Source: a virus
Taxonomy: Duplodnaviria; Caudoviricetes
Length of the DNA stretch: 64,000 nucleotides
Virus record (IMG/VR): IMGVR_UViG_3300010429_001449
Direction: 5' to 3' (one strand)
A program made the position numbers and the translations under genes. Below, one piece after another: positions 1 to 64,000 of the stretch. Below the pieces are notes generated by a model. The model did not search any database. It was not told the origin of the DNA and saw only the letters and a list, made by a program, of their open reading frames with translations. Position 1 is the stretch's first letter, and every line of letters begins with the position of its first letter.

Positions 1-115
1 GAAATGACCGCGACGTTCAGAGTATTAGTCTGTTGCCTAGCTATTAGGCTACGTTTCCTTTGGTGGAAATGATGGGAGTTGCACCCATAATGTAGTCGCA
101 ATCGGCATTCAGCCC
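1..115 (-). ncRNA. Y-RNA-like (YrlA-like) RNA with circularly permuted tRNA domain; 3' end runs off window
   Basis: Minus strand: GGGCUGAAUGCC-GAUUGCGAC-UACAU, T arm AUGGG/UGCAACU/CCCAU (72-88), closed acceptor stem CAUUUCC-ACCAAA-GGAAACG (52-71), D arm GCCU/AAUAGCU/AGGC (35-49), anticodon-like arm CAGA/CUAAUAC/UCUG, then AAC-GUCGCGGUC pairing with GAUUGCGAC. Lies just downstream of the Ro60 gene behind its own promoter and boxA. Confidence 0.8.
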
Positions 116-123
116 AAAGTTGT

Positions 124-244
124 TAGCGGCTGGCCGGGATTCAGGGGACGAGCAATTCAGTTCTCGCCACGGGGTTTTGTACGTTCATTCATTAAACCCG
201 CTGCTCCCTGTCCCAACGCGCTTCTAAGCTTTCGCTCGCCGCTA
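124..244 (-). ncRNA. putative structured ncRNA co-transcribed with the Y-like RNA
   Basis: Closing stem UAGCGGC/GCCGCUA, GAGC-GAAA-GCUU hairpin, GUUGGGA/UCCCGGC and CAGGG/CCCUG stems, two distal hairpins; no ORF; between boxA and the Y-like RNA. Confidence 0.5.
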
Positions 245-277
245 CTTGCTCCACGCTGCAGCCGCATTCAATCTAGC

Positions 278-290
278 GATGTCAAAGAAC
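278..290 (-). promoter_or_regulatory. boxA-like antitermination element
   Basis: GTTCTTTGACATC downstream of promoter 322-349; matches copies at 22577 and 25206, all heading stable-RNA operons. Confidence 0.65.
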
Positions 291-321
291 AGCACGGCGT
301 CGCTTGCTAGGCGATACCCTT

Positions 322-349
322 AGTATAACAGAACCAAGGGGAATGTCAA
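322..349 (-). promoter_or_regulatory. sigma70-type promoter
   Basis: TTGACA-16bp-TATACT, one of 18 copies. Confidence 0.85.
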
Positions 350-390
350 GGCTTTTTCACAAAAAAATCCCGAAGTTCGTCGACTCTGAG

Positions 391-449
391 CAAAATATTA
401 TGCTTAAAAGTGCGCGAAACTTCACACAGATTTAAGCATAATTTTTTGC
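391..449. repeat. AT-rich inverted repeat
   Basis: CAAAATATTATGCTTAAA ... TTTAAGCATAATTTTTTG, 18-bp arms with 1 mismatch. Confidence 0.6.
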
Positions 450-457
450 CCGGAGTC

Positions 458-494
458 AAAAGCGGAAGGGGCGGGGGCTGCCTGCCCCTTCCGC
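458..494 (-). terminator. intrinsic terminator of the Ro60 gene
   Basis: GCGGAAGGGGCAGG/CCCGCCCCTTCCGC stem followed by TTTT on minus strand. Confidence 0.75.
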
Positions 495-504
495 GAGCGT
501 CCGA

Positions 505-2277
505 TTACTCGGACGCTTCTTCTGCTTCATCGGGCGCTGCGTCGCTTGCGCTCTTGCAAGCGGCGGCCAGATCGATGGCTTCGATCTCGCGCACCCACAC
601 GGATACGTCCTTCTCCGGCTTTGCCGTCGCCGTCTTCGTCTCCGTGCCCGGCTTTACGCCGTTGTTCAAGAAGTCGATGATGACCGACCATACAGCGTTG
701 GACCATCCGCCGATGTTCAGAATATCGGCGTCGCCTTCCGGAGCCTGCGTACTGTCGTTGGCCGCAAGGTCCAAACAGACCATCCGTGCGCCTGGACAAC
801 GCGACCGCAGCGCATTGAACTGCGCCATGAGTTCCGTGCCGCCATTACGCACGGTACGTCCCCTAGAATCAACCCACGACTCGTTGTCAGAAATGATGAC
901 AACGCGATTGATCTTCTGTTGCGCACGGTTGACCCGCGCCAGCGGAGCCGAAATGCACGTTCCGCCCCCACCGGCGTGTCGGATCGCATTAGTAAGCGTC
1001 AGAATCGAGTCCCTACGCTCCAACTTGACAGGAAGCACGTCGTTGGCGAACGGCATTACGGTCGATCCCATGTTCCTCTTGTAGAGGATGGCTGCCAGCA
1101 GCGAGGAAATGTCCGCGCACGTAGCCTTCGTCGTGGCCGAGCCACGGTAGCCGGTTACTGGCGCGTCCATCGATCCCGACAGGTCTGGCGCAATCAGCAG
1201 AGCGCCGTCGATGCCGATCATGTTGCTCGTTGCGAGGTCCATCGCGTCGTGCAGTGCGTCCCGAATAGCTTCCGGAACTTCGGTGTGGACGAAATCGTAA
1301 GCCGTCTTGATCTCGTACGGGAAGGGCTTGACCCTTTCCTGAATCTCCTCCTTGTCCCGGAGCTTCTCCGCGATGGCCTTGACAGCCTTCTCATTGCTGA
1401 ACACGCCTTGACGCTTGTACGTATTCAGATTCTTGAGGGTCTGTCTCCAGCCGCCGCGCAGCGCAAGCTGCCGCCAATGCTCTTCCTTCAGAGGAAGCGA
1501 CGACAGGAACTCCCAACGCACTCCCTTCGGAAGCGGGGCCGACTCACCCGCCAGCAATGCGGCCTTGAACGTCTCGTAGTCGCGGATGCACTTCGGCAGC
1601 TTGTCCCAGTCGGGAGCAAGCTCCGGGCGATTCGCGCAGAGCGCCTTGGCCTCACCGAGGGTGCGTGGGCACTTGCCGATCAAGTAGGCGAAGATAGCCC
1701 GTTCCTCTGCCGTGCGCGGCGTCGGGTGAACCATCTTGATTACGTCCGACAGGCTCACCGTGCCTTTGGCCGATCCACCGACAGAGTCGCCGAAAAGCTG
1801 ATCACCCGTGCGGCTCCGCAGCCAGTCACGAATGGCCTTCTTCGGAACCGCGCCAAGCGACTTCCGACCGACCGCACCGCTACGCATAATTTGCGTGAAG
1901 CCGAGCAGCATCTTGCCGTTCGTCACGACGCGACCGAAAGCGCGATTGAACCACGAACGACCGTCTGCGTCCCGCGAAGTCAGATGGGCAAGCAGGAGCG
2001 CCGGAGCGTCCTTCATTCCACCGTTTTCACGAGCGTACACAGCCGTCTTGGCAACGTATTCGGGCGTGTTGACCGCAGCCAGGGCCAGCATCTTGGCCAG
2101 TTCGTTTTCTCCGCTCTGATAGAACGTTCCGCCCTCCGGAAGCGTTCCAGTCATGGCGAACTGGGCGAGCGCGTGCTTGTCCGTGAACTTGTAAGCCACT
2201 CCCCCTGCTTCGTTGACCGTGTTGGTCGGAGGAGCCGTACGACCTCTCTGCGTCTTAAAAAGCTTCTTCGCTGGCAT
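505..2277 (-). CDS. rsr: Ro60/TROVE-domain RNA-binding protein with C-terminal vWA
   Basis: N-terminal NEAGGVAY...ALAQFAMTG...TFY, MKDAPALLLA, GRKSLG, DVIKMVHP, MIDAS DLSGSM, GGGGT, IISDNESW. Confidence 0.93.
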   Translation of the reverse strand: MPAKKLFKTQRGRTAPPTNTVNEAGGVAYKFTDKHALAQFAMTGTLPEGGTFYQSGENELAKMLALAAVNTPEYVAKTAVYARENGGMKDAPALLLAHLTSRDADGRSWFNRAFGRVVTNGKMLLGFTQIMRSGAVGRKSLGAVPKKAIRDWLRSRTGDQLFGDSVGGSAKGTVSLSDVIKMVHPTPRTAEERAIFAYLIGKCPRTLGEAKALCANRPELAPDWDKLPKCIRDYETFKAALLAGESAPLPKGVRWEFLSSLPLKEEHWRQLALRGGWRQTLKNLNTYKRQGVFSNEKAVKAIAEKLRDKEEIQERVKPFPYEIKTAYDFVHTEVPEAIRDALHDAMDLATSNMIGIDGALLIAPDLSGSMDAPVTGYRGSATTKATCADISSLLAAILYKRNMGSTVMPFANDVLPVKLERRDSILTLTNAIRHAGGGGTCISAPLARVNRAQQKINRVVIISDNESWVDSRGRTVRNGGTELMAQFNALRSRCPGARMVCLDLAANDSTQAPEGDADILNIGGWSNAVWSVIIDFLNNGVKPGTETKTATAKPEKDVSVWVREIEAIDLAAACKSASDAAPDEAEEASE

Positions 2278-2355
2278 TTCATGCTCCTTTCTAAGGGAAA
2301 GCCTTAGCGAATTAGGAGCCGCCGCGTTGTGCGGCGTTCCATAAGCAACACCCTT

Positions 2356-2383
2356 AGTATAACGGAGCGTATAGAAATGTCAA
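2356..2383 (-). promoter_or_regulatory. sigma70-type promoter (Ro60)
   Basis: TTGACA-16bp-TATACT. Confidence 0.85.
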
Positions 2384-2417
2384 GCGAATTATTGAGAATT
2401 TCTCGGATAGAGGGCGT

Positions 2418-2636
2418 CTAGGAGCCGGGCGGGACGACGTGGATTTCGGCTTCAATCGCGGCTTCGACTTCGACCCACAGCAACCGTCCGACGACAGCGG
2501 CGGAGTACCCTTCCAGAATGTTGTTGACGATCAGTTCATCCACCAGAAAGGAGAGAACTGTTCTGTTTGCACCGCCGCCACGCGCAAAGGCTCCGCTGCC
2601 TACGCCTACGTTTCTCGTTGCAGATGTGAATGCCAT
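2418..2636 (-). CDS. small hypothetical protein
   Basis: ORF on coding strand, AAGGA upstream, variant promoter near 2741-2769. Confidence 0.45.
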   Translation of the reverse strand: MAFTSATRNVGVGSGAFARGGGANRTVLSFLVDELIVNNILEGYSAAVVGRLLWVEVEAAIEAEIHVVPPGS

Positions 2637-2772
2637 TTCTCGACCCGTCCTTCGTTTCGTTTCAACACACGCGCCCGCAGGGGGCGCGAAAACAAACGAT
2701 TAAAAGGCAATTGACCGCCTTTGCAACCTTCATAGCATCTGGTTTAACACACGGGGCGGCGGTTGTCAAGCA

Positions 2773-3003
2773 CTATAATTCAGCGTCTTGCCCGTTCAGA
2801 AGTTCCGCGATTACTTTTCGGCAAAGAACGCAGGTTATAGGCTTCTTGGCAGTGACACACTCAATACCCAGCGGCCACGACTGTCCGCAAGCAGTAGCAG
2901 CATAGACAGGTGTGATACCGTCGTGTACTTCCAGCCAAGCTACGTGTGTCTTAGACTTCGTCGGATTTCCCGGCGTTCCCTTCCTGACTATTAACAACGG
3001 CAT
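2773..3003 (-). CDS. hypothetical protein (CxxC)
   Basis: ORF in operon; resembles 3673..3918 (SKTH...CG...TCxxCR). Confidence 0.6.
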   Translation of the reverse strand: MPLLIVRKGTPGNPTKSKTHVAWLEVHDGITPVYAATACGQSWPLGIECVTAKKPITCVLCRKVIAELLNGQDAEL

Positions 3004-3676
3004 CGGTTGCTTCCTTTCTCTTTCTGTCTCGGTAGTCGTAGTACCTACTCAGTGCGCCGAGTTGGGCTATCCCATCCATTTTGTAGGGCCACGTATGCCT
3101 TTCCCTGATGCGCTGCTCCAGAACATTGAAACCGGGCAGCCACGGCAAGGCCGCCTCGATTGTCGTGTGTGCAAAACGCCGCTTGTGCCACGCATCAGGC
3201 TCACTTAAGCAAACAGCGTCCCATGTATCTCCGCGCCTGCGCCACTGACGCTCCGTTAGATGCTCCGGCATATCGGTGTTATCCCAGTAGCCGTACTCTT
3301 CAACGTAAGGAGCCAAGCCCACAATGTCAGGAGGTTCGCACACACTGGCGAAGATAGGCTGGATGTACCAGTGCCGTTTGTAAGGCCAAGCGTTGAAACA
3401 GGTATCAACATTGCCGGGATGGTGACACTGTTCGTGCGCGACAACGGCAAGGAAAAAGAAGTCGCAGAGCGCCAGGAATGGCGCTGCGTTTTCCTTCGAT
3501 ATACCTTCGGGAACGCGCTTCTCCCATCCCTCTGCCAACGAATCCGGCACCATTGCAGTAACGGCTTTGTCCAAGAAGGCTGTAACCGTATCGAACGCAG
3601 CGGCGTCGAACAAATCAGTGAACTCGCCGAGCTTGCTGTACGGGATACGATAGCCGTGATACATCTTCGTGCTCAC
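2951..3676 (-). CDS. hypothetical phage protein
   Basis: Long ORF; probable GTG start overlapping the upstream stop. Confidence 0.65.
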   Translation of the reverse strand: MSTKMYHGYRIPYSKLGEFTDLFDAAAFDTVTAFLDKAVTAMVPDSLAEGWEKRVPEGISKENAAPFLALCDFFFLAVVAHEQCHHPGNVDTCFNAWPYKRHWYIQPIFASVCEPPDIVGLAPYVEEYGYWDNTDMPEHLTERQWRRRGDTWDAVCLSEPDAWHKRRFAHTTIEAALPWLPGFNVLEQRIRERHTWPYKMDGIAQLGALSRYYDYRDRKRKEATDAVVNSQEGNAGKSDEV

Positions 3677-3918
3677 TCTTTCTCTCCGCACGCCAACGCC
3701 GTCTGCAGTTTTTCTATCTTTTCCCGCATCGCCTCGCGGCACCGTAAGCACGTAACATTCCCAGGCGTAATTAGTTGCGATTCGTCCGAATACCAGCAAC
3801 GTCCGCAGAAAGTCATCCTAGAGCGAACACCTGTCGTGGTGTCCAAGCCAAATTGCTCGACGAAATGCGTTTTGCTTCCCGGCACGCGCTTACCATTACG
3901 AAGAGGTACTATCCGCAT
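3673..3918 (-). CDS. hypothetical protein (CxxC)
   Basis: Coupled ORF; paralog-like to 2773..3003. Confidence 0.6.
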   Translation of the reverse strand: MRIVPLRNGKRVPGSKTHFVEQFGLDTTTGVRSRMTFCGRCWYSDESQLITPGNVTCLRCREAMREKIEKLQTALACGEKE

Positions 3919-5365
3919 CTTCCGTCTCCTTTCGCCAATAGGCCAAACGCGCCTCTGCCATCTGAATGTACTCGGGGCATTCGTCTATGCCAATGCCGCG
4001 CAGACCTTCCAGCGCGGCGGCGCACAAAATGGAACCAGAACCGCAGAACGGGTCCAGAACGAGACCGCCTACGGGAGTAATGAGCCGCAAGAGGTATTTG
4101 CAAAGTTGCAACGGCTTTACGGTCGGGTGAACGTTTCCTTCGCCCCGGAGTCGTGGCCGTTGCTTAGTCTCCGTATAGATTCGTTCTTCCTCTGCTAGGA
4201 GAGTTTCCCACGTTGCTTTGTCTATGCGGACAATGCCGCTTGGACGACTGCTGTCGAGCCGCCAGTAGAAGTCTTCAAGACCTTTGTTTCTCTCACTTGG
4301 CGCAGCCTTAGAGCAGTAAAAATAGCGCGAAGCGCCGCCTTCGTCGGTATGTCCTCGCGCCCCGCGATTCGTCTGAAACGTACCGCCCCACGTGTTGCCC
4401 AAAGGCGCTTCGCTAGGAGCTTCGATCCGTTTGGTTTTCGAGTAACCGCTCTGTTCGTCTAGCTCTTTGGCCGGGCAGCCATCAACACAATCCTCCGAGC
4501 CGGGAAAGCACTTGAAAAAACGCGAAGCGCCTCCTTCATCCGCGTAGGAATCCCGCAAAATTGCCTTGTCCGGCATATCCCCGCCGTACCCGCCTTGTCC
4601 TTTGGACTTCTTGCGTTCCTGACCAGCAGCCATACGTCCGCTTTTCAAGTGGCCGCTCTGTTCATCCAACTCATGCGCGGGACATTCCTCGGAACATGCC
4701 TCTCCGCACTCCGGAGAGTGCGTAAACACTACGTCGGCGGGAAAACGGCCTACGTCGGTCGTTCCCACGGCGCGGCAGCCCTTCAAACCCGTGCCGTAAG
4801 CGTGTCGTTCCTCGTTGTCGTTGTTTCCTGTCGTTCTGAGGGGTCTCCCGGCGGCTGGGATGCGACAATCATCTATGCGGAGGGTTCCAGTGCCCCAGGT
4901 CTCGATATTTCGCTCTACAGACCCGTCGCAGGGCTTCTGGCCGAAAATCCATTCCTCGGTTGCGGGCTTCAGTTGGTGTTTGCTTTTGGGCCATCCTTGT
5001 CCGAAATGATGATAGACCTTACCTTTGATGTAAAATCCGCCGTCTTCCACGGCGGTAGCCGTCCAATGAGCCGTGCGCGGGAGAGACCAGACAAGGATGT
5101 GGCCGCCCGGTTTCAGGACGCGGTAGCATTCCGTCATCACGGACGCCAACCACGCCACCCATTTATCGCGGCCCCCTCTATCCGAATCCCATCCTACACG
5201 GGAATCCATGAAGTTAATAGCTGCAGGGGGGTCCGTAACTATCGAATCAACACAGTTGTCGCCCATTTCCGTGAGCAGAGCGAGGCAATCACCAGTCAAG
5301 AGCTTAAACGGTTCCACGTTTTTTTCTCCACACATAGACGCACTTGCGAAGTTCCTGTCTGCCAT
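3896..5365 (-). CDS. DNA N6A/N4C methyltransferase (beta order)
   Basis: SIVTDPPA, RVLKPGG, HPTVKP, VLDPFCGSGS. Confidence 0.88.
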   Translation of the reverse strand: MADRNFASASMCGEKNVEPFKLLTGDCLALLTEMGDNCVDSIVTDPPAAINFMDSRVGWDSDRGGRDKWVAWLASVMTECYRVLKPGGHILVWSLPRTAHWTATAVEDGGFYIKGKVYHHFGQGWPKSKHQLKPATEEWIFGQKPCDGSVERNIETWGTGTLRIDDCRIPAAGRPLRTTGNNDNEERHAYGTGLKGCRAVGTTDVGRFPADVVFTHSPECGEACSEECPAHELDEQSGHLKSGRMAAGQERKKSKGQGGYGGDMPDKAILRDSYADEGGASRFFKCFPGSEDCVDGCPAKELDEQSGYSKTKRIEAPSEAPLGNTWGGTFQTNRGARGHTDEGGASRYFYCSKAAPSERNKGLEDFYWRLDSSRPSGIVRIDKATWETLLAEEERIYTETKQRPRLRGEGNVHPTVKPLQLCKYLLRLITPVGGLVLDPFCGSGSILCAAALEGLRGIGIDECPEYIQMAEARLAYWRKETEDADSTSS

Positions 5366-6650
5366 TCTTGGCCATCTGCTGGCTGCTGTTGCCTTTTCCG
5401 TGCGGGACTACCCAGATAGCCTCTACGTCAAAGCCGACATGCTGAGCGAAATCGGAGAGAATGAGGTCTACCGGAATAGGTATCCATTGATACTGCACGT
5501 TGTCATTGACCATCACGAAAGGAGCGCCTTCTTTAAGCAGGACGGCGGCCTGCGCGATAACCAAGCTCATCTCAAAGAAGTAATTATAGACCAGTACCGT
5601 TATTTTGGGGTTATTCAGCATCCCCGTAGCGCGGCAAAAGATCAGTTTCGCCACAATCTCGGCGAGGTCTTTCTGCGCCTCGAACGCCGTCTTAGCCGCT
5701 GCGTAAACGTCGGCGGAGAAATAGCCGGTCAAATCCGTCTTGCTAAGATTCTCCACGGTACAACTCAGCATAGCCTGGCGAAGCGATTTCACCGCATCAG
5801 CACTTTCGCCGAGCAGAGCCAATTCCAGAGCGTACGTTCGCGTGTAGTCGTAGCGGTTGCAGTAGGGAGGGGAAGTGATTATGCCGTCAAAACTGGCTGG
5901 TGCGAGCAAGCCCATGATCTGTAGGCACGATCCTTTAATCAACGAGACACGCCCTTTGTGCCCGTCTGGAACAGCGCCCGCCAACAAGTCGGCCTCTATG
6001 CGAGCTAGTTTACTCTGGATTGCCTGCGTGAAAGATGCGATGTGGCGCTTGTGAAATGTCTTTCCCGCCGAATGGCCGGAGCGACTATCCCACCGCAAGT
6101 ACTGACCGTCTTTCCGAGTGTAACTGATTTCCTCCAGAACGCTCAGCGCGGCGAGACCCAACACACGCCCTAGCACGATGTTATGCACCCGACATGCGTC
6201 ATAACGGTAACGGCACAACTGCCGTTCGGTTTCTGGAGGAAACGCGCCGCGTGTAATCGGCAGATGATAGAATGGAATCGTCTCTCCTGCGCGTTCCCAC
6301 GAACGCGCCTCACTAAACCGTTTGATTCCGTCCGCCAAGTCTTTCTTATCGCTCACACCTACATCTCTGAGCGCACTGATTACTACCTGCCCGTAGGGCA
6401 GAAGTTCAATGCCCGTCGCTGAGAGTCCTGCATTACTCGCGGCGAAGAGCGTCGTCCCTGTGCCAGCAAACGGGTCCAACACACAGCCGGATTTGAGGCC
6501 AGTCTTAGCCAAGACATACGTCACAAAGTCCGCCGAGAAGCCTTCTCTGAACGGACACCAACCGTAGCTACCGTTGTCCTTGTTGCCCTGAGAGCTAACA
6601 AGTTGTCGGGTCAAATCGGGATTAATCTGTAGCTTGTCTGTAACAGACAT
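5304..6650 (-). CDS. DNA N4C methyltransferase (alpha order)
   Basis: VLDPFAGTGTT N-terminal, IITSPPY C-terminal. Confidence 0.88.
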   Translation of the reverse strand: MSVTDKLQINPDLTRQLVSSQGNKDNGSYGWCPFREGFSADFVTYVLAKTGLKSGCVLDPFAGTGTTLFAASNAGLSATGIELLPYGQVVISALRDVGVSDKKDLADGIKRFSEARSWERAGETIPFYHLPITRGAFPPETERQLCRYRYDACRVHNIVLGRVLGLAALSVLEEISYTRKDGQYLRWDSRSGHSAGKTFHKRHIASFTQAIQSKLARIEADLLAGAVPDGHKGRVSLIKGSCLQIMGLLAPASFDGIITSPPYCNRYDYTRTYALELALLGESADAVKSLRQAMLSCTVENLSKTDLTGYFSADVYAAAKTAFEAQKDLAEIVAKLIFCRATGMLNNPKITVLVYNYFFEMSLVIAQAAVLLKEGAPFVMVNDNVQYQWIPIPVDLILSDFAQHVGFDVEAIWVVPHGKGNSSQQMAKNGRQELRKCVYVWRKKRGTV

Positions 6651-7285
6651 TATTCGTCCCTCTCGCAGGAACCGTTCCGAAGAACGATCCAAAAGCAGTG
6701 CTGCTTACGGAGATGCTTTACAGTCTTCCACATGCTGGACTTCAAGTGTCCCGCGCACGGGTCCACCTTTACGAGCATATCGCACGGAGTTAGCCCCTGA
6801 ACCACCGCTTCGTTAATCAGGGCGACGTGCTGCCACTGGTACTTGTGGTTGCGAACAAGGTCCGCAATCTTCACAAGCACAATAGCGTTGGGTTTCAAAA
6901 GTCGCTTAAACTCAGCCAGCGCGGACGGAAACAGCCCTACCACCGTATCTTTCTCGCGCCCGTCCGTGAACTTCGGCGTGTTGTATCGCTGGTTGTAGAT
7001 GCTCGATTCACTGATGTTCCCCGGCCAATGAGGCGGGTCGAACACGATTACGTCGAAGGAAGCGTCCGGAAAAGGAAGTTGGCGAAAGTCGGCGGCAACA
7101 TCTACGGACAGAGTCGGGTCTTTGTCTGTCTTTATTGTCGGAGCGAGCGCAGCCTTCTTCCACATGCGCCCGCCGCCGTAGGTGCAATCAAGGATTGCCG
7201 GTTCCGGCGGCGCGTGTACGGAAAGAAGGACGTTGAGCGCTTCAGAATCCGTCCCGAACAGCAACGACATTGGGCGATCTGCCAC
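6650..7285 (-). CDS. SAM-dependent (probably DNA amino) methyltransferase
   Basis: ILDCTYGGG, DFRQLPFPDASFDVIVFDPPH, RLLKPN. Confidence 0.8.
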   Translation of the reverse strand: MADRPMSLLFGTDSEALNVLLSVHAPPEPAILDCTYGGGRMWKKAALAPTIKTDKDPTLSVDVAADFRQLPFPDASFDVIVFDPPHWPGNISESSIYNQRYNTPKFTDGREKDTVVGLFPSALAEFKRLLKPNAIVLVKIADLVRNHKYQWQHVALINEAVVQGLTPCDMLVKVDPCAGHLKSSMWKTVKHLRKQHCFWIVLRNGSCERDE

Positions 7286-7294
7286 CGTCGACTC

Positions 7295-7573
7295 CTACGG
7301 GTTAGGGACAGCGTCGAGAATCGCCATAACCTCGCGGAGAAAATCAAGCTGCGTAAGCACCAGTTTGACCTCCGGTCCCTCCAGCGGGTTGCTGTCGCTC
7401 TTTCGCGCAACAGCCGTCACCGCCTTTCCAACTTCCGCGTAGCAGCGCTCGCGCTCTGCCGAGACCAAGAGGAAAATGTCTTTCAACATAGACCTCAACA
7501 CCCGCGCATCTCGGTCGCTACCGTCCGCCTTTTTGACGTTTTCTTCTCCGACGTAGTCAGACGACTTACACAT
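7295..7573 (-). CDS. hypothetical protein
   Basis: ORF in operon. Confidence 0.55.
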   Translation of the reverse strand: MCKSSDYVGEENVKKADGSDRDARVLRSMLKDIFLLVSAERERCYAEVGKAVTAVARKSDSNPLEGPEVKLVLTQLDFLREVMAILDAVPNP

Positions 7574-8036
7574 GCTTGTTCTTCTCCATCAAAATCCAGT
7601 GTTTGTTTGTATTGGGATGCGGCGGCAAGAAGTCCTTGAGCATTTCCGGTTCTGTTACGAACTGCAAGGGACCGAGCCATGAATTGACGACACTGACCAG
7701 ATTCCCTCGTTCCGCATCCACAACCGGCCAAGCACACACGGCGTGCAGATTGAACAGGGGGTGCATTATCGTGAGAATGCCGCCACGCCTGCAGACCTCA
7801 CGCCAATCAGCAGTCTGTTCCATCCTCAACCCAAAGTATTCGACGGTCTCTTTCGCGCAGATCGTGCTTCCGAAGCGACACTTGGCAACATCCTGCGCGG
7901 CGTCTATGTCCGCCACGTCGCCGCCCAAGCACAACACTAAGTTGGCGCAAGCGTAGACGAAACAACACGTACCGCCGCGTTGCTCAAACCACGACGAGCA
8001 CACCGTAGAACCTACGGCAATATTCCCAAGTCCCAA
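7566..8036 (-). CDS. hypothetical protein
   Basis: ORF in operon, AGGAG upstream. Confidence 0.5.
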   Translation of the reverse strand: MGLGNIAVGSTVCSSWFEQRGGTCCFVYACANLVLCLGGDVADIDAAQDVAKCRFGSTICAKETVEYFGLRMEQTADWREVCRRGGILTIMHPLFNLHAVCAWPVVDAERGNLVSVVNSWLGPLQFVTEPEMLKDFLPPHPNTNKHWILMEKNKHV

Positions 8037-8163
8037 AGGTCATTCTCCTTTTCTTCGATGGAGTGATCGGGACAGAAGGCTTCACCGTCGTCTCCTATCC
8101 CCCGCAACGATGCCCGCTACCACGAAGACACCGACTACTACTGCTATGATTGTTCGAGCACGC

Positions 8164-8589
8164 TTACGACTCCTTTCTCGCACGGCGGACGAATCCGTAA
8201 GGGAGACACCCGAAACGAATGTCATCGTCGGTCTCGCCGCGCTTGAACGGCTCTTCTTTGCCGAAGATAGTCGTGATCGTGTAACCATCGGGAAGATGCT
8301 CGTACCATTCGCCGGGGAATAACCAGAGGACGTTTCCTTCCTCGTCGGGATCACGCCACCTACCCAGGCAAAGTTCTACCAACTCATCGTCGGTAGCGTT
8401 CTCGCGCAGCCTGTCGAGATCATCAGCGCTTCGCGGAACCCACTTGACGCGCCGCTGGTCGGGACGCTCGAACTGGGGCGTGATGATTTCGATCTTCTCA
8501 CCGGAGCCTGCGCCCAGAATGCGTTGAAGGGCGCTTGCAAGGTCTGCGCCGTCCAGCTTTTTCGGTTCAAACGACTTCTTCGCGGACAT
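8164..8589 (-). CDS. hypothetical protein
   Basis: Start MSAKK with GGAGG RBS. Confidence 0.7.
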   Translation of the reverse strand: MSAKKSFEPKKLDGADLASALQRILGAGSGEKIEIITPQFERPDQRRVKWVPRSADDLDRLRENATDDELVELCLGRWRDPDEEGNVLWLFPGEWYEHLPDGYTITTIFGKEEPFKRGETDDDIRFGCLPYGFVRRARKES

Positions 8590-8591
8590 GA

Positions 8592-9059
8592 TTATCGTCC
8601 TCCAAAGGGTAAGAGGGGTACCTCTCCTGAGCTTAGCATACGCGCTACGTGAGGCATAGCGGCGTCGCCTATGGTTTGACCCGTCGGAAGCATTATCCAC
8701 GGCAGGAACGCCTTCTCGGGCGGCAGCACATCGTTTTCTACGGCTTCGAGGGCTGCCTTGAGAATCAGGAGCAGAACGCGCCACTGCTGACGACAAGAGG
8801 CTTCCCAAGCCTGTTGCACAGCGCTTTCCGAACGATCAAGACCCGTAGGCGTCTTTGTGAACTCCGGCGCGGCGGGATCAGGAAGCGGCACACGAATCGC
8901 CAGCGGGAGACTGCGGTAGGTGAACTGCACAAGCGCCTGCCGCTGCCGCTGACTGCTCCCAGTAATCACATCGTCCGCGCCGTATTTGCGAAGCGTGCGT
9001 TCGATATCGGCTTGGGTCCGATTCACAGGAACGTCGGTATTAACGGCGTACTTACTCAC
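8592..9059 (-). CDS. conserved-looking hypothetical phage protein
   Basis: YAxxTxVxxxRTQxxIxxxLxKYGA...WRxLLLxxKAxLEAVE pattern. Confidence 0.7.
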   Translation of the reverse strand: MSKYAVNTDVPVNRTQADIERTLRKYGADDVITGSSQRQRQALVQFTYRSLPLAIRVPLPDPAAPEFTKTPTGLDRSESAVQQAWEASCRQQWRVLLLILKAALEAVENDVLPPEKAFLPWIMLPTGQTIGDAAMPHVARMLSSGEVPLLPFGGR

Positions 9060-10003
9060 AGGGCTTCCTTCGGACGACCCGCCGCAAACGCCTCAAACGC
9101 TCGCGTCGCGCTCATCACTTCGTCGTGAATGGCGGTAAGTTGAGCGCGGTCAGTAGGCATCACCTTTCGGAGCGCCCACAGACGATCCTTCATCTCCAGC
9201 AGCAGACGGTAGTCCTCGGCGAGTTGTTTCTCCGTTTCTATAGGCGCGGTTTCCGGCTGTGGGACATCCTCTGGCGATCCCGCCTTGTGTTCCTTTGCCC
9301 ACTGCTCCGCGAACGCAGCATCGTACAAACAACGAACGGGGCGCGAAAGCGGCACGAGTTCCGTTGCGATAATATTGCGTAGGATGCTGTCGAACGTCTC
9401 TTTATTGAACGGGCCGTCCAACAAGTCGTGCCCCCGCTCCCAATCCTCGCCCGGTTCGAGCTTGCGACACAGGCACTGACCGCCGAGATAACCGGCGTAG
9501 CCTTTGTCGTCTGGCGGACGGAATACGAGGACGTACTTCCGCTCAGGCGTGAACAACACCAATCTGCCGTGCCGCTCCTTCTCGTCGACGAAAACGTAGT
9601 CGTCGATATTGCCACCCCGCGACTCTACGAGATACCGCGCCCAGCTCTTGATCATCGCCGCCGCTTCCTCAAGCAGATTGCGCGAGCTTTTTTCACAAGG
9701 GGGCCGAGGACACGCTTGATGAAACTCGTTGCAGTAAGCATCCCATACTCTTGGCAACAGATAATTACGGATGCGATCTATCTCGTCGCTTACGTCAGCA
9801 AGCATGAAGAAGCTACTGTCTCCTGCCGAGTGCCAGATCAACTTGTCCAATCTGTTAACGGCCTGGACAACAGACATCATCAACTCTTCGCTCTTCGACA
9901 TCTCTCTATTCGACACGCTTATTTCCTTTCGTTTTCTCACAACAAGATTCCACCGTAGCGTATCCGAGCTTTCCGTACTATCCGACGCGGGCGTGTAATT
10001 CAC
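9056..10003 (-). CDS. hypothetical protein (start uncertain)
   Basis: Long ORF in operon. Confidence 0.6.
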   Translation of the reverse strand: MNYTPASDSTESSDTLRWNLVVRKRKEISVSNREMSKSEELMMSVVQAVNRLDKLIWHSAGDSSFFMLADVSDEIDRIRNYLLPRVWDAYCNEFHQACPRPPCEKSSRNLLEEAAAMIKSWARYLVESRGGNIDDYVFVDEKERHGRLVLFTPERKYVLVFRPPDDKGYAGYLGGQCLCRKLEPGEDWERGHDLLDGPFNKETFDSILRNIIATELVPLSRPVRCLYDAAFAEQWAKEHKAGSPEDVPQPETAPIETEKQLAEDYRLLLEMKDRLWALRKVMPTDRAQLTAIHDEVMSATRAFEAFAAGRPKEAL

Positions 10004-10196
10004 GAAGTAACGCTTCAGTCGTAGCGCAGCCCAAGGGGGGATCGCACAGATGCGCGGCCAGAATTTCCGCGAACGCTTCCGCGAGATCAGGGTCCATCAC
10101 TTTTGATGACGTTTTCGCCGTACACCAGGCGCGGGCAGCTTCTTGGCGAGCAAACTCCATTCGACGTTCCTGTTCTGTTTTCGTAATCTCAGACAT
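9978..10196 (-). CDS. hypothetical protein
   Basis: ORF with RBS. Confidence 0.6.
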   Translation of the reverse strand: MSEITKTEQERRMEFARQEAARAWCTAKTSSKVMDPDLAEAFAEILAAHLCDPPLGCATTEALLRELHARVG

Positions 10197-10448
10197 TTCC
10201 TTTTCTCCTTATCTCAACAATCGCAGCGTCTATCGAAGACGACAACTTGCCTTTGTCGCCACGAACCGCCGCGCTGATTAGCGAGCGAATAGCCTCTCTC
10301 TTTTCCGGCGACCACGACGCCACGGCGCAGCTACAACACAAAACCTCAGCGTCGCCCGGCAACACATTCTCAAGACTTTTGCGCCCGCACTTGGAGCAAA
10401 CAATCCACTTCTTAGACATGAAAATCACCTTTCGGGCGCAATCCTTTA

Positions 10449-11300
10449 TCAAGCACCGGCAGCCCCTCCGACTTTTCGGTAACACGTCTTGCCGTCCGGC
10501 TGCTCCTGTTCTTCGAGATAGCCCATCACCACCGCCATCATAAACAGGCTTCGCGCTAAGTCGTCTGGAATATCCACATGCACTCGAATTCGAGCGAGGA
10601 CGACCGCGCTGGGCATCCATTCGTAAGGCAACGACCTTACAGCGGCGGCAAAAGCCCGCTTCGTAGCGTCGCTGAATTGAATGGGGCGATCATCCTTGTG
10701 CTGCTTGAACCAGTCGTCCGTGGGATAGTACGCGCAGAACGCCTTGTAACCACAAGTGCACGTAACGTCCCACGCAACACCTAACTCATGGAGTTCAGGC
10801 TCTCTGCCATCTATGATGACGAAGCCGCTGGTCTTGATTTCGACCTCCCGCGTCATCAGCATTTCGTAGATGTGGACGAGGTGGGCATCCCCGTAAGCAA
10901 GCCGCTCGCCACAGACCGGGCAGAAAGAGCCTATATGCGCGGTTGGCTTGATTGCAGAAACGTCAACGTCCGGGCGAAGCCTCGGAGCCTTGCGAGAATC
11001 CCACGCCTTTTGTGGAACGTCACCAAAGAAACCGCCGTGCGCATCGAGCCAGTCGTGCCATTCCTTCGGGGCTGGATAGGCAGTCGTTGCTTCGTAGCCG
11101 CAATCACACCAAACGTCCCAAACAGGGCCGCGCTTACCTATCTCCGGCAGAACGCTAAAATCAGGCAGACCGAAGTACGCAAGTATTTCGCACCCTCCGA
11201 CCATTAGCATGTCTACGATGTAGGCAGAGTCACTAGCATCTAAGTAGACCAACGGCTTGCCGCAGCGGGGGCAGTATGCGCCTTTTCGTTCTGTATTCAT
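10449..11300 (-). CDS. protein with two tandem Zn-ribbon-like repeats
   Basis: CPxCGxxLxYxDA...WDVxCxCGYxA occurs twice. Confidence 0.7.
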   Translation of the reverse strand: MNTERKGAYCPRCGKPLVYLDASDSAYIVDMLMVGGCEILAYFGLPDFSVLPEIGKRGPVWDVWCDCGYEATTAYPAPKEWHDWLDAHGGFFGDVPQKAWDSRKAPRLRPDVDVSAIKPTAHIGSFCPVCGERLAYGDAHLVHIYEMLMTREVEIKTSGFVIIDGREPELHELGVAWDVTCTCGYKAFCAYYPTDDWFKQHKDDRPIQFSDATKRAFAAAVRSLPYEWMPSAVVLARIRVHVDIPDDLARSLFMMAVVMGYLEEQEQPDGKTCYRKVGGAAGA

Positions 11301-11491
11301 TGTTTATCCCAAACGAGCACGTCCGCCTTGCCAGAGAAGACTAACCACGCCGCTTTGAGTCTTTTGATTAAGAAGAGACCGAGAAGACCGATGGGTCTTG
11401 CAGGTTTCCATACGCCGGGAGTCACTTCGCAAGCACAATCCCAGCTACGAATGCTTGACGCCGAAAACACAGAGGGAACCGGATTCATCAT
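11297..11491 (-). CDS. small hypothetical phage protein
   Basis: WxPARP...RLKAAWLVFSGKAD. Confidence 0.65.
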   Translation of the reverse strand: MMNPVPSVFSASSIRSWDCACEVTPGVWKPARPIGLLGLFLIKRLKAAWLVFSGKADVLVWDKQ

Positions 11492-11500
11492 TGCATCTCC

Positions 11501-12181
11501 TCAAACACGATCCGGGTGTTGTTCCCGAAACGTCTTGTCCCACGCTGCGGGATCGGAGAAGTAGTCAGAAACCTCGGCAGGCACGAGGCCGCTGTTATGG
11601 AGGCTGTCAATGTTCGCTAAGGAAAGAAGCTCGACGCCGTGCTCTTTGAGCGCCTTCTCGCCGCCCTGTTGACGATCAAAGACGACCATACAAAGCTTCA
11701 CCTCAGCGCCAGCTTCGCGGAGAGCTTCAATGAACTCCAGCTTGCTGCCCGCGTCTGTTATCAGGTCTTCGACCAGAACCACACGGCGGTCTTCGACCGA
11801 CGCGCCTTCGACCTTGCCCTTCGTACCGTATTCTTTCTGCGCCTTGCGGACGTAGGCCGAGGAGAGACCCATCGAAGCTGCGAGACGTGTGGCGAACGGT
11901 ATTCCTGCGCTCTCGCCGCCCGCGATGACGGGGAAAGGAGGCTTCTCCAGCAGGATGTATCCGCGCCTCGGCTCGTAGTCAAACTCAGCAAGGGCATAAT
12001 GAAAGAGACCCGTGACCAGACTCATAACAGCGGGATCGCTGATGAGTTTCCGGCAATCGAAGTAGACCGGACTCAGCAAGCCGCTCTTGAGCGTGAACGG
12101 TTTGATAGTGCTGATACGCAGGGCGTCGCAGCGTACCAATGCGTCTACAACAACATGTCCGACGGGAGAGTTCTTGTTCAT
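11501..12181 (-). CDS. pyrE: orotate phosphoribosyltransferase
   Basis: FTLKSGxxSPVYFDCR, YVRKxxKxYG, PRPP loop VVLVEDLITDAGSK. Confidence 0.92.
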   Translation of the reverse strand: MNKNSPVGHVVVDALVRCDALRISTIKPFTLKSGLLSPVYFDCRKLISDPAVMSLVTGLFHYALAEFDYEPRRGYILLEKPPFPVIAGGESAGIPFATRLAASMGLSSAYVRKAQKEYGTKGKVEGASVEDRRVVLVEDLITDAGSKLEFIEALREAGAEVKLCMVVFDRQQGGEKALKEHGVELLSLANIDSLHNSGLVPAEVSDYFSDPAAWDKTFREQHPDRV

Positions 12182-12253
12182 CCTACGGCTTCCTTTCATT
12201 TCACAACTTAGGTTCTGTCTACTGCCGAGCACTCCACAACTTAGGTGTGATAC

Positions 12254-12985
12254 TCATGGCTTTAGTTTCTCAATCCATTCCTTCGCCGCCGCCGTAGGGT
12301 CTTCTGCGCCGTAAATCGCGGAGCCGATGATGGGATACCAGTCGAACGGAGGAACCTTGCCGATGTAGATTTTGGCTTCGTCGACCTCGGCCTGCTGCCT
12401 TCCGAGTCCGGGCGTATAAACGTTGATCGGCTCTCCCTCAAATCCCGGACACTCGGTAGAGTTGTAGGCGTCCCACAAAACAGTCGCATAATGCAGTTTA
12501 GTCGCGGGCAAAACGAAGCTGCGGACGCCGCACTTAAGCGCCTCTGTGAACACACGCTTCGGCATGTCATCGGAGAGGAAACCGCCCTCGGACACTAAGA
12601 ATTCCGGGTGCGTCATCACTGCGCCTACGATGAGATCGTGCACACAGTTCTGTGTCAGCCTCCGCCACGCACGACACCAATGCCGGAGAGTATCGGGGCC
12701 TGCGAAAGGAAAAATGATCGTTCCTCTTGCGCCCGACCGGGCGCACATACTCAGCAAAGGTTCAGCCATCTGCGGAATATCAGTGCCCGCCTTTTGATGG
12801 TCGTAGATCACAGGCTTATCGGAAAGTGTGTTAATCTCCGCGACCGTTTTGCGCAAGGACGCTTCGAGGGCTAGGAGAGACCCGATCTTAAACCCGGCCA
12901 CGCCGTCTAGCTGTCCCGTAGAACGAGCGAGAACTGGGAGTTTCTCGAACGGCACATCACACGCGATCACGATTCCTTTGAACAT
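12254..12985 (-). CDS. pyrF: orotidine-5'-phosphate decarboxylase
   Basis: IACD, GFKIG, YDHQKAGTDIP, MTH, PATK, TPG.G.Q, IIGSAIY; next to pyrE. Confidence 0.85.
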   Translation of the reverse strand: MFKGIVIACDVPFEKLPVLARSTGQLDGVAGFKIGSLLALEASLRKTVAEINTLSDKPVIYDHQKAGTDIPQMAEPLLSMCARSGARGTIIFPFAGPDTLRHWCRAWRRLTQNCVHDLIVGAVMTHPEFLVSEGGFLSDDMPKRVFTEALKCGVRSFVLPATKLHYATVLWDAYNSTECPGFEGEPINVYTPGLGRQQAEVDEAKIYIGKVPPFDWYPIIGSAIYGAEDPTAAAKEWIEKLKP

Positions 12986-13129
12986 ACACCTGTCTCCTTT
13001 GTCGCTGCGGGCAACAGTACGTAGTTTCCGCGCACCAGAAAGTTCTATCAAATTGGGCGGGAGAAAATGGGCGGTTGGTGGGTAGTTGAAACACGCCTCA
13101 GCATCAGCATAACGCTGATCTCCAAGAAG

Positions 13130-13215
13130 TGGTGGGCGAGGGGAGATTTGAACTCCCACGCGGTTTCCCGCACCAGTGCCTGAGACTGGCTCGTCTGCCT
13201 TTCCGACACTCGCCC
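13130..13215 (-). tRNA. tRNA-Leu(CAG)
   Basis: Cloverleaf with long variable arm, CCAGT-CTCAGGC-ACTGG, encoded CCA. Confidence 0.92.
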
Positions 13216-13220
13216 AAAAG

Positions 13221-13297
13221 TGGGGTAGGTAACGGGAATCGAACCCGTGCTTGATGGGCCACGGCCATCCGTGCGAATCCTCTACACTATACCTACC
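13221..13297 (-). tRNA. tRNA-His(GTG)
   Basis: G-1:C73, GATGG-CCGTGGC-CCATC (C33), encoded CCA. Confidence 0.88.
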
Positions 13298-13309
13298 ATC
13301 GTCATTCCT

Positions 13310-13337
13310 AGTATAACAGCGTCCCGCGAAATGTCAA
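13310..13337 (-). promoter_or_regulatory. sigma70-type promoter
   Basis: TTGACA-16bp-TATACT. Confidence 0.85.
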
Positions 13338-13343
13338 GCGGAA

Positions 13344-14486
13344 TTAATCATCATTCGGCGTTCTTGACCCGCATTTCGGACACGTTATGAAGGAAGAAAA
13401 GACGTTCGTGGTGTAAACGGTGCGCCCACAACCCTGACAGTGGAGTGCGCGACGCCCCTCGGCAGGAGACGCAAGATGTTGCTGTTGTGGAGACAACGGC
13501 GTGCCGTCCAGCGACACAGGGCCGACGTAAGGCGCTGTTGGAGCCACCGGGGGCGGGGCGAAACGAGAGTCGCCTGGAAGAATGAGGTTTCCCTGTGGAC
13601 GCGCCTGCGGGCGGGTTACGACCTCATCCGCCTGCGTCAACGGAAACGTGTCGTCGTAGGAAACTTGCTGACTGCGGCCTTCTCGCACGGGAGCCGGAGG
13701 CTGCGGCACGAAAGGACGCGGCGCGGTCGAGAGACGATTTGGTGCGGGAGGAATAGGAGCTTGCTGTCTCCAGATAGGAGGCACAGGTTCCCCGCCGTAG
13801 TCCAACGACGGGTCGAAAAACGCCACGTCTGCCGATGGCGGCGCGGCCCCCGGCTGTCCAAACAGAGGCGATTGCTGACCCGGCTTCATAAGCGTCTGTT
13901 CGGCAATTCGGTGCGTTTGCTCTTGAAGATCGACAGCGGCCTTCTGTAACTGCGCGGGGTTGACGGTCACGACGCCCGGCGGGGCCTGCAACTCCCACAC
14001 GTGAACATTAGACGGAAACTGCTGCAACAGACCCAAAATCTCCTGTTTGCGCTGTACCAAACCGCCGTGCCCTATGCCGGGGAAGTTCAGGTGAAACGTG
14101 ACGTTGGCGTACTCATTAGCCTTTGCGAAAAGAGCTTGCGCAGACGCAAAGATCATATCCGCATCAGCCCGCTGGCGCGGGTTGATTCGCGTCTGGAACA
14201 AGCCAAACGTGCCAAGAAATTCCCGCCCCATAAAGATATCGGTAACGATAACGCCGTACTGCGCATTCGCGACCCCCATCTCTACAATTATCTGACCGAA
14301 CCGAGCATCGATACCGGGAAGAAGCGAGCGCAGTTGCTGCGCCGCGCCGGTTTCCATCAACAAAACGCCGTTCTGTACGACAGACCCCGCCGTGACCAAG
14401 AGGACTTCGTTGATGGGGCACGTGACATTGCCTTTGGGCGTCCGTTGGAAGAACGCCTCGAACATATTGCCGTAACGCTGTATCAC
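13344..14486 (-). CDS. macrodomain-like protein with Pro/Gln-rich linker and C-terminal Zn ribbon
   Basis: GNMF...LLMETGAA...FQT...NFPGIGHGGL; CQGCG...CPKCG. Confidence 0.65.
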   Translation of the reverse strand: MIQRYGNMFEAFFQRTPKGNVTCPINEVLLVTAGSVVQNGVLLMETGAAQQLRSLLPGIDARFGQIIVEMGVANAQYGVIVTDIFMGREFLGTFGLFQTRINPRQRADADMIFASAQALFAKANEYANVTFHLNFPGIGHGGLVQRKQEILGLLQQFPSNVHVWELQAPPGVVTVNPAQLQKAAVDLQEQTHRIAEQTLMKPGQQSPLFGQPGAAPPSADVAFFDPSLDYGGEPVPPIWRQQAPIPPAPNRLSTAPRPFVPQPPAPVREGRSQQVSYDDTFPLTQADEVVTRPQARPQGNLILPGDSRFAPPPVAPTAPYVGPVSLDGTPLSPQQQHLASPAEGRRALHCQGCGRTVYTTNVFSSFITCPKCGSRTPNDD

Positions 14487-14488
14487 GA

Positions 14489-15337
14489 CTAAGCTCCTTT
14501 CTCGGAACGATAATCATTCCGCAACACAAGGGTATCATCTTCTTCAGCCTTGTCAAGGTGAGGCGAGGGTACGTCGTTCCTGTTGTAATAGCACCACGCC
14601 CTTTGTTCGTCCGTTAGCACGGGCCAAATAATCTTGAGACGCCGTTGAGAAAGCTGCAATAACTGATCTCTGTGTTCCTCCGTATCGACGGTGACTGTCC
14701 AATCCGAATAGACAAGACGGTAATCAAAAGGAAGTGCGGCAAAGAGATAAGCAAGCTGCCTCGGTGTAAGTGCGCCGTGCTCCGCAAAATAAGCGGAGAA
14801 TGATTCGGCGTATTGAGGATGACCTGCTCGGCGAAGGGCGCTAAACGCGATGAAAATACGCGCCTGACGCTCTTCTTCTAAACGCAGCGCCCTATCTCTT
14901 TCCGCCCGCTTAAGAAGTTCGTACTCCTTTTTCCGCGCTCTTTCTGCTTGTGCCTGCCGTTCGCGCTCCAATCTGTCAGCCTCATCTCGTTTCCGCTGTT
15001 CTTCTGTCTTCTTGGCGGACAGCAGTTTTCTGAACAAGGCTGCTGCTTCTGTTTCGGTCAACTCGTTTCCGTCAGCGTCTGGGAGCAAGACGCCCAGCTC
15101 CTCTAAGAAATGGAGAATGCAATCCGAACCTATGGAGAGCTTGGCCCCGTTATAACTGTTCCTCATCTCGTAGTGATACCGAAGACGCTTGTTGCCGCAG
15201 ATATCGCAGACCTTGACAGAGTCCTTCCAATCGAAGACTTTGAAGGTGAAAAACCACTCGCGGAATGCCTTTTTAAGGTCTTCCTTCTCTTGGCTAACCG
15301 CAAAGAGATTCGGGGCTACTCTGTTGATCCAATCCAT
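14489..15337 (-). CDS. hypothetical Zn-binding coiled-coil protein
   Basis: CDICG...IGSDCI then charged helix. Confidence 0.7.
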   Translation of the reverse strand: MDWINRVAPNLFAVSQEKEDLKKAFREWFFTFKVFDWKDSVKVCDICGNKRLRYHYEMRNSYNGAKLSIGSDCILHFLEELGVLLPDADGNELTETEAAALFRKLLSAKKTEEQRKRDEADRLERERQAQAERARKKEYELLKRAERDRALRLEEERQARIFIAFSALRRAGHPQYAESFSAYFAEHGALTPRQLAYLFAALPFDYRLVYSDWTVTVDTEEHRDQLLQLSQRRLKIIWPVLTDEQRAWCYYNRNDVPSPHLDKAEEDDTLVLRNDYRSEKGA

Positions 15338-15343
15338 TAGCGA

Positions 15344-15778
15344 TTATCCCCGCGCACACAACAGGAGCTTGGGTTCCTCAAAGGGAACACCGTACTTCTC
15401 GCAGAACACCCGGAGGTCTTCGCGCCACTTGCGTCGTTTGTTGCGCGAGAACGCCTCCGCTTTGATTTCCTTGGGAGACTCGCCCAAAGCATAAACGAAA
15501 CTGTCCACAGCCGCCAAGACACACAGGCGCTTCTTCTCGGTCCCATGAAATATCAAGCGTACCGGGCAAGCAGAAAACACCGTTCTCGCCATGACCCAGA
15601 AGTCGCGCTTGTCTCGATAGGCAGAACACGCAATCCCTTCGGTCTTGGCGAACCACTCCTCAAAAACGAGGCTGCCCCAAGGATACTGAACCGTATCCGA
15701 GAGTGCTATGCCGTACACGATAATGCCTTCTGCCGCGTTCACTACGTTAATCCTTTCTGTTTGGAGAGTGCCGCCCAT
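15344..15778 (-). CDS. hypothetical protein
   Basis: ORF in operon. Confidence 0.55.
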   Translation of the reverse strand: MGGTLQTERINVVNAAEGIIVYGIALSDTVQYPWGSLVFEEWFAKTEGIACSAYRDKRDFWVMARTVFSACPVRLIFHGTEKKRLCVLAAVDSFVYALGESPKEIKAEAFSRNKRRKWREDLRVFCEKYGVPFEEPKLLLCARG

Positions 15779-16674
15779 CCGTCACGTACGACTTTCGCAA
15801 GGTTTCGGGCCGCACGGCTATCATCCAATTCCGCAATATCATCCAACATCAAGGCAACAAGTTCTATGACCTCGCCGTCGGATGGAATGCACAAAGCACC
15901 ATGAGGATGACGGTCAGTAGTACACTCATCGAGACACGGCACGTAGGAAGGCGTCTTAGACAACCCGTTCTCGCGCCGGAAGTCTTCGACGTTGCAGTAC
16001 TCACCACACTTCTCACTGACGCGCTTCGCAACACACACCTGCGCGGCAGTCACGCGCACTGTGAACCCGCCACTCCAATTGAGCGAGCACGGAGGCTCCT
16101 TGACCGCAGGAGCCGCCGCCTGCTTGTCGAACACGCGCTCGTAATAGCGCACTTTCTGCCGCCATTTGCTGATCAGCTTCCGCTTGCTCTTGAGGATGCC
16201 TTCCAACCGCAGCAACTCGGTCGTGTGCTTGATCAGCGTGTCTTTGGCTTTCCAGTAACGCTCCTCCCGAAGTTGCCCTCCGGTACGCGGCGGCTTAGGC
16301 TTGGCGGAATCTTTCAGGCGAATCCGCATGTCCGCAGTCCACGGAACCTCGAATTCCCACCAGGGGGACATGTCGCTATGATGCAAGCCGCGATTGTGTC
16401 CGAATTCGTGAATGGCGATTCGAGCGACCATCGCCACGTCCAGCGTAGGATCGTCCTGCCCCTTGAAGTACGTTGCTCGCGGGACTATCAGCTTGATCCA
16501 CTTGGACGTGTAACTGCCGCGCCCGTGATATCGCTTGCCGCGAGCATACTCGACCTTGACAGTATATCCCTGCGGATCAACACCGTCCTGCTCCATCGCT
16601 TTGACTACGACTTTGCGAATGTCATCCGAACGCCAGCACGTGGCGTTGATGATTCTGAATTGTCTCCCGCGCAT
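15742..16674 (-). CDS. zincin-like metallopeptidase-domain protein
   Basis: HEFGHNRGLHH; GGAGG RBS; own promoter. Confidence 0.65.
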   Translation of the reverse strand: MRGRQFRIINATCWRSDDIRKVVVKAMEQDGVDPQGYTVKVEYARGKRYHGRGSYTSKWIKLIVPRATYFKGQDDPTLDVAMVARIAIHEFGHNRGLHHSDMSPWWEFEVPWTADMRIRLKDSAKPKPPRTGGQLREERYWKAKDTLIKHTTELLRLEGILKSKRKLISKWRQKVRYYERVFDKQAAAPAVKEPPCSLNWSGGFTVRVTAAQVCVAKRVSEKCGEYCNVEDFRRENGLSKTPSYVPCLDECTTDRHPHGALCIPSDGEVIELVALMLDDIAELDDSRAARNLAKVVRDGWAALSKQKGLT

Positions 16675-16714
16675 CCGAGTGTCCTCCAAAAAGGTTTGTC
16701 TGTCCGATACTATT

Positions 16715-16742
16715 ATTATAACAGAAATACAGAGAATGTCAA
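16715..16742 (-). promoter_or_regulatory. sigma70-type promoter
   Basis: TTGACA-16bp-TATAAT. Confidence 0.85.
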
Positions 16743-16781
16743 GGGGAATTTTCGGATAATCGCCGTTGATCTCAGCGGGCG

Positions 16782-17108
16782 TTACGCATCGATGACAAGA
16801 TCGCGGACTTTCCGCACCGTCTCTTTGAGATGATCCATCTCTGCGCGTTCCTCATCCTTATCGTCGTCGATGTCATCAAGCTCTTTTTCCAGAGCGGCGA
16901 TATCAAGTTTAAGCTGGCTGCATTTTTCCTCGGCGTTCTTGAAATGTTTGCAAGCGACAATCAAAAGAGCGACGGGGTCTTTCGTATCATCCGGTAGCGG
17001 ACACCCGTTCCGTATCATCACGTCAACGCAATCGGCCAAGACAACATCTAACGGCGTGTTCTGATAGGTCCGTTTCAGCAAAACCGGCGGTTCGTTTGAC
17101 GAGGACAT
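16782..17108 (-). CDS. hypothetical coiled-coil protein
   Basis: Start MSSSNE coupled to upstream stop. Confidence 0.6.
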   Translation of the reverse strand: MSSSNEPPVLLKRTYQNTPLDVVLADCVDVMIRNGCPLPDDTKDPVALLIVACKHFKNAEEKCSQLKLDIAALEKELDDIDDDKDEERAEMDHLKETVRKVRDLVIDA

Positions 17109-17689
17109 TATGACTTCCTTTCTTGAGCAAGAGATTCCATGTGCTCCAAGAGAGCTTCCTCGCACTCGTCAAACGAGGCACAGAACTCGCCCCACGAAGC
17201 GACAATGCGGCGTTCTGCCGCGTCAAGGATCATTACGCGCCAGGCCCGTTCGACATCCACCGGCTTGTAGCGGTAGCCCGTCTTCGTGACGGTGAAACCT
17301 TCCGGCGCACCTTCGGGCGTTTGTTCCAGTTCGCCTTCTTCTCTGACGATGAAAGCCCGCGCAATGAGAACAATCAGCGCGTCATCCAGAGGCGTCTCGG
17401 CGGCAGTTCCGGCGTTCAGGACTACAAACGGTTCTCGATTCAACATGGCCTTGGCGATGTTTTCTTCCGTCAGAATAGGCGCTGCCACATCAGCCAAAAG
17501 CACACAAGAGTCTGCCAGGGGCTTCAGCAGCGGACTATCGGCTTTCGTCCACGACATGATCAAGCCGTGATCCTCCGCCATCGAGAAGGCTACCCATGAC
17601 GTTGTGCCAAGAGAAGCCATCTCTTCCTCTAACTCCTCCGTGGCGGCGACTGCCACCGGTTTCCCAGCCAAAACAATTACTTTGTCCAT
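17108..17689 (-). CDS. hypothetical protein
   Basis: ORF in operon. Confidence 0.65.
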   Translation of the reverse strand: MDKVIVLAGKPVAVAATEELEEEMASLGTTSWVAFSMAEDHGLIMSWTKADSPLLKPLADSCVLLADVAAPILTEENIAKAMLNREPFVVLNAGTAAETPLDDALIVLIARAFIVREEGELEQTPEGAPEGFTVTKTGYRYKPVDVERAWRVMILDAAERRIVASWGEFCASFDECEEALLEHMESLAQERKS

Positions 17690-18132
17690 TTGGAAACTCC
17701 CAAAGCGTGTATGATGCCGCTGTTTCGGAGCGCAAGAAGGCGTTTGACCATGCGGTTATAGCACTTCCGCTGCGCGTCGGTAAGGTTTATCAGAAAATCG
17801 CCCACATACGGATCATCAATCGGATAGAGGAGAATCGGAACGTCGTGCAAATATGCGTAACAATCTGACATAAGAGCGGCCATAACTCTCGCGTCGAGAA
17901 CAATTATTGCGTCTGGCTTGAACGTCAAATCGCGCAGATGCTTCGAGATCAAGGTGTCCGTCCGCCGCCCTTCTCGTTCCAACAGTTGGATGACGTTAGG
18001 ATCAACCCGCCACGGCGACAGACCCGCAGAGAAAACCTGAACGTCCGGAATCTCATCTCGAAACAGTCCTTCCGCCATCTGACTGCGGCAGCAGTTCGCC
18101 ACACACATGAATAGCAACCGTTTCTGAGACAT
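17677..18132 (-). CDS. low-molecular-weight phosphatase / ArsC family protein
   Basis: P-loop CVANCCRSQMAE, SAG, IDDP. Confidence 0.85.
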   Translation of the reverse strand: MSQKRLLFMCVANCCRSQMAEGLFRDEIPDVQVFSAGLSPWRVDPNVIQLLEREGRRTDTLISKHLRDLTFKPDAIIVLDARVMAALMSDCYAYLHDVPILLYPIDDPYVGDFLINLTDAQRKCYNRMVKRLLALRNSGIIHALGVSKWTK

Positions 18133-18156
18133 TATTGCTCCTTTACCGTCTCCCTT

Positions 18157-18184
18157 AGTATAACAGCGGAAAAGAGTTTGTCAA
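18157..18184 (-). promoter_or_regulatory. sigma70-type promoter
   Basis: TTGACA-16bp-TATACT. Confidence 0.85.
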
Positions 18185-18636
18185 GAGGACGTTTGCTCGT
18201 CTTCGGTTTCGTCCAGACACGCCTCTGGCGTCTCGGCGGGTTCGACTCTACGCGCCGCTTCAATCTCGGCCAGACGCTGCGTGACCGGACACTCGGCGTC
18301 GCATTCTTCTTCCGGATGCAACGCGGCCTCAGACAGATGCGTAAGTTCCTTGAGCGCGGAGACGGCCTTGAGCAGTGATGAGCGCAACTCGATCACGTCC
18401 TTTTCAGGAACCTTCTTGGCTAGGCGATCCATAACTTCCATTGCGCCCGCAAGAGCGGCCAGGGCCGTCACTGACTTGCTGGAGACGACTTCCGCCCACG
18501 GCGGACGATTTGTTGTCGTCAAAGTAGTCAGGTAGTTCCTTACCCGGTTGTTCAAGCAGTCTTGGCACAACCTCCCGTTGGAAGTAATCAGCGTCGTTTT
18601 GCCGCATCTCTTGCAAACACCTTCCTCGAAGCTCAT
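18181..18636 (-). CDS. hypothetical Zn-finger protein
   Basis: CKRCG...CQDC. Confidence 0.6.
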   Translation of the reverse strand: MSFEEGVCKRCGKTTLITSNGRLCQDCLNNRVRNYLTTLTTTNRPPWAEVVSSKSVTALAALAGAMEVMDRLAKKVPEKDVIELRSSLLKAVSALKELTHLSEAALHPEEECDAECPVTQRLAEIEAARRVEPAETPEACLDETEDEQTSS

Positions 18637-19703
18637 ACAGCTTTTCCTTTCTTGGCTTTGCCCGCCGGAGCCTTTGCCACAGGCTCGGCTTCAACAGCTT
18701 CGCGGCCAGTAGCAGGGTCAAACTTCACTATATCCAACGAGCGTCCCTGTGCTCCCTTTGCAGCTTTGGGCAACCGGAGTCCTCGTCTCGCCGAAACGAG
18801 CCGAACGCGACCCCGAACATCGTGTACAAGAGCCTCGCCGGGCACACGCCCTCGAGGATACGTACGTTCCTCGAACTCTCTGTCGGACAGTTTGTTGGCG
18901 AGGGCTGCAATCTTCTTCGGAGAAACAGTCGTGTCTGCGGGAGCGGAACACTCAACGGTCTGAGATACTACATCACCCAGATGCCCGGAGTCTGCCGAAG
19001 GCTTGCGCAACGCGGCATAGCGAGCTTTTGCAGCAATGATCGCTTTCCGCGCATTCTGAGACGCCTTTTTGCGCCCGGCCTTTGTGGTCTTTTCCCGCGC
19101 CAGGTATGAGACAGTACCAAGAGCCTTCGACAACAACTTGTCAACGTCAGAAAGAACATCCTCGGTCTGAGCAAGACGCTCGAAGGCGTGCTTGTGCGCG
19201 TCTGCGAGAGGTTTGTCGTACAACGAGCGAACAAACCGTTTGATGTTCTCCGGCGACGCTTCCGCCTCCTTTTGATGACGCTCTTTGGCTTCGAGTCTCT
19301 CCAAAGCCCGCAGCCAGATTGCTCGGTAAGTATAACGAGCAATCTCTTCCACTTGTCTGCGGGCGGTAAGGAGCGTGTCCGGTTTGCCGGAATTGATCGC
19401 CGCCAACGCGCTTGAGGCGCATTCTCGAATCGCATTCATCATATCGATTGCGGGTACAGCCAAGCCATAAAAGCGCATCCTGTCCATACACCGACGGCAG
19501 AACCCGACTTCGGAAAGAGGCTCTGTGTCACAGAAACAGCCCGGACAAGACAGTTTTGGCACATCAAGGGGAGACACGCCTTCTTCAGCAAGACCGAGCG
19601 CTCGCGCTTCTTCGGTCTGACGATTCAACTGATTAAAGAGTCGTACAGCAGGATCGTCGGCATTTTGTTGCAGTTGTTCCAAGGACGGATTCGGCATGAT
19701 CAA
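18633..19703 (-). CDS. hypothetical protein
   Basis: CPGC...CRRC, basic C-terminus. Confidence 0.65.
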   Translation of the reverse strand: MIMPNPSLEQLQQNADDPAVRLFNQLNRQTEEARALGLAEEGVSPLDVPKLSCPGCFCDTEPLSEVGFCRRCMDRMRFYGLAVPAIDMMNAIRECASSALAAINSGKPDTLLTARRQVEEIARYTYRAIWLRALERLEAKERHQKEAEASPENIKRFVRSLYDKPLADAHKHAFERLAQTEDVLSDVDKLLSKALGTVSYLAREKTTKAGRKKASQNARKAIIAAKARYAALRKPSADSGHLGDVVSQTVECSAPADTTVSPKKIAALANKLSDREFEERTYPRGRVPGEALVHDVRGRVRLVSARRGLRLPKAAKGAQGRSLDIVKFDPATGREAVEAEPVAKAPAGKAKKGKAV

Positions 19704-20064
19704 CTCCTTCCGCGCATAACACGCGGTCTAAAACGGAATGTTACCCAGCCGCTCGGCTTCGTAACGCTCCAAGACACGTCGTTTAATGGCCTTGATTACA
19801 TCAAGAACAGAAGCGTTGGGCATTTGTTTGTGTTCGGCCTGAAACCATTCAAACGCCCAGTCGCCAAAACGATACTTGAGATAGCTCTCTATCCACCGCA
19901 GCGCGTCCGGGTGCGCGGGGGACATATCGAGCTTTTGATTTACGAGATCGCGTTCTGGATCAATCATCATTAAAAAAAGAGGCGAGCGACGGAACTGACG
20001 TGACGTTTCAGTTCGGATACGTCTGGACAGAACCTTTGTGGAGATTCGTCGCTCGCCTACACCT

Positions 20065-20092
20065 AGTATAACGGACTTCAACAATTTGTCAA
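20065..20092 (-). promoter_or_regulatory. sigma70-type promoter
   Basis: TTGACA-16bp-TATACT. Confidence 0.85.
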
Positions 20093-20097
20093 GGGGC

Positions 20098-20132
20098 AAA
20101 AAGAAAGAGCGCACTGTTTCCAGTACGCTCTT
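20098..20132 (-). terminator. intrinsic terminator closing the tRNA/tmRNA operon
   Basis: AAGAGCGTACTG-GAAA-CAGTGCGCTCTT followed by TCTTTTT. Confidence 0.75.
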
Positions 20133-20188
20133 GTGTAGTGCGCCGGTATTCATCGTCGCCTTCCCATAACAGGTTAGCGTTGATTGGT

Positions 20189-20263
20189 TGGAGCGGTCAG
20201 CGGGATTCGGACCCGCAATGGCTACCTTGGCAAGGTAGTGCCCTACCGTTGGGCGATGACCGC
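20189..20263 (-). tRNA. tRNA-Gly(GCC)
   Basis: CTACC-TTGCCAA-GGTAG, U73, encoded CCA. Confidence 0.9.
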
Positions 20264-20499
20264 TATTTGTTTATCGCTTCTGATCGAACAATCGGACCGC
20301 GACCGCCGCTATGAACTACTGCGCTGAACTCCCGCCCAGTAGCTTTGTGAACGGCTTCGATTTTGGTTGAGCCTTGGACATCACCAACCTTCGTGACGCG
20401 AAAGCCGTGGTTGTTGCCAATGCGAGGCACGGCGTCGAACGGCTCAAACAACGAATCCCTAACGAACTTGTCGAACTGCTCTGTTACTGTATCTGGCAC
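20263..20499 (-). CDS. small hypothetical protein between tRNAs
   Basis: ORF fills the spacer; ends AVHKATG similar to AVHKASG in the next spacer ORF. Confidence 0.5.
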   Translation of the reverse strand: MPDTVTEQFDKFVRDSLFEPFDAVPRIGNNHGFRVTKVGDVQGSTKIEAVHKATGREFSAVVHSGGRGPIVRSEAINK

Positions 20500-20507
20500 A
20501 GTGAAAG

Positions 20508-20583
20508 TGGTGGAGCCAGCGGGAGTTGAACCCGCGACCTCTAGTCTGCCGGACTAGCGCTCTCCCAACTGAGCTATGGCCCC
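20508..20583 (-). tRNA. tRNA-Ala(GGC)
   Basis: G3:U70, CTAGT-CCGGCAG-ACTAG (C33), encoded CCA. Confidence 0.9.
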
Positions 20584-20591
20584 ACAGCGTC

Positions 20592-20879
20592 CTACTTATT
20601 AGCGGCTTCCGCCGCTCGCCTGGCAGCACGGTCTTTTGCCGAGATGCCTTTGAACACGACGCCCGATACAGCAGCGCCGGATGCCTTGTGGACAGCCTTT
20701 ACGAGCGATGAGTCCACACGATTGTAAACACTATGCACTACGAAACCGGCCTTGTCAAGCTCTCCTGACAGCCTGGCCGTGCTAACGATTGCCGCGCACA
20801 GTTCGGTGAATTGTTCCTGCGACGTTTTCTGCGGAGCCATCTGAGGCGTCTCCGACCGGGCCTTCTTCGTCCTAGCCAT
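20592..20879 (-). CDS. small hypothetical protein
   Basis: MARTKK start with AAGGAG RBS. Confidence 0.6.
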   Translation of the reverse strand: MARTKKARSETPQMAPQKTSQEQFTELCAAIVSTARLSGELDKAGFVVHSVYNRVDSSLVKAVHKASGAAVSGVVFKGISAKDRAARRAAEAANK

Positions 20880-20959
20880 GCGTACTCCTTTGGAGGGGCG
20901 GGGGAGATCGCTATCTGGAGGGAGAATAACGATCCCCTGTACCGCCCGCGAGAAAATGA

Positions 20960-21035
20960 TGGTGGAGCCAGCGGGAGTTGAACCCGCGACCTCATCCATG
21001 CGAGGGATGCGCTCTCCCAACTGAGCTATGGCCCC
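20960..21035 (-). tRNA. tRNA-Ala(CGC)
   Basis: CATCC-CTCGCAT-GGATG, encoded CCA. Confidence 0.92.
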
Positions 21036-21226
21036 TGAAAAGCATCGAGCAGAAGAAACAACGCAAGGCCGCTTGAGAAAACGCCGAGCGGCACGCCAAG
21101 CATTCCCATATGTATCCAACACCACAAGAACGGATAGATTACAACCGCAACGCTGCCTATGACAACGACCACACACAGCGAGCCAACGAAGGCGAAGTCT
21201 TTAACGTCCTGCCACGACACAGACAT
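21026..21226 (-). CDS. small two-TM membrane protein
   Basis: Two hydrophobic segments, AGGAG RBS. Confidence 0.55.
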   Translation of the reverse strand: MSVSWQDVKDFAFVGSLCVVVVIGSVAVVIYPFLWCWIHMGMLGVPLGVFSSGLALFLLLDAFQGP

Positions 21227-21361
21227 ATCGATCTCCTGCGCCGGAAAACCGGTGGTCGCGCTGTTATTTTCCGGAGACGGGCTAGAATGTGTTGTAATTT
21301 GGCTTGGCCGTTTCTTTGTTCACCCCGTCATAGCTATCTTAACAGCGCGACCAGAAAAAAA

Positions 21362-21436
21362 TGGAGCGGGCAGCGGGACTCGAACCCGCAATGAACAGCT
21401 TGGAAGGCTGTAGCCCTACCATTGGGCTATGCCCGC
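21362..21436 (-). tRNA. tRNA-Gly(TCC)
   Basis: ACAGC-CTTCCAA-GCTGT, encoded CCA. Confidence 0.92.
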
Positions 21437-21446
21437 GTTTTTGTTG

Positions 21447-21920
21447 CAGACGCCGCCGAGTCAGGACGGCGTCCGATCTTTTCCCGCACATGGCGGGTAA
21501 GTCTTGGGGGCCGGAACCGCCGAGACGGTCCTGCCGACTCCACCACCCTGTCAAACATCTCGGCGGACAGGGACGCCTGAGTAACGAGAGGCCGGTCAGT
21601 TCGAGACTGCATGCCGGTCGACTGACGCCTGACTGTGAGACGACTCTCGTGGCCTAGGCGCGAAAGTCGGCTCTGTGTCCCTTCCGCTGTCGCAGTGCCG
21701 TTGGGCGCTGTGGCAAACGCGGCCTCTCAAGAGCAAGGGCAATCTCTGCAGAGACGACCCTGCGCCCGTTCGCTTGTCGCTACTAGGGGGAGCAGATAGT
21801 TACACCGAGCCGGGCCGAGGCTGCGGGGGCAGCAGCGCCCGGCCTACAGGCTCAGTAAGCGTCGGCGAACCGACGCGAAATGGGGAGAAAAGCGGCTGGC
21901 ACATCCCCGCTTGCGCGGAG
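21447..21920 (-). ncRNA. large structured ncRNA of unknown class
   Basis: No credible ORF, nested helices, UUCG/GCAA tetraloops, 11-bp pseudoknot; inside stable-RNA operon. Confidence 0.55.
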
Positions 21921-21927
21921 AAAAGTG

Positions 21928-22007
21928 ATCGGGACGGCTGAGGAAGGCATAACCTCGCCGTCAATGGAGCGTCGGCCCATGACGTGTTGTGTGGCAGCCG
22001 TCCCGAT
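21928..22007 (-). ncRNA. small structured RNA
   Basis: 13-bp perfect closing stem ATCGGGACGGCTG/CAGCCGTCCCGAT directly after tmRNA CCA. Confidence 0.45.
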
Positions 22008-22012
22008 GTGAA

Positions 22013-22389
22013 TGGTGGACGCGGGGGGCATTGCAACCCCCGTCCAGAAATGGTTCCTTCTGCGCTTGCTACATGTTTAGCTGGCCTATTGTGTCTCGCG
22101 CTAAGAACCCCGGCCAGCGGGGTTTCCTTCGCGCCATCTCTAAAGCTTTAGCCCTTACGCCCAAGAGAACTGACGTAAGACCGATCCCGCTAGTTGACGC
22201 CTGCAAACAGACGCGGGCTTCCGCAAGCAGACGTGTTGCCTCTTGTTAGGCAGCAAGCCCAACCGCTTCGCGGCTGGGGAATTGCACGATGTTATCGGCA
22301 CTTGTGTTTTGTCAGGCGTTTTACGAGATTCCTGGCGATCTCGACATGCAACACAGACATCTTCCATCCTGTCGATTCTTGTCGCGCCC
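22013..22389 (-). ncRNA. ssrA: tmRNA, tag (A)ADNIVQFPSREAVGLAA*
   Basis: GGGCGCG/CGCGTCC-ACCA acceptor with G3:U70, 5' GAATCGAC motif, T arm, tag ORF 22246-22299 ending LAA-stop. Confidence 0.93.
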
Positions 22390-22397
22390 GTAGAAAA

Positions 22398-22472
22398 TGG
22401 TAGCGGGAGCCGGGGTCGAACCGGCGTGAACGGCTTATGAGGCCGTTGAGTATCCACCTACTCTATCCCGCA
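22398..22472 (-). tRNA. tRNA-Met(CAT), 1:72 mismatch (initiator-like?)
   Basis: ACGGC-CTCATAA-GCCGT; U1:U72 but lacks the three G-C anticodon pairs. Confidence 0.85.
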
Positions 22473-22482
22473 TTAGGGTCTA

Positions 22483-22558
22483 TGGTGGAGACGAGGGGAA
22501 TTGAACCCCCTACCTCCTGCGTGCAAAACAGGCGCTCTCCCAAATGAGCTACGTCCCC
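22483..22558 (-). tRNA. tRNA-Ala(TGC)
   Basis: CCTGT-TTTGCAC-GCAGG, encoded CCA. Confidence 0.92.
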
Positions 22559-22576
22559 ACGAATCTCGCGGTCCGA

Positions 22577-22589
22577 GTTGTCAAAGAGC
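22577..22589 (-). promoter_or_regulatory. boxA-like element
   Basis: GCTCTTTGACAAC. Confidence 0.7.
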
Positions 22590-22611
22590 TACGTCAAACG
22601 ACTCTACACCT

Positions 22612-22639
22612 AGTATAACGGAGAGGAACAGAATGTCAA
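22612..22639 (-). promoter_or_regulatory. sigma70-type promoter
   Basis: TTGACA-16bp-TATACT. Confidence 0.85.
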
Positions 22640-22656
22640 GAGGGAAATCGAAAGAA

Positions 22657-23088
22657 TCACAGGACTTTTACAAGCTGTCGGATGGCTTCGCGCAATGCTG
22701 CGTCGGCGTTCTGGCTTTTCGCGTAAGACATTTGCAGAGTTGTAAAGCCGGTTTCCAACTGCTGAAGCTTGCGCTGAGATTCGGCCAGGTGCTGTTTGGC
22801 GTTGTCTCGGTCGGCCCGCAGCGCCGCCGAAATCGCTTCTTGTTGTGTGTTCGGGGGCGGCGCAGGCGCGGCTGTCCTTCGTTCGTGCAAGAGCGAGACG
22901 ATGATGACTCGGAGATCGTCCGTATCCGCGTCCTTTACAAGCTGAATCAACGCGGTTTCATCGCCCTTCTGTAATGCAGCTACCGCGTCTTCCCATGCGT
23001 GTTGAACCAGAATTGAGCGGGCGCTCTCCAATATGGCTCGAAGACCGTCTGTCAAGGCTGCGGAGCAACTGTTACACGTTGGAGGCAT
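22657..23088 (-). CDS. hypothetical coiled-coil protein
   Basis: MPPTCNSC start with AGGAG RBS. Confidence 0.65.
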   Translation of the reverse strand: MPPTCNSCSAALTDGLRAILESARSILVQHAWEDAVAALQKGDETALIQLVKDADTDDLRVIIVSLLHERRTAAPAPPPNTQQEAISAALRADRDNAKQHLAESQRKLQQLETGFTTLQMSYAKSQNADAALREAIRQLVKVL

Positions 23089-23104
23089 AACATCTCCTAG
23101 AAAT

Positions 23105-23178
23105 TGGTGGCGGGAGCGGGTATCGATCCCGCTATTCGACCTTATGAGAGTCGCGTGATGCCTTTTCACTATCCCGCC
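23105..23178 (-). tRNA. tRNA with CAT anticodon (elongator Met or Ile2)
   Basis: CGACT-CTCATAA-GGTCG, encoded CCA. Confidence 0.85.
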
Positions 23179-23196
23179 ACACAACCAGCAAAACAA

Positions 23197-24168
23197 TCAA
23201 AGCAGAGGGGGAACCTGTTCGGTGTCGCCCATGCGAAATACCTTAATCACTTCATCCGTCTTTATAGCGTTCCACGCCTTGACCAGCAGGCCGAAAAGGT
23301 ATCCGGGCGTGTGCTTGGTGGTAGAACGATACTGCTTCAACAGTTTGGTGTTCAGTTCGGCCAGATTAGGCAGCATTCTGCCGAGAGAGCTACTGTAGCC
23401 GCCGGTCTTGAATGCGGCCTCGAAGAAAGGATCAACAAGATCGCTGTCTTTTTCTTTGGCCAGAAAGTGAAAAGCCACTACCCACGCTCTGGGCAGACCT
23501 TTCACTATAGATTCGTAGGGTTGCGCTCTAACCAGGCTGTCCGTGAGGCTGGCGTCATTCTCTTTCACGAATTGGCGAAGCTCTAAGTTCGACACGTCGC
23601 CTTTGGAGTAGCTGGAATTCGCGTAAATGCGCTTCATATTAAACACTTGGATAACTCGCGCCGCCGCGCTCTTGTCGGTTCCGCGCTTGATTTCATCCAG
23701 CAGATTCAGGTTGTCTCCTGCAGTTCTGGCTTTGCCACTATCAAGAACAGACAAAGCGGCTTCGTCTGCGCGGCATCCATCAATCACCGTGTCGTTGTAC
23801 TGAAAAACAAGAAAGACACACGTAGCCCCAGTTTTCTTTAATGCCACCAAGCGATGCTGACCATTACGCACCCGTCCAGCGGCATCGATGATGATAGCAT
23901 CTGGAAGCAAGGGCCACTGCTTGTTAAGCATGTCCCTGCTGTACATATTAACACGATACGGACTAATATTCCGGTTTCGACCCGTCGCACCCAAATAGTA
24001 ATCGACATTATGAGGTCCGATAGCCACCAACGAAACTGTAAACGGTAACTTGAGTCCGTCAGGAACTTTCAGACTCTGCGGACCACGCACAATAAATTGA
24101 GCAATGAATTCGTCCTGCGACAACGTGTACTGCGGAACAACACCAGTATCCATCTTCTGATCGTCCAT
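23197..24168 (-). CDS. ParB/Srx-like N-terminal domain protein
   Basis: NRNIS...YSRDM...W...IIIDAAG...NGQHRLVAL...LDSGKART. Confidence 0.7.
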   Translation of the reverse strand: MDDQKMDTGVVPQYTLSQDEFIAQFIVRGPQSLKVPDGLKLPFTVSLVAIGPHNVDYYLGATGRNRNISPYRVNMYSRDMLNKQWPLLPDAIIIDAAGRVRNGQHRLVALKKTGATCVFLVFQYNDTVIDGCRADEAALSVLDSGKARTAGDNLNLLDEIKRGTDKSAAARVIQVFNMKRIYANSSYSKGDVSNLELRQFVKENDASLTDSLVRAQPYESIVKGLPRAWVVAFHFLAKEKDSDLVDPFFEAAFKTGGYSSSLGRMLPNLAELNTKLLKQYRSTTKHTPGYLFGLLVKAWNAIKTDEVIKVFRMGDTEQVPPLL

Positions 24169-24233
24169 CACACAACTCCTGTAAAAACTACGAAAAAGCA
24201 TCGCTACAACAGCGACGTAACACCGCAACGAAA

Positions 24234-24311
24234 TGGTCGGGGTGGCCGAAATCGAATCGGCGGCCTCCAGTACCCCAAACTGGCGCTCTAACCAGACTGA
24301 GCTACACCCCG
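24234..24311 (-). tRNA. tRNA-Pro(GGG)
   Basis: CCAGT-TTGGGGT-ACTGG, C1:G72, encoded CCA. Confidence 0.9.
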
Positions 24312-24319
24312 GAAGAAAG

Positions 24320-24397
24320 TGGTCGGAGTGGCGGGACTTGAACCCGCGACCTCGTGGTCCCGAACCACGCGCTCTACACAGGCTGAGCTACACTCCG
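24320..24397 (-). tRNA. tRNA-Pro(CGG)
   Basis: CGTGG-TTCGGGA-CCACG, encoded CCA. Confidence 0.9.
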
Positions 24398-24408
24398 ACG
24401 AAGAAGAA

Positions 24409-24490
24409 TGGCCGACGAGGGTGTAGAGAGGTTTGTTTTGGCGCTCCCTTGCGGGGGCAGGTAACATGTACTCCCTACGGCATTCGGCCA
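24409..24490 (-). ncRNA. short Y-RNA-like RNA (copy 2)
   Basis: UGGCCGA-AUGCC-GUAGGGAG-UACAU...AAAC-CUCUCUAC-ACCCUCG-UCGGCCA; GNCGAANG motif. Confidence 0.7.
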
Positions 24491-24495
24491 AAAGA

Positions 24496-24575
24496 TGGTC
24501 GGAGCGGCGGGAATCGAACCCGCGAAAACCTCTCGGTCCCAAGCCGAGCGCTCTACCAAGCTGAGCTACGCTCCG
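24496..24575 (-). tRNA. tRNA-Pro(TGG)
   Basis: CTCGG-CTTGGGA-CCGAG, encoded CCA. Confidence 0.9.
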
Positions 24576-24579
24576 TTTG

Positions 24580-24850
24580 CTTACAAAGACCGGCGCGGCA
24601 ACGCCGGTCTCCGTGGAAAGGATTCCAATGTCCAAACAGACGGCGGCGCGTTACAAAGCCACACGCCGTGGGCAAAACGTCATGCGCCGCCTCGAAAGAC
24701 GGCGCAGGTACTCCTTCCACACGTGGTGGATGAGCAAAGAGTTATAACGCACAGCAACCGTGTTGATCAAGCACGGCGGCACGTACTCTTGTGCGCCGGA
24801 ACTACCTCTCGACATTCGACTGCCGCCGGTACGCGCTTGTCGAGAGACGC
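24580..24850 (-). ncRNA. putative structured ncRNA
   Basis: Run of hairpins including a UUCG-capped one; no credible ORF; between tRNA genes. Confidence 0.4.
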
Positions 24851-24857
24851 TGTTGAC

Positions 24858-24934
24858 TGGTCGGGACAGTACGGAGTCGAACCGTTAATTTCCGAGCCTC
24901 GCGGTCGGCGTACTGCCGTTGTACTATCGTCCCG
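24858..24934 (-). ncRNA. atypical tRNA-like RNA (Pro-type acceptor, no canonical anticodon loop)
   Basis: CGGGACGA/CUGUCCCG-ACCA, D arm GUAC/GUAC, T loop UUCGACU, anticodon arm capped CC-GCGA-GG. Confidence 0.65.
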
Positions 24935-24943
24935 AAAGAGAAC

Positions 24944-25018
24944 TGAGTCGACGAGGATCGCAAGAGACGTTTGGTAGTCCACAACGGGGCATGTAGTCCC
25001 TCGCTGGCATTCGACTCA
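24944..25018 (-). ncRNA. short Y-RNA-like RNA (copy 3)
   Basis: UGAGUCGA-AUGCCA-GCGAGGGAC-UACAU...AAAC-GUCUCUUGC-GAUCCUCG-UCGACUCA. Confidence 0.7.
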
Positions 25019-25023
25019 AAAAC

Positions 25024-25198
25024 TGGTCGGACGAGGAAGGATTCTACCTTCATCTTCCGGGCGCAGAGCTATGGGTACGCTCGGCTGTTCTAGTTGAACT
25101 ACTACTGAGACACCTCCGAGAGTCGGTATTGAGACGCCTGCCCAAAGCAGGCATCTCAACCATTTACTCTACCGGGCTACGTCTCATTGGGTCGTCCG
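25024..25198 (-). ncRNA. 175-nt tRNA-like RNA with ~87-nt hairpin insertion
   Basis: CGGACGA/UCGUCCG-ACCA, UA-GUUC/GAAC D arm, GAAGG/CCUUC T arm; long inserted stem. Confidence 0.65.
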
Positions 25199-25205
25199 TA
25201 ATCAA

Positions 25206-25218
25206 GTTATCAAAGAGC
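25206..25218 (-). promoter_or_regulatory. boxA-like element
   Basis: GCTCTTTGATAAC. Confidence 0.7.
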
Positions 25219-25228
25219 GTCTGTTCCT

Positions 25229-25256
25229 AGTATAACGGAGATACGCATAATGTCAA
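25229..25256 (-). promoter_or_regulatory. sigma70-type promoter
   Basis: TTGACA-16bp-TATACT. Confidence 0.85.
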
Positions 25257-25278
25257 GAGACATTTTGCAAAAATCGCC

Positions 25279-25320
25279 AAAAGAAAAGGCGGCCAAGGTG
25301 GGGGCACGCCCTGACCGCCT
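25279..25320 (-). terminator. intrinsic terminator
   Basis: AGGCGGTCAGGG/CCTTGGCCGCCT followed by TTTCTTTT. Confidence 0.75.
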
Positions 25321-25363
25321 GGAGGCAATTGGCGGGTGAGAACCATCCGCTGTCTTTAAGCTA

Positions 25364-25999
25364 CTACTCAGCAAGCATCACGTCAAGAGGATTTTTGCCG
25401 ACCTGCGCCAAAGCCAGAAGATTCCTGACCAAAGCGCTTCCTGCGGGCTTGGGATCATAGAGAATAGTATAAGCTGTCAGAGCCGCGCTCAACAACACCG
25501 TATGCCGATGGTAAGAGGCCACAGCGCGAGACAGAACAGAAGACTGAGCCGGAACGGACAAATCAAACAACAATGCCGCCAGAATGTGCGGACACATACC
25601 CTCGAACATGGGCAGCCCGACGAGAGATTCTGCCGTGTCTGCCGACAAACAACCGCACCACAACCGTTTTCGTTCGGGCCAACGCCAAACAGGGAACACG
25701 CTACGAATAGCGCCGGGAATCCTCAAATGCTGCGTCGTATAGTCCCCAACAGCCCTGCCTTCGGAAAAGATGTTACGGAAACTACTTTCGCCGCTGGAGG
25801 GAGGCAGTACAGTCGAGAAGAAGCCTATGTTACCATCCCGCCAACCAACGACCTTCAACTGCGGTACGATAGCCAGAGACTCGCGGAACTCGCTGGAGCG
25901 CATAAGCTCAGCGGTAGTGATCAGCCGTCTATAAATGCCTGTGTTCTCGAAGGTTACAGGAATAGGCTTCTGGTCATCCGTCATCGTCGTCTCGTTCAA
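25364..25999 (-). CDS. SWIM Zn-finger protein
   Basis: CGC...MCPHILA. Confidence 0.7.
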   Translation of the reverse strand: MNETTMTDDQKPIPVTFENTGIYRRLITTAELMRSSEFRESLAIVPQLKVVGWRDGNIGFFSTVLPPSSGESSFRNIFSEGRAVGDYTTQHLRIPGAIRSVFPVWRWPERKRLWCGCLSADTAESLVGLPMFEGMCPHILAALLFDLSVPAQSSVLSRAVASYHRHTVLLSAALTAYTILYDPKPAGSALVRNLLALAQVGKNPLDVMLAE

Positions 26000-26804
26000 G
26001 AGGGGTTATTGCGGGAAGCCACTCGTTCTGTTTGTAGCTCGATTTCACCGGAACCCAGCGACCACTGAAAGCCACGGACGCGACGTGTTCACACATACCG
26101 AATTGATAGTAGGGCGCGTCGGGGCAACTATCGTCGAGTAACTTGTATCGATGACAGTCGCATTGCAATTCTCCTGCGCCGTCGCCCCACACAGACGCTT
26201 GCAGACTACCGCGCTGTTGTTTGAGACAAAGCCAGCCAGACAAACTCACGTTGAAGACGTGCCACGAATCCGCTCGCTTAACAAACGCATCCCAGTGCTT
26301 GAGATTTCGCAGCATCGCCGTAGTTGCAAGGCGCTGCCGCAACAATGCCCCCTCAGTCAACACGACACGATGTTCCGGATTCCCGCCTTCAACACACAAA
26401 TCGGCGGGAAAAACCCGTTTTACCGGAACGTGCCAACGATCCTTGCATTGAACAGCAACTACGTGGCGGCACAACCCAAGCTGAACAAAAGGAGTATCGC
26501 CTACCAACTTCGGCGAGAAGACCCACTTGCAGTTGCAGACTAATTGGCCGTAGGGCGTAGCCACAACCTCATACTGCGTATCGTTGTCGTAAACTACCAA
26601 CCGCCCGTCTCTTAACAACTTTACGCACAGCGTGCTGGTTTCCCTCTGAAAATCATTCCACGCCTTGCTACGACTCAATCTAGCGGTCGCGTCTAGGTGA
26701 GCGAGATAACGCGGCCCTAGCGTTATGAACGACTCCTTACCTGCCAGCACTAAGCGCGTGTAGTCCCGCGCATTTACATAGGTAGTCTGTTCGGAGTTGT
26801 TCAT
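25974..26804 (-). CDS. protein with two SWIM Zn-finger repeats
   Basis: CNC...[11 protein letters not shown] and CDC...[11 protein letters not shown]. Confidence 0.75.
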
Positions 26805-27319
26805 GAGCGCGTGTCGGCAAAACGAACAAAACGCTCTAGCGCCTCTCGCTTAACCCGTTCTACTGCTACTTGAATTTTTACGCCGGTGCTGTCCTGCACA
26901 TCAGGGGTAAGCTGTTCCACCCACGCAGGAACATCGCCGCCGGGCCACACGCCGTTCTGTTCCCGCGCAAGAACATCGCGCACAAGCTCCCCGAATGCGG
27001 CGGCAGGATAGTCTCTTATCGCCGCATTTTCGATAGAAAGACGCTCTGGTTGAGGCTTAACGAAAAACAGCTTATGCAACCCCCGCACGTAAAAGGCATT
27101 CAAGTCCTCCAAACCGAGCGCGTTCGCCTCCAACACGCCAGGCCAGAAGCCAGTCCAGCGGGCGAACAGCGGGTCGTGTCCCTTGCAGTCGCAGCCTAGC
27201 CGCTGACCGCCACAAACAGAACAATGCTCAACATCACAATCCGTCAAATGCGGTTGTCCCGGCTCAACGCCGCAATCAGGACACGCTCTTGGACACAAAA
27301 CAGCCTCTTTATCGCTCAT
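26801..27319 (-). CDS. Cys-rich hypothetical phage protein
   Basis: CPDCGVxPGxxHxxxCDVExCxxCGGQxLxCDC. Confidence 0.7.
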
Positions 27320-27998
27320 CGAGACTCTCCATTTCTTGAATCGCCTTTTGTAGATTAACTCTGGCTACCTGCTCCAACGGCGCGAACTCCGCAGACAAGT
27401 AGAGCCGAGGCCGGGAAGCCATGTCCTTATAGAACCGCAGGCGTCCCGCACAAAACTCCTCATCGGAGTACTGAAGATACTCCTGTCGAATGTACCTCGT
27501 GTTTGCCTTGAATATTGCCCACGGCGTGGCCAGACAGTGAAGATCAACGTCGTGCGTGATGTTCGTTTCCCAACTCGGAATGTACAACCCATCTCCGAAA
27601 TGCTGTGTGGCAAGAACGCAGTTGATTACGGCCCTCGCCGTCTCCGGACACTCTACACTCGTAAAAATCGCGCCCGCAAAATCGGCGCTTGCGCGTTCGC
27701 CAGACGCAGCATCAACACCGCCAACTACGCGCTGACTGGCGGCCATAACTCCCATAAACGCATCGTGGAAAAAGAGCGCCAACTCTACCGTGTTCTTGTT
27801 AAACACGGCTGCTCTCGGTGCGTAGCGATCCAGCACACCCAGACAGTCCACAAGATGACGCGGCCCGTGATAACAGCGTCCCGGCCCGGTGTACAACGTC
27901 CAAAGCAACTCGAACGTACTGTCTCGGACATCGGGACGGCCATCGACCCACGCGGCGCACCAACGTTCCTGCAATAATTCCTTGCTGTCGCAAGCCAT
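27309..27998 (-). CDS. HD-superfamily phosphohydrolase
   Basis: RxYHxxxH, ALFFHD, ERASA, DVDL, IRQEY. Confidence 0.8.
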
Positions 27999-28029
27999 TA
28001 GACAAACTCCTCTCTGACCGTCTATGTCT

Positions 28030-28057
28030 AGTATAACGGAGCGCGAGGAAATGTCAA
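28030..28057 (-). promoter_or_regulatory. sigma70-type promoter
   Basis: TTGACA-16bp-TATACT. Confidence 0.85.
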
Positions 28058-28065
28058 GGGGATTT

Positions 28066-29631
28066 TCAGGACGGAAAACCTCTGCTGACCCAATCGATAG
28101 CCTTCTTGGTGCGGGCCAACCGTTCTGCTTCTTGTCTAGCCAGGGCGAGAGCGTCGTCCCGCGAACGAATCGTTCCTTCTAGTTGCGCGTCCTGTACAGC
28201 CGTCAAGACCTCGCTGAATATTGGACTGGGCGAGAAGCCCATCGCAATAAGGTCGTGTCCGGTCAAGAGCGGTTTCGGCTTCACCTGTTCGGGAGGAAGC
28301 TCTTCTTTCTTGCGCCGGAGCCACTCGTAATCCGAAAGATCGCCGTTGCTTCCCACAGCATCGGCGCGATGAAGGGCCAGCAACCGGTCGAACAGAGGAT
28401 GCGCCATAATGCGCTTGAGCTTGGACAACTTCATGTCCTTGGCGTACGTCGGCACTAAGTGATGCTCAACAAGCCACTGGATAGCCTCAACATCAGCGTT
28501 GCTGAGCCTCATCCTCTTGCCAATCTCTCCTATCATCTCGGCCCCGACATCCTCATGTCTGTGGAACGTGATCCGCTGTTTGGCGTCGTTGAAGGCTTGT
28601 GTCTTAGGCTTGCCCACGTCGTGAAGGAGAGTAGCCCACGTCAAGACCAGATCGCCTTTAGGTTCCAGCTTATCCAGCATCAAAAGCGTGTGTTCCCATA
28701 CCGTACCTTCGGGGTGGAAGTCTTCCGGCTGCTCAATACCCTTCGTGGCGGCCATCTCGGGAAGCACTTTATCCAAAAGGTTCAAACCGTCGAGCAGCCG
28801 GAGTGCTTGCCCCGGATGTTGCGTTTGAAGCATCTTCCCTAACTCGTCGGTTATACGCTCTTGGCTGATGCCCGTGATCTTGTCCGCGTTGCTCTTTATG
28901 GCGTCGGCAGTCTTCTTGTCCATCTCGAAGCCGAAACGCGCCGCAAAACGGACGGCGCGGAGCATACGGAGATAATCCTCTGCAAATCGGTCATTAGGGT
29001 CGCCTACGGCGCGTAAGACGCCGTTTTCCAGGTCTTGTTGGCCTCCAACGTAGTCGATGACCTTCTTCTCTTTGGGGTCGAAAAACAAGGCGTTTATCGT
29101 GAAGTCGCGCCGCTCAGCGTCTTTTTCAGCGGTCGAGAAGCTCACTTCGTCCGGATGCCGTCCGTCCGCATATCCGCTTTCAGTCCGGAAGGTTGCGATT
29201 TCAAACTCGTCATCTCCATCTCGAACCCTTGACACGCCGAAGGCTTCCCCCGCAAACTTGGATTCGGGCCATATCTTGGAAACTTCGTCCGGCGTCGCGG
29301 AAGTTGCTATGTCTATGTCGTGACAGTCACGACCGAGAAGCATGTCTCGCACACAGCCGCCCGCAAAATAGGCTTCATGCCCGGCGTCCTTCAAACGCTC
29401 AACAATGTTCGTGGCGGCTTTGCCTTGCTGGGAATCGAGAACCGCCGCCCAAGCATCTTCTTTGATCTTCTTCTCGGGCTTCTTTTCTTCTTCTCCTTCA
29501 GCGGCTCCGGCGGCAGAAGTAAACTGCCCGGTTTCAGGGTCTTTGCATCTGCTGCCTGGTTTACCGGGAGCGATTTGACACGGCTTGTCGTCGGCTTTCC
29601 TGAATGCTGTTTGTATCCAATCATAGGGCAT
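28066..29631 (-). CDS. cca: CCA-adding tRNA nucleotidyltransferase with HD domain and YDW leader
   Basis: AGGCVRD, DIDIAT, RRDFTINA, EDYLRMLRAVRF, QERI, LLHDVGKP. Confidence 0.92.
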   Translation of the reverse strand: MPYDWIQTAFRKADDKPCQIAPGKPGSRCKDPETGQFTSAAGAAEGEEEKKPEKKIKEDAWAAVLDSQQGKAATNIVERLKDAGHEAYFAGGCVRDMLLGRDCHDIDIATSATPDEVSKIWPESKFAGEAFGVSRVRDGDDEFEIATFRTESGYADGRHPDEVSFSTAEKDAERRDFTINALFFDPKEKKVIDYVGGQQDLENGVLRAVGDPNDRFAEDYLRMLRAVRFAARFGFEMDKKTADAIKSNADKITGISQERITDELGKMLQTQHPGQALRLLDGLNLLDKVLPEMAATKGIEQPEDFHPEGTVWEHTLLMLDKLEPKGDLVLTWATLLHDVGKPKTQAFNDAKQRITFHRHEDVGAEMIGEIGKRMRLSNADVEAIQWLVEHHLVPTYAKDMKLSKLKRIMAHPLFDRLLALHRADAVGSNGDLSDYEWLRRKKEELPPEQVKPKPLLTGHDLIAMGFSPSPIFSEVLTAVQDAQLEGTIRSRDDALALARQEAERLARTKKAIDWVSRGFPS

Positions 29632-29646
29632 ACACAAACATCTCCA

Positions 29647-31518
29647 TCAATAAAGATCGAACACGCCTTCTTGAACCAGGCGGCGCAGGCGGCTGACACG
29701 CTCGTCGATCTCGTTCCCATAAAACCCGTGCCGCAACAGAGTACGACGGAACGCGCTGACGTTCACGTTTTTCAGCTTCTCGTACACATCGTCAGCAATA
29801 GGTTGCTGGTGCAGGGGATAACCGAAACTTGTTGCTCGGAACGTCCCGTAGTACATACCGCCATTGTCGATAGCAACGACTCGTCCCTTTTCCGTCAACA
29901 TAATATTGCCGCCGTGTCGATCCGCGTTCAACATAATCGCATCCAGCGCTAATATTCTGTGCAGCCAACCACTATCTTCGCTATCCAAAAACGCATTCGT
30001 GCTGACCGCTGGCATCGCATCAGCGATATCAAAGTTATCGGGGAACCCAAGACGATTAACGTCCGTCTGCAAAGAGACGCCTTGGAATGACCCATGCTTA
30101 TGCGCAAATTCGCCGCCCAAATTGGCGGTAGGAGGCACTATATTGAAGCCCAGGACTTGATCGATGTCGTAAGCAGCCTCCTCAGCGTATGCCGTTCCGT
30201 GCTGCGCATTGAGTTTGCACAGCGCTCGGCTACCGTCTGCTGTAGTGAGCCAGAACGTAGTGTTTATACCGCCGCTTTCGCTTAATTCCTCTCGATCACC
30301 GGGTTCCGCCTCCGCGAGCGCGGCTTCGAGAATAGCCTTGTTAGCGGGTGATCCCAGCGGAATGTCGTCGGGAGTGCTTGCGCTAATGCGCCCAATGGTC
30401 TCTCGCGTTTGTGCCGCGCTCTCCAGTTGCTGCTCGGTTGCAAGAGTTAAGTCGTCTCCTTCAGAGGCGATCTTGTGATCGAGCACAGCGGCAAGAGCAG
30501 TAACGCCCAAGAGGACTAATGATTTCCCACGGCGCAACCCTCTAATGAACATCTCAGTCTCTTCTGCGATGATCTGGGAATCTCCGTCAGGAGCGTACTT
30601 GGCAAGCCATCCACTCACGTCCTTCTTGTAGCTTTCAACCTCAGAGTCGTCGGCAATAAGCGCGTCAGTCCGCTCCTCCACAGCGAACATACCAAACAAC
30701 TCCTTCACAACAGCCGCCTCGATACGATACTCATGCGCTATATTCTGTATGCGCCCCGCCTGCGCGGAACCGCCGGTCTTGGCAAGATTAATCGCCCATA
30801 GCGTAGAATAAGGCGTTCCCTTATAGGTCAACCCACCAACCACAGCGCTCGCTATCTGCTCGTAGATTTGAATGTCAGCCGGACCTACATAACCTTGAGT
30901 ATAGTTGTACGACGCCTTGACCGAGGCTACCGAAATACCATTCTGAAGACACTCTTCGTTGTATTCATCAGCCGCTTGCTTTAGGGCATCGCGCTCAGCG
31001 GCAGGAACAGCGCCGGTCTTGTCCAACGCTGCCGAGAAGAACTCTGAAATAATCTCATCCTTACTAAGATTACCGGCTCTAACGCGATCAAGAAGATTTT
31101 GGTAAGCTGGGGTGTGATAAAGCTCGTCCTGAGACCAGTGAAACACGCGCCCTATTCCCATGCCGTCGTAGACACTATCTAACACCGCATGAACACCGGC
31201 AGTATCGCCGGGGCGCAATGCACCAAGGGCGTTAATCTTGTCAGACGCAGCCTTGTAAACGCTCTCCCCTAAAGCGCTTGATTCCACGCCGTAACCTTGA
31301 TCGCGCCTCCGGGATATCTCGCGTTCCTTGGTGGAGGACTTCCTTTCTTCGCTCCTGTGCTGTGACGCCTCCGCTCCTTGCGCAGTACCTGCTCTGCCCG
31401 CCGACGTAAACTCACCCGTAGCAGGATCGTGACAACGATTCCCCACTCTGCCGGAGCCGCGACTGCACTCGCTCTGCTCCTGCTTCTCCAGCGCGTACTT
31501 GATCCAATCGTAGATCAC
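29647..31518 (-). CDS. YDW-leader protein with C-terminal PI3/4-kinase/HipA-like kinase domain
   Basis: GGIN, K, EEAAY..D..LG...VPPT, NADRHGGN, AIDNG. Confidence 0.8.
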   Translation of the reverse strand: MIYDWIKYALEKQEQSECSRGSGRVGNRCHDPATGEFTSAGRAGTAQGAEASQHRSEERKSSTKEREISRRRDQGYGVESSALGESVYKAASDKINALGALRPGDTAGVHAVLDSVYDGMGIGRVFHWSQDELYHTPAYQNLLDRVRAGNLSKDEIISEFFSAALDKTGAVPAAERDALKQAADEYNEECLQNGISVASVKASYNYTQGYVGPADIQIYEQIASAVVGGLTYKGTPYSTLWAINLAKTGGSAQAGRIQNIAHEYRIEAAVVKELFGMFAVEERTDALIADDSEVESYKKDVSGWLAKYAPDGDSQIIAEETEMFIRGLRRGKSLVLLGVTALAAVLDHKIASEGDDLTLATEQQLESAAQTRETIGRISASTPDDIPLGSPANKAILEAALAEAEPGDREELSESGGINTTFWLTTADGSRALCKLNAQHGTAYAEEAAYDIDQVLGFNIVPPTANLGGEFAHKHGSFQGVSLQTDVNRLGFPDNFDIADAMPAVSTNAFLDSEDSGWLHRILALDAIMLNADRHGGNIMLTEKGRVVAIDNGGMYYGTFRATSFGYPLHQQPIADDVYEKLKNVNVSAFRRTLLRHGFYGNEIDERVSRLRRLVQEGVFDLY

Positions 31519-31907
31519 TACCCAAACTCCAACCTGCCGTCGCTAGTCAAGGAGAAGCGTACGGCAGAATTGTCTGGGCCTAGTGCGTAAGCCTTCAAGT
31601 AAGCCGACGTACCCACTCGCGCCAGAAGCGCGGCCATGAATTTGAGGCCGTCCTGCATTGTAACGTGCTCTCGGGACAGAGGATTGACCAAACCCCGCTT
31701 CTGCGCCGTGTCAACAAGATACGGAACGGCCTTAGCGTGGCTCACGGCCTCTACGATCCCGTTGTTCAACGTGAACGAAGCTATCGGGACGCCCATGTAA
31801 GGCTTCTCGAACCTCTTTTCCGGGTCTGAACGGTCCACCACAACGACTGTCTTCAGTTCAGTTTTGGCCACGACATTCCTCCGAAACACCAATCTACACA
31901 GACTCAA
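31518..31907 (-). CDS. hypothetical protein
   Basis: ORF coupled to the kinase gene. Confidence 0.55.
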   Translation of the reverse strand: MSLCRLVFRRNVVAKTELKTVVVVDRSDPEKRFEKPYMGVPIASFTLNNGIVEAVSHAKAVPYLVDTAQKRGLVNPLSREHVTMQDGLKFMAALLARVGTSAYLKAYALGPDNSAVRFSLTSDGRLEFG

Positions 31908-31945
31908 CCAAAAAAGGCAACACCAAATACGCGCCAGTCACTCTT

Positions 31946-31973
31946 ATTATAACGGAATGATAGCTATTGTCAA
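31946..31973 (-). promoter_or_regulatory. sigma70-type promoter
   Basis: TTGACA-16bp-TATAAT. Confidence 0.8.
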
Positions 31974-31997
31974 GAGACAAATAAACTGTAACTGCTC

Positions 31998-32414
31998 CTA
32001 CGGCCACGTACAGACGATAATCTCCACATCCGTGCCCGCGAACGCGGCCACAAGCATCTGATTAACGTGCTTCCATTCGAGACGATCTAGGCCGCAGCCG
32101 ATGCGCGGCATAGCTATCTTCTTGACTCCATTCTCTTGAACAAGGCGGCGCATCTCCCTGAGTGCTAATTCCAGTGACGCATAGGAGGGCTTTCGCCAAC
32201 TGTCCTTCTTGGTGATGAGATTGAAGACGCGCCCCGTAAGAACACAAGTAGGGTAAGCTACATTTTGGTGCGCGAGCGCCTTCCTCAATCCAAACTTCGC
32301 GCACATCGGGACGGCGATACCAGCGCCCATTCGTAGGTCTTCCGCAATACAATGGGCGAGATAGTAGTCGTCAGGAACCGTAAACAAGTCTTTGTGTTCT
32401 TCGTGCAGAATCAT
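31998..32414 (-). CDS. macrodomain ADP-ribosylhydrolase (TARG1/DarG-like)
   Basis: DLF...LAHCIAEDLRMGAGIA...FNLITK...MPRIGCGLDRLEW. Confidence 0.88.
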   Translation of the reverse strand: MILHEEHKDLFTVPDDYYLAHCIAEDLRMGAGIAVPMCAKFGLRKALAHQNVAYPTCVLTGRVFNLITKKDSWRKPSYASLELALREMRRLVQENGVKKIAMPRIGCGLDRLEWKHVNQMLVAAFAGTDVEIIVCTWP

Positions 32415-32806
32415 TGCGTAGCCTCCGCACTGACTTGCTGCGCCTTCTTGCACAAACGGATGGTTTTGCGACACAACGGCAAGTCAAAATCGCCGATATG
32501 ACACTTCTTCGCAGGAAGATTCAGTTGCTCCGCCAGCCAGAGATACGCCGCGCTGCGCGTCATTTTGCCGTTACGCCATAGCTGATCGAAAAAGGCGTGC
32601 GTTTCCTTTCTGGCGTCGCGGAGTTCGGCGTTGGCGAGGCGACCTAGCGGCTTATGATCGGGACTGTTGTTATGCGTCCCCACGTATGCGTCGCAAGGAG
32701 CGCACAGCCAGAAAAACAAACCGGCCAAATCGGGCCGATTTCGATAGAGCGCGTCGCCAGTAACAAGCCGCGCCGCACGTTTGCAATAGGGACACACGAC
32801 TTTCAC
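32411..32806 (-). CDS. DUF3268-like Zn-finger protein
   Basis: CPYC...CAPCDAYVGTH...PLGRLAN...AYLWLA...CHIG. Confidence 0.8.
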   Translation of the reverse strand: MKVVCPYCKRAARLVTGDALYRNRPDLAGLFFWLCAPCDAYVGTHNNSPDHKPLGRLANAELRDARKETHAFFDQLWRNGKMTRSAAYLWLAEQLNLPAKKCHIGDFDLPLCRKTIRLCKKAQQVSAEATQ

Positions 32807-33426
32807 TCGGCGTCATCCTCCACGGCCTTCTTTATCTCCGCAAGGAACTCCGGGGCTAGACGTACGGCCTTTCTTGATTCCCGCCAAGAGTAAGGAGCGT
32901 ACTTCTTAATTGCCTCATTCAACGCCTCCGCCGCTTCCCATATAGCCTGCGGCAAATCGGCGGCGGACTTGTCTTCTGGAAGCGACTCCTCAAAAAGAGC
33001 ATCGAGATCAACTTGTGGCGGAGGACACGGTTCGCAGAGAACGAGCCTGAAAGACGCCGGGTCAAAGTCAGTTCCTTCCTCCGAAAGACAGTTATAGAGA
33101 TATTCCTCTACCTCGTCCATGTCCCAGAAGAACGGATCGGACTCGAATTCCATGAGAGGCGATGTGCCGTCCCATTCAACAACCTCAAGGCTATCAAAGC
33201 GTTCCTGCCTCAGCTTGTCGCGGCAGGCAGAACAGTACGTGTACGGCTTCTCCGCCGGACTGCCGCACTTTGAGCACGGAACGTGCGTGGCCCCGCGCCA
33301 ACGAGCCATAGCTTCATCGACGTAAGCAAGTCCGTCGCGGGACACCCACAACGTCATCGTCTGTTGCGTCGCGGCGATAGGATCATCGGGGAGCACGATC
33401 TTGTCTTTATCGTCTTGTTGCGTCAT
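32803..33426 (-). CDS. hypothetical protein
   Basis: CSKCG...CSAC; coupled ORF. Confidence 0.7.
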   Translation of the reverse strand: MTQQDDKDKIVLPDDPIAATQQTMTLWVSRDGLAYVDEAMARWRGATHVPCSKCGSPAEKPYTYCSACRDKLRQERFDSLEVVEWDGTSPLMEFESDPFFWDMDEVEEYLYNCLSEEGTDFDPASFRLVLCEPCPPPQVDLDALFEESLPEDKSAADLPQAIWEAAEALNEAIKKYAPYSWRESRKAVRLAPEFLAEIKKAVEDDAE

Positions 33427-33752
33427 TTCGTCTTCACCTCCACACCATACGGTGTGTGTTCGTCACCCTCAACCACCGGAACAAGAGCGAACAATATCTC
33501 CGTAGCCGTCTGCCAGAGAAGAACGTGATTGGGGGTCTTCAACAGCGAAAAAACGACGTAGTTGTTTTGGAGCGCGTAGCTGAAATGAGGACCGTACTTG
33601 TTCAGTACTCCCTCGATCTCACTCTGAGTAGCGCAACCGAGACGGGTAAGCGAGGCGTGACCGGTTACGCGCCACTGCTTTTTGCTCACCTTCGTCAGAG
33701 ATGCCAGAAGGCTATCCAACGACGATACCGCGCTATTATCTCCTACACGCAC
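33423..33752 (-). CDS. hypothetical protein
   Basis: Coupled ORF. Confidence 0.5.
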   Translation of the reverse strand: MRVGDNSAVSSLDSLLASLTKVSKKQWRVTGHASLTRLGCATQSEIEGVLNKYGPHFSYALQNNYVVFSLLKTPNHVLLWQTATEILFALVPVVEGDEHTPYGVEVKTK

Positions 33753-33886
33753 GTGATGTTATCCTCACTTGACCGAGAAGGAGCAAGCACCTCAGCGGCC
33801 ACGAAAAGCCTGCCGCGCACATCGCACTGCGCAGCAATCACAATAGTGCGAATGATCATGTTAGCCTCCTGCTATCAACCACTCTT

Positions 33887-33914
33887 AGTATAACGGATTT
33901 GCCCGAAATGTCAA
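33887..33914 (-). promoter_or_regulatory. sigma70-type promoter
   Basis: TTGACA-16bp-TATACT. Confidence 0.85.
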
Positions 33915-33926
33915 GGGTCACTTCCG

Positions 33927-35636
33927 TTATTTTTGAGCCATAGTGATCGAGCAGAGCTTCCCGCCCTTTGTGAACAACGCCTGCGCCCCGCTGCTGGCTA
34001 GGCGCATACTGCCGTCTATGACGGGATCACTGATGACTTTCTTCTTGGCGGCGGTGCGGAAGACTTCAACGTCGTCGTCCTCATTGACCTGGACACAAAC
34101 GCCGTTGTCCAAGACCGTGAAGTTCAGTCCGGTGAAGGTAACGTCTTTGACTGCCGCGTGAGCGTGCGTCACCCATTGATCATCCGACCAGAAAACAAAA
34201 CGGTCGTACCGACCTGTTCTTCGCTCAACACCAACTATTTGCAGAATTCCACGTTCGTACTTGGCGTCAACCACTTCGTAGCCGTCGAGTTCGCGCAAGG
34301 CAAACTGCCGTGCGCACTTGCTTGACGGAAAGACAGAACACCAGTGCGCGTCGAATAGGTTCTGAACAACGACACCGTCAAAGACTTTCGTGCCTTGCTC
34401 CAAGACGTTTCCGACTTGATGCGCGGAGGGAAGAACCTTGTTGCCTGCCTCGGTGAAGCAGATTTCCAGTATTTTGCCTCCGCTGATTATGTAACAACGC
34501 CCGTCCACAACGAAAAGCTGCTGCGCGGTCAGCTTGAGCGGCAGGCTCGTTCTGTCGATGAGGTCCGTGAGTTCCACGCTTCCGTAGCGCAGAGCGGCGG
34601 CTATAGGGCGGTTGTTCTTCGGCGTGAAACACACCTTCGCGTCCGCAGGAAGAACCCCGCCTACTCGCCTCTTATCTACGAAAACGTAATTCTTGCTGCG
34701 CACTATCTGACTTCCGCCGAGATCAAAGACGCTTTCGATATCGTCGCCGAAATCGTAAAGCTCCTTGATGAGGAAGTTATTGCTGCCGGAGATTGAAACA
34801 ACGGGCGGCGCGATTGCGACAGAAATGACGGCAACGAGATCGCTAGGAGGCGGCACGCGCTGACCCTTCTCCAGAACGGCATCGTACCAACGCATATAAA
34901 CATCAGGAACAACTGAGAGCGGCTGCGTGGCTCCCTTCGGGTAGCTGACTGCCGGATTGAGAACAGAGATATTGGCCAACATTCTGCCGTCCAGCGCCGT
35001 CTGAGGGTCTGTATAAGAAGGATGCTTGCCCTTGTAGGGGTGAATCCCCACGAAAAGCTGGAAGCTGACTATCGCAAAACTGAACCAATCCGTCAGGGTC
35101 GAGAACTGGTTGTTCTTGCAGTGACGGTCGCGGACGCTCTCCATCAAAACAGTAGCGGGGTAGTGCGGCGTCTGGTAGCTGTTTACGTCAATGAAGAATA
35201 CGTCCTTGTAAACGTCGTTCACGAGAAAGTTCATCTCGTTGAGATCGACGAGAAGGATATTCTTGCTATGCACAAAACCGACGGTCTGCTGCATCTGGCG
35301 CACCAACGCCAGAATCATGTCGGGCGTGATGTTCTCGCGGCGGCGGAAGGCTTGCGTGAATAGCTGACACAGACAGGCCGTGTCCTTCAAAAAACGCATC
35401 GTATAACCAACAGGAGTGCCCCGGCTGTCCACGAGAATGTCTTCCGGACGGATGATGTGCGGCTCGGTAAGCACGGACAAGTCGCGGAACTTCCCGTCAG
35501 GAATCATCTTGCCTTTGTCGCAGACTTTGTAAACCGTCCCGCCCTTGACGTAAATCTTGCCCTCGCCGCCGATGGCAAGCAGGTCGGCCTGGTTCAATGA
35601 GACCTCGTGATTTTTGCCTCTGACAGTGAGTTTCAT
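33927..35636 (-). CDS. Ser/Thr protein kinase (TerY-associated type)
   Basis: GGEGKIY, K, GYTM, DLNEMN, FIDVNSYQ, TDWFSFA, GIHPY. Confidence 0.85.
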   Translation of the reverse strand: MKLTVRGKNHEVSLNQADLLAIGGEGKIYVKGGTVYKVCDKGKMIPDGKFRDLSVLTEPHIIRPEDILVDSRGTPVGYTMRFLKDTACLCQLFTQAFRRRENITPDMILALVRQMQQTVGFVHSKNILLVDLNEMNFLVNDVYKDVFFIDVNSYQTPHYPATVLMESVRDRHCKNNQFSTLTDWFSFAIVSFQLFVGIHPYKGKHPSYTDPQTALDGRMLANISVLNPAVSYPKGATQPLSVVPDVYMRWYDAVLEKGQRVPPPSDLVAVISVAIAPPVVSISGSNNFLIKELYDFGDDIESVFDLGGSQIVRSKNYVFVDKRRVGGVLPADAKVCFTPKNNRPIAAALRYGSVELTDLIDRTSLPLKLTAQQLFVVDGRCYIISGGKILEICFTEAGNKVLPSAHQVGNVLEQGTKVFDGVVVQNLFDAHWCSVFPSSKCARQFALRELDGYEVVDAKYERGILQIVGVERRTGRYDRFVFWSDDQWVTHAHAAVKDVTFTGLNFTVLDNGVCVQVNEDDDVEVFRTAAKKKVISDPVIDGSMRLASSGAQALFTKGGKLCSITMAQK

Positions 35637-35643
35637 GCCGCAC

Positions 35644-36462
35644 CTACTCGCAGGTAACAACGCCTACCGACAAATCGTCCGCGTTGAACTTTTGATTATG
35701 GGCGTACTCTCGCAACACGCGCAGACAACGACGCTTGACAAATTCGCCCTGTGTACCCTTGAAGGCGAACAGATCGCGCACAACGTCAGCGATATCAATA
35801 GGCTGTTGGCGCACACAAGTACCGTTTACCTCCCGCGAATAGAATGACATAGCACCGTCAGAGAGCACGCCCACAGCGTCAAACTCGTCGAGAGAATACA
35901 TATAGGTGTGCGTCCTGAACGCATCCTTGTCGTCAAAGACAGTCAGTCCGCCGCTCTCGTCATACAAAGTGCGGCAGTATTGTCCGGGGAACTCGGCTTC
36001 ATAGCCCGCTTCAACTTCCGGGGATAGCGCATAACGCGGGTACCACGGCGCTCCGGACGTATAAACCAGCGTCATCCACGAAAGTTCGCCTGTGCGCTTG
36101 CGGCACACAATCACGCCGTCGCCGGAACTGCCGACCAGAAAATGAGTCTTCGTGAGAGCAATGGTCAGCAGCGTAGAAGAGAGTACGTCCTGCGGCAAAT
36201 CCATAGCCTTTCGGTACGTATCTGCGACGGTAACAGCGCGAATAGTCATGTCCTCCCGCGCAAGCTCAACGGGATAAACGAAATGCTCTGCGGCTTTGCC
36301 GAGAAGCAATGCGCCTATGTGTGAGTCAGGAACAGACGAGCATCCGTCGCACACCAAAGTATATGCTTTCTGCTGCGTCTCTTGACAAGACGCGGCGGAG
36401 AAGTCCTGACAGAAATGATGCGTCGAGCCTATCGCGTGATAATGGTCTGCGTTGATCTTCAC
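35644..36462 (-). CDS. PP2C-type protein phosphatase
   Basis: GSTH..CQD, VCDGCSS, GDG, LSDG, DDLS. Confidence 0.85.
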   Translation of the reverse strand: MKINADHYHAIGSTHHFCQDFSAASCQETQQKAYTLVCDGCSSVPDSHIGALLLGKAAEHFVYPVELAREDMTIRAVTVADTYRKAMDLPQDVLSSTLLTIALTKTHFLVGSSGDGVIVCRKRTGELSWMTLVYTSGAPWYPRYALSPEVEAGYEAEFPGQYCRTLYDESGGLTVFDDKDAFRTHTYMYSLDEFDAVGVLSDGAMSFYSREVNGTCVRQQPIDIADVVRDLFAFKGTQGEFVKRRCLRVLREYAHNQKFNADDLSVGVVTCE

Positions 36463-36548
36463 TTACACTCCTGTTCCGATGCCTTGAAGGAGACGTTGGC
36501 CTTGACGAAGAATGTCTTGACTGCGCCAGAATTGTTCATCGTGGCCTC

Positions 36549-37745
36549 TTAGCCCAAAGGCTGCTTATCGAAAGTCCACTGAGCAACTCTGACCGCATCA
36601 CGATCTCCGCAGACCTTACCCACATCGTCACTGAGTTTGACGACCGGAACACCGGCGCATTTGGTCATCTTGATGACCATATTGAGCGCGGGAGACCCAG
36701 GAATATCATTGGTCAAATGTGTCCCAATCCCGAAAACGGGTTTGATGTAACCGTTGAAATGCTTCTGTAGAGCAAGCACCTTCTCTACGTTGAGGTTGTC
36801 ACTGAATACGACCGTCTTTGTCTGCGGGTCCAACCCGAGCGTACGGTAATGCGCAATGACCTGCTCACCGTGATGAAACGGATCGCCGCTATCTTGACGA
36901 ACACCGTCGTACAACCGGGCCAGCGAAGCGTCGAAGTCGCCCAAGAAAGCCGCCGTTCCGTAAGTATCCGTCAAGGCAATGCCGAGAGCGCCCTTGAAAG
37001 TCTGCGCCCATCGCTTTAGCGCGAAACGATTGACGTGTCGAAGGCCATCCAAGGCGCTGCATCCCATGAACCATTCGTGCGCCATCGTGCCGATGGGACG
37101 CAACCCCAGCTCACGCGCCAAGAAGACGTTGGACGTGCCCAAGAAATTGCTGAGAGAGGCGGGAGTGCTCACTATGGCCTGAAACACGCCCTTGTGGATA
37201 TCAAAGCTCCGCCTCCGCCGTGTCCCAAAATCGGCCCACTGACAACGGGCCTCGCCGAGAGCGGCGGCTTTTCCTCGGGCAGCGCATCCTAGCTCACCGA
37301 ACGCAAGCCCGCCGGGAGTCTTGTCAGCGTCGTAATAACGGAAGTAAAGCTCGCTGAGCATTGCCAGCAGCGGCACTTCCCACAAGATCGTGCGCTCCCA
37401 CGGGCCGCGAATAGAAAGGCAAAGCGCACTGTCGATCACATCGGTACTGACCGTCGTCATAAAAACTTCGTCTGGATAGAAACGATACGCACGAAGATAG
37501 TTCAGATACGTCCGGCTGAGGTAAGGACAATGCGCCTCTAACCACGCATACTCAGCAAGACTGAGCGAGAAGTCGCGCATGTTACGCACTCCAGCAATAA
37601 GGTCTTCCAACAGCGAGTGCGTGACCGGCTTCATACCACCGCGACAGATGAATTCGTACTCGACTTCGACGCCGGGGAAGTGCTCAAGCACCGCCTGCTG
37701 CATTGTGAACTTGTAGAGGTCGTTGTCCAGAATGCCTTGTATCAT
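36549..37745 (-). CDS. pncB: nicotinate phosphoribosyltransferase
   Basis: DNDLYKFTMQQ, DFGTRRR, GTSN, GTMAHEW, GVRQDSGDP, FGIGT, KLSD. Confidence 0.95.
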   Translation of the reverse strand: MIQGILDNDLYKFTMQQAVLEHFPGVEVEYEFICRGGMKPVTHSLLEDLIAGVRNMRDFSLSLAEYAWLEAHCPYLSRTYLNYLRAYRFYPDEVFMTTVSTDVIDSALCLSIRGPWERTILWEVPLLAMLSELYFRYYDADKTPGGLAFGELGCAARGKAAALGEARCQWADFGTRRRRSFDIHKGVFQAIVSTPASLSNFLGTSNVFLARELGLRPIGTMAHEWFMGCSALDGLRHVNRFALKRWAQTFKGALGIALTDTYGTAAFLGDFDASLARLYDGVRQDSGDPFHHGEQVIAHYRTLGLDPQTKTVVFSDNLNVEKVLALQKHFNGYIKPVFGIGTHLTNDIPGSPALNMVIKMTKCAGVPVVKLSDDVGKVCGDRDAVRVAQWTFDKQPLG

Positions 37746-37766
37746 CGTGATCTCCTTACTACTGCT

Positions 37767-37794
37767 ATTATAACAGCACTATACGAATTGTCAA
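37767..37794 (-). promoter_or_regulatory. sigma70-type promoter
   Basis: TTGACA-16bp-TATAAT. Confidence 0.85.
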
Positions 37795-38158
37795 GGAGTA
37801 AAATAGGAAATTACACGCTCTGCGATTCTCTTTCCAATGTCTCGATACGGCGGGTGAGATCGTTGATTTTTGTTGCAGCAACAGCCGTATCGTCTGCCGA
37901 ACGCCAATCAGTGGTCACGCGCCCTGCTCCTTTGCCGCGAGTTTTCTGCGGCGATTGACTGCGCGACGCAACTCGTCTGACGCCTCGTCTACACAACCAT
38001 AAAACCCTGTGATCTTAATCACCACAAGACCGACACGGACGAACACGGCGTCATCCATATCGGCTGGAAAGTTGGGCGTCGCATCCGCCGGATAGACCAC
38101 ATCGATGGCTTCCAGAGGAATACGAAGCGCACCGTTCGCCAGCACGAGGCAACCGTAA

Positions 38159-38536
38159 TCAGTGGTCCAATGACGCATCTGACTGAGCCTTTCTCTCTTG
38201 ATATTCAGCGGGCGTCACGGAAGCGTTGGCGTGCTCCGAAGATGCCGCCTGCTCGCGGTAATAAGCATTAAAGATCACGGAATAGGCGTGTTCTGACGCA
38301 GCTACGCAGTAATTGTTGGCCATCCGCTCCTGAACACAAGTGCCGACCATCAGACCGGCCCCCGCCGCCAAAGCAACAAGCCCGCCGGTGATCTCTCCGG
38401 TAGCGGCAGCCGCCGCAAACACAGCGACAAGAAAAACCGTCGCGCACAGAAGCGATGTACGCCCCCGACGGAGCGAGTTTCGGAAGGGGGCCGTGTGTTC
38501 CTCAATGTACGCCTGTTTGTCTGGCAGGTCCATCAT
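38159..38536 (-). CDS. small membrane protein
   Basis: Two hydrophobic helices. Confidence 0.6.
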   Translation of the reverse strand: MMDLPDKQAYIEEHTAPFRNSLRRGRTSLLCATVFLVAVFAAAAATGEITGGLVALAAGAGLMVGTCVQERMANNYCVAASEHAYSVIFNAYYREQAASSEHANASVTPAEYQERKAQSDASLDH

Positions 38537-39030
38537 TCGTCTCCTTGATCAGGCGACTCTTGACACTCCTTCTCGGAAGGATGGGGAATCAGCATCGAAG
38601 GGTCGCCCTTGATTGTGTACAGGTATTTGCCTGTGGTTTGGTCGCGCCGTCTTGAGATGGAAAGGCCGTAGACTTCCCGCAGAAACTGACCGCGCTTCCA
38701 CTTAACGCGCACACTCTCATCCTGCGCCTCCCAGTGGATATGACGAACCTGATTCTCGCCTAGCCGCAACAGAATTGATATCAGCCTGTCGAACGTCTCC
38801 TCGCTGCTGTTCCCCGTCCACTGTAGTATTCCAAAGTCGGACAGAAGCTGTTCTATCTCGTACGCTCTACGGTCAAGGAGAACGCTCGTAGAACAATACG
38901 CTTGAAGAGCCGCGACTAAGCACAACTCACGAGTAATAACAACAGGAACCGGATGACCCTGGACGAAGTCGACTTCAATTGAATCCGGTCTAAGATAATG
39001 GCGACGCATTGATTGATCTCCTGTCGTCAC
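38533..39030 (-). CDS. hypothetical protein
   Basis: Coupled ORF. Confidence 0.6.
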   Translation of the reverse strand: MTTGDQSMRRHYLRPDSIEVDFVQGHPVPVVITRELCLVAALQAYCSTSVLLDRRAYEIEQLLSDFGILQWTGNSSEETFDRLISILLRLGENQVRHIHWEAQDESVRVKWKRGQFLREVYGLSISRRRDQTTGKYLYTIKGDPSMLIPHPSEKECQESPDQGDE

Positions 39031-39275
39031 TCGTCCTTGCTCGGCGCGACTTCAATGCCGAAGTGGTCTACGCACGCCTGCTCACCGATTTCGTTGAGCA
39101 GGTCTCCTTCTCCGACTGCGGCAATGATTTCTCGGATGACTTTGCCGCGTTCCCACGTAACGACTTCTTCCCAGAAATCAGAGAACGTCAACGTGACCTT
39201 CGCTGCTACGTCTGTTAACGTGACCTTCATTTCTACGTCTGTTTCGCCGCGCATACGCACCTGACCTTTCGAGAG

Positions 39276-39383
39276 AAAAAAGGCGGCTGGCCGGGCTTCC
39301 TACTGAGTCGTAACGCCCGGCGGAACTGCATCTCAGTCTGCAACACACGTTCCGTTTGCTATTCGCAGGGACGCAGCCGCCTT
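39276..39383 (-). ncRNA. structured intergenic RNA element ending in a U-tract
   Basis: AGGCGGCUG/CAGCCGCCU closing stem, two hairpins with complementary CUGAG/CUCAG segments. Confidence 0.5.
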
Positions 39384-39624
39384 AAGATCGCTTACGCCTT
39401 CCCGTACCGCCGCAAACAGGACAGTCGTGCATGGTATCCTGCTTTTTTGTGCGGCCCACAAGGATCATGCCCCGTCCGTTGCAACGCGGACACCACGACT
39501 CTAGCTCAGCAACGAGCGCGTCAAGATCGGATGAGTTTACGACCTCCCGCTCGTGATCTCCGCAAACAGATGCGTGTCTTGGGATCGCTTTAATCTTAGC
39601 GATCAAGTCTTTGAGTTCGCGCAT
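39382..39624 (-). CDS. small DnaJ-type Zn-finger protein
   Basis: CPRCNGRG...CPVCGGTG. Confidence 0.65.
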   Translation of the reverse strand: MRELKDLIAKIKAIPRHASVCGDHEREVVNSSDLDALVAELESWCPRCNGRGMILVGRTKKQDTMHDCPVCGGTGRRKRS

Positions 39625-40014
39625 CTCCGCTCCTTCTCGTCACCAGAAGACAGGCCGAGCTTGAAGTCGTTTATTTCTCGGATGCAGTCGCTGCAATCAA
39701 CAAGAGCAGCGTCTACGACTTCAAAATTACCGTCGTGTCCAATGAACACCCCGGCGGTAGAACAAAGGGCGAAAGCGGTTGGAAAGTCAGACATTCGCGT
39801 ATCGATGACTACCGCCGCGTGAACATGAGTAACGCCATGTATCTTCACAGCCCGGAGCATACAATCCTCCGTAAAACAGCTAACGGGGCACGTTCCCACT
39901 ATGCCTTTTCGCGCCCGCCCGACCCCGCGCAGAGAAGGAAGCTTGCCCGGGGCAAGCTATTCCCCACGCTAAGAAGTCGCACCTGTTCCCCAATGGGGCG
40001 CACCGTTGCTGACT

Positions 40015-40758
40015 TTAGAACGTCAACGACTGTGATGGTCCCCCGGTTCCCAACGCTTGGGACTGGGAGGATACCGACCGGCTGATGAAGTCGGCCAGCT
40101 TCGCCAGCGTCTTGGCGTCCGCATTTGCCAGTTCCACGTACTGAGTGAATCCGGCTTTCTGCTTGAACGTTGCGAGATGCGAAGACATTGTCGGGTCTTG
40201 GATGTTGACGCCCACGAGAATAGACACCAACGACTCCATTGACTCCGACGCGACGCACTGTTCCAGTGCCTTCTTGACTTCCGCAGTCCGGAATGTCGAT
40301 GCGTTGTCGTCGCCGTCAGTGATGACGATGACAATGCCGTTGACCTGGAAATCGTTCTTCGCCAAATCCTTGGCGTAGGTCAAGGCGCTCTGGACGGCGT
40401 TCTCTGAAGAGTCGTAGAGCGCGGTCATGCCTGCGCACTGATAAACGCCGTCGTAATCCTTCGGAGCGCACTGCTCCAGCAGCTTGAAGCCGTGAACTTC
40501 CCGCATCCGGCTGCCAAAGGCTACCAGACGCAGAAGAAGGTTGTCGGCCCGAGGACTCTTGCGGCACGCCTCAACAACCTCTTTCAGACACTTCTCCATG
40601 TCTGCCGCGAAAGCAGCGGTCGAACCGGACTCGTCGAGAACAACCGTGACGAGAGTGTACTCCGTGGCCTCAAGCGTATCGATCTTTGCCGCGCTGAAAC
40701 CGAAGTGCCCCGTGGGGTTCTTGTAGTCTTGCAGAGCGGCGCTTCCCAACCTCGGCAT
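40015..40758 (-). CDS. vWA-domain protein (TerY-like)
   Basis: VLDESGS, TALYD, VITDGDDN. Confidence 0.85.
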   Translation of the reverse strand: MPRLGSAALQDYKNPTGHFGFSAAKIDTLEATEYTLVTVVLDESGSTAAFAADMEKCLKEVVEACRKSPRADNLLLRLVAFGSRMREVHGFKLLEQCAPKDYDGVYQCAGMTALYDSSENAVQSALTYAKDLAKNDFQVNGIVIVITDGDDNASTFRTAEVKKALEQCVASESMESLVSILVGVNIQDPTMSSHLATFKQKAGFTQYVELANADAKTLAKLADFISRSVSSQSQALGTGGPSQSLTF

Positions 40759-40792
40759 GTAAAGCCTCCTTTAAGGCTGAAACGTCGGCTGA

Positions 40793-41599
40793 CTAGGCCA
40801 GGAACTCCTTGGTCGTGCTGACCTGCATCCCCTTGGCCGTCATATCCTTGATGAACTGCTCCTGCAGATGCTCGAAGCCGGGAACCGGACTCGTAGCATC
40901 AGTCAAAAGCACCAGTTTCTTGACGAAACTGCTGTCGGCGAAGTAGGTATCGGCGTCCCGCGCCGTGTTCGCCAGACAGTGACTTCCAGCCTCGCCCGCG
41001 AGCAGAATCACGTCGGCCTGAATGACTGTGTTGAGGAAGTCCGTGTTCAGACTCGTTGTGTGATCGTCGGGGTCCGGAACATCAGCCGTAATGGCTGAGT
41101 AGTGCTCGGTGTGGTAGTTGGACCCCTTCGTGACGTAATCGACGGCGGCAAATTCCTGCCGCTCCCACTCGCACAGCGCGTCGTACAAGGCCGGGAATAC
41201 GCCGTGACCCCACGAACCGATCAGGCAGTGCGGAGGCCATATGCACAACGGGTACTTGCCGTTGCGCTCCAACGTCTCCACGTACTCCTTCGCCCGCTTG
41301 CCCCAGCTTGGCCGATACGGAGTCCACACGCCGTCCTTAACGTCTTGGCTCGTGATGATGGTGAACGGAGCCGGATGCTCGCCGCGCTTGTTGCGCCAAT
41401 ACAACGGATGGGCTACGTGAACAGTGTGGTGGCTGTCCAACGTAACGTGAATATCGTCCACCTTCCCTGAAAGCCTGCGAATCATCTCGGCCAGACGCTG
41501 CATATCGGCGTCTGCGCCCTTGACCGCAAGCGTTCCCTTGGTCTGATCGCAGAAGTCATTCTGCGGATCAATTACGACCAGATGCACTTTCTTGGACAT
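40793..41599 (-). CDS. pncA: nicotinamidase/isochorismatase-family hydrolase
   Basis: IDPQNDFC, DSH, WPPHC, KG, EHYS, GEAGSHC. Confidence 0.85.
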   Translation of the reverse strand: MSKKVHLVVIDPQNDFCDQTKGTLAVKGADADMQRLAEMIRRLSGKVDDIHVTLDSHHTVHVAHPLYWRNKRGEHPAPFTIITSQDVKDGVWTPYRPSWGKRAKEYVETLERNGKYPLCIWPPHCLIGSWGHGVFPALYDALCEWERQEFAAVDYVTKGSNYHTEHYSAITADVPDPDDHTTSLNTDFLNTVIQADVILLAGEAGSHCLANTARDADTYFADSSFVKKLVLLTDATSPVPGFEHLQEQFIKDMTAKGMQVSTTKEFLA

Positions 41600-41655
41600 T
41601 TCTCGTGGCCTCCAAAGCCGGTAAGAACCTTCGCATCAACAACCTGTATGCTCCT

Positions 41656-41683
41656 AGTATAACAGCGGAGCGGAAATTGTCAA
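41656..41683 (-). promoter_or_regulatory. sigma70-type promoter
   Basis: TTGACA-16bp-TATACT. Confidence 0.85.
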
Positions 41684-41717
41684 GTCACTTTCGCACTTTT
41701 CCGGAGAAAGTGACGGT

Positions 41718-42960
41718 GTGACTGCTCCCACGAGTAAACTCGCGGGCTTCTAGGCCGAAGCCAAAGTGTGCAATCCCACACTTAAGATGTTTCGAGCCGC
41801 ATTCAAATCTCTTCCCAGAACCAATCCGCAATCTGAACAGCGGAATTCTCGCTCCGCGAGACTCAGCTTGTGAATCGCTCCGCAGGAAGAACAAGTCTGG
41901 GACGTATAAGCTGGATTCACCTTCACGACTGTCCTTCCGGCACTTTCAGCCTTGAAGCACAGATGCTCAACGAAGGTTCTCCACGCTACGTCCGCTATCG
42001 ACTTGCTCAACTTGAACGGCTTGCCATTAACCAACATCTTCTTCGTGTTGAGGTCTTCAACACACAGGACGCCGTAGGCGTCTACGAGCCTTCGGCTCGT
42101 TTGATGACAGAAATCCTTCCGCCTGTTCCCGATTCGCTCGTGAACGAGGGCTGCCGAATGTCTATTCTTGTCAGAAGGGGTCTTTGACTTCCTTCTCTGA
42201 ACCTGAGCAAGAGCTTGCTCATCTTGTTTGAAAAACCGAGGGTTCGGAACTGTCTCTCCGGTTGAAAGCGTAGCAAAACTGGAAACTCCGAGGTCGATTC
42301 CGACCGTGTCGTCGTTTTTGGGAAGTTGTTCCGGTTCAACGTCGGAGATGAAAGTAGCGTACCATTTCCCGGTAGCAGTACGGCTAATCGTCAATCGTTT
42401 TACAACGCCTTCGATTTGACGGTGAAGAACAATCGGGATATCCCCGACTTTGGAAAGATGAAGTTTATCCCCTTCAAGCCGGAATGATCCGTTGTTTTGC
42501 GGATGAGTGAATGAGTTGTACCAACCCTTTCCACGGAATCGGGGATAGCCGGGCTTTTCCCCCGCCTTGACACGACGGAAGAAAGCTTTGAAAGCAAGAT
42601 CGAGTCGCATCCCTACTTCCTGGAGCGCCTGTGAATAAACTCCTTTGAGGAACGGTCTCTGTTGCTTGAGTGCAATAAGGCTGTTGTGTTGCTCGTACAA
42701 TCCCACTGATTTCTTGTTCTGTTCCCATTCCGTTTTCCGCTGGGCAAGGAAATGGTTGTACAGCCAACGGCACTCAGACAGAATGTTCACCATGCGGCTC
42801 TGTTGAGCCTTGCTCGGATACAACCGATACCTGAATGCTTTCATCATTATCCTCAGTATATCAGGTCTTATTATGCGTGTCAAGCAAAATTGCATAATAT
42901 TTTTCCTAACTCGCTCTCATCCCATGACTAAAGTCGTGGGCTTTCCCGCTCGTTTCGTAG
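41718..42960 (-). mobile_element. IS200/IS605-family element with tnpB only (IS1341-like); left boundary approximate
   Basis: Left hairpin AAGCCCACGACTTTAGTCATGGG; right hairpin AAGCCCGCGAGTTTACTCGTGGGAGCAGTCAC. Confidence 0.8.
41750..42847 (-). CDS. tnpB: RNA-guided endonuclease TnpB
   Basis: KAFRYRLYP, GIDLG, VEDL, TSQTCSSCG, CSDCG...RDLNAARNIL. Confidence 0.95.
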   Translation of the reverse strand: MMKAFRYRLYPSKAQQSRMVNILSECRWLYNHFLAQRKTEWEQNKKSVGLYEQHNSLIALKQQRPFLKGVYSQALQEVGMRLDLAFKAFFRRVKAGEKPGYPRFRGKGWYNSFTHPQNNGSFRLEGDKLHLSKVGDIPIVLHRQIEGVVKRLTISRTATGKWYATFISDVEPEQLPKNDDTVGIDLGVSSFATLSTGETVPNPRFFKQDEQALAQVQRRKSKTPSDKNRHSAALVHERIGNRRKDFCHQTSRRLVDAYGVLCVEDLNTKKMLVNGKPFKLSKSIADVAWRTFVEHLCFKAESAGRTVVKVNPAYTSQTCSSCGAIHKLSLAEREFRCSDCGLVLGRDLNAARNILSVGLHTLASA

Positions 42961-42977
42961 GCGAGTTGTTTTCCTGA

Positions 42978-43472
42978 TCATTCGCCATGTTTTGTTTCGA
43001 CCTCCGAAAAAGTGATTGTGTAAATCCAATCTTCTGCGATGTAAGCCGTTTGCAAGGCGGGTTTTTTGGCGAAGTCGTAGTAACGGCGTGATCCTTCCGG
43101 AGGTCTTCGGCGCGAAATCGTAAGACCGTAACGCGCCGTCAAGTATTCGCCCATCTTCCAATAGACAGGCAGCGTACCTCCGCCCGGACAGCGGCGGCGG
43201 CAACGACATACTCCAACCTTCGTTCGACAAAGGTGTTGCAAAAAACGACCCAATCCGGCGACGCCGGATCGCTTGAACGGAACAGGAAGATCGAGCGTAC
43301 TGTAAAGGTGTATCAGCGGACGGTCTATGCGCCTGTTTTCGTCCCCGTAAAGGAGACAGTCACGCTGCAACAGACCGATTATGACAAGCTCATCGGGAAC
43401 GAGCTTGTCTACAACACAACCATTTCGCGCATAACGATGCGGGTAAAAGACAGCGGGCGTAAAATCAGACAT
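42978..43472 (-). CDS. hypothetical protein
   Basis: Start MSDF overlapping the upstream gene. Confidence 0.55.
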   Translation of the reverse strand: MSDFTPAVFYPHRYARNGCVVDKLVPDELVIIGLLQRDCLLYGDENRRIDRPLIHLYSTLDLPVPFKRSGVAGLGRFLQHLCRTKVGVCRCRRRCPGGGTLPVYWKMGEYLTARYGLTISRRRPPEGSRRYYDFAKKPALQTAYIAEDWIYTITFSEVETKHGE

Positions 43473-44094
43473 GCTCTTTCTCCAAAGACAAAGGCCCACG
43501 GGCGGCATCGATTGATCCCCACACCTCGAAGACGCATCCATCGGTATTGCACGTCTCCCCGCCAAGTTTGCCCGGAAACTTACAGCGGTCAGCGTCGTAG
43601 TAAGGACAGGGGCGCGGCCACGCGCCTATGCCGCCCAAGACACGACAAAGTGTATCCCGAGTTTCTCGGTGCAAATGCGGCGTGATCTCAGGCAGATTCT
43701 TGCGGAGCCATGTCCAGTCGTGGAGATTGTCCCATTTCCCGGTATAAGCGCGACCCGCGCCCATCCAATCGGCAACCATCTCTCGGACAGCCCACTCAGG
43801 CATCGGAACAGGCTCGCCGTCAGGATAGGGCGGAGTACAACGGTTGTGCCCGGTACGAGGAATCCAGTACTCCCAGTGGTGCGGATTGTGGTTCTGATGC
43901 CGAACCCAACAACGGATAAAGCCGAGAGGGTCGTCGGCCTTTCCGAAGAATTGCCGCTGGTAGTGCGGAAGCTCCATCGGGGTCAGCTTCGACAGATCGT
44001 GGAGCAGCAATCGCCAGAACGGGATGCCGCCGACCTTCAGCCCGGCGAGAAGAACGAACCATTTGTGTTTGAGCGTCAACCAGAAATATTTCAC
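43465..44094 (-). CDS. HD-like DUF5662-type protein
   Basis: HDLSKL..E, H...NPHHWEYW, EMVADWMGA. Confidence 0.7.
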   Translation of the reverse strand: MKYFWLTLKHKWFVLLAGLKVGGIPFWRLLLHDLSKLTPMELPHYQRQFFGKADDPLGFIRCWVRHQNHNPHHWEYWIPRTGHNRCTPPYPDGEPVPMPEWAVREMVADWMGAGRAYTGKWDNLHDWTWLRKNLPEITPHLHRETRDTLCRVLGGIGAWPRPCPYYDADRCKFPGKLGGETCNTDGCVFEVWGSIDAARGPLSLEKEHV

Positions 44095-44115
44095 GGCAAG
44101 GCTCCTTTCCGCCTG

Positions 44116-44709
44116 TTACCGCGCACAAGCAAATCGAGCTTCTCTGCGCTGCTCCCTACGGCAAAAAGCCTCGCCCCAGCACATCTGGAAATCCGTGCGA
44201 CGACCGTACTTGCGCTTCAGACGGGACATTCCCGGAAGATTGTCGACGCACAAGTTGTCCCAGATGTCGTGATAGACGGCGTTGTAACGAACGCCCTTCG
44301 GCGGCTGCCATTCGTAAGCGTCGCCGTGAATGATCGTCAGCCTGTCGCCGAACATGGCTTCGTAGTGCGCCCGAACGAGCCGGAGTACGTCCTCGGACTT
44401 CTCGATGACGGTGATATGTCCGACCTCCGGCCTGTTTCCGAGCCGCTGGACAAGCAAGCCGAGACCTAGGCCGTTGATAAGGACGTTCCCTTTAGCCCGC
44501 CAGACAAACGGAGAAAGGTCTCTGGCCTCCGCAGGAGTGTCGGACATAATTACGTGCCCGCGCCGAGTCAGACGGGTATATTCGCCAGGCGGAACGCAGC
44601 GGCCTCGATACGAAAAGACGGAAAAGAACGAGTCATCCCTAGAGACTGTGAACCGTTCTACGACCCAGTCGCCGCTGACACCTACAGGAACAGTTACCTT
44701 TTCCGACAT
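44116..44709 (-). CDS. SAM-dependent methyltransferase, spermidine-synthase-like fold
   Basis: MSDTPAE, VLINGLGLG, VIEK, GDA, DIW. Confidence 0.75.
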   Translation of the reverse strand: MSEKVTVPVGVSGDWVVERFTVSRDDSFFSVFSYRGRCVPPGEYTRLTRRGHVIMSDTPAEARDLSPFVWRAKGNVLINGLGLGLLVQRLGNRPEVGHITVIEKSEDVLRLVRAHYEAMFGDRLTIIHGDAYEWQPPKGVRYNAVYHDIWDNLCVDNLPGMSRLKRKYGRRTDFQMCWGEAFCRREQRREARFACAR

Positions 44710-44720
44710 GATCAATCCTT

Positions 44721-45191
44721 TCAATCATCTGCAGAGATGCCGCCGCTGAACTTTTTCGGCTCAGGCACAGCAGCAATGTCCCGCCATGTTCTGCTCAAGT
44801 ACGAATGCTCTAACCGACGATGCTTCGGCGCAGGAGGTCTCCAAAGCTGTCGTCCGTCTTTGCCCACGACATCAATTACGAAAGAGCCGCGAGAGAAATA
44901 GTCCCATACCCATTCCTCGGCGGCATCCCGCGCTTCCGCAAGCGTTGGGTGAGACGGCGGCCACGGGCACGCAGTAGGCGTCGTAGCCAATTCCCATCTG
45001 CGATCCTGACGGTGGCGGCGCAGTTCAACCACTACAACCGGTTTCCCCGCGCTATCCACGATGCCGTACTCCCAACCAGACGGACAAAGATGCGCGTAGC
45101 TATGCGGAGCCGCATCGCTACCAATACGCTTGCGCCGCCACGGGAGTAGTTTCAGCGTGAGCTTGTATGGGTTTTGATAGCGGTCACTCAT
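44721..45191 (-). CDS. hypothetical protein
   Basis: ORF with AGGAG RBS. Confidence 0.6.
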   Translation of the reverse strand: MSDRYQNPYKLTLKLLPWRRKRIGSDAAPHSYAHLCPSGWEYGIVDSAGKPVVVVELRRHRQDRRWELATTPTACPWPPSHPTLAEARDAAEEWVWDYFSRGSFVIDVVGKDGRQLWRPPAPKHRRLEHSYLSRTWRDIAAVPEPKKFSGGISADD

Positions 45192-45207
45192 TTACGCAGT
45201 CTCCTGT

Positions 45208-46557
45208 CTAGTAAAGCTCTCCTCGCATCTGAAGGGTCACGTCAATGAGCCGCTCCAGAAGGAAATTCTGGAACGAGCGCGTCTTGTCCGTCGCGTGAGA
45301 GAGGCCGTGGCCGTACTCTTCCGCCAACGTTTCTGCCACTTCACGGACGCCCTTCGGGAAAACGCTCTTGCTGAGGCCAACAACCTTCAACGACTCGAAG
45401 TAACGGCCCAGCGTGAGATCGTCCTTCTCCCTGTAAATGCGAACCGGGAATCGATCCACGGTGTCCTGACCCAGTGCCGTCGCGCAAATGGCCTTGGCGA
45501 CTTCAACGACCTGTCGCTCGCGCTCCGTCCATTCGGATTCTTCGATGAAACGGATGCCTTCGCAGGCGTGCTCGCCGACGACCTCTTCTACCGTCGGAAC
45601 GCCCGCCTTTTTCAAAGCGGTGCGCCACTTGTCGGAACGGACAACGACCGGCTTCTTCCGAACTTCAAGCGCGGACTCCACCGCGTTGTTGTTGTCCATA
45701 CAGATGACGGCTTCCTCGCCGTATCGCTTGTGGAACGCCTTCGTCCACGCAGCGTCCATCGAGTACCACGACCAGTCCAAGTCGCCCTCGGCCTTCCCTT
45801 CAAACGCGCCGTCCATAAGCAGGCCAAGCAACTGTTCGGCAGTCGCCTCGTCGGTCTGAGCGAAAACATAACGAATCTGATGGCGAACCTCCCACGTGTC
45901 CGCCGTGCGCGTTTCGCTGAGGCGGAGATTGTACAGGTCGTAATTGAAGTAAAGGTCGTCCATCTCCTGCACGAATACGCCGCGCCGATAGACGCGCCCT
46001 TTGCCCTCGGCCTTACCAAGAATCCGCCCCTGCGAAGAATCGGAAGGATCGTAGGGACGGAAGTAGTCGCCAAGATTCTTGACGATCTTGACAAGATCGG
46101 GAGACGCCGTAATCCAGAAACGAGTCGTGCCGGGCACGCCGGTCGGCTTGTCATGCACGATGGCGATGCCCGCCCCACCCTCGTCAAGGGCGTTGGCGTA
46201 GAACTCGCGGATGATGAACCACGGATTTGTCCAGTGCTGTGCGCCAAACTGATCCGTCAGGCTCAGGCGTACCAGCTTCGGCGGCTTGCCGGGAACCTTC
46301 GCGCTGTACGCAATCCTGTTGAAGTCGCCGCGCTCGGTCTTCTCCACGACCGTCTTGAACTCGAAAGAGCTTTCGCCAGAGAAAGCAACGACCTGCAGCC
46401 CCAAACGCATCGCCTGCGCCAGAGCATAGTCGCTGCCGGACCCGAAGACGCCAATCTTGCCGTCCTCGCCTGTCTTCGAGGTCGCGCCAATCATCTCCAA
46501 CAGCCGAACGTCAACTTCACCTGCGTTTTCGATCCTAATCCATTTGCCGTTGCGCAT
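45208..46557 (-). CDS. GHKL-related ATPase-like protein with C-terminal EExxH
   Basis: GATSK...IGVFGSG, REFYANALDE, EEYGH. Confidence 0.65.
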   Translation of the reverse strand: MRNGKWIRIENAGEVDVRLLEMIGATSKTGEDGKIGVFGSGSDYALAQAMRLGLQVVAFSGESSFEFKTVVEKTERGDFNRIAYSAKVPGKPPKLVRLSLTDQFGAQHWTNPWFIIREFYANALDEGGAGIAIVHDKPTGVPGTTRFWITASPDLVKIVKNLGDYFRPYDPSDSSQGRILGKAEGKGRVYRRGVFVQEMDDLYFNYDLYNLRLSETRTADTWEVRHQIRYVFAQTDEATAEQLLGLLMDGAFEGKAEGDLDWSWYSMDAAWTKAFHKRYGEEAVICMDNNNAVESALEVRKKPVVVRSDKWRTALKKAGVPTVEEVVGEHACEGIRFIEESEWTERERQVVEVAKAICATALGQDTVDRFPVRIYREKDDLTLGRYFESLKVVGLSKSVFPKGVREVAETLAEEYGHGLSHATDKTRSFQNFLLERLIDVTLQMRGELY

Positions 46558-46598
46558 CTTTGTGTCTCCAAAAAGGTTGTTTGTCTGTCCACACTTCT

Positions 46599-46626
46599 AT
46601 TATAACAGCGGTGGCCGTTATGTCAA
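46599..46626 (-). promoter_or_regulatory. sigma70-type promoter
   Basis: TTGACA-16bp-TATAAT. Confidence 0.85.
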
Positions 46627-46646
46627 GTGTTTTTCCTGAAAAATAA

Positions 46647-47246
46647 CTAACCGTGGAGAAAATGCTTCCACGTCCCGTATTTCGGGTTTTCAGGTTTGAT
46701 GTTGACCAGGGGCGTGATTCGTGGGGCCACAGGACGGCGCAGGAGCTTCATAGAAGCCTCCAATGGTGTTCTACCACCTTTGCGCTTGTTGCAGTCCGTA
46801 CAGGCCGTCACAATGTTCTTCCAAGCGGTTCTGCCGCCCTGACTACGGGGCATTACATGATCTATGCTCAAGTCTTGCGAGGGAAACCGCTGACCGCAGT
46901 AGCAACATACGTTGCCGTCCCGCGCCAATACGTTGCGCCGATTGAACCGAGCGCCCTGCGCCGGAAGCTTGTCATACGTCAGGAGACGGATGACCTTCGG
47001 AACCTCAATACTCTGAGACACCCCCAGCACCCACTCGGAATCCGAATGCTCTCCATGATCAACGCGCCGCTGAGATTCATCCCTCCACGCCGGGAAGACA
47101 TAGTTGGAGAAATGACCCTCATCAACGGAAACAACTTCGGCGACTTCCTTGACCAACAAACAGAACGCCTTCCGCGCCGAAATCAAATGAATCGCGGTGT
47201 AGAACTTGTTCAAAACCAGAACGCTTGTTTCCAGCACGCTCATCAA
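46647..47246 (-). CDS. HNH endonuclease (McrA-like)
   Basis: VLVLN, RD...CCYCG, IDHVMPRSQGG..WKNIVTAC..CN..KG. Confidence 0.9.
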   Translation of the reverse strand: MMSVLETSVLVLNKFYTAIHLISARKAFCLLVKEVAEVVSVDEGHFSNYVFPAWRDESQRRVDHGEHSDSEWVLGVSQSIEVPKVIRLLTYDKLPAQGARFNRRNVLARDGNVCCYCGQRFPSQDLSIDHVMPRSQGGRTAWKNIVTACTDCNKRKGGRTPLEASMKLLRRPVAPRITPLVNIKPENPKYGTWKHFLHG

Positions 47247-47279
47247 GAAACTCCTCTCTTGAAAACCTCACCTACCCCT

Positions 47280-47307
47280 ATTATAACAGCAAGAGAGGAA
47301 TTGTCAA
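47280..47307 (-). promoter_or_regulatory. sigma70-type promoter
   Basis: TTGACA-16bp-TATAAT. Confidence 0.85.
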
Positions 47308-47327
47308 GGTGAATATCGAGCGTATTT

Positions 47328-47618
47328 TCATCGCCCGCGCAGCATAGCCATAATCTCGATCAGAGGATCGAGCTTTTTCGTAGCGGCTTTTCGATCTTTA
47401 GCGTTCGTAGAGAAGGAATCGCAGGATTCGATCCAGATAGGGTCGAAGTTAAGGGGCCAGTTGCACCAGCCCTTCTGGACGCCCCACGAGGAACATCCAA
47501 CAACGGCCTTGTCCCAGCAGTTGCATCGCTTGTGGCAGTCGCCGGGAATGTCTCGGAGATGCGCACAATGTCCGTTCTGATAACACGGAGACGACGGAGA
47601 CGGAACTTTCTTAGACAC
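47328..47618 (-). CDS. Cys-rich hypothetical protein
   Basis: Multiple Cys, WPLNFDPIW. Confidence 0.65.
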   Translation of the reverse strand: MSKKVPSPSSPCYQNGHCAHLRDIPGDCHKRCNCWDKAVVGCSSWGVQKGWCNWPLNFDPIWIESCDSFSTNAKDRKAATKKLDPLIEIMAMLRGR

Positions 47619-48015
47619 GTTCGGCCCCTTTCGCGTCCTCGATCAGAGTCTCGAACTGAACAATGATGTTCTTGTCAAATGGCTTTGGAATAAATCCGGC
47701 TGCGCCGAGTTTATCTACGGCGGAAAAGACCCACTGTCCAGACATGACGACAATCGGAATTGAACGCGCCACAGCCTCCCGCACCAAAGCCGCGCCGCTG
47801 ACTTCAGACGCAAGACACCCTGGCACGGACGGGAAATTCCAGTCGGAAAGAACAGCGTCGAACGGCTCTTTCTCCAACGAAGCAAGCGCGGCCTTAAAAT
47901 CAGAGACCGCAACGACACGATAACCGGCCTTCTCGAAGGCGTTGCTCAGATCGGCGAGAAGCCACGAGTCGTCTTCGACGATCAGCATGACCTTTTTTTG
48001 TGCGGAATCACGCAT
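47611..48015 (-). CDS. stand-alone response-regulator receiver domain
   Basis: LIVEDD, LSD(W) phospho-Asp, MSG, KPF. Confidence 0.85.
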   Translation of the reverse strand: MRDSAQKKVMLIVEDDSWLLADLSNAFEKAGYRVVAVSDFKAALASLEKEPFDAVLSDWNFPSVPGCLASEVSGAALVREAVARSIPIVVMSGQWVFSAVDKLGAAGFIPKPFDKNIIVQFETLIEDAKGAERV

Positions 48016-48037
48016 GACAAATCTCCTGAAAAGAGGG

Positions 48038-48412
48038 TTAGGGACTCTCAGCGGGACGTTCTGAACGACGCATAACCAGCAAGAACTTCGAGGACGCGGG
48101 CGTGGTCTGCACAATGGGCATTGGTTGCGAATTGACATAAATAACCGTTACCTGTGTCCCCGGACTGCCCGTGTCCACCGTCACCTTGTCCAGAACATAT
48201 CCGTCCTCCGACCACTTCTTCTGAACAGCACGCACGTGCTCCAACGAGTAAAGTACGGCGCTTCTGACCGCGCCGCAGCTTTTGTCGTTCATTGCCACGT
48301 CGTAAGCGCGACGCGGGATGACTACAATGGACGCGATCATCACGCCGATGATTACCACAATGGACACAACAACCAGAATTTCGATGAGTGTGACACCTTT
48401 TGGTTTGTACAT
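48038..48412 (-). CDS. prepilin-type N-terminal cleavage/methylation protein
   Basis: MYKPKG|VTLIEILVVVSIVVIIG. Confidence 0.8.
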   Translation of the reverse strand: MYKPKGVTLIEILVVVSIVVIIGVMIASIVVIPRRAYDVAMNDKSCGAVRSAVLYSLEHVRAVQKKWSEDGYVLDKVTVDTGSPGTQVTVIYVNSQPMPIVQTTPASSKFLLVMRRSERPAESP

Positions 48413-48423
48413 GACAGTCTCCG

Positions 48424-48738
48424 TTATGCGTTGCCCTTCCGCTCTTCGGGAGTCATCAAAGATACCTCCCGCACAAGCGTCTCGAACACCTTTCGAGAAG
48501 GAAACGCGCCGGTCATAGCGCATCCGACACAGACGTTACACAAAATCATAGCGTCTGCGTCCGGAAGAAATGCCATTTTGAACTCTTCGGTTGAGCAGCG
48601 CGGCGAAATCCAGAAACCGTCCTTTTCCGGCGCGTGACTCAACTCAAAACCATCGCCTTCGCCGTCCGTGTACACAACACTCGGCGGCAAACCATCGTGC
48701 GCATCCTTGTAGGTCCAACTCATCGGAGTCTCCTTCAA
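48424..48738 (-). CDS. hypothetical protein
   Basis: ORF in operon. Confidence 0.55.
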   Translation of the reverse strand: MKETPMSWTYKDAHDGLPPSVVYTDGEGDGFELSHAPEKDGFWISPRCSTEEFKMAFLPDADAMILCNVCVGCAMTGAFPSRKVFETLVREVSLMTPEERKGNA

Positions 48739-48765
48739 GATGAGTCTCTTGGCTAGAGACTTGAA

Positions 48766-48984
48766 TCAGAGTGGCATCACTCCGTAGTAAACGCAAACGG
48801 GCGCGTCGTCTGAGCAGACCTTTTCTACGCGCTGAATAGGGCCAAGAAGCAAGGCAGGATCGCCACTCCCGGCATCCTCCATAACCCGTCTTTCCAGAAG
48901 ACGAACAGCTTCCTGTTCGTCGTTTGCCAAACAGACAGCGACGCCTTCTGCGTCCTCACCGAAAGTGATTTTGTACAGAGTCAT
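48766..48984 (-). CDS. hypothetical protein
   Basis: Coupled ORF. Confidence 0.55.
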   Translation of the reverse strand: MTLYKITFGEDAEGVAVCLANDEQEAVRLLERRVMEDAGSGDPALLLGPIQRVEKVCSDDAPVCVYYGVMPL

Positions 48985-49349
48985 TCTGACGATCCTTTCT
49001 CTGAACCCGAAAGTGCCTTAAACGCCTCTCGGAGCACCTGGCGGCGGCGAGGAACAATGCCGTTCGAGTCGCACTGAGGGCATCTTCCGCAAGGGCCGTA
49101 GTCATGGCACGTACAAGGCAGCGAGACCACGTCGAAATAGTCTTCCACAGCCTTCTGCAACGCCGCCAGCTTCTGAAGTTCGTTAGAAGACGGAATACGG
49201 ACATACTCCGCGACACGATCCTCTACATCGGAAGTGGGCCGCATCTTTCCATCACAACCACGCAGCATCAAAACGTGCGCGACCAAGTCCCCGCCGGGCA
49301 GCCCTACGACGTAGTAGTAACCGTCTTCCGTAATATCCTTAAATCTCAT
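48981..49349 (-). CDS. hypothetical protein
   Basis: Coupled ORF. Confidence 0.6.
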   Translation of the reverse strand: MRFKDITEDGYYYVVGLPGGDLVAHVLMLRGCDGKMRPTSDVEDRVAEYVRIPSSNELQKLAALQKAVEDYFDVVSLPCTCHDYGPCGRCPQCDSNGIVPRRRQVLREAFKALSGSEKGSSE

Positions 49350-49579
49350 TTCGCGTACTCCTCAAACGGTTTAAGGGCTTTGCGCAGCACAGCCGCGTCA
49401 TCGTCGTGCATCGCCCACGCGTACGTATAAAGAGCTTCGTCCGCCGCCTTGACCAGCGCAACAAAAGCAGCACGGTCAACAACGACGGATTCAACGCCCT
49501 TCCGCTGTTCGCAGGCGCGACACACAAAGCCTACGTCGCCAGTACCCATCTCGCGCCCACAAGAAGTGCAGTTACTCAT
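49346..49579 (-). CDS. small Zn-finger protein
   Basis: CTSCG...CRAC. Confidence 0.6.
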   Translation of the reverse strand: MSNCTSCGREMGTGDVGFVCRACEQRKGVESVVVDRAAFVALVKAADEALYTYAWAMHDDDAAVLRKALKPFEEYAK

Positions 49580-49604
49580 TACGGCATCCTTCCTTCCTGC
49601 TCTT

Positions 49605-49632
49605 AGTATAACAGCGGGATAACTATTGTCAA
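49605..49632 (-). promoter_or_regulatory. sigma70-type promoter
   Basis: TTGACA-16bp-TATACT. Confidence 0.85.
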
Positions 49633-49648
49633 GAGGATTTCTGAGAAA

Positions 49649-50356
49649 TCAGACGGAATATGAGGGCGAGACGGAGTCGCTGATCCAATCCAGCGGTTCG
49701 GAGAGCAGGAATACTCGGAAGAACTCATCGTAATAGATTTGCGCGAAGCGTTCATCGTCTATGAACAGGATGTTTTCCAACGAGCGGCGACTGGTAGCGG
49801 TAATGTTGAACGAGCCGGTCAGGAGTGCCTTTGGAACAAGGGTACCTTTAACGTAATCAAGAAAGACGAGAAACTTGTGGTGCATTCGCGGGCCGAAACG
49901 GTCTTCGCTAGGCGAGGCGGCTCCGACACAACGAATCGAGGCGGGTCCGGCTGCGCCAGGCAGGGCCTTTAGAGCACGCATACCGGGAAGCCGACCGAGA
50001 CGGGGATTTGGTTGAGCCAGTTTGCCGTAACGACGGCGCAACTCGGACGCCCAGTTCGAGTCAGCACCGTCGGGGCGAAGGAAGTCTTCCTTATTAATGA
50101 CGATTGAGACAACATCGAGAGAGGCCAACGTCTCTAGGATAGGAATATCCGTCAACCACGCCACGCACCCCGCGACGGCGGGATAACTCTCAAGCAAAAT
50201 CTCAATGCAGTTGCCGATGTTCTCGAAACAGGCCGCCCCTACGCCGATATTGGACTGGAATAGCATCTGCTCCCGCGCTTTTTGAAACAGAGACGCATTA
50301 CCGGCGTGTCGCCGCAAAAGCTCGTTCAGATCAACAGGCTCGGAAGGGAAAGACAT
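49649..50356 (-). CDS. phospholipase D-like (HKD) nuclease-family protein
   Basis: VAWLT, MHHKFLVF, TGSFN, EN. Confidence 0.8.
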   Translation of the reverse strand: MSFPSEPVDLNELLRRHAGNASLFQKAREQMLFQSNIGVGAACFENIGNCIEILLESYPAVAGCVAWLTDIPILETLASLDVVSIVINKEDFLRPDGADSNWASELRRRYGKLAQPNPRLGRLPGMRALKALPGAAGPASIRCVGAASPSEDRFGPRMHHKFLVFLDYVKGTLVPKALLTGSFNITATSRRSLENILFIDDERFAQIYYDEFFRVFLLSEPLDWISDSVSPSYSV

Positions 50357-50357
50357 C

Positions 50358-50603
50358 TTAATCCGATCCGGCAGACAATGCCTTGCCCGCCCAGTCTACA
50401 CGAGACGAACGCTTAGGAGAAACAGCCTCGAAGAATTCGCTCGACGCAACATCAGACGCAACCAAGTTGCCTTTATCATCAAAACGCACGCGGCGTACTT
50501 TGCGATCAGGACGAACGCGAGAAACAACAGACGCCAGTTTCCTTTCGACGATAGCCAAGTCGCTAAAATCCGTCGGTTGAAATCCCTTTCGTCGTTCCGT
50601 CAT
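50358..50603 (-). CDS. small hypothetical protein with C-terminal DW..AL motif
   Basis: Coupled ORF ending RVDWAGKALS. Confidence 0.6.
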   Translation of the reverse strand: MTERRKGFQPTDFSDLAIVERKLASVVSRVRPDRKVRRVRFDDKGNLVASDVASSEFFEAVSPKRSSRVDWAGKALSAGSD

Positions 50604-53065
50604 CGCTTACTCCGTTTCTCTTTATAAGAGTCAAAAACATCTTTGCTGTCGCCGGAAAGATCGAACGTCCCGAACCAACGCGCCCCCAACATGGCCGCCT
50701 TCCCAAAACGCCTGTATTTCACGGCGTCTTCCAAAACATCGTCCGACATGTTTCGCTTTTTTTTGAAAACGTCGCGTATAACACCGTCAAATTCAGGAGG
50801 CAGGTCGAAACAGAATGTGGCGTGATCAAACGCCGTGATTCCGACGCTAGAGTCATACTTGTAAGAGTCAAGCAATTCCTCGTGACGATCATCATCAATA
50901 AGACCGGCGCGAAGCGCTTTGTCTAAAACCGTCTCGAACATCTCGGTAATTCTGTACTCGTTGTCTTCGCGGTCTGAGTCAGACTCGAAATCAACACCCA
51001 TAAGCGCCCAAGCATATCCGCCAACAGATTTATTGGCTTCCAATCTCATGTGCCCCACGCCCGCCTGAGACGCTAAGGAGATAGCCCTTTCAAACAAATT
51101 CATGCCTATGCCCTGCCCCTGCTTGGACGCAATAACATCCATGAACCGCAAGTGCAAGCTGTCCTGCTGAAAAGCCATCTCAAATCTCGCGGCCTCTGAC
51201 CCGGAAGAATCAGACAAAGCAACCTCGAAAACGACACCCTCCCCTTCCTCGAACCAGTATTGAGTCACATCTGTATCATAGCCTTCCACCTTGAACAGCG
51301 ATGGCAGCGCGTCTCTATTAGGAACATGAGGATAATCTTCGGCGTAGCGTTGAGCCTCATCCTCACTTTCAGTCTCTTCGAGATAGTAGGAATACGCATC
51401 CATCCAGATATTCTCAGGCGGAGTATCCTCTGCGGGAACGGCTTGTTCTTCAGCCTCCGGTTCTTCATCAACAGCTTCTTCCGCCTCATAGTCCTCGCCA
51501 AGAATGTCTTTGATATCAACGGGATAAATCTCCACGTCGGAAGCATCTATGGTCACGTCGGGACGTTTGCGCCAAGAATAGCCGCCGCCCGTTTCGTAGA
51601 CAGACGCGGGAATGTCCACAGAAAAGGCCCGCTTGCCGTCGTGAACAAAGAGATAGGCGTGATCGTCGCCCTCCTGTCCGCCTTCCACAACCTCAAAACC
51701 CAACTCGGAAAGAATTCCGCTCATCGCGTTGGCTACCGCGTCGCAAATGCCCCCGCCACCATAGTCGTCGAATTCGTCATCAGGACTCCAGTCGTCATAG
51801 ACGCGCTGCGCGGCCTCGGCAAGACGGGATTTCTGGTCGTTTAGATACGACTTCAAGTCCTTATCCCCCAGCCTGCGTATGTCCGGAGGCTTCTCCTCCT
51901 GCGCCCGTTGTTCTTCCATAAAGCCGAATTCGCGCTGACCCGGCTTGGCGGCTTGGGCTGCGTCCGCCACAGAATCGATAGCAGCCCCAGTAGTCACCTG
52001 CCATTCGTCGTGCTTTTTAGAACGAGTACCATAAGCTCCGTCTTTTGGTGTAACACGCACTAAAGATATATTGCGCGGATCAACAGACGCCGTGGCCGTT
52101 GCATCACCGTAGAAACTCGGGTGCTCCCGCCCTCCAGCGCCCTCACGCCCAAGCGTCCACCTATTCATAAAATCCTTGCGGTCGGAGTAAACCCTATCAA
52201 GAGAAGGATTGCGCCACTCATGGTAACGTCTGTCAGCCCCCGATCCTTCTCCAGATGACTCTACCGGAATCCAATCAGACGAAACCTCCCCGCGCTTTTT
52301 TGGTGATGTCCATTCCGTAGCGTAACCATCAATTAATGCCTGCATCGCCTCCGGGATAGGTTTCCCCGGCGACCATCTCCTGTCATTCAGAACAAAAGAA
52401 GACAGAAACGGCTGTTTAGCACCCTTCCCATCAGCGGCGTCTTGGATTAATTGAGCAATGCTGTAGTCGCCCCGCAACACCCCTACATAAAGACGCACGT
52501 CGTCAAGAATGCCTAATGCCGTTTCCCTATTATCAGTAAGACTGACGCGGTTCGTATGACCGCCCAAGCCAGCGCCGCTGTGTCCAACCTCACCGCGCTT
52601 GAATCCTAACTCTTCGTTAGTGCGTAAGCCTTCGCGGAGTACTGCCGGAAGATTAGTCGTAACATGGTATAAAGTTTCGGGGAGAGGAGACCAATCCGCA
52701 GAGTGACTGTAACCAAGGTCTCTAGCCTTGTCGGGCGTTAAATCGCCCACAGACAAGGCGTACTCCACAGCATCGATCCACTCACCCATCTTTTCTTCAT
52801 TCTGAGGATCACGTGCGTAATCGCTAAGAGATTGTGACCATATTTCCTTACGGCGCGTGCCCTCCTGCGATTCGCGGTGCGCACGCGATTCCTCGTCCTT
52901 CTTCGGGGGGACAGCGTGCTCGGCGTCGGTTGTACGACCGCGCTCGTCTCGACAATGCGTTCCCGGACCCGATCCTTCGCCAAAACCACAGGGCGCGGGT
53001 TCCTTCTTGCCTTCCTCTTCGGAGGCTTTGGCGAGGGCGTAACCGAGCCAGTCATACGCCTTCAT
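50600..53065 (-). CDS. YDW-leader polyvalent protein (ART-like and GNAT-like domains)
   Basis: LYHVT...LREGL...VSLT...EW (ADP-ribosyltransferase-like); QGQGIG...EAN..VGGYAWA (GNAT-like). Confidence 0.7.
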   Translation of the reverse strand: MKAYDWLGYALAKASEEEGKKEPAPCGFGEGSGPGTHCRDERGRTTDAEHAVPPKKDEESRAHRESQEGTRRKEIWSQSLSDYARDPQNEEKMGEWIDAVEYALSVGDLTPDKARDLGYSHSADWSPLPETLYHVTTNLPAVLREGLRTNEELGFKRGEVGHSGAGLGGHTNRVSLTDNRETALGILDDVRLYVGVLRGDYSIAQLIQDAADGKGAKQPFLSSFVLNDRRWSPGKPIPEAMQALIDGYATEWTSPKKRGEVSSDWIPVESSGEGSGADRRYHEWRNPSLDRVYSDRKDFMNRWTLGREGAGGREHPSFYGDATATASVDPRNISLVRVTPKDGAYGTRSKKHDEWQVTTGAAIDSVADAAQAAKPGQREFGFMEEQRAQEEKPPDIRRLGDKDLKSYLNDQKSRLAEAAQRVYDDWSPDDEFDDYGGGGICDAVANAMSGILSELGFEVVEGGQEGDDHAYLFVHDGKRAFSVDIPASVYETGGGYSWRKRPDVTIDASDVEIYPVDIKDILGEDYEAEEAVDEEPEAEEQAVPAEDTPPENIWMDAYSYYLEETESEDEAQRYAEDYPHVPNRDALPSLFKVEGYDTDVTQYWFEEGEGVVFEVALSDSSGSEAARFEMAFQQDSLHLRFMDVIASKQGQGIGMNLFERAISLASQAGVGHMRLEANKSVGGYAWALMGVDFESDSDREDNEYRITEMFETVLDKALRAGLIDDDRHEELLDSYKYDSSVGITAFDHATFCFDLPPEFDGVIRDVFKKKRNMSDDVLEDAVKYRRFGKAAMLGARWFGTFDLSGDSKDVFDSYKEKRSKR

Positions 53066-53391
53066 TGAACCGACCCCTCCTCCGGCTGCGCCGTGTATTC
53101 GGGGTCTTCTACATAAAAACGCCACTCGAAGCCTTTGTCGCGGCAGAAGGCAAAGACAGCCTGTTTAACGCCCTCCCAGTAATGCTCGACGCTTTTGGGA
53201 GTGATGCCTCCGACAATCGCAACGCCATACGAATTCTCGAAAATGGCCGCCTCGAACTCCTTAAGGTACGGACCTAAATACGGACCCCACAACCGAACCT
53301 TCTTGAGCGTCCATGACGACGGATTATCCCAGTCGCCAGCTACTGCCGCGACTACACGCTCGCCGTGCATGATGGCTATGAGATATTCCAC
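53062..53391 (-). CDS. hypothetical protein
   Basis: Coupled between two YDW genes. Confidence 0.65.
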   Translation of the reverse strand: MEYLIAIMHGERVVAAVAGDWDNPSSWTLKKVRLWGPYLGPYLKEFEAAIFENSYGVAIVGGITPKSVEHYWEGVKQAVFAFCRDKGFEWRFYVEDPEYTAQPEEGSVQ

Positions 53392-55764
53392 CTAAAGACC
53401 TCTGCAAACAGCCCAAGCGTGCATCAAATGCTCCGGGTCATCTCGCAACAGTTTATTGAACCATCGATCCGAAAACAATGCCGCAACACCCATCGAGATC
53501 ACTTCGTGAAACGGCATACTAGGATTTTCGGAATAGTAACGACCTACGTAACCGTCCGCAAAACGATCTCTGTAAGCGACCTCGCCCTCCGGATAACCTT
53601 CGAGTTGCGTCGGATTCTGTTCAGCCGTCCCCACAACGCGCTGCCACGCCCACTCATTGAGACGGGCGTGAACAGCGCTGTTGCGAAAGCCGATGTGGTG
53701 CGCAAACTCGTGCGCAACCGTCTCTTGACTGGAATCGCCAGTCAACAGGATACTGTTCGCTTCGGCACAAGCCGACGCTCGACGCGCTTCCCGCGTGAAG
53801 TTCCATTCTATAGAAGCCAGAGCGGGATCAGCCAAGAGATTCGGATTCAGAACGGACAAAACATCGTCAACACCCTCCGACCAAGGACCGGTCAAATAGT
53901 CAGGAGCGCCCGGCATCGTAAGAATGCCTTCGTTGGCGAAAGTACGTATCTGATCGCGCTTCTCGGAAGGCGTATCGGCAAGATCGCGCAATGTCTGAAG
54001 CATTAAATTCCTGCCGCCGCGATCCAGACGCTCCTTCGTAAGACCGAGCATCGCGGCGTCCCTGTTGGCGGCGTCCAGAGCGTCTTTGGATTTGGTGGCG
54101 GGGGAATAGGATAAGGTCTTCAAGTAAGCAACGACAGGCTTCTGCGCTTCCCGTAATGCCGCGCTAATGCTCTCCAAGCGATTGTTGTAATCGAACCGCG
54201 CCGCGTTCCGACGATTGAGCGCCTCTTCGTGACGAGCGCTAAGCTCTCTGAATTCGGTCGTCAAAGCAGCCTCTTGGCGCACGAGATCGGCGCGGGACGG
54301 ATCATCTGCGCCAAGACTCGACAGCCTCTCCCTCGCGTACAACAATTCGGCATTTTTGGCAAAAGTGTCGCTACCCAGTTCGGAGGCGACGTGCATTGCG
54401 GCATTCCAAGCGTCGTTCGCCGCCGGAAGCGACGCCTCAAGCTCGGCAACCGCACGCAGCTTGGAAGAAGACATGCGCGGAGGAGTCCGTCGCCAGTTTT
54501 TCACGATCTTGAGAGCGTCGGAAGAAATAAGACGCCGCGCCTCCTTGAAATCAGAAACGGAAGCAAGCAGTTGTATGTCGTTATCAGTCTTGAAGACGCG
54601 CCATTGACCGTCTTTAACAGTATACTCAGCACGATAGGAAACGATGCCTCCGCCATTCAACACGTCGCGGAAATAAACGCTCATATCACCGTCAGAATAG
54701 GCGTTTACGCCGCCACGATCAATCATCAATTGCCAATCGGGCTTCTTCTCCCCCTGAGAATAGGAACGAGAAGCGGCTACCGCCGCATCCTGCGCGGAGT
54801 ATTCGTCGTCAAACGACTCGCCGGTCTCGGCGTCAAAGTAAGCCTCGAAGTGCCCGAACGGATTTTTGAAGATATAACTCTTGCGGGCCGTAACAACATA
54901 CTTGTCCGAAATCGAGTGAATGCCAAAACTTACATCCGGCTTGGACAAACGGTCTTCCCGCTCGGAACTGACTACCTCATCCGCATCCCAGATGCGCCCG
55001 TATTGAAGCAAGTTCGCCCTCGCCACATCGCGGTCGAGCTTGCGCGAATCCTCCACCACCTCCTCTTCCTCTTCCTCAACATCTGCCTCCGGCAACTGCT
55101 CGGTCGAAGAAACCTCTTCGGCGGCGGATACGTCTATCTCTGGAGCAGAAAGAAGATCGTCGCGCCCAGCCAAGGAGAGCCACCGCTCGTAGTCCTTTAT
55201 CTGGTCGTCCGTGTAACCTAACAGACGAGAAAACTGGGGCGTGCCATATGCACCGCCACGCTCCAAGTAACGAACAAGAGGCGCAGCATCCTCCTCGTTT
55301 TGCGCAAAAATGCCTACGCCGCGCACGTTGGTCACGTACAGACCCGCCGCCTGCGCCGCTGTGTAATCCGCGCCCCCGCTCGATTCCACGCCAACCTTGA
55401 ACTTGCCGTCAATAATGTCCTGCAATCGGTGAATATTGTCGTCAAGCTTGCGGTGAAGCTCGGCCTTCTCGCGCTGACGCTCCTCCTCAGACATGTCCGA
55501 AACAGCCTCGCGCTCTTCCTCCCTGCGCTTTGCGCGTGCGCGTTCGTCAAAACGACGCTGACGCTCACGGTTCTGAGCGGACTCTTTGTCCTGCTTAGGA
55601 TCAACGTGGCCGCCAATGTCGGTCGTCTCCCCCTCCTCGTCCCGACACCACGTTCCGGGGCCGCCGCCCTTCCCGTGGCCACAGTTCCTATCCGACGATT
55701 CCGATTCGGACTCGGAATCGCTCTCCTTCTTGGAGAGAGCTATAGCCAGCCAGTCGTAAGGCAC
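53392..55764 (-). CDS. YDW-leader protein with C-terminal zincin-like HExxH domain
   Basis: TVAHEFAHH...YVGRYY...EVISMG. Confidence 0.75.
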   Translation of the reverse strand: MPYDWLAIALSKKESDSESESESSDRNCGHGKGGGPGTWCRDEEGETTDIGGHVDPKQDKESAQNRERQRRFDERARAKRREEEREAVSDMSEEERQREKAELHRKLDDNIHRLQDIIDGKFKVGVESSGGADYTAAQAAGLYVTNVRGVGIFAQNEEDAAPLVRYLERGGAYGTPQFSRLLGYTDDQIKDYERWLSLAGRDDLLSAPEIDVSAAEEVSSTEQLPEADVEEEEEEVVEDSRKLDRDVARANLLQYGRIWDADEVVSSEREDRLSKPDVSFGIHSISDKYVVTARKSYIFKNPFGHFEAYFDAETGESFDDEYSAQDAAVAASRSYSQGEKKPDWQLMIDRGGVNAYSDGDMSVYFRDVLNGGGIVSYRAEYTVKDGQWRVFKTDNDIQLLASVSDFKEARRLISSDALKIVKNWRRTPPRMSSSKLRAVAELEASLPAANDAWNAAMHVASELGSDTFAKNAELLYARERLSSLGADDPSRADLVRQEAALTTEFRELSARHEEALNRRNAARFDYNNRLESISAALREAQKPVVAYLKTLSYSPATKSKDALDAANRDAAMLGLTKERLDRGGRNLMLQTLRDLADTPSEKRDQIRTFANEGILTMPGAPDYLTGPWSEGVDDVLSVLNPNLLADPALASIEWNFTREARRASACAEANSILLTGDSSQETVAHEFAHHIGFRNSAVHARLNEWAWQRVVGTAEQNPTQLEGYPEGEVAYRDRFADGYVGRYYSENPSMPFHEVISMGVAALFSDRWFNKLLRDDPEHLMHAWAVCRGL

Positions 55765-55980
55765 GCCTATGCTCCAAAACCAACCTTCACTTTGCCGCCG
55801 CCGTCAACCTTGTCGCTAGAACGCACTTTGATCTTCCGAGCCTTCGGCGCAACAGGAACCAACGGCGCGTCGGACGGACAAGCCAGCAGACATAAAACCA
55901 TTACCTTGGGACGTAGAGCGAGCGTCGTCTTGTCCATGCCTTGTAAAATACCCGATGAGTAACAACGATACAAGCGGCAA

Positions 55981-57138
55981 CTACCGCCGCTGCCTACGCG
56001 CCGCGATGATATTAATCTGATTGCGAAGACCAGGCAATAAACTCTCCGCATGACGAAACAACGTGTCCTCTTTGGAGCCGCGAGGCGCACGCCGTTTCAG
56101 CGCTTCCATCGATGCAATAAGACTGTCCGCGTCCTCGGAAGACACATCATCCCATACATAAGGATCGCTCAACTGCCGCACCTTGTAATTAACATCCGCC
56201 ATAGAGTCCTGCCCGCGCAGCCGTTCCAGCGTGTAATAACCTCTGGCCCGAAGCGACTCTGCGCCGCTTCCCGGTGTCGCCCACGGAGCAAGCTCTTCAA
56301 GCGATTGCTCCAACTTGCTGCTCTCAGCCTCCGCAAGAATATCCGGCAACGGATCGAGTTCCGAAAGCAGGCCGGACAGATGCGACAACACGCCATCGAC
56401 GCGAGTCATCGTCTCTTCTCGACGACGCTCATCCTCCGGCAACGCCTCAAGATAAGCTCTCCTCTCAGCGGCGCGTCTCTCGACCCTGGCAGCAGCCTCC
56501 TGTCTCAGGGCGCTCGCCCTCTCGGTGCGTTCGCGCTCCGCACGACGATCAGATTCAAGCTTCGCTTCTCTCGCGGCAGCCCGTTTTTTCGCGCCCGCCA
56601 ACTCGGAGAGAACATTCTCGCCACGCCTCACCCAGTCAGACTCGACACTTCCGGATTCAACATGAGGCTTAAGCGTGTTAATGGCGGCCCTCAAAACAGG
56701 CTCCCAATCGTCTGAAAGCACGTCGCCATGCTCGTAAGACTGCGTGTAAGCCTGCACATCCGACAAGGCGTCGTTCCACGCTTCGGCATCCGGCGGACTC
56801 GGCGGCTCTTCAACTTCCGGAGCAGCCTCCGGCGCGGCTTCCGGAGCAGCCTCCGGCGCGGCTTCCGACTCAAGCTCCTCCAACTGCTGCCGCGCCGACT
56901 GAGCAATATCCGGATCGTCAGAATTGACCAACGATGACAAGTGCTTCCTTCGATCCGATTCAGTTATCCCTTCGCGCCACTCCAAGCCGTGCTGCCCTAT
57001 CCTGAAATCGTAATCGTCGCTGCGGGCAAAAGTCCCGTCCGCATAACGATACGGATTCGCCTTCTCAGTAACTTCCGTAGCCTCGGAATCATCATCCAAC
57101 TGAGACCGCAAACCCTTTAACACCCAGTCGTAAGGCAT
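55981..57138 (-). CDS. YDW-leader helical protein
   Basis: MPYDWVLKGL...EKANPYRYADGTFA, (AAPE)n linker. Confidence 0.75.
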   Translation of the reverse strand: MPYDWVLKGLRSQLDDDSEATEVTEKANPYRYADGTFARSDDYDFRIGQHGLEWREGITESDRRKHLSSLVNSDDPDIAQSARQQLEELESEAAPEAAPEAAPEAAPEVEEPPSPPDAEAWNDALSDVQAYTQSYEHGDVLSDDWEPVLRAAINTLKPHVESGSVESDWVRRGENVLSELAGAKKRAAAREAKLESDRRAERERTERASALRQEAAARVERRAAERRAYLEALPEDERRREETMTRVDGVLSHLSGLLSELDPLPDILAEAESSKLEQSLEELAPWATPGSGAESLRARGYYTLERLRGQDSMADVNYKVRQLSDPYVWDDVSSEDADSLIASMEALKRRAPRGSKEDTLFRHAESLLPGLRNQINIIAARRQRR

Positions 57139-57243
57139 TCTCGTCCTCTCCGCAAGAATCAACCGACCACGATTCAGCCATACCAACCAATGTAACCGAC
57201 CACACCCACCAACGCAAGCAACAACCTTTTCGCGGAATTTGCC

Positions 57244-57271
57244 TTGACAATGCGGAGAAGTCTGTTATACT
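57244..57271 (+). promoter_or_regulatory. sigma70-type promoter at the strand switch
   Basis: TTGACA-16bp-TATACT. Confidence 0.85.
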
Positions 57272-57295
57272 AGGAGCAGCAGAAAGGAGATAGAG

Positions 57296-57613
57296 ATGAA
57301 AAAGGAAGAACTGACGCACGGATGCCGAGTGGTACATAACAATACCATACCGCACCAGACAGGAAGATTCGTGGGCATGGACCCGAACGACCCGGAGGCG
57401 GGGGTGTTTGTAGGTGACGGGGGCACTTTTTACGTGTGGTACCCGGCATCTGTGTCACTCGTCACGCCCGCCGAGCCTGACGCGCCACAGCCACTCTCAG
57501 CGGAAGACAGGCTGTTTCGTCTGGAAGTGACTGTCTCGCAACTGGTAGAGAAGATCGAGAGGCTGAACGAGCGCGTGGAAGACATTGCGACAAATGACGC
57601 CACGTACACATAA
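57296..57613 (+). CDS. hypothetical protein (paralog A1)
   Basis: MKKEELTHGC...RFVGMD...AGVF. Confidence 0.75.
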   Translation: MKKEELTHGCRVVHNNTIPHQTGRFVGMDPNDPEAGVFVGDGGTFYVWYPASVSLVTPAEPDAPQPLSAEDRLFRLEVTVSQLVEKIERLNERVEDIATNDATYT

Positions 57614-57626
57614 GCAAGGAGACGAA

Positions 57627-58076
57627 ATGAAGAGGGAAGAACTAAAACACGGATGCCTCGTGGCAGTGCACGGATTGAATCTGAAAGTAAGATTCGTCGG
57701 CATGGACGTGCGAACGCCTAACGCAGGCGTCTTCGAGGAGGATAACGGCCATCTCCATACGTGGTTCCTAGACGACGTAACCGCCGTCGAAGAAAACCAG
57801 GCCGCGCCAACACAAGAAGAACGCATCTCAATGTTGGAGAAACAACTCCAAGACGCTACGACGAAGTACGACGAGGCGCGGCAAGCGATGCGCCAAGCGT
57901 ACGGAAAAGCACGTGAGGCTCTGGAGACACTCATAACGGCGCGGGATGGCCCTATGAGTAAGGCTGGCGCGGAGATACAACAGGCAATCGGACTGCTCGC
58001 CAACGAAGTGTCACCGCCGCTGGCGTTTCCACATGTCAACCCGCAACGGTATTCCGACAAAGAGAAACCATCATGA
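57627..58076 (+). CDS. hypothetical protein (paralog A2)
   Basis: MKREELKHGC...RFVGMD...AGVF. Confidence 0.75.
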   Translation: MKREELKHGCLVAVHGLNLKVRFVGMDVRTPNAGVFEEDNGHLHTWFLDDVTAVEENQAAPTQEERISMLEKQLQDATTKYDEARQAMRQAYGKAREALETLITARDGPMSKAGAEIQQAIGLLANEVSPPLAFPHVNPQRYSDKEKPS

Positions 58077-58276
58077 GCGTCAAGCAGATGGACGAACATA
58101 TGGACGAATACATATGCGATGTGATTGGCTGCGGCCAACGGAAGTGCGCCGCGCCTGAGCCGGACGGCTGGCGCGTTATCCGCGTGACGGATAAAGAAGT
58201 CCTTGCGCTCTGCCCAAAACACAGCCAAGCCGTGGCTGACTACTTCGTGAGGAAGTTAGCGGCCCTGCTCGTCTGA
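58073..58276 (+). CDS. small Zn-binding protein
   Basis: CDxxGC...LCPKH. Confidence 0.6.
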   Translation: MSVKQMDEHMDEYICDVIGCGQRKCAAPEPDGWRVIRVTDKEVLALCPKHSQAVADYFVRKLAALLV

Positions 58277-58297
58277 GCAAAACGGTGCGGAGAGCAA

Positions 58298-58501
58298 ATG
58301 AAGACTAATAAGAAGAAGGCTGAAGAGCTTGGCTTAGAGAAAATGAAAACATGCTTGGGGTGCGATCATTGCAGATATAAGCAGGGCGACCGCTGGTGCG
58401 ATCTTGGTGTTTGGGAGTCGGAATTCGACGACTTGACTTGGGAGACCTACCACTTTCTGGAAAATTTTGGATGTACCAAGTGGGAGAAACAAAAGCTATG
58501 A
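58298..58501 (+). CDS. small Cys-rich protein (paralog B1)
   Basis: KTCLGC...CDLGVWE...GCTKW. Confidence 0.7.
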   Translation: MKTNKKKAEELGLEKMKTCLGCDHCRYKQGDRWCDLGVWESEFDDLTWETYHFLENFGCTKWEKQKL

Positions 58502-58734
58502 AGATTAACAAGAAGAGGGCAAAAGAGTTTAGTTTCTCAGAGGTGAAGACGTGCCTCGACTGTCTTCACTATGAAAGTGATGGTTGGGGCCACGACCGAT
58601 GCAGATTGGGCGTTTGGGAACTAGAAAACGACGAGACAGAGACATGGAGTTCTCACGCTGTTAGTGTGTTTGTAGAGTCACGGGGATGCAAGAGATGGCG
58701 GCAGGAAACCGGCCCCCGTGCGGAGAGCAAATGA
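58498..58734 (+). CDS. small Cys-rich protein (paralog B2)
   Basis: KTCLDC...CRLGVWE...GCKRW. Confidence 0.7.
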   Translation: MKINKKRAKEFSFSEVKTCLDCLHYESDGWGHDRCRLGVWELENDETETWSSHAVSVFVESRGCKRWRQETGPRAESK

Positions 58735-59105
58735 TGAAAATAGGAGATAGAGTCATTTTCCTTACACTGCCTGAAGGCGGCCCGGACTACCACATCGTCA
58801 TCGAAGGGACAATCACCAGCATCGACGACGACGGCAGAGAGTTTCCGGTCACGGTCGTGACGAAGAAAGGGCGGGAACTGATATTCACGGAAGACGAACT
58901 GCTTCCCTACGACAGAAAGACCTTCTCCAAACTGAAAGCCTTATCCGACGCGAGACGCGCCAGCCGCATTGCATACTACAAGTGGTCACGTGCTCTCGGC
59001 AAAGCCATCAATGCGGAGTTCGAGAAGAAAAAGAGTGCGCCGGTCGTTTCCCAAGGCGCGGCTGAGACAAAACCCACACGACGCAAGAAAGGATCAAGAC
59101 GATGA
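58731..59105 (+). CDS. hypothetical SH3-like protein
   Basis: MKIGDRV...GTI...FTEDEL. Confidence 0.6.
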   Translation: MMKIGDRVIFLTLPEGGPDYHIVIEGTITSIDDDGREFPVTVVTKKGRELIFTEDELLPYDRKTFSKLKALSDARRASRIAYYKWSRALGKAINAEFEKKKSAPVVSQGAAETKPTRRKKGSRR

Positions 59106-59350
59106 CAAGTGCTGTGTACGTCAGGAGAAGCCTAGAAGAGTTGCTGCAAATTCTGGAGCAAAACAGCGGTGACCGCCATGTCACGCTTTTCAAATTCTCG
59201 ACGGGCTGGAAAGCCGTGACGGGAACTCCGGACTTCGGATTTGAGGATACACGCGACAGAATATTCGCGCTGCCCACCTTCGAGACGCCAAAAGACGCGG
59301 TCATCGCGGCAATCGCCCGAACCGAGGGCCAGAAAGAGCCGGAGTTCTAA
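59102..59350 (+). CDS. hypothetical protein
   Basis: Coupled ORF. Confidence 0.65.
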   Translation: MTSAVYVRRSLEELLQILEQNSGDRHVTLFKFSTGWKAVTGTPDFGFEDTRDRIFALPTFETPKDAVIAAIARTEGQKEPEF

Positions 59351-59359
59351 GGAAACCAC

Positions 59360-59812
59360 GTGGCTAAAGTGAAGCTCAAAATCCCACCCAAGCGGGGCAC
59401 AGTCTACGTCGTAACCAGCGGAAGCTACTCCGATTACCGCATAGAAGCGGTATTCTTCGAGAAGGACGTTGCCGAAGCCTACGCAGAGAAGAACAACGGA
59501 GGAAGTAGCTACGACGAATGCCGCGTGGAAGAATGGCCGGTCGGAAACGAACCCGACTATCGCGGCGACCGAAGAAAAGTCTTCTGCGTCTGGATGGACC
59601 GGGAAGGAAATACCCGCAGAGTCTTGACCCCCGCTGAGCACCTGGCGGCGGCAGAACAGTCAGAAAACAATGACCGCTGCTCAGAACCGTTCGAGTTGGA
59701 ACAGCTAGATTTCTACATGCTCGCCAACGACGAAGAACACGCCGTCAAAATCGCCAACGAACGGCGCATACGCCTGATCGAAAAAGGCGTCTGGTTGCCG
59801 AGCAAGAAGTAA
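59360..59812 (+). CDS. hypothetical phage protein
   Basis: VYVVTSGSYSDYRIEAVF motif. Confidence 0.7.
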   Translation: MAKVKLKIPPKRGTVYVVTSGSYSDYRIEAVFFEKDVAEAYAEKNNGGSSYDECRVEEWPVGNEPDYRGDRRKVFCVWMDREGNTRRVLTPAEHLAAAEQSENNDRCSEPFELEQLDFYMLANDEEHAVKIANERRIRLIEKGVWLPSKK

Positions 59813-59824
59813 AAGGAGAAAGAC

Positions 59825-60184
59825 ATGACTTTCCGAGGCGTTCTTTTCTACTACTACTCGTTGGTATTCCATTATCACGACCTGCAGATCAGCTTCCCAT
59901 CCGACAAGGACGGCAACGTTCCGCTTGAAGAACTGGCAGAACCCACCCGCATTTTGTACAAGCACATGCTGGAATGCCAAAAGAAAGACCCGACAATCAA
60001 AAGTTTCGTCGCCGGATGCGGTGGCAAGACAAAATACGGATTCTCCGTCCATCCCGTGCTGTCACAGCAGGCGTTTGAAGAATCCATCATGGACAGCATG
60101 GTTCCGAAAATCGAAGCCGATCTGAAAGCGATGGCTGCGACCAAGCCGAAACGCCGGAGAAACAAAAGGAAACCGCGTGGCTAA
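59825..60184 (+). CDS. hypothetical protein
   Basis: AAGGAG RBS. Confidence 0.6.
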   Translation: MTFRGVLFYYYSLVFHYHDLQISFPSDKDGNVPLEELAEPTRILYKHMLECQKKDPTIKSFVAGCGGKTKYGFSVHPVLSQQAFEESIMDSMVPKIEADLKAMAATKPKRRRNKRKPRG

Positions 60185-60542
60185 AGCGAAACTCAAACGA
60201 ACCGGAAAATGCTGGCGCTGCGGCCAGTGCTGCACACGACTTACGCTGCACGACTATCGAGGCGACGCCAGCCCCAAAAAGTGGGAACAACACCTGCGAT
60301 TCATTGCGAGCTTCGAGGGAGTAAGCGTCCACAAACTGGATGATGTATGGGCGGCAATCCGGTTTGAGGGGCTGATGTGCAGATACCTGGCGTACTCGAA
60401 AACGGGCTTGGCCAGTTGCCGCCTGCACAAAAAGAACAAACCCACTATCTGCCGCAACTACCCCGGAACAAACAGCGGCGAAGGGTCTTGTCACGGCGGC
60501 GGCATCCGTGTAACAAGGAAACGCAAGAAAGGACAAGCATGA
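60177..60542 (+). CDS. YkgJ-family CxxCxxCC protein
   Basis: CWRCGQCC...CRYL...CRLH...PTICRNYP. Confidence 0.8.
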   Translation: MAKAKLKRTGKCWRCGQCCTRLTLHDYRGDASPKKWEQHLRFIASFEGVSVHKLDDVWAAIRFEGLMCRYLAYSKTGLASCRLHKKNKPTICRNYPGTNSGEGSCHGGGIRVTRKRKKGQA

Positions 60543-60781
60543 AACGCAACGTCTATGACTGCGACAGGTGCAAAGCAAAAGATATCGAGCCAGTGTCCTT
60601 CGCCCTCGGCATCGGCAAACAGGAAAATCCCGCCGAAGGCACGACGGAAACGGAGTACAGAGAGTTTCACCTCTGCCGCTCCTGCGCGGCAGTGCTGATC
60701 GCCCGCCTCGCGGACAGACTCTTCAAAACTCCCGAACAGTGCCGAAAGTGGCTGCACCTCTACGAAGTCATCGAGGAGTAA
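60539..60781 (+). CDS. small Zn-binding protein
   Basis: CDRC...LCRSC. Confidence 0.6.
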   Translation: MKRNVYDCDRCKAKDIEPVSFALGIGKQENPAEGTTETEYREFHLCRSCAAVLIARLADRLFKTPEQCRKWLHLYEVIEE

Positions 60782-61122
60782 TGATGAAACAGATCAAAAC
60801 ATTCCTGATGGGCGCGATTGTCGTAACAGCCGCGTGCGCCGTGGGTCCAGCCCTGTGCTGGGCAGCCTCGCAGCGATACTACGTCGCGCTCGCGTGCCTT
60901 ATCCTGCCTTGCCTAGGCATCCTAAGCTGGATTATGGGCAACGCCATACAGACACTGCTGGAAAACCCGCCGACGGAAAAATGCCCCATCTGCGATAGCC
61001 CGGCACTGTACGAAGAAGAAACAACAACACAACCCCCGCAAGACGCGGGAGGCGGCTGCGCCGACTGCGGACTGCGCAGACTGCCCGGCCAAACCTGGAA
61101 ACAGGCCGCCAAAAAAGGATGA
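60781..61122 (+). CDS. membrane protein with Zn ribbon
   Basis: Two TM segments then CPIC...CADC. Confidence 0.6.
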   Translation: MMKQIKTFLMGAIVVTAACAVGPALCWAASQRYYVALACLILPCLGILSWIMGNAIQTLLENPPTEKCPICDSPALYEEETTTQPPQDAGGGCADCGLRRLPGQTWKQAAKKG

Positions 61123-61134
61123 CGCAGCCGCAAT

Positions 61135-62073
61135 ATGGCTTACCTTGAGGAGAATCTGGTTTACCACGGTCGCTCCGAAGAACGTATGAGCGAAATCGCA
61201 CCCTCATCCATCGCCCTCAGCGTATGGTCCCCACCCTATTTTGTCGGAAAGGAATACGAGAAAGGAGAAACGTACGAGTCTTGGCAACACATGCTGCGCA
61301 CGATTATTGAAAACCATTTCCGAGTTCTCAAACCGGGCGCATTCATGGTGGTGAACAGCGCGGACATACTGTGCTTCAAGGACGATAAAATTCCTCGCTT
61401 TCAGGCCGCGAACGCGGCAAATCACCGCAGCCCCGTGACTCGAATGATGGTAGTTGAGGCGAAAAAGACGCATCCGAGTTTCAACCGTCACGAACTTGCG
61501 GCCCTTCTGGGCTGTAGCGAACAGACTATAGACCGCAGGTTAAACGGCAATAACATTCGGGGAGGAAAGTACGAGCCGCAAACTCGGGTAAAGCTCGTCG
61601 GCGCTGCCTTGGAAGAATACGCGTACAATGCGGGACTCTACCTGTACGACCATAGAATATGGGCGAAAGACCCGTCTTGGGCCAACAGCAAATGGACAAC
61701 AAGCACACTCAAGGCAGTCAGCGAATTCGAGGATATCTACGTCTTTTGGAAACCCGGCGAGTATGTTGTGAATAGGCAAAGACTTGCGCCAGACGACTGG
61801 CGCGAATGGGGATATCGCGGGGTCTGGCGCATCAAAAGCGTTAGAAAAAACGATGACCACGAAGCAAAATTCCCCGTCGAACTCGCGTCACGAATAATAA
61901 AACTGTACAGCGATCAAGGGGATACGGTGCTAGACCCCTTCATGGGAAGCGGAACAACCGGCGTCGCAGCCGTCCTATCCGGAAGAAAGTTCATAGGCAT
62001 CGAGAAAGAGAAAATATACGTCGATCTGGCTAACCAGACAATCAGGCGTCTCTTAGAACAAAAAGCGCAATGA
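61135..62073 (+). CDS. DNA N4C methyltransferase (beta order)
   Basis: WSPPY, RVLKPG, HEAKFP, VLDPFMGSGTT. Confidence 0.9.
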   Translation: MAYLEENLVYHGRSEERMSEIAPSSIALSVWSPPYFVGKEYEKGETYESWQHMLRTIIENHFRVLKPGAFMVVNSADILCFKDDKIPRFQAANAANHRSPVTRMMVVEAKKTHPSFNRHELAALLGCSEQTIDRRLNGNNIRGGKYEPQTRVKLVGAALEEYAYNAGLYLYDHRIWAKDPSWANSKWTTSTLKAVSEFEDIYVFWKPGEYVVNRQRLAPDDWREWGYRGVWRIKSVRKNDDHEAKFPVELASRIIKLYSDQGDTVLDPFMGSGTTGVAAVLSGRKFIGIEKEKIYVDLANQTIRRLLEQKAQ

Positions 62074-62273
62074 CGTATCCCATATACAAACACGAACGGC
62101 GTGGGTCTGCACTCGAAAAGGCCGTACCGCTGGGGACGAGAAACCGATTAGACAGACAGGAAAGGGACGCCGCTATGGTATGGGCGACCCCCCACACACC
62201 GGAAAAAGACGGATAACCCCGCTCGCACTACGCAACCCCACGCCCTCGTAACGCTACGACGCAAACCCCCGCA

Positions 62274-62374
62274 GGCAAACCCCTTTACGCAAAAACGCCA
62301 CCCGGCAAAACCCCTTATGCGAAAAAGCTCCACGGACAAAAACCCTTAAGACAAAAAATTTCTCCGGCAAAAAT
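62274..62374 (+). repeat. degenerate ~30-bp tandem repeat with A-tracts
   Basis: GG(A)CAAA..CCCTT...AAAAA units starting 62274, 62304, 62334, 62366. Confidence 0.6.
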
Positions 62375-63154
62375 GGGGAGGTACAGCCTCCTTCTGTGAT
62401 GATCGCCTCGTAATTCTGCGCGGCAAAAAATTTTAGGGCGATTGATAATCGTCTGGGGGCGGGGACTGCCATAATGACAGCCTCCCAGCGGGGGTCTTGC
62501 GGGCAGCCGATTGATAATCGTCTCCCCCCTACGGGGGGACGGCGTCGTGCGGGGGGACCGTCTAGGGGGGACGGCGTCATGCGGGGACGGGGACAGGGGG
62601 GACAGGGGGGACGGCGTCGGCGGGGGACAGGGGGGACGCCGGACAGGGGGGCGGATTGCGGGGGGACGGATTGCGGGGGACCGTCTAGGGGGACGGCGGG
62701 GACGGATTGCGGGGGACGGCGGGGACGTCGACGTCGGCGTCGACGGGGGACGGCATAGGTGATAGTGCAGGGGGACGCCGGACGGGGACGGGGGAACAAT
62801 CCGGACGGCGGGGGACGCGGGGGACGGGGGACGCCGGATTGTTGCTCCGGCGGGGACGGGGGACGGCGGGGACAGGGTCGGCGGGACGCCGGTCGGCGGG
62901 ACGCCGGACGGGGACGGTTCATAGGTGATAGTGTCGGCGGGGACGGGGACGGCGGGGACGGATTCTAAGCGGGGGACGGGGGATTATATCGGGGGACGGG
63001 GATTGTTTCGACGGCGGGGATTCTAGGGGGATTCTAGGGGACGGGGGACGGCGGGGGACGCGGGGGGACGGGGACGCCGAATAGGTGATAGTGCGGGGGA
63101 CCGTTAAAAGCAAATCCCCCGGGCGGGGGGACCGGGGGATTGTTGCGGGGGATA

Positions 63155-63391
63155 CTAGCGCTGTATCCGGCGGAAAGTCTCGTCAAACACTTGAGACATG
63201 GTTAGCTCAAAATCGTTCATGACCACAGACATGACCGCGTCACAGCGAGCGCAAACTGTAACCCGGGGGACGATTCTAACACCGCGACGCCGATAAGCGC
63301 TGTCAGGATCGCGTACTTCAAAGCCGCTTCCGGCGGCCACAGCGCAACCGCAAATCCGGCAAACATCATTCTTTTCGTTCGTTTTCGACAT
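63155..63391 (-). CDS. small Zn-finger protein embedded in the repeat region
   Basis: MSKTNEKNDVCRICG...CARC; GAGGAG RBS; own promoter. Confidence 0.7.
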   Translation of the reverse strand: MSKTNEKNDVCRICGCAVAAGSGFEVRDPDSAYRRRGVRIVPRVTVCARCDAVMSVVMNDFELTMSQVFDETFRRIQR

Positions 63392-63443
63392 TTTGTTTTC
63401 TCCTCTCAAAACCGTTTTGTTTTGTCCATACGTCACTGTATAG

Positions 63444-63471
63444 AGTATAGCCGATTTACGGCCTATGTCAA
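63444..63471 (-). promoter_or_regulatory. sigma70-type promoter
   Basis: TTGACA-16bp-TATACT. Confidence 0.8.
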
Positions 63472-64000
63472 TAGACTTATCTGATTTTTTTCTGCGATTT
63501 ATGCTAAATCTTTTCTCTGGCGTATAACAGCGCCGAATAGGTGATTTGACGCATTCCGCATATCGGCGGGGACGGGGGACGGGGGATTTTTTTTTCGGGG
63601 ACGGGGGATTTTTTTTCGGCGGGGACGCTGTCGGCGGGGGACGGTCCGTCAATGGTGAATTGACGGGGACGGCGGGGACGCCGTCGGGGGACGACGCCGT
63701 CGGGGATGAGCCGGACAGGGGACGGCGGGACGGCGGGACGGGGACGGCGGGGACGGTCCGGACGGCGGGACGCCGGACGGGGTCGGCGGGACGGCGGGGA
63801 CGACGCCGTCGGCGGGACGGGGGACGGGGTCGGCGGGACGGGGACAGGGGGACAATCTTGCAATGGTGAATTGTGCGGGGGGACGGGGACGGCGGGGACG
63901 ATCCGGACAGGGGACGCCGTCATCGGGGACGGGGACAGCGACGTCGGCGGGGACGCCGGACGGGGACGGGGGGACGCCGGGAAGCGGGGGACGGTCCGGA

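Follow-up and report, generated by a model that had tools for sequence, protein, structure and literature searches.

The window analysed here is a 64-kb stretch of DNA (64,000 nucleotides) from an uncultured phage of the Caudoviricetes (IMGVR_UViG_3300010429_001449). Its six-frame translation contains exactly five Y-D-W tripeptides; 1.0 would be expected in 64 kb by composition, and 100 first-order Markov simulations of the window gave a mean of 1.1 and a maximum of 3. In 5/5 cases the tripeptide occupied residues 3–5 or 4–6 of a minus-strand open reading frame of 385–821 aa, and a GGAG-type ribosome site was located 6–11 nt upstream of each start. Independent gene calls gave matching starts (385, 790, 821, 623, and 521 aa). 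The carriers are a CCA-adding enzyme, a PI3/4-kinase-like protein, a GNAT-containing mosaic protein of 821 aa, a 790-aa protein with an HExxH motif, and a 385-aa helical protein. An earlier note on this DNA had reported five large proteins with an N-terminal YDW, and this count was fully reproduced, with all five tripeptides terminal where about one was expected anywhere.

The gene for the CCA-adding enzyme (28066..29631, minus strand; 521 aa) encodes its N-terminal tag at approximately 29482–29631 (leader HMM score of 79.7 bits). The protein possessed all the parts of a class II CCA-adding enzyme, namely the head (Pfam PolyA_pol, 1e-38, residues 87–207), RNA-binding (PolyA_pol_RNAbd, 2e-18), and HD (3e-11) domains, and matched phrog_2244, tRNA nucleotidyltransferase, at 4e-82. 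The head domain begins only at residue 87, behind the tag. The neighboring gene (29647..31518, minus strand; 623 aa; tag at approximately 31363–31518; 73.9 bits) encodes a PI3/PI4-kinase-like, SCO1664-family-like protein that matched Pfam PI3_PI4_kinase (2e-07) and TIGR03843 (8.6e-12). Coupled to the kinase start is a 117-aa gene without the tag (31518..31871, minus strand), a conserved companion of the kinase: an orthologue with 79% identity lies upstream of the kinase in locus L005, and P0010, which adjoins the distant kinase in locus L006, was judged by eye to be a recognizable homologue.

A conserved promoter-like site of the TTGACA-N14-GTTATAAT type (31939..31973, minus strand) precedes the operon of the 117-aa, kinase, and CCA genes. 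The next copy is found at 28057, directly past the CCA stop codon, and L005 shows a matching layout, with sites at 4495 and 8418. The operon is surrounded by 13 tRNA genes, tmRNA, Ro60, and genes for NAD salvage, and it shares its consensus sigma-70-like promoter with these neighbors. Since this promoter type was also found before an Lcl_C-domain gene, the promoter class is uninformative on late or head membership.

The 821-aa protein (50600..53065, minus strand; tag at approximately 52892–53065; 80.6 bits) has middle modules without a family and a GNAT-like C-terminal domain. It is a recombinant of modules that are split over two genes in a relative: residues 1–468 are similar to residues 1–463 of P0004, in which a ParB-like domain is present, and residues 375–821 are similar to residues 257–699 of P0005 (49% identity). 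In addition, residues 524–616 resemble residues 87–181 of the 385-aa protein. The protein had previously been labeled "ART/GNAT-like." The GNAT half of this label was retained, given the match of P0005 to Acetyltransf_1 (1.7e-4, above the cut-off) and a weak match to a PDB acetyltransferase (0.032); the ART half was dropped, being unsupported by Pfam, NCBIfam, PHROGs, and PDB. Two small genes adjoin the 821-aa gene. The first encodes a basic 81-aa partner (50358..50603, minus strand) with D-W-x3-A-L in its last 14 residues (50361–50402); the orthologue at L004:4848-5084 (51% identity) bears this peptide at its C-terminus as well. The second, a 109-aa gene without the tag (53062..53391, minus strand), overlaps the start of the 821-aa gene, and its 54% identical orthologue is located immediately upstream of P0004 in L004.

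The 790-aa protein (53392..55764, minus strand; tag at approximately 55579–55764; 73.2 bits) contains Ser/Glu-rich and Arg/Glu-rich spacers and a C-terminal H-E-x-x-H motif. Residues 661–788 matched phrog_33618 (no function assigned) at 5e-05, no match was found in Pfam or PDB, and L004 begins with sequence for the C-terminal end of an orthologue. The protein is termed zincin-like on the motif alone because the AlphaFold2 model of the HExxH domain, made without an alignment, was unusable (pLDDT 39). The 385-aa protein (55981..57138, minus strand; tag at approximately 56989–57138; 50.2 bits) is helical and charged and had no family match in profile searches including Pfam and PHROGs. Its gene is the first in a long minus-strand block; a divergent plus-strand gene begins at 57296. 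No recurring motif indicative of a second promoter class was found upstream of it. At E ≤ 0.01, Pfam returned nothing on the 821-, 790-, and 385-aa proteins or P0004. A stretch of the module-sharing protein P0018 gave a MuF-like impression by eye; it had no MuF match.

The N-terminal module opens with a D-W peptide and an acidic spacer. Next comes a Gly-rich loop, bracketed by Cys, that ends in a beta-hairpin of the form D-x-x-G-x-[FT]-T, and the last part is a charged, Glu/Arg/Lys-rich arm between the hairpin and the payload. The length of the module is about 50–100 aa; BLASTP similarity between paralogues ends after 60–100 residues and the payload families differ, in line with the initial description of a modular tag on unrelated payloads. 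In the alignment of 10 leader sequences, Y, D, W, and one Gly were invariant, and K12, both Cys, and the Asp after the second Cys were 90% conserved. The leader of the 385-aa protein is without both Cys and retains a D-G-T-F-A hairpin, which agrees with the deviating fifth leader noticed before.

Shared 5′ ends of this kind could be functionless remnants of duplication or cassette recombination among fast-shuffling genes, and the carriers do shuffle, as seen in the 821-aa protein with its modules of two relative genes. We consider this origin of the tag hardly credible. The leaders of paralogues are just 15–45% identical, nonetheless the invariant residues are the same, and the tag codons vary between copies at synonymous positions (TAT/TAC, GAT/GAC, ATG/GTG starts), so the tag is conserved at the protein level while synonymous sites have drifted. 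When the kinase was compared with its distant orthologue P0008, residues 15–40 were 69% identical and the remainder 24–43%, the module thus being the best-conserved segment. Furthermore, one of the tagged proteins is a CCA enzyme of the housekeeping type with nothing else in common with the other carriers, and independent copies occur at C-termini.

These C-terminal copies were revealed by the pattern D-W-x3-[AG]-[LF], which had seven matches in the window vs. 0.9 expected. All of them (7/7) are at gene ends: the five N-termini and the C-terminal ends of the CCA enzyme and the 81-aa protein, where the peptide sits in the last 10–13 residues. In the CCA enzyme, which is therefore one protein with the D-W peptide at both ends, a regular-expression match to D-W-x3-G-F was located in the last 11 residues (28069..28101, minus strand), 2 residues before the stop, and is kept in the orthologue P0003 (L005). 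Both C-terminal copies are kept in the related phage (loci L005 and L004). What had been described as a "DW echo" at two C-termini is accordingly the same peptide, and the consensus over both termini is [YIV]-D-W-x3-[AG]-[LF]. A docking or cargo-loading peptide predicts such placement; a strictly N-terminal cleaved propeptide does not.

The peptide at both ends of the CCA enzyme, together with the C-terminal copy on the small partner (81 aa) of the tagged GNAT protein, would also suit D-W peptides that bind one another or their own payloads. They would act as homotypic "stickers" or an autoinhibitory latch, with C-terminal copies pairing with N-terminal ones to assemble or silence enzymes. This is improbable in our opinion: three carriers bear the peptide only once and lack a tagged partner, and a common dimer bridged by metal cannot be the rule because the two Cys are absent from the 385-aa protein.

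Membrane-targeting helices are likewise short and found at either terminus. The first 12 residues could accordingly be an amphipathic helix of the MinD/FtsA-like kind, bringing the lipid-kinase-like protein and other carriers to the membrane. One carrier is indeed PI3/PI4-kinase-like, and AlphaFold2 predicted for the leader alone, with low confidence (pLDDT 52), a short helix (residues 3–14), a hairpin, and a long helix. The hydrophobic moment of the D-W peptide was, however, inconsistent across copies (0.14–0.65; mean of shuffled sequences 0.29), invariance is confined to an Asp and a Trp instead of a hydrophobic face, and Gly or Pro is found in the middle of the C-terminal copies. Taken together, these features point to specific recognition and not to a generic amphipathic helix. 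Membrane targeting would also leave the conserved Cys-loop and hairpin unexplained and offers no rationale for a CCA enzyme at the membrane, and we regard it as very improbable. The low-confidence leader prediction fits a peptide that may fold on a partner.

Orthologues in two other uncultured phages retain the module, and the tag is present in the kinase orthologues in L005 and L006 (P0008). A leader profile search of 1.84 billion proteins found nothing beyond this phage and its relatives, and the leader alone had no match among Pfam, PHROG, and PDB profiles. The homologue search from the 790-aa protein returned itself alone, and an IMG/VR scan with this protein returned nothing. Neither megablast with 20 kb nor tblastn with the two longest carriers (790 and 821 aa) found a match in 50,697 phage records. 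The IMG/VR scan with the promoter pattern gave 115 unrelated single matches, none with the leader, and the metagenome scan with the GNAT-module alignment gave just a second copy of the known relative. We conclude that the leader is an address module, a portable docking tag specific to this lineage: it exists, is terminal, is selected at the protein level, can move between payloads as well as between the two protein ends, and occurs only in a small clade of phages.

Several known systems resemble this module in part. The capsid targeting sequence (CTS) of phage T4 (Mullaney and Black, 1996), which occurs on IPI–III and Alt (summarized in PMC5694885), is also a short, portable N-terminal peptide common to unrelated proteins of one phage; its cargo includes enzymes, e.g., the Alt ADP-ribosyltransferase, as does the YDW cargo. 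Unlike the T4 CTS, the YDW tag is without sequence similarity to it and without the conserved [LI]-x-E cleavage site. The YDW module is bipartite, about 50 aa long, and also found at C-termini, whereas the CTS measures 10–20 aa. T4 CTS cargo is packaged; no head module was found around the YDW genes in the region read, and packaging of their products is proposed from sequence. Conserved N-termini on diverged paralogues of huge phages, with proposed prohead targeting, are also known as the propeptides of phiKZ and SPN3US (gp47, gp53, gp54), and the N-termini of SPN3US gp53 and gp54 are identical (PMC5694885). These propeptides end in [ASG]-x-E cut by a T4-type protease and stand on proven virion proteins, whereas the YDW carriers are known from genes alone. 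In the 10-sequence alignment, no Glu-type (T4 or phiKZ) prohead-protease site was found at a conserved column behind the tag; only K12 was conserved, and the cleavage after K by the prohead protease that the earlier note had suggested as a possibility found no support.

Encapsulin cargo-loading peptides bind the lumen of an HK97-fold shell and are usable at either terminus (PMC7355545). Like encapsulin and microcompartment peptides, the YDW tag is a terminal peptide of about 10 residues with a flexible linker, at either end of unrelated enzymes; its five N-terminal and two C-terminal copies are joined to charged low-complexity spacers, as in cargo-loading systems. In contrast to them, its sequence is different, and the Cys-loop and hairpin have no counterpart there. 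In the loci that were read, none of the called genes belonged to a Pfam family of encapsulin or BMC-H/P shells.

The payloads, in turn, recall phage polyvalent proteins (Iyer, Burroughs, Anand, de Souza, and Aravind, 2017), e.g., P1 DdrB and DarB, which are proposed to be packaged and injected (PMC5512222). Like these proteins, the YDW mosaics combine GNAT-like, ParB-like, and metallopeptidase-motif modules and shuffle between relatives; at least two effector-type domains with shuffling, a mark of polyvalent proteins, were found, the modules of the 821-aa protein being spread over P0004 and P0005. Unlike polyvalent proteins, the YDW carriers are smaller (385–821 aa), the tag is also found on single-enzyme proteins (the CCA enzyme and kinase), and a common N-terminal tag is absent from the description in PMC5512222. 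Neither Pfam polyvalent-associated domains (MPTase-PolyVal and LPD families) nor a MuF/portal anchor was detected on the YDW carriers.

To extend the search, about 125 kb of this genome was read (the window, about 37 kb to the left, and about 26 kb to the right). The leader HMM identified the five known genes and no further carrier, and no recognizable head, portal, protease, or terminase gene was found in this region, an observation that weighs against a role of the tag in the head. The absence of a conserved Glu-type site behind the tag and of any sequence similarity to the T4 CTS counts against such a role too. The setting and promoter of the kinase-CCA operon would also suit an intracellular, non-virion role, and it would be unusual for a CCA-adding enzyme to belong to the virion. 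The tag might dock its carriers to a non-virion hub in the infected cell, such as a phage-built factory for translation or RNA repair, a compartment for replication, or some machine of the host, and concentrate them there after synthesis. The evidence for specific terminal docking fits a hub equally well, as do the tRNA, tmRNA, Ro60, and NAD-salvage surroundings of the operon with their shared promoter type and the lack of head genes nearby. On the other hand, no candidate hub protein was found, and polyvalent-type carriers are usually argued to be codelivered with DNA (PMC5512222). We rate the hub as rather unlikely.

Loading of the carriers into the virus head is, in our estimate, the most plausible use of the tag, with a probability somewhat short of even. 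It is the likeliest reading because the cargo is of the polyvalent type and because T4 and encapsulins offer precedents; three mosaic multi-module carriers, plus the relatives P0004 and P0005 (GNAT-like, ParB-like, HExxH), were counted in its favor. The earlier note had also read the leader as a packaging tag. The modular, selected, and portable nature of the tag stood up in paralogue and orthologue alignments, as did the polyvalent-like make-up of three payloads; the prediction that an HMM scan would place the tag on head or internal proteins found no support, with only the five known genes and no recognizable head gene in the region of about 125 kb.

Under head loading, the module would dock otherwise unrelated proteins of this uncultured phage of about 270 kb onto one common receptor, and the charged arm would hold the payload away from the docking module. 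This receptor would most likely be the assembling prohead, at its portal, its core/scaffold, or the inside of its shell. The tagged enzymes would enter the head together with the effectors of the polyvalent type, and all of them would leave it again with the DNA. We infer three parts of this scheme: a single shared receptor, its location in the head, and the occurrence of any cleavage. A bolder version, possible though doubtful, is that a private address code, readable at either terminus, loads the CCA enzyme and the lipid-kinase-like protein into the head for injection with polyvalent effectors, so that tRNA 3′-end repair and host remodeling may start before phage gene expression.

Should the tag prove to direct head loading, sequence alone would define which proteins an uncultured lineage of huge phages injects, and such phages could deliver tRNA-repair and kinase activities along with their DNA. 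It would also provide a compact targeting peptide active at either terminus, with potential for loading foreign proteins into heads, a use to which the T4 signal has been put. Otherwise, a specific docking peptide common to unrelated proteins would still point to an organizing hub in infected cells.

Exactly five Y-D-W tripeptides were found by a six-frame scan of the 64-kb window, where composition predicted about one by chance and 100 Markov simulations yielded three at most. All five stood at residues 3–5 (4–6 in one case) of long minus-strand ORFs, which bears out the earlier note's five large proteins with an N-terminal YDW leader. These carriers are a CCA-adding enzyme (28066–29631, 521 aa), a PI3/PI4-kinase-like protein (29647–31518, 623 aa), a GNAT mosaic (50600–53065, 821 aa), an H-E-x-x-H protein (53392–55764, 790 aa), and a helical protein (55981–57138, 385 aa). 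Each had a GGAG-type ribosome-binding site 6–11 nt 5' of its start, and the starts matched independent gene calls in public assemblies. Alignments agreed with the leader architecture proposed earlier: an N-terminal peptide (M-x-Y-D-W-[ILV]-x2-[AG]-[LF]-x-K), an acidic spacer of 2 to ~14 residues, a loop (C-x3-G-x-G-x2-G-x2-C-[RKH]-D-x2-3-G-x-[FT]-T), and a closing Glu/Arg/Lys-rich stretch. The 385-aa protein lacked both cysteines and kept the D-G-T-F-A hairpin. The region shared between carriers ended at residue 60–100 (BLASTP). An AlphaFold2 model from a 10-sequence leader alignment had a helix (3–14), a small hairpin (28–39), and a second helix (49–69) at pLDDT 52, compatible with a module that may have no stable fold on its own.

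The first carrier is a complete class II CCA-adding enzyme (Pfam 1e-38; phrog_2244 4e-82), whose head domain begins only at residue 87. The catalytic core of the second is PI3/PI4-kinase-like (Pfam 2e-07; TIGR03843/SCO1664-like 8.6e-12). In the 821-aa protein, residues 1–468 were similar to P0004 and the last 447 to P0005, the products of two separate tagged genes in a related phage; residues 524–616 were found again in the 385-aa protein, which is helical, charged, and without a family assignment. The C-terminal module of the 821-aa protein is GNAT-like, as P0005 matched Acetyltransf_1 above the cut-off and a weak PDB match was obtained; the previous 'ART' label found no support in Pfam, PHROGs, PDB, or NCBIfam searches. 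The 821-aa gene is recombinant relative to the related locus (L004:436–4848), where its halves are two adjacent tagged genes with a 78-aa gene between them, an arrangement that suggests deletion or duplication via the shared modules. The 790-aa protein has the H-E-x-x-H motif near its C-terminus and otherwise matched only a PHROG of unknown function.

In this second uncultured phage (L004, L005), the orthologues of both the CCA enzyme and the kinase bear the tag too, as do the two mosaic proteins. A third, more distant phage (L006) has a kinase orthologue, P0008, with an I-D-W variant; between the two kinases, tag residues 15–40 were 69% identical vs. 24–43% for the rest of the protein. Synonymous positions in the tag varied between copies; therefore, constraint acts on the protein. 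That the tags are functionless recombination scars is very improbable. A nine-leader profile run against 1.84 billion cluster representatives retrieved four proteins only, all from these phages, and when 5.8 billion proteins were searched by word seeding, the same set came back with one Kelch-repeat protein in addition. The latter was rejected as a further carrier, having only the hairpin motif in common, by chance. The leader had no match in Pfam, PHROGs, or PDB.

Across the ORFs of all six reading frames in the window, the D-W-x3-[AG]-[LF] pattern had seven hits against 0.9 expected: at the five N-termini and at two C-termini. Of the C-terminal copies, the CCA enzyme has one within about its last 10 residues, and an 81-aa gene product (50358–50603), encoded directly after the GNAT protein, has the other within about its last 13. 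The related phage keeps both (CCA orthologue in L005; 78-aa orthologue, L004:4848–5084), so the suspected C-terminal 'DW echo' is real. Because conserved copies sit at either terminus, the tag core reads as a terminal short linear motif usable at both ends. Pairing of the tags with one another is an unlikely role for it. Targeting to membranes is less likely still: the D-W peptide showed no consistent hydrophobic moment (0.14–0.65), and Gly or Pro occurs in its C-terminal copies, which argues for residue-specific recognition rather than a generic amphipathic membrane helix. Overall, the sequence comparisons establish a tag that is portable, selected, and terminal on unrelated payloads, as the modular-tag reading had it.

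A near-invariant promoter-like site (C-TTGACA, 14 nt, GTTATA[AC]T-A) had 17 minus-strand copies in the window (349, 2383, 13337, 16742, 18184, 20092, 22639, 25256, 28057, 31973, 33914, 37794, 41683, 46626, 47307, 49632, and 63471) and was also seen at 57244 on the plus strand. It recurs about every 3 kb ahead of operons and tRNA clusters, and is present in flanking loci and the related phage (L004, L005). The site is a perfect sigma-70-type consensus, even though the phage has genes for at least four sigma-70-like factors of its own just right of the window. Two successive copies bracket the 117-aa/kinase/CCA operon, one ahead of it and one after the CCA stop codon, a layout repeated in L005; no copy was found within or ahead of the block (57138–49649) that encodes the remaining three carriers. 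The site is no guide to expression timing, as an Lcl_C-domain gene further left has it upstream as well. The 117-aa protein (31518–31871, minus strand; L005:4606–4959; L006:2019–2366) belongs to no known family and probably has a functional link to the kinase, whether as partner, substrate, or regulator. Its gene adjoins the tagged kinase in all three phages, with the position flipped in the most distant.

An ENA contig of 124 kb contains the window, and this phage is also represented by a 269-kb contig. All genes of the window from ~57.1 kb down to 0.5 kb are on the minus strand; an >85-kb unidirectional block opens with the tagged 385-aa gene, next to a divergent intergenic region (57139–57295) where cumulative GC skew reaches its minimum (~58 kb). 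Translation and RNA genes abound in the window, among them 13 tRNA genes (ARAGORN; 13.1–24.9 kb) and, in their cluster, a full-length tmRNA gene (22013–22389, minus strand; Rfam 138 bits). The strand block that holds the tagged CCA gene also encodes a Ro60/TROVE-like, vWA-domain RNA-binding protein (505–2277, minus strand; phrog_850 6e-40; Pfam vWA_Ro60). There are also several DNA methylases, NAD-salvage genes (NAPRTase, 36549–37745; isochorismatase/nicotinamidase-like, 40793–41599), and, downstream of these, an untagged pair of a PP2C-type phosphatase (272 aa) and an adjacent Ser/Thr-kinase-like protein (577 aa) (33927–36462, minus strand). At least three IS605 OrfB/TnpB (Cas12f-like) genes occur in ~100 kb of the phage genome (window 41750–42895, minus strand; L012:15202–16371; L021:16769–17893), and locus L012 also holds an AcrVA2-like match (14240–15205) and a LAGLIDADG insertion in a ParB-like gene (10455–12644). 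In the 37 kb left and 26 kb right of the window, no recognisable head gene was seen among assembly gene calls and no further carrier was detected by the leader HMM.

We tentatively rank first, at somewhat under even chances, that the tag would serve as a head-loading signal, because of three likenesses. Three carriers and their relatives have the make-up of polyvalent proteins, with several modules that shuffle, a class for which packaging and injection have been argued (PMC5512222). Shared N-terminal peptides serve head loading in T4 and giant phages (PMC5694885), and cargo-docking peptides inside HK97-fold shells function at either terminus (PMC7355545). However, head genes are far from the carriers, no conserved protease site follows the tag, and the kinase–CCA operon is surrounded by translation genes. 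Docking of the carriers on an intracellular hub fits these three observations nearly as well, and we regard it as possible though doubtful; self-pairing, membrane targeting, and recombination scars are less likely than either. On the head-loading reading, it is plausible that the carriers would be virion cargo, with cleavage of the tag. The tag is akin to capsid-targeting and cargo-loading peptides and is restricted to a small, uncultured clade of huge phages.

Follow-up and report, generated by a model that had tools for sequence, protein, structure and literature searches.

A predicted CCA-adding enzyme encoded by this giant phage carries a DW motif at both of its ends, which is new here, and the DW tag was also found on at least six other, unrelated phage proteins. 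We put the probability at roughly 55% that this is a tagged CCA repair enzyme which docks to a phage-encoded assembly, the interior of the procapsid being the leading candidate. The enzyme itself is, by prediction, an ordinary phage CCA-adding repair enzyme; the unusual part is the tag wrapper. It is unusual for a short motif that is strictly terminal and under selection to mark a captured housekeeping enzyme at each end, and unrelated proteins besides.

The gene lies on the (-) strand of the window (the whole stretch of 64,000 nucleotides that was analysed). Its 521-aa ORF was read from an ATG, and a TTG two codons upstream is likewise open; public gene calls start at the same ATG. The identical protein was present on 5 contigs, all from anaerobic-digester assemblies and up to 0.2-1 Mb long. 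Digester samples ENA ERZ795054 and JGI 3300009776 contain the phage. It is uncultured; none of 50,697 phage records matched it at the DNA level, and in IMG/VR neither a protein search nor an exact 33-mer gave a match. The gene and its parts are as follows.

28066..29631 (-), putative tagged CCA-adding enzyme, whole gene, 521 aa (ORF and Pfam)
29593..29631 (-), N-terminal tag M-P-Y-D-W-I-Q-T-A-F-R-K-A, residues 1-13, with a short helix predicted at 4-13
29512..29580 (-), Cys/Gly knuckle C-x11-C-K-D-P-E-T-G-Q-F-T-S-A, residues 18-40
29455..29511 (-), charged low-complexity linker, residues 41-59, less constrained (pN 0.235)
29011..29373 (-), nucleotidyltransferase head domain with GGCVRD, DxD and RRDFTIN
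28747..28932 (-), neck / RNA-binding domain (PolyA_pol_RNAbd), after the ED..R..RAVRF nucleotide-selection motif
28405..28698 (-), HD phosphohydrolase domain, with H, HD, H, H and D retained
28069..28116 (-), phage-specific C-terminal tail ending K-K-A-I-D-W-V-S-R-G-F-P-S, in which the DW motif recurs 2 aa before the stop

The preliminary description had recognised a leader of about 60 aa fused to an intact class II nucleotidyltransferase with an HD domain. The leader measured about 59-68 aa, as alignments with the cellular homologues among the matches listed begin at phage residue ~66-70 and AlphaFold confidence climbs from residue ~60; the intact enzyme was borne out by Pfam and by the retained catalytic and HD residues. 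The leader (residues 1-59) is phage-specific and consists of the DW tag, the Cys/Gly knuckle and the charged linker. Its consensus is an M-x-Y-D-W-hydrophobic tag, followed by a knuckle that ends in C-(R/K/H)-D-P-x-T-G-x-F. The adjacent upstream gene, which is kinase-like, has the leader too (29 of 67 residues identical, E = 2e-12), weaker and diverged copies head three (-) ORFs starting at 53065, 55764 and 57138, and in a related phage the leader is kept on both the kinase and the CCA enzyme.

Between the two phage lineages synonymous sites are saturated (pS 0.71-0.75; 0.745 in tag plus knuckle), and pN was 0.157 in tag plus knuckle, 0.166 in the enzyme body and 0.235 in the linker. Tag and knuckle are under purifying selection and as constrained as the enzyme body, and this low pN against saturated pS excludes a leader that is there by chance. 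Codons differ at the conserved leader residues and the upstream DNA is unrelated, which rules out an RNA-level cause of the shared 5' end. Each annotated leader-gene start is preceded by GGAG 8-13 nt upstream; between residues 30 and 79 of the CCA enzyme there is no ATG, GTG or TTG, and the next start codons sit within the conserved fold and lack a ribosome-binding site. These features, together with the constraint at saturated synonymous sites and the presence of the leader on unrelated genes in at least two phage lineages, make it very improbable that the leader lies outside the working protein, whether through a true start further downstream or as a neutral remnant of the recombination that acquired the gene. 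Such a reading would draw on the disorder of the leader in the AlphaFold model (pLDDT 38-54, with one short helix over the tag, vs. >90 in the body), in which only two sequences cover the leader, and on the finding that no Pfam or PHROG family covers it.

The leader was confined to a small phage clade. Only one of 8000 scored homologues of the enzyme covered it, namely the orthologue from the related phage (P0001, 73% identical, whole protein covered), and the remaining homologues among the matches listed were cellular proteins of 433-484 aa, 47-53% identical over residues ~70-505. A word-indexed search of 5.8e9 proteins with the leader found five proteins, as did an exhaustive leader-profile search of 1.84e9 representatives, and the matches of both searches were all from this clade save one false positive (P0127, 2869 aa, E = 8e-10), rejected as a leader protein, in which kringle repeats (N-Y-C-R-N-P-D-G) mimic the knuckle. 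In cultured phages no match to the leader was better than E = 2, and the top one, which lies within a virion protein of an Erwinia phage and not at its N-terminus, was treated as chance. A metagenome search with an alignment of the leader-bearing GNAT-like proteins returned only one 5.4-kb contig, from the related phage. This restriction of the tag to one phage clade suggests that the receptor is probably phage-specific and encoded by the phage itself. The first 60 residues are amphipathic as well as charged and lack a hydrophobic stretch. For want of a hydrophobic core, a Sec or lipoprotein signal peptide, with its cleavage site or lipobox, was rejected.

The second copy of the motif stands at the other end of the protein. 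The enzyme ends in ...K-K-A-I-D-W-V-S-R-G-F-P-S-stop and its relative in ...I-D-W-P-G-R-A-F-S-T-stop; this 14-aa C-terminal tail is, like the leader, absent from the cellular homologues among the matches listed. A six-frame scan of ~120 kb of phage sequence gave 10 occurrences of DW-x3-[AG][LF], 8 of which are near a terminus (3-5 aa after a start or 2-5 aa before a stop). Roughly estimated, no more than a few percent of coding residues are terminal in this sense, and chance therefore falls far short of explaining the placement. The terminal pattern is repeated in the phage relatives. The eight terminal motifs comprise six N-termini (five leader proteins and an aldo/keto reductase starting M-G-L-Y-D-W-V) and two C-termini, those of the CCA enzyme and of an 81-aa ORF. 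The other tagged genes in the window are listed below.

29647..31518 (-), PI3/PI4-kinase-like protein, 623 aa, with the same leader, upstream gene
50600..57138 (-), second cluster of leader genes
start 57138 (-), leader gene, 385 aa, unknown function
start 55764 (-), leader gene, 790 aa, with an HExxH motif
start 53065 (-), leader gene, 821 aa, with a GNAT-like C-terminus
50358..50603 (-), 81-aa ORF ending R-V-D-W-A-G-K-A-L-S-A-G-S-D, beside the GNAT-like gene, with a C-terminal DW copy

A weakly ParB-like domain is also among the tagged payloads. We consider it likely that the DW motif serves for docking, as a portable signal at protein termini that is putatively usable at either end. In the mechanism that we propose, the motif would dock the CCA enzyme, and also the kinase-like, GNAT-like, HExxH, aldo/keto reductase and small partner proteins, to a receptor that is most likely a phage-encoded assembly, with the procapsid interior as the leading candidate, and the tagged enzymes may travel with the DNA. 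The small ORFs beside the tagged genes showed no similarity across clusters, and a common small adaptor gene was rejected on this ground.

The preliminary description had called the leader a cargo leader; this is a fair hypothesis by analogy, not a finding. T4 capsid-targeting sequences and the targeting peptides of encapsulins offer analogies that make packaging of the tagged enzymes in the virion plausible. The T4 capsid targeting sequences (IPI-III) are short N-terminal peptides that are portable across unrelated proteins, and the T4 ADP-ribosyltransferase Alt, which is packaged and co-injected with the DNA, bears a propeptide at each terminus (PMC9026906). The likeness to T4 is one of layout, read from the sequence (a terminal peptide, a flexible linker and an unrelated enzyme); the T4 signal is 10-19 aa long and is cut by the prohead protease, and the phage leader has no sequence similarity to it. 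Encapsulin targeting peptides are short, C- or N-terminal, joined by a flexible linker, and load unrelated enzymes into an HK97-fold shell (PMC8346489). The DW motif resembles them as a short conserved terminal peptide at the C or N end, but their consensus is of the GSL type, and the phage counterpart of the shell would be a head filled with DNA. Polyvalent proteins combine zincin-like HExxH, GNAT, ParB-like, kinase and nucleotidyltransferase modules and are predicted to be delivered with the DNA (PMC5512222); the tagged payload repertoire overlaps with theirs and with that of MuF-fused effectors, although each tagged phage protein has one module instead of a long chain. In the CCA enzyme, itself a single module, neither Pfam nor PHROGs detected a MuF, portal or DarB-type anchor domain.

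These analogies make the capsid a tentative choice of receptor, at somewhat less than even odds. The fuller version, in which DW is a modular capsid-loading signal at either terminus and the twice-tagged CCA/HD enzyme is packed in the head and injected with the DNA, is possible but doubtful. Were the motif a loading signal, it would be a new and simple handle for placing chosen enzymes in a large phage head, RNA repair would be deliverable rather than expressed, and this would be the first virion-delivered tRNA-repair enzyme, countering attack on tRNA 3' ends before phage gene expression.

The expression context bears on this point. The neighbours of the CCA-enzyme gene are accessory genes, and its operon is headed by the following promoter.

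31946..31973 (-), consensus promoter TTGACA-N16-TATAAT, heading the operon of a 129-aa ORF, the kinase-like gene and the putative CCA enzyme

This sigma-70-type class has 18 near-identical copies on the (-) strand of the window, vs. 0.25 expected on both strands, and it also drives the tRNAs, Ro60 and other accessory genes; the second tagged cluster is without a TTGACA-N16-TATAAT promoter. Judged from the sequence, the shared promoter class looks like early or general expression and not head-module expression, and with a consensus promoter on the CCA operon, ordinary de novo expression is available. This early-looking promoter would suit a different role for the tag, namely docking of the enzymes on a non-virion hub (a cytoplasmic scaffold or condensate, a chaperone or adaptor, or a protease or unfoldase controlling activity or lifetime), with nothing packaged. 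Short terminal motifs commonly recruit clients to hubs or proteases, and the DW motif is also on small partner ORFs. The five full leaders are far from any recognised structural gene. A walk of ~56 kb along ENA contig NODE_126, to its end just past the aldo/keto reductase gene, met no capsid, portal or protease gene and no leader apart from the short aldo/keto reductase tag. We regard the hub as unlikely nonetheless, as no candidate hub was identified, the small ORFs adjoining the tagged genes are unrelated to each other, and the tagged payload set is like that of known injected effectors; moreover, jumbo phage heads commonly contain many ejection proteins (PMC10052503). If the motif is not a loading signal, the tag would point to a phage hub at which the tRNA repair enzyme comes together with a kinase, a reductase and proteins resembling an acetyltransferase and a peptidase.

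The tagged enzyme itself was assigned from its core. Residues ~60-505 form a class II tRNA nucleotidyltransferase with an HD domain. Pfam gave matches to the PolyA_pol head (PF01743, 1e-38), PolyA_pol_RNAbd (PF12627, 2e-18) and the HD domain (PF01966, 3e-11; HDIG, 2e-9), together with a weak C-terminal match to tRNA_NucTran2_2. Head motifs A and B are present (GGCVRD, DIDIA and RRDFTIN), as is the nucleotide-selection pocket of motif D (EDxxRxxRAxRF), which reads EDYLRMLRAVRF, and motifs alone cannot separate class II CCA enzymes from poly(A) polymerases with certainty. The HD metal ligands H314, H337-D338, H359, H391 and D424 are invariant across 55 sequences including the phage protein, which retains 59 of the 59 invariant columns in this alignment. 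In its head-neck-HD order and its catalytic and HD residues the protein is like the bacterial class II CCA enzymes with an HD domain (E. coli Cca, the 'multifunctional CCA addition/repair protein', and the Acidobacteriota/Verrucomicrobiota/Planctomycetota clade); it is unlike them in the DW motif borne by both leader and tail and in scoring below the NCBIfam equivalog cut-offs.

Several lines point to CCA addition, which is very probably the activity of the phage enzyme. The best solved relatives by both sequence and fold (1miv and 6ibp/6qxn, target TM-score 0.79-0.83) are true CCA-adding enzymes, from Geobacillus and Planococcus. A deletion in the flexible loop gives CC-adding enzymes, and in the alignment the loop between motifs A and B has no gap relative to the Geobacillus enzyme. 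Searches of genome contigs gave no match with a single protein and matches with an alignment. Of the 5 bacterial genomes that carry an orthologue, 4 have no other PF01743 gene, and CCA is missing from many of the tRNA genes sampled in those four (at least 5 of 8, at least 9 of 14, at least 9 of 16 and at least 2 of 10); the cellular clade therefore performs full CCA addition. The phage enzyme missed the NCBIfam cut-offs for CCA equivalogs (270.4 vs. 290 bits for PRK13299, Bacillus-type; 248.6 vs. 438.8 for TIGR02692, actinobacterial), because it belongs to a different cellular clade.

A core short of full CCA addition (an enzyme that adds only A or only CC, or else a poly(A) polymerase), which might, for instance, tail or mark RNAs, is improbable. 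CCA-adding, A-adding and poly(A) activities have motifs in common, sequence and fold both match well to the poly(A) polymerase of E. coli and to the A-adding enzyme of Aquifex, and one pcnB model scored 234 bits over the head and neck of the phage enzyme. However, both pcnB models stayed well under their cut-offs (TIGR01942, 234.5 vs. 305.65 bits; NF008634, 158 vs. 702) and matched residues 68-297 only, and the A-adding model reached 89 vs. 1440 bits. The closest solved matches, the undeleted loop and the orthologues that are the only family member in genomes needing de novo CCA likewise speak against it.

In the tree the bacterial homologues track phylum, as expected of a housekeeping gene. 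The two phage copies group together on a long stem (SH-aLRT 99), in a loose position among Planctomycetota. The tree indicates that the gene is an old capture of a bacterial housekeeping gene by the ancestor of the phage clade. This ancestor would have taken a class II CCA-adding enzyme with a C-terminal HD domain from a bacterium, and the captured enzyme would then have gained the ~59-aa N-terminal leader and the 14-aa C-terminal tail repeating the DW motif.

The role of the enzyme was considered against the tRNA genes of the window, which form the following group.

13130..24934 (-), 13 tRNA genes and a tmRNA (22013-22389), with the 3' CCA encoded in each (ARAGORN, Rfam)

ARAGORN found 13 tRNAs, 12 of which Rfam confirmed at the gathering score, and the 3' CCA is encoded in 13 of the 13. 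The tmRNA (22013-22389, (-), Rfam, 138 bits) has the 3' end ...GUCCACCA. The earlier statement that the tRNAs (then counted as 12) and the tmRNA end in an encoded CCA holds for all 13 ARAGORN tRNAs and for the tmRNA. As CCA is encoded in every tRNA and in the tmRNA of the window, the phage enzyme is not needed to finish them, which points to repair or maintenance. In E. coli, too, every tRNA gene encodes CCA and cca serves repair; the phage enzyme would repair in the same manner. The same phage encodes other genes of the RNA-repair type (Ro60 with Y RNAs, Thg1 and an RNA ligase), and NADAR and macro-domain proteins as well; an HD-type phosphohydrolase gene lies directly downstream of the CCA-enzyme gene. 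From the orthology, the intact residues, the encoded CCA and the richness of this phage in RNA repair we infer, in agreement with the preliminary description, a CCA-adding repair enzyme, whose role is probably repair and not biosynthesis. During infection it would rebuild or maintain 3' ends that have been damaged, on the tRNAs of both phage and host.

Phage CCA-adding enzymes are common and their role has so far only been predicted; the repair reading is already in the literature, where Iyer and colleagues list the CCA enzyme as a common predicted restorer of tRNA ends in jumbo phages (PMC7824862). Cas12a3 is an antiphage defence that cuts the (A)CCA tails of tRNAs, and viral countermeasures are unknown according to its authors (PMC12851939). 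Any phage CCA enzyme thereby becomes a directly testable counter-defence candidate, and since the cut takes the discriminator base too (ACCA; PMC12851939), CCA addition alone may not suffice.

Like the CCA enzymes of other large phages (Tunturiibacter phage Tunturi_5 gp279, mycobacteriophages Myrna and Phabba), the protein described here is a phage-borne tRNA nucleotidyltransferase. Unlike it, the other phage enzymes among the matches listed all start at query residue 66-88 and leave the leader unaligned; in Tunturi_5 gp279, the nearest enzyme from a cultured phage, only 17 residues precede the fold and there is no leader. In total, tRNA nucleotidyltransferase matches were present in 506 of the 50,697 phage records.

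The CCA enzyme of this phage is accompanied by other genes related to RNA repair and ADP-ribosylation. Three of them lie in another locus of the same phage (L123), approximately 45-55 kb before the start of the window, and two are within the same accessory region of the window:

L123:3244-4074, Thg1 (3'-5' tRNA-His guanylyltransferase family)
L123:7204-7854, RNA ligase (PF09414)
L123:11228-11881, NADAR protein
31998-32474, minus strand, macro-domain protein
36549-37745, minus strand, nicotinate phosphoribosyltransferase (3e-65)

Thg1, the RNA ligase and the NADAR protein, added to Ro60, the CCA enzyme and the macro domain, give the phage a broad RNA-repair and anti-ADP-ribosylation toolkit. 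The nicotinate phosphoribosyltransferase and the macro-domain protein may counteract defences that act by NAD depletion or ADP-ribosylation. The gene located directly after the CCA enzyme (27309-27998, minus strand) matched phrog_19425 'phosphohydrolase' (6e-19) and has a promoter of its own. The order kinase, CCA enzyme, phosphohydrolase-like gene and Cys-rich 169-172-aa protein was also kept in the related phage (loci L001 and L114). This phosphohydrolase-like gene may encode a second RNA-end healing enzyme. ARAGORN called a tRNA-Ser(CGA) of 77 nt, short for a tRNA-Ser, at 24858-24934 (minus strand), adjoining the Y-like RNAs; Rfam did not report it at the gathering score, and it may be a tRNA-like RNA instead of a working tRNA.

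The minus strand of the window harboured 18 near-perfect predicted promoters (TTGACA-N16-TATA(A/C)T; 0.25 expected over both strands), which share the extended box c(C/T)GTTATA(A/C)TA; a single copy was present on the plus strand:

349, 2383, 13337, 16742, 18184 and 20092, minus strand, predicted consensus promoters
22639, 25256, 28057, 31973, 33914 and 37794, minus strand, predicted consensus promoters
41683, 42883, 46626, 47307, 49632 and 63471, minus strand, predicted consensus promoters
57244-57271, plus strand, predicted consensus promoter

The tRNA clusters, Ro60, the Y RNAs, NAPRTase and the majority of the accessory operons are downstream of consensus promoters, and the same promoter class was also found in the 56 kb beyond the window (L115, L118, L120 and L123). 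The sole plus-strand promoter is predicted to drive a block of approximately 9 small plus-strand genes (57296-62073) that diverges from the tagged-gene cluster; this block forms an opposite-orientation island in an otherwise minus-strand region. Several TnpB/IS605 OrfB (Cas12f-like) genes are dispersed in the phage genome:

41750-42895, minus strand, window
L117:15202-16371, same phage
L118:16769-17893, same phage

Two other proteins carry leader-like sequences. The 190-aa protein encoded at L118:13215-13787 in the same phage starts with M-S-F-D-W-I-K-Y-A-R-D-G, closely resembling the kinase tag (Y-D-W-I-K-Y-A-L), followed further on by Y-S-D-G-T-F, closely resembling the Y-A-D-G-T-F of the 385-aa protein. 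It probably represents an eighth, compact member of the tag family, not caught by the regular expression. In P0128, a distant kinase-like homologue from the representative protein library (635 aa), the tag reads H-I-D-W-I-R-R-W-L from residue 7, and the knuckle is near-unaltered (G-N-R-C-H-D-P-K-T-G-R-F-T-S-A); therefore, of the two halves of the leader, the knuckle may be the better conserved in remote relatives.
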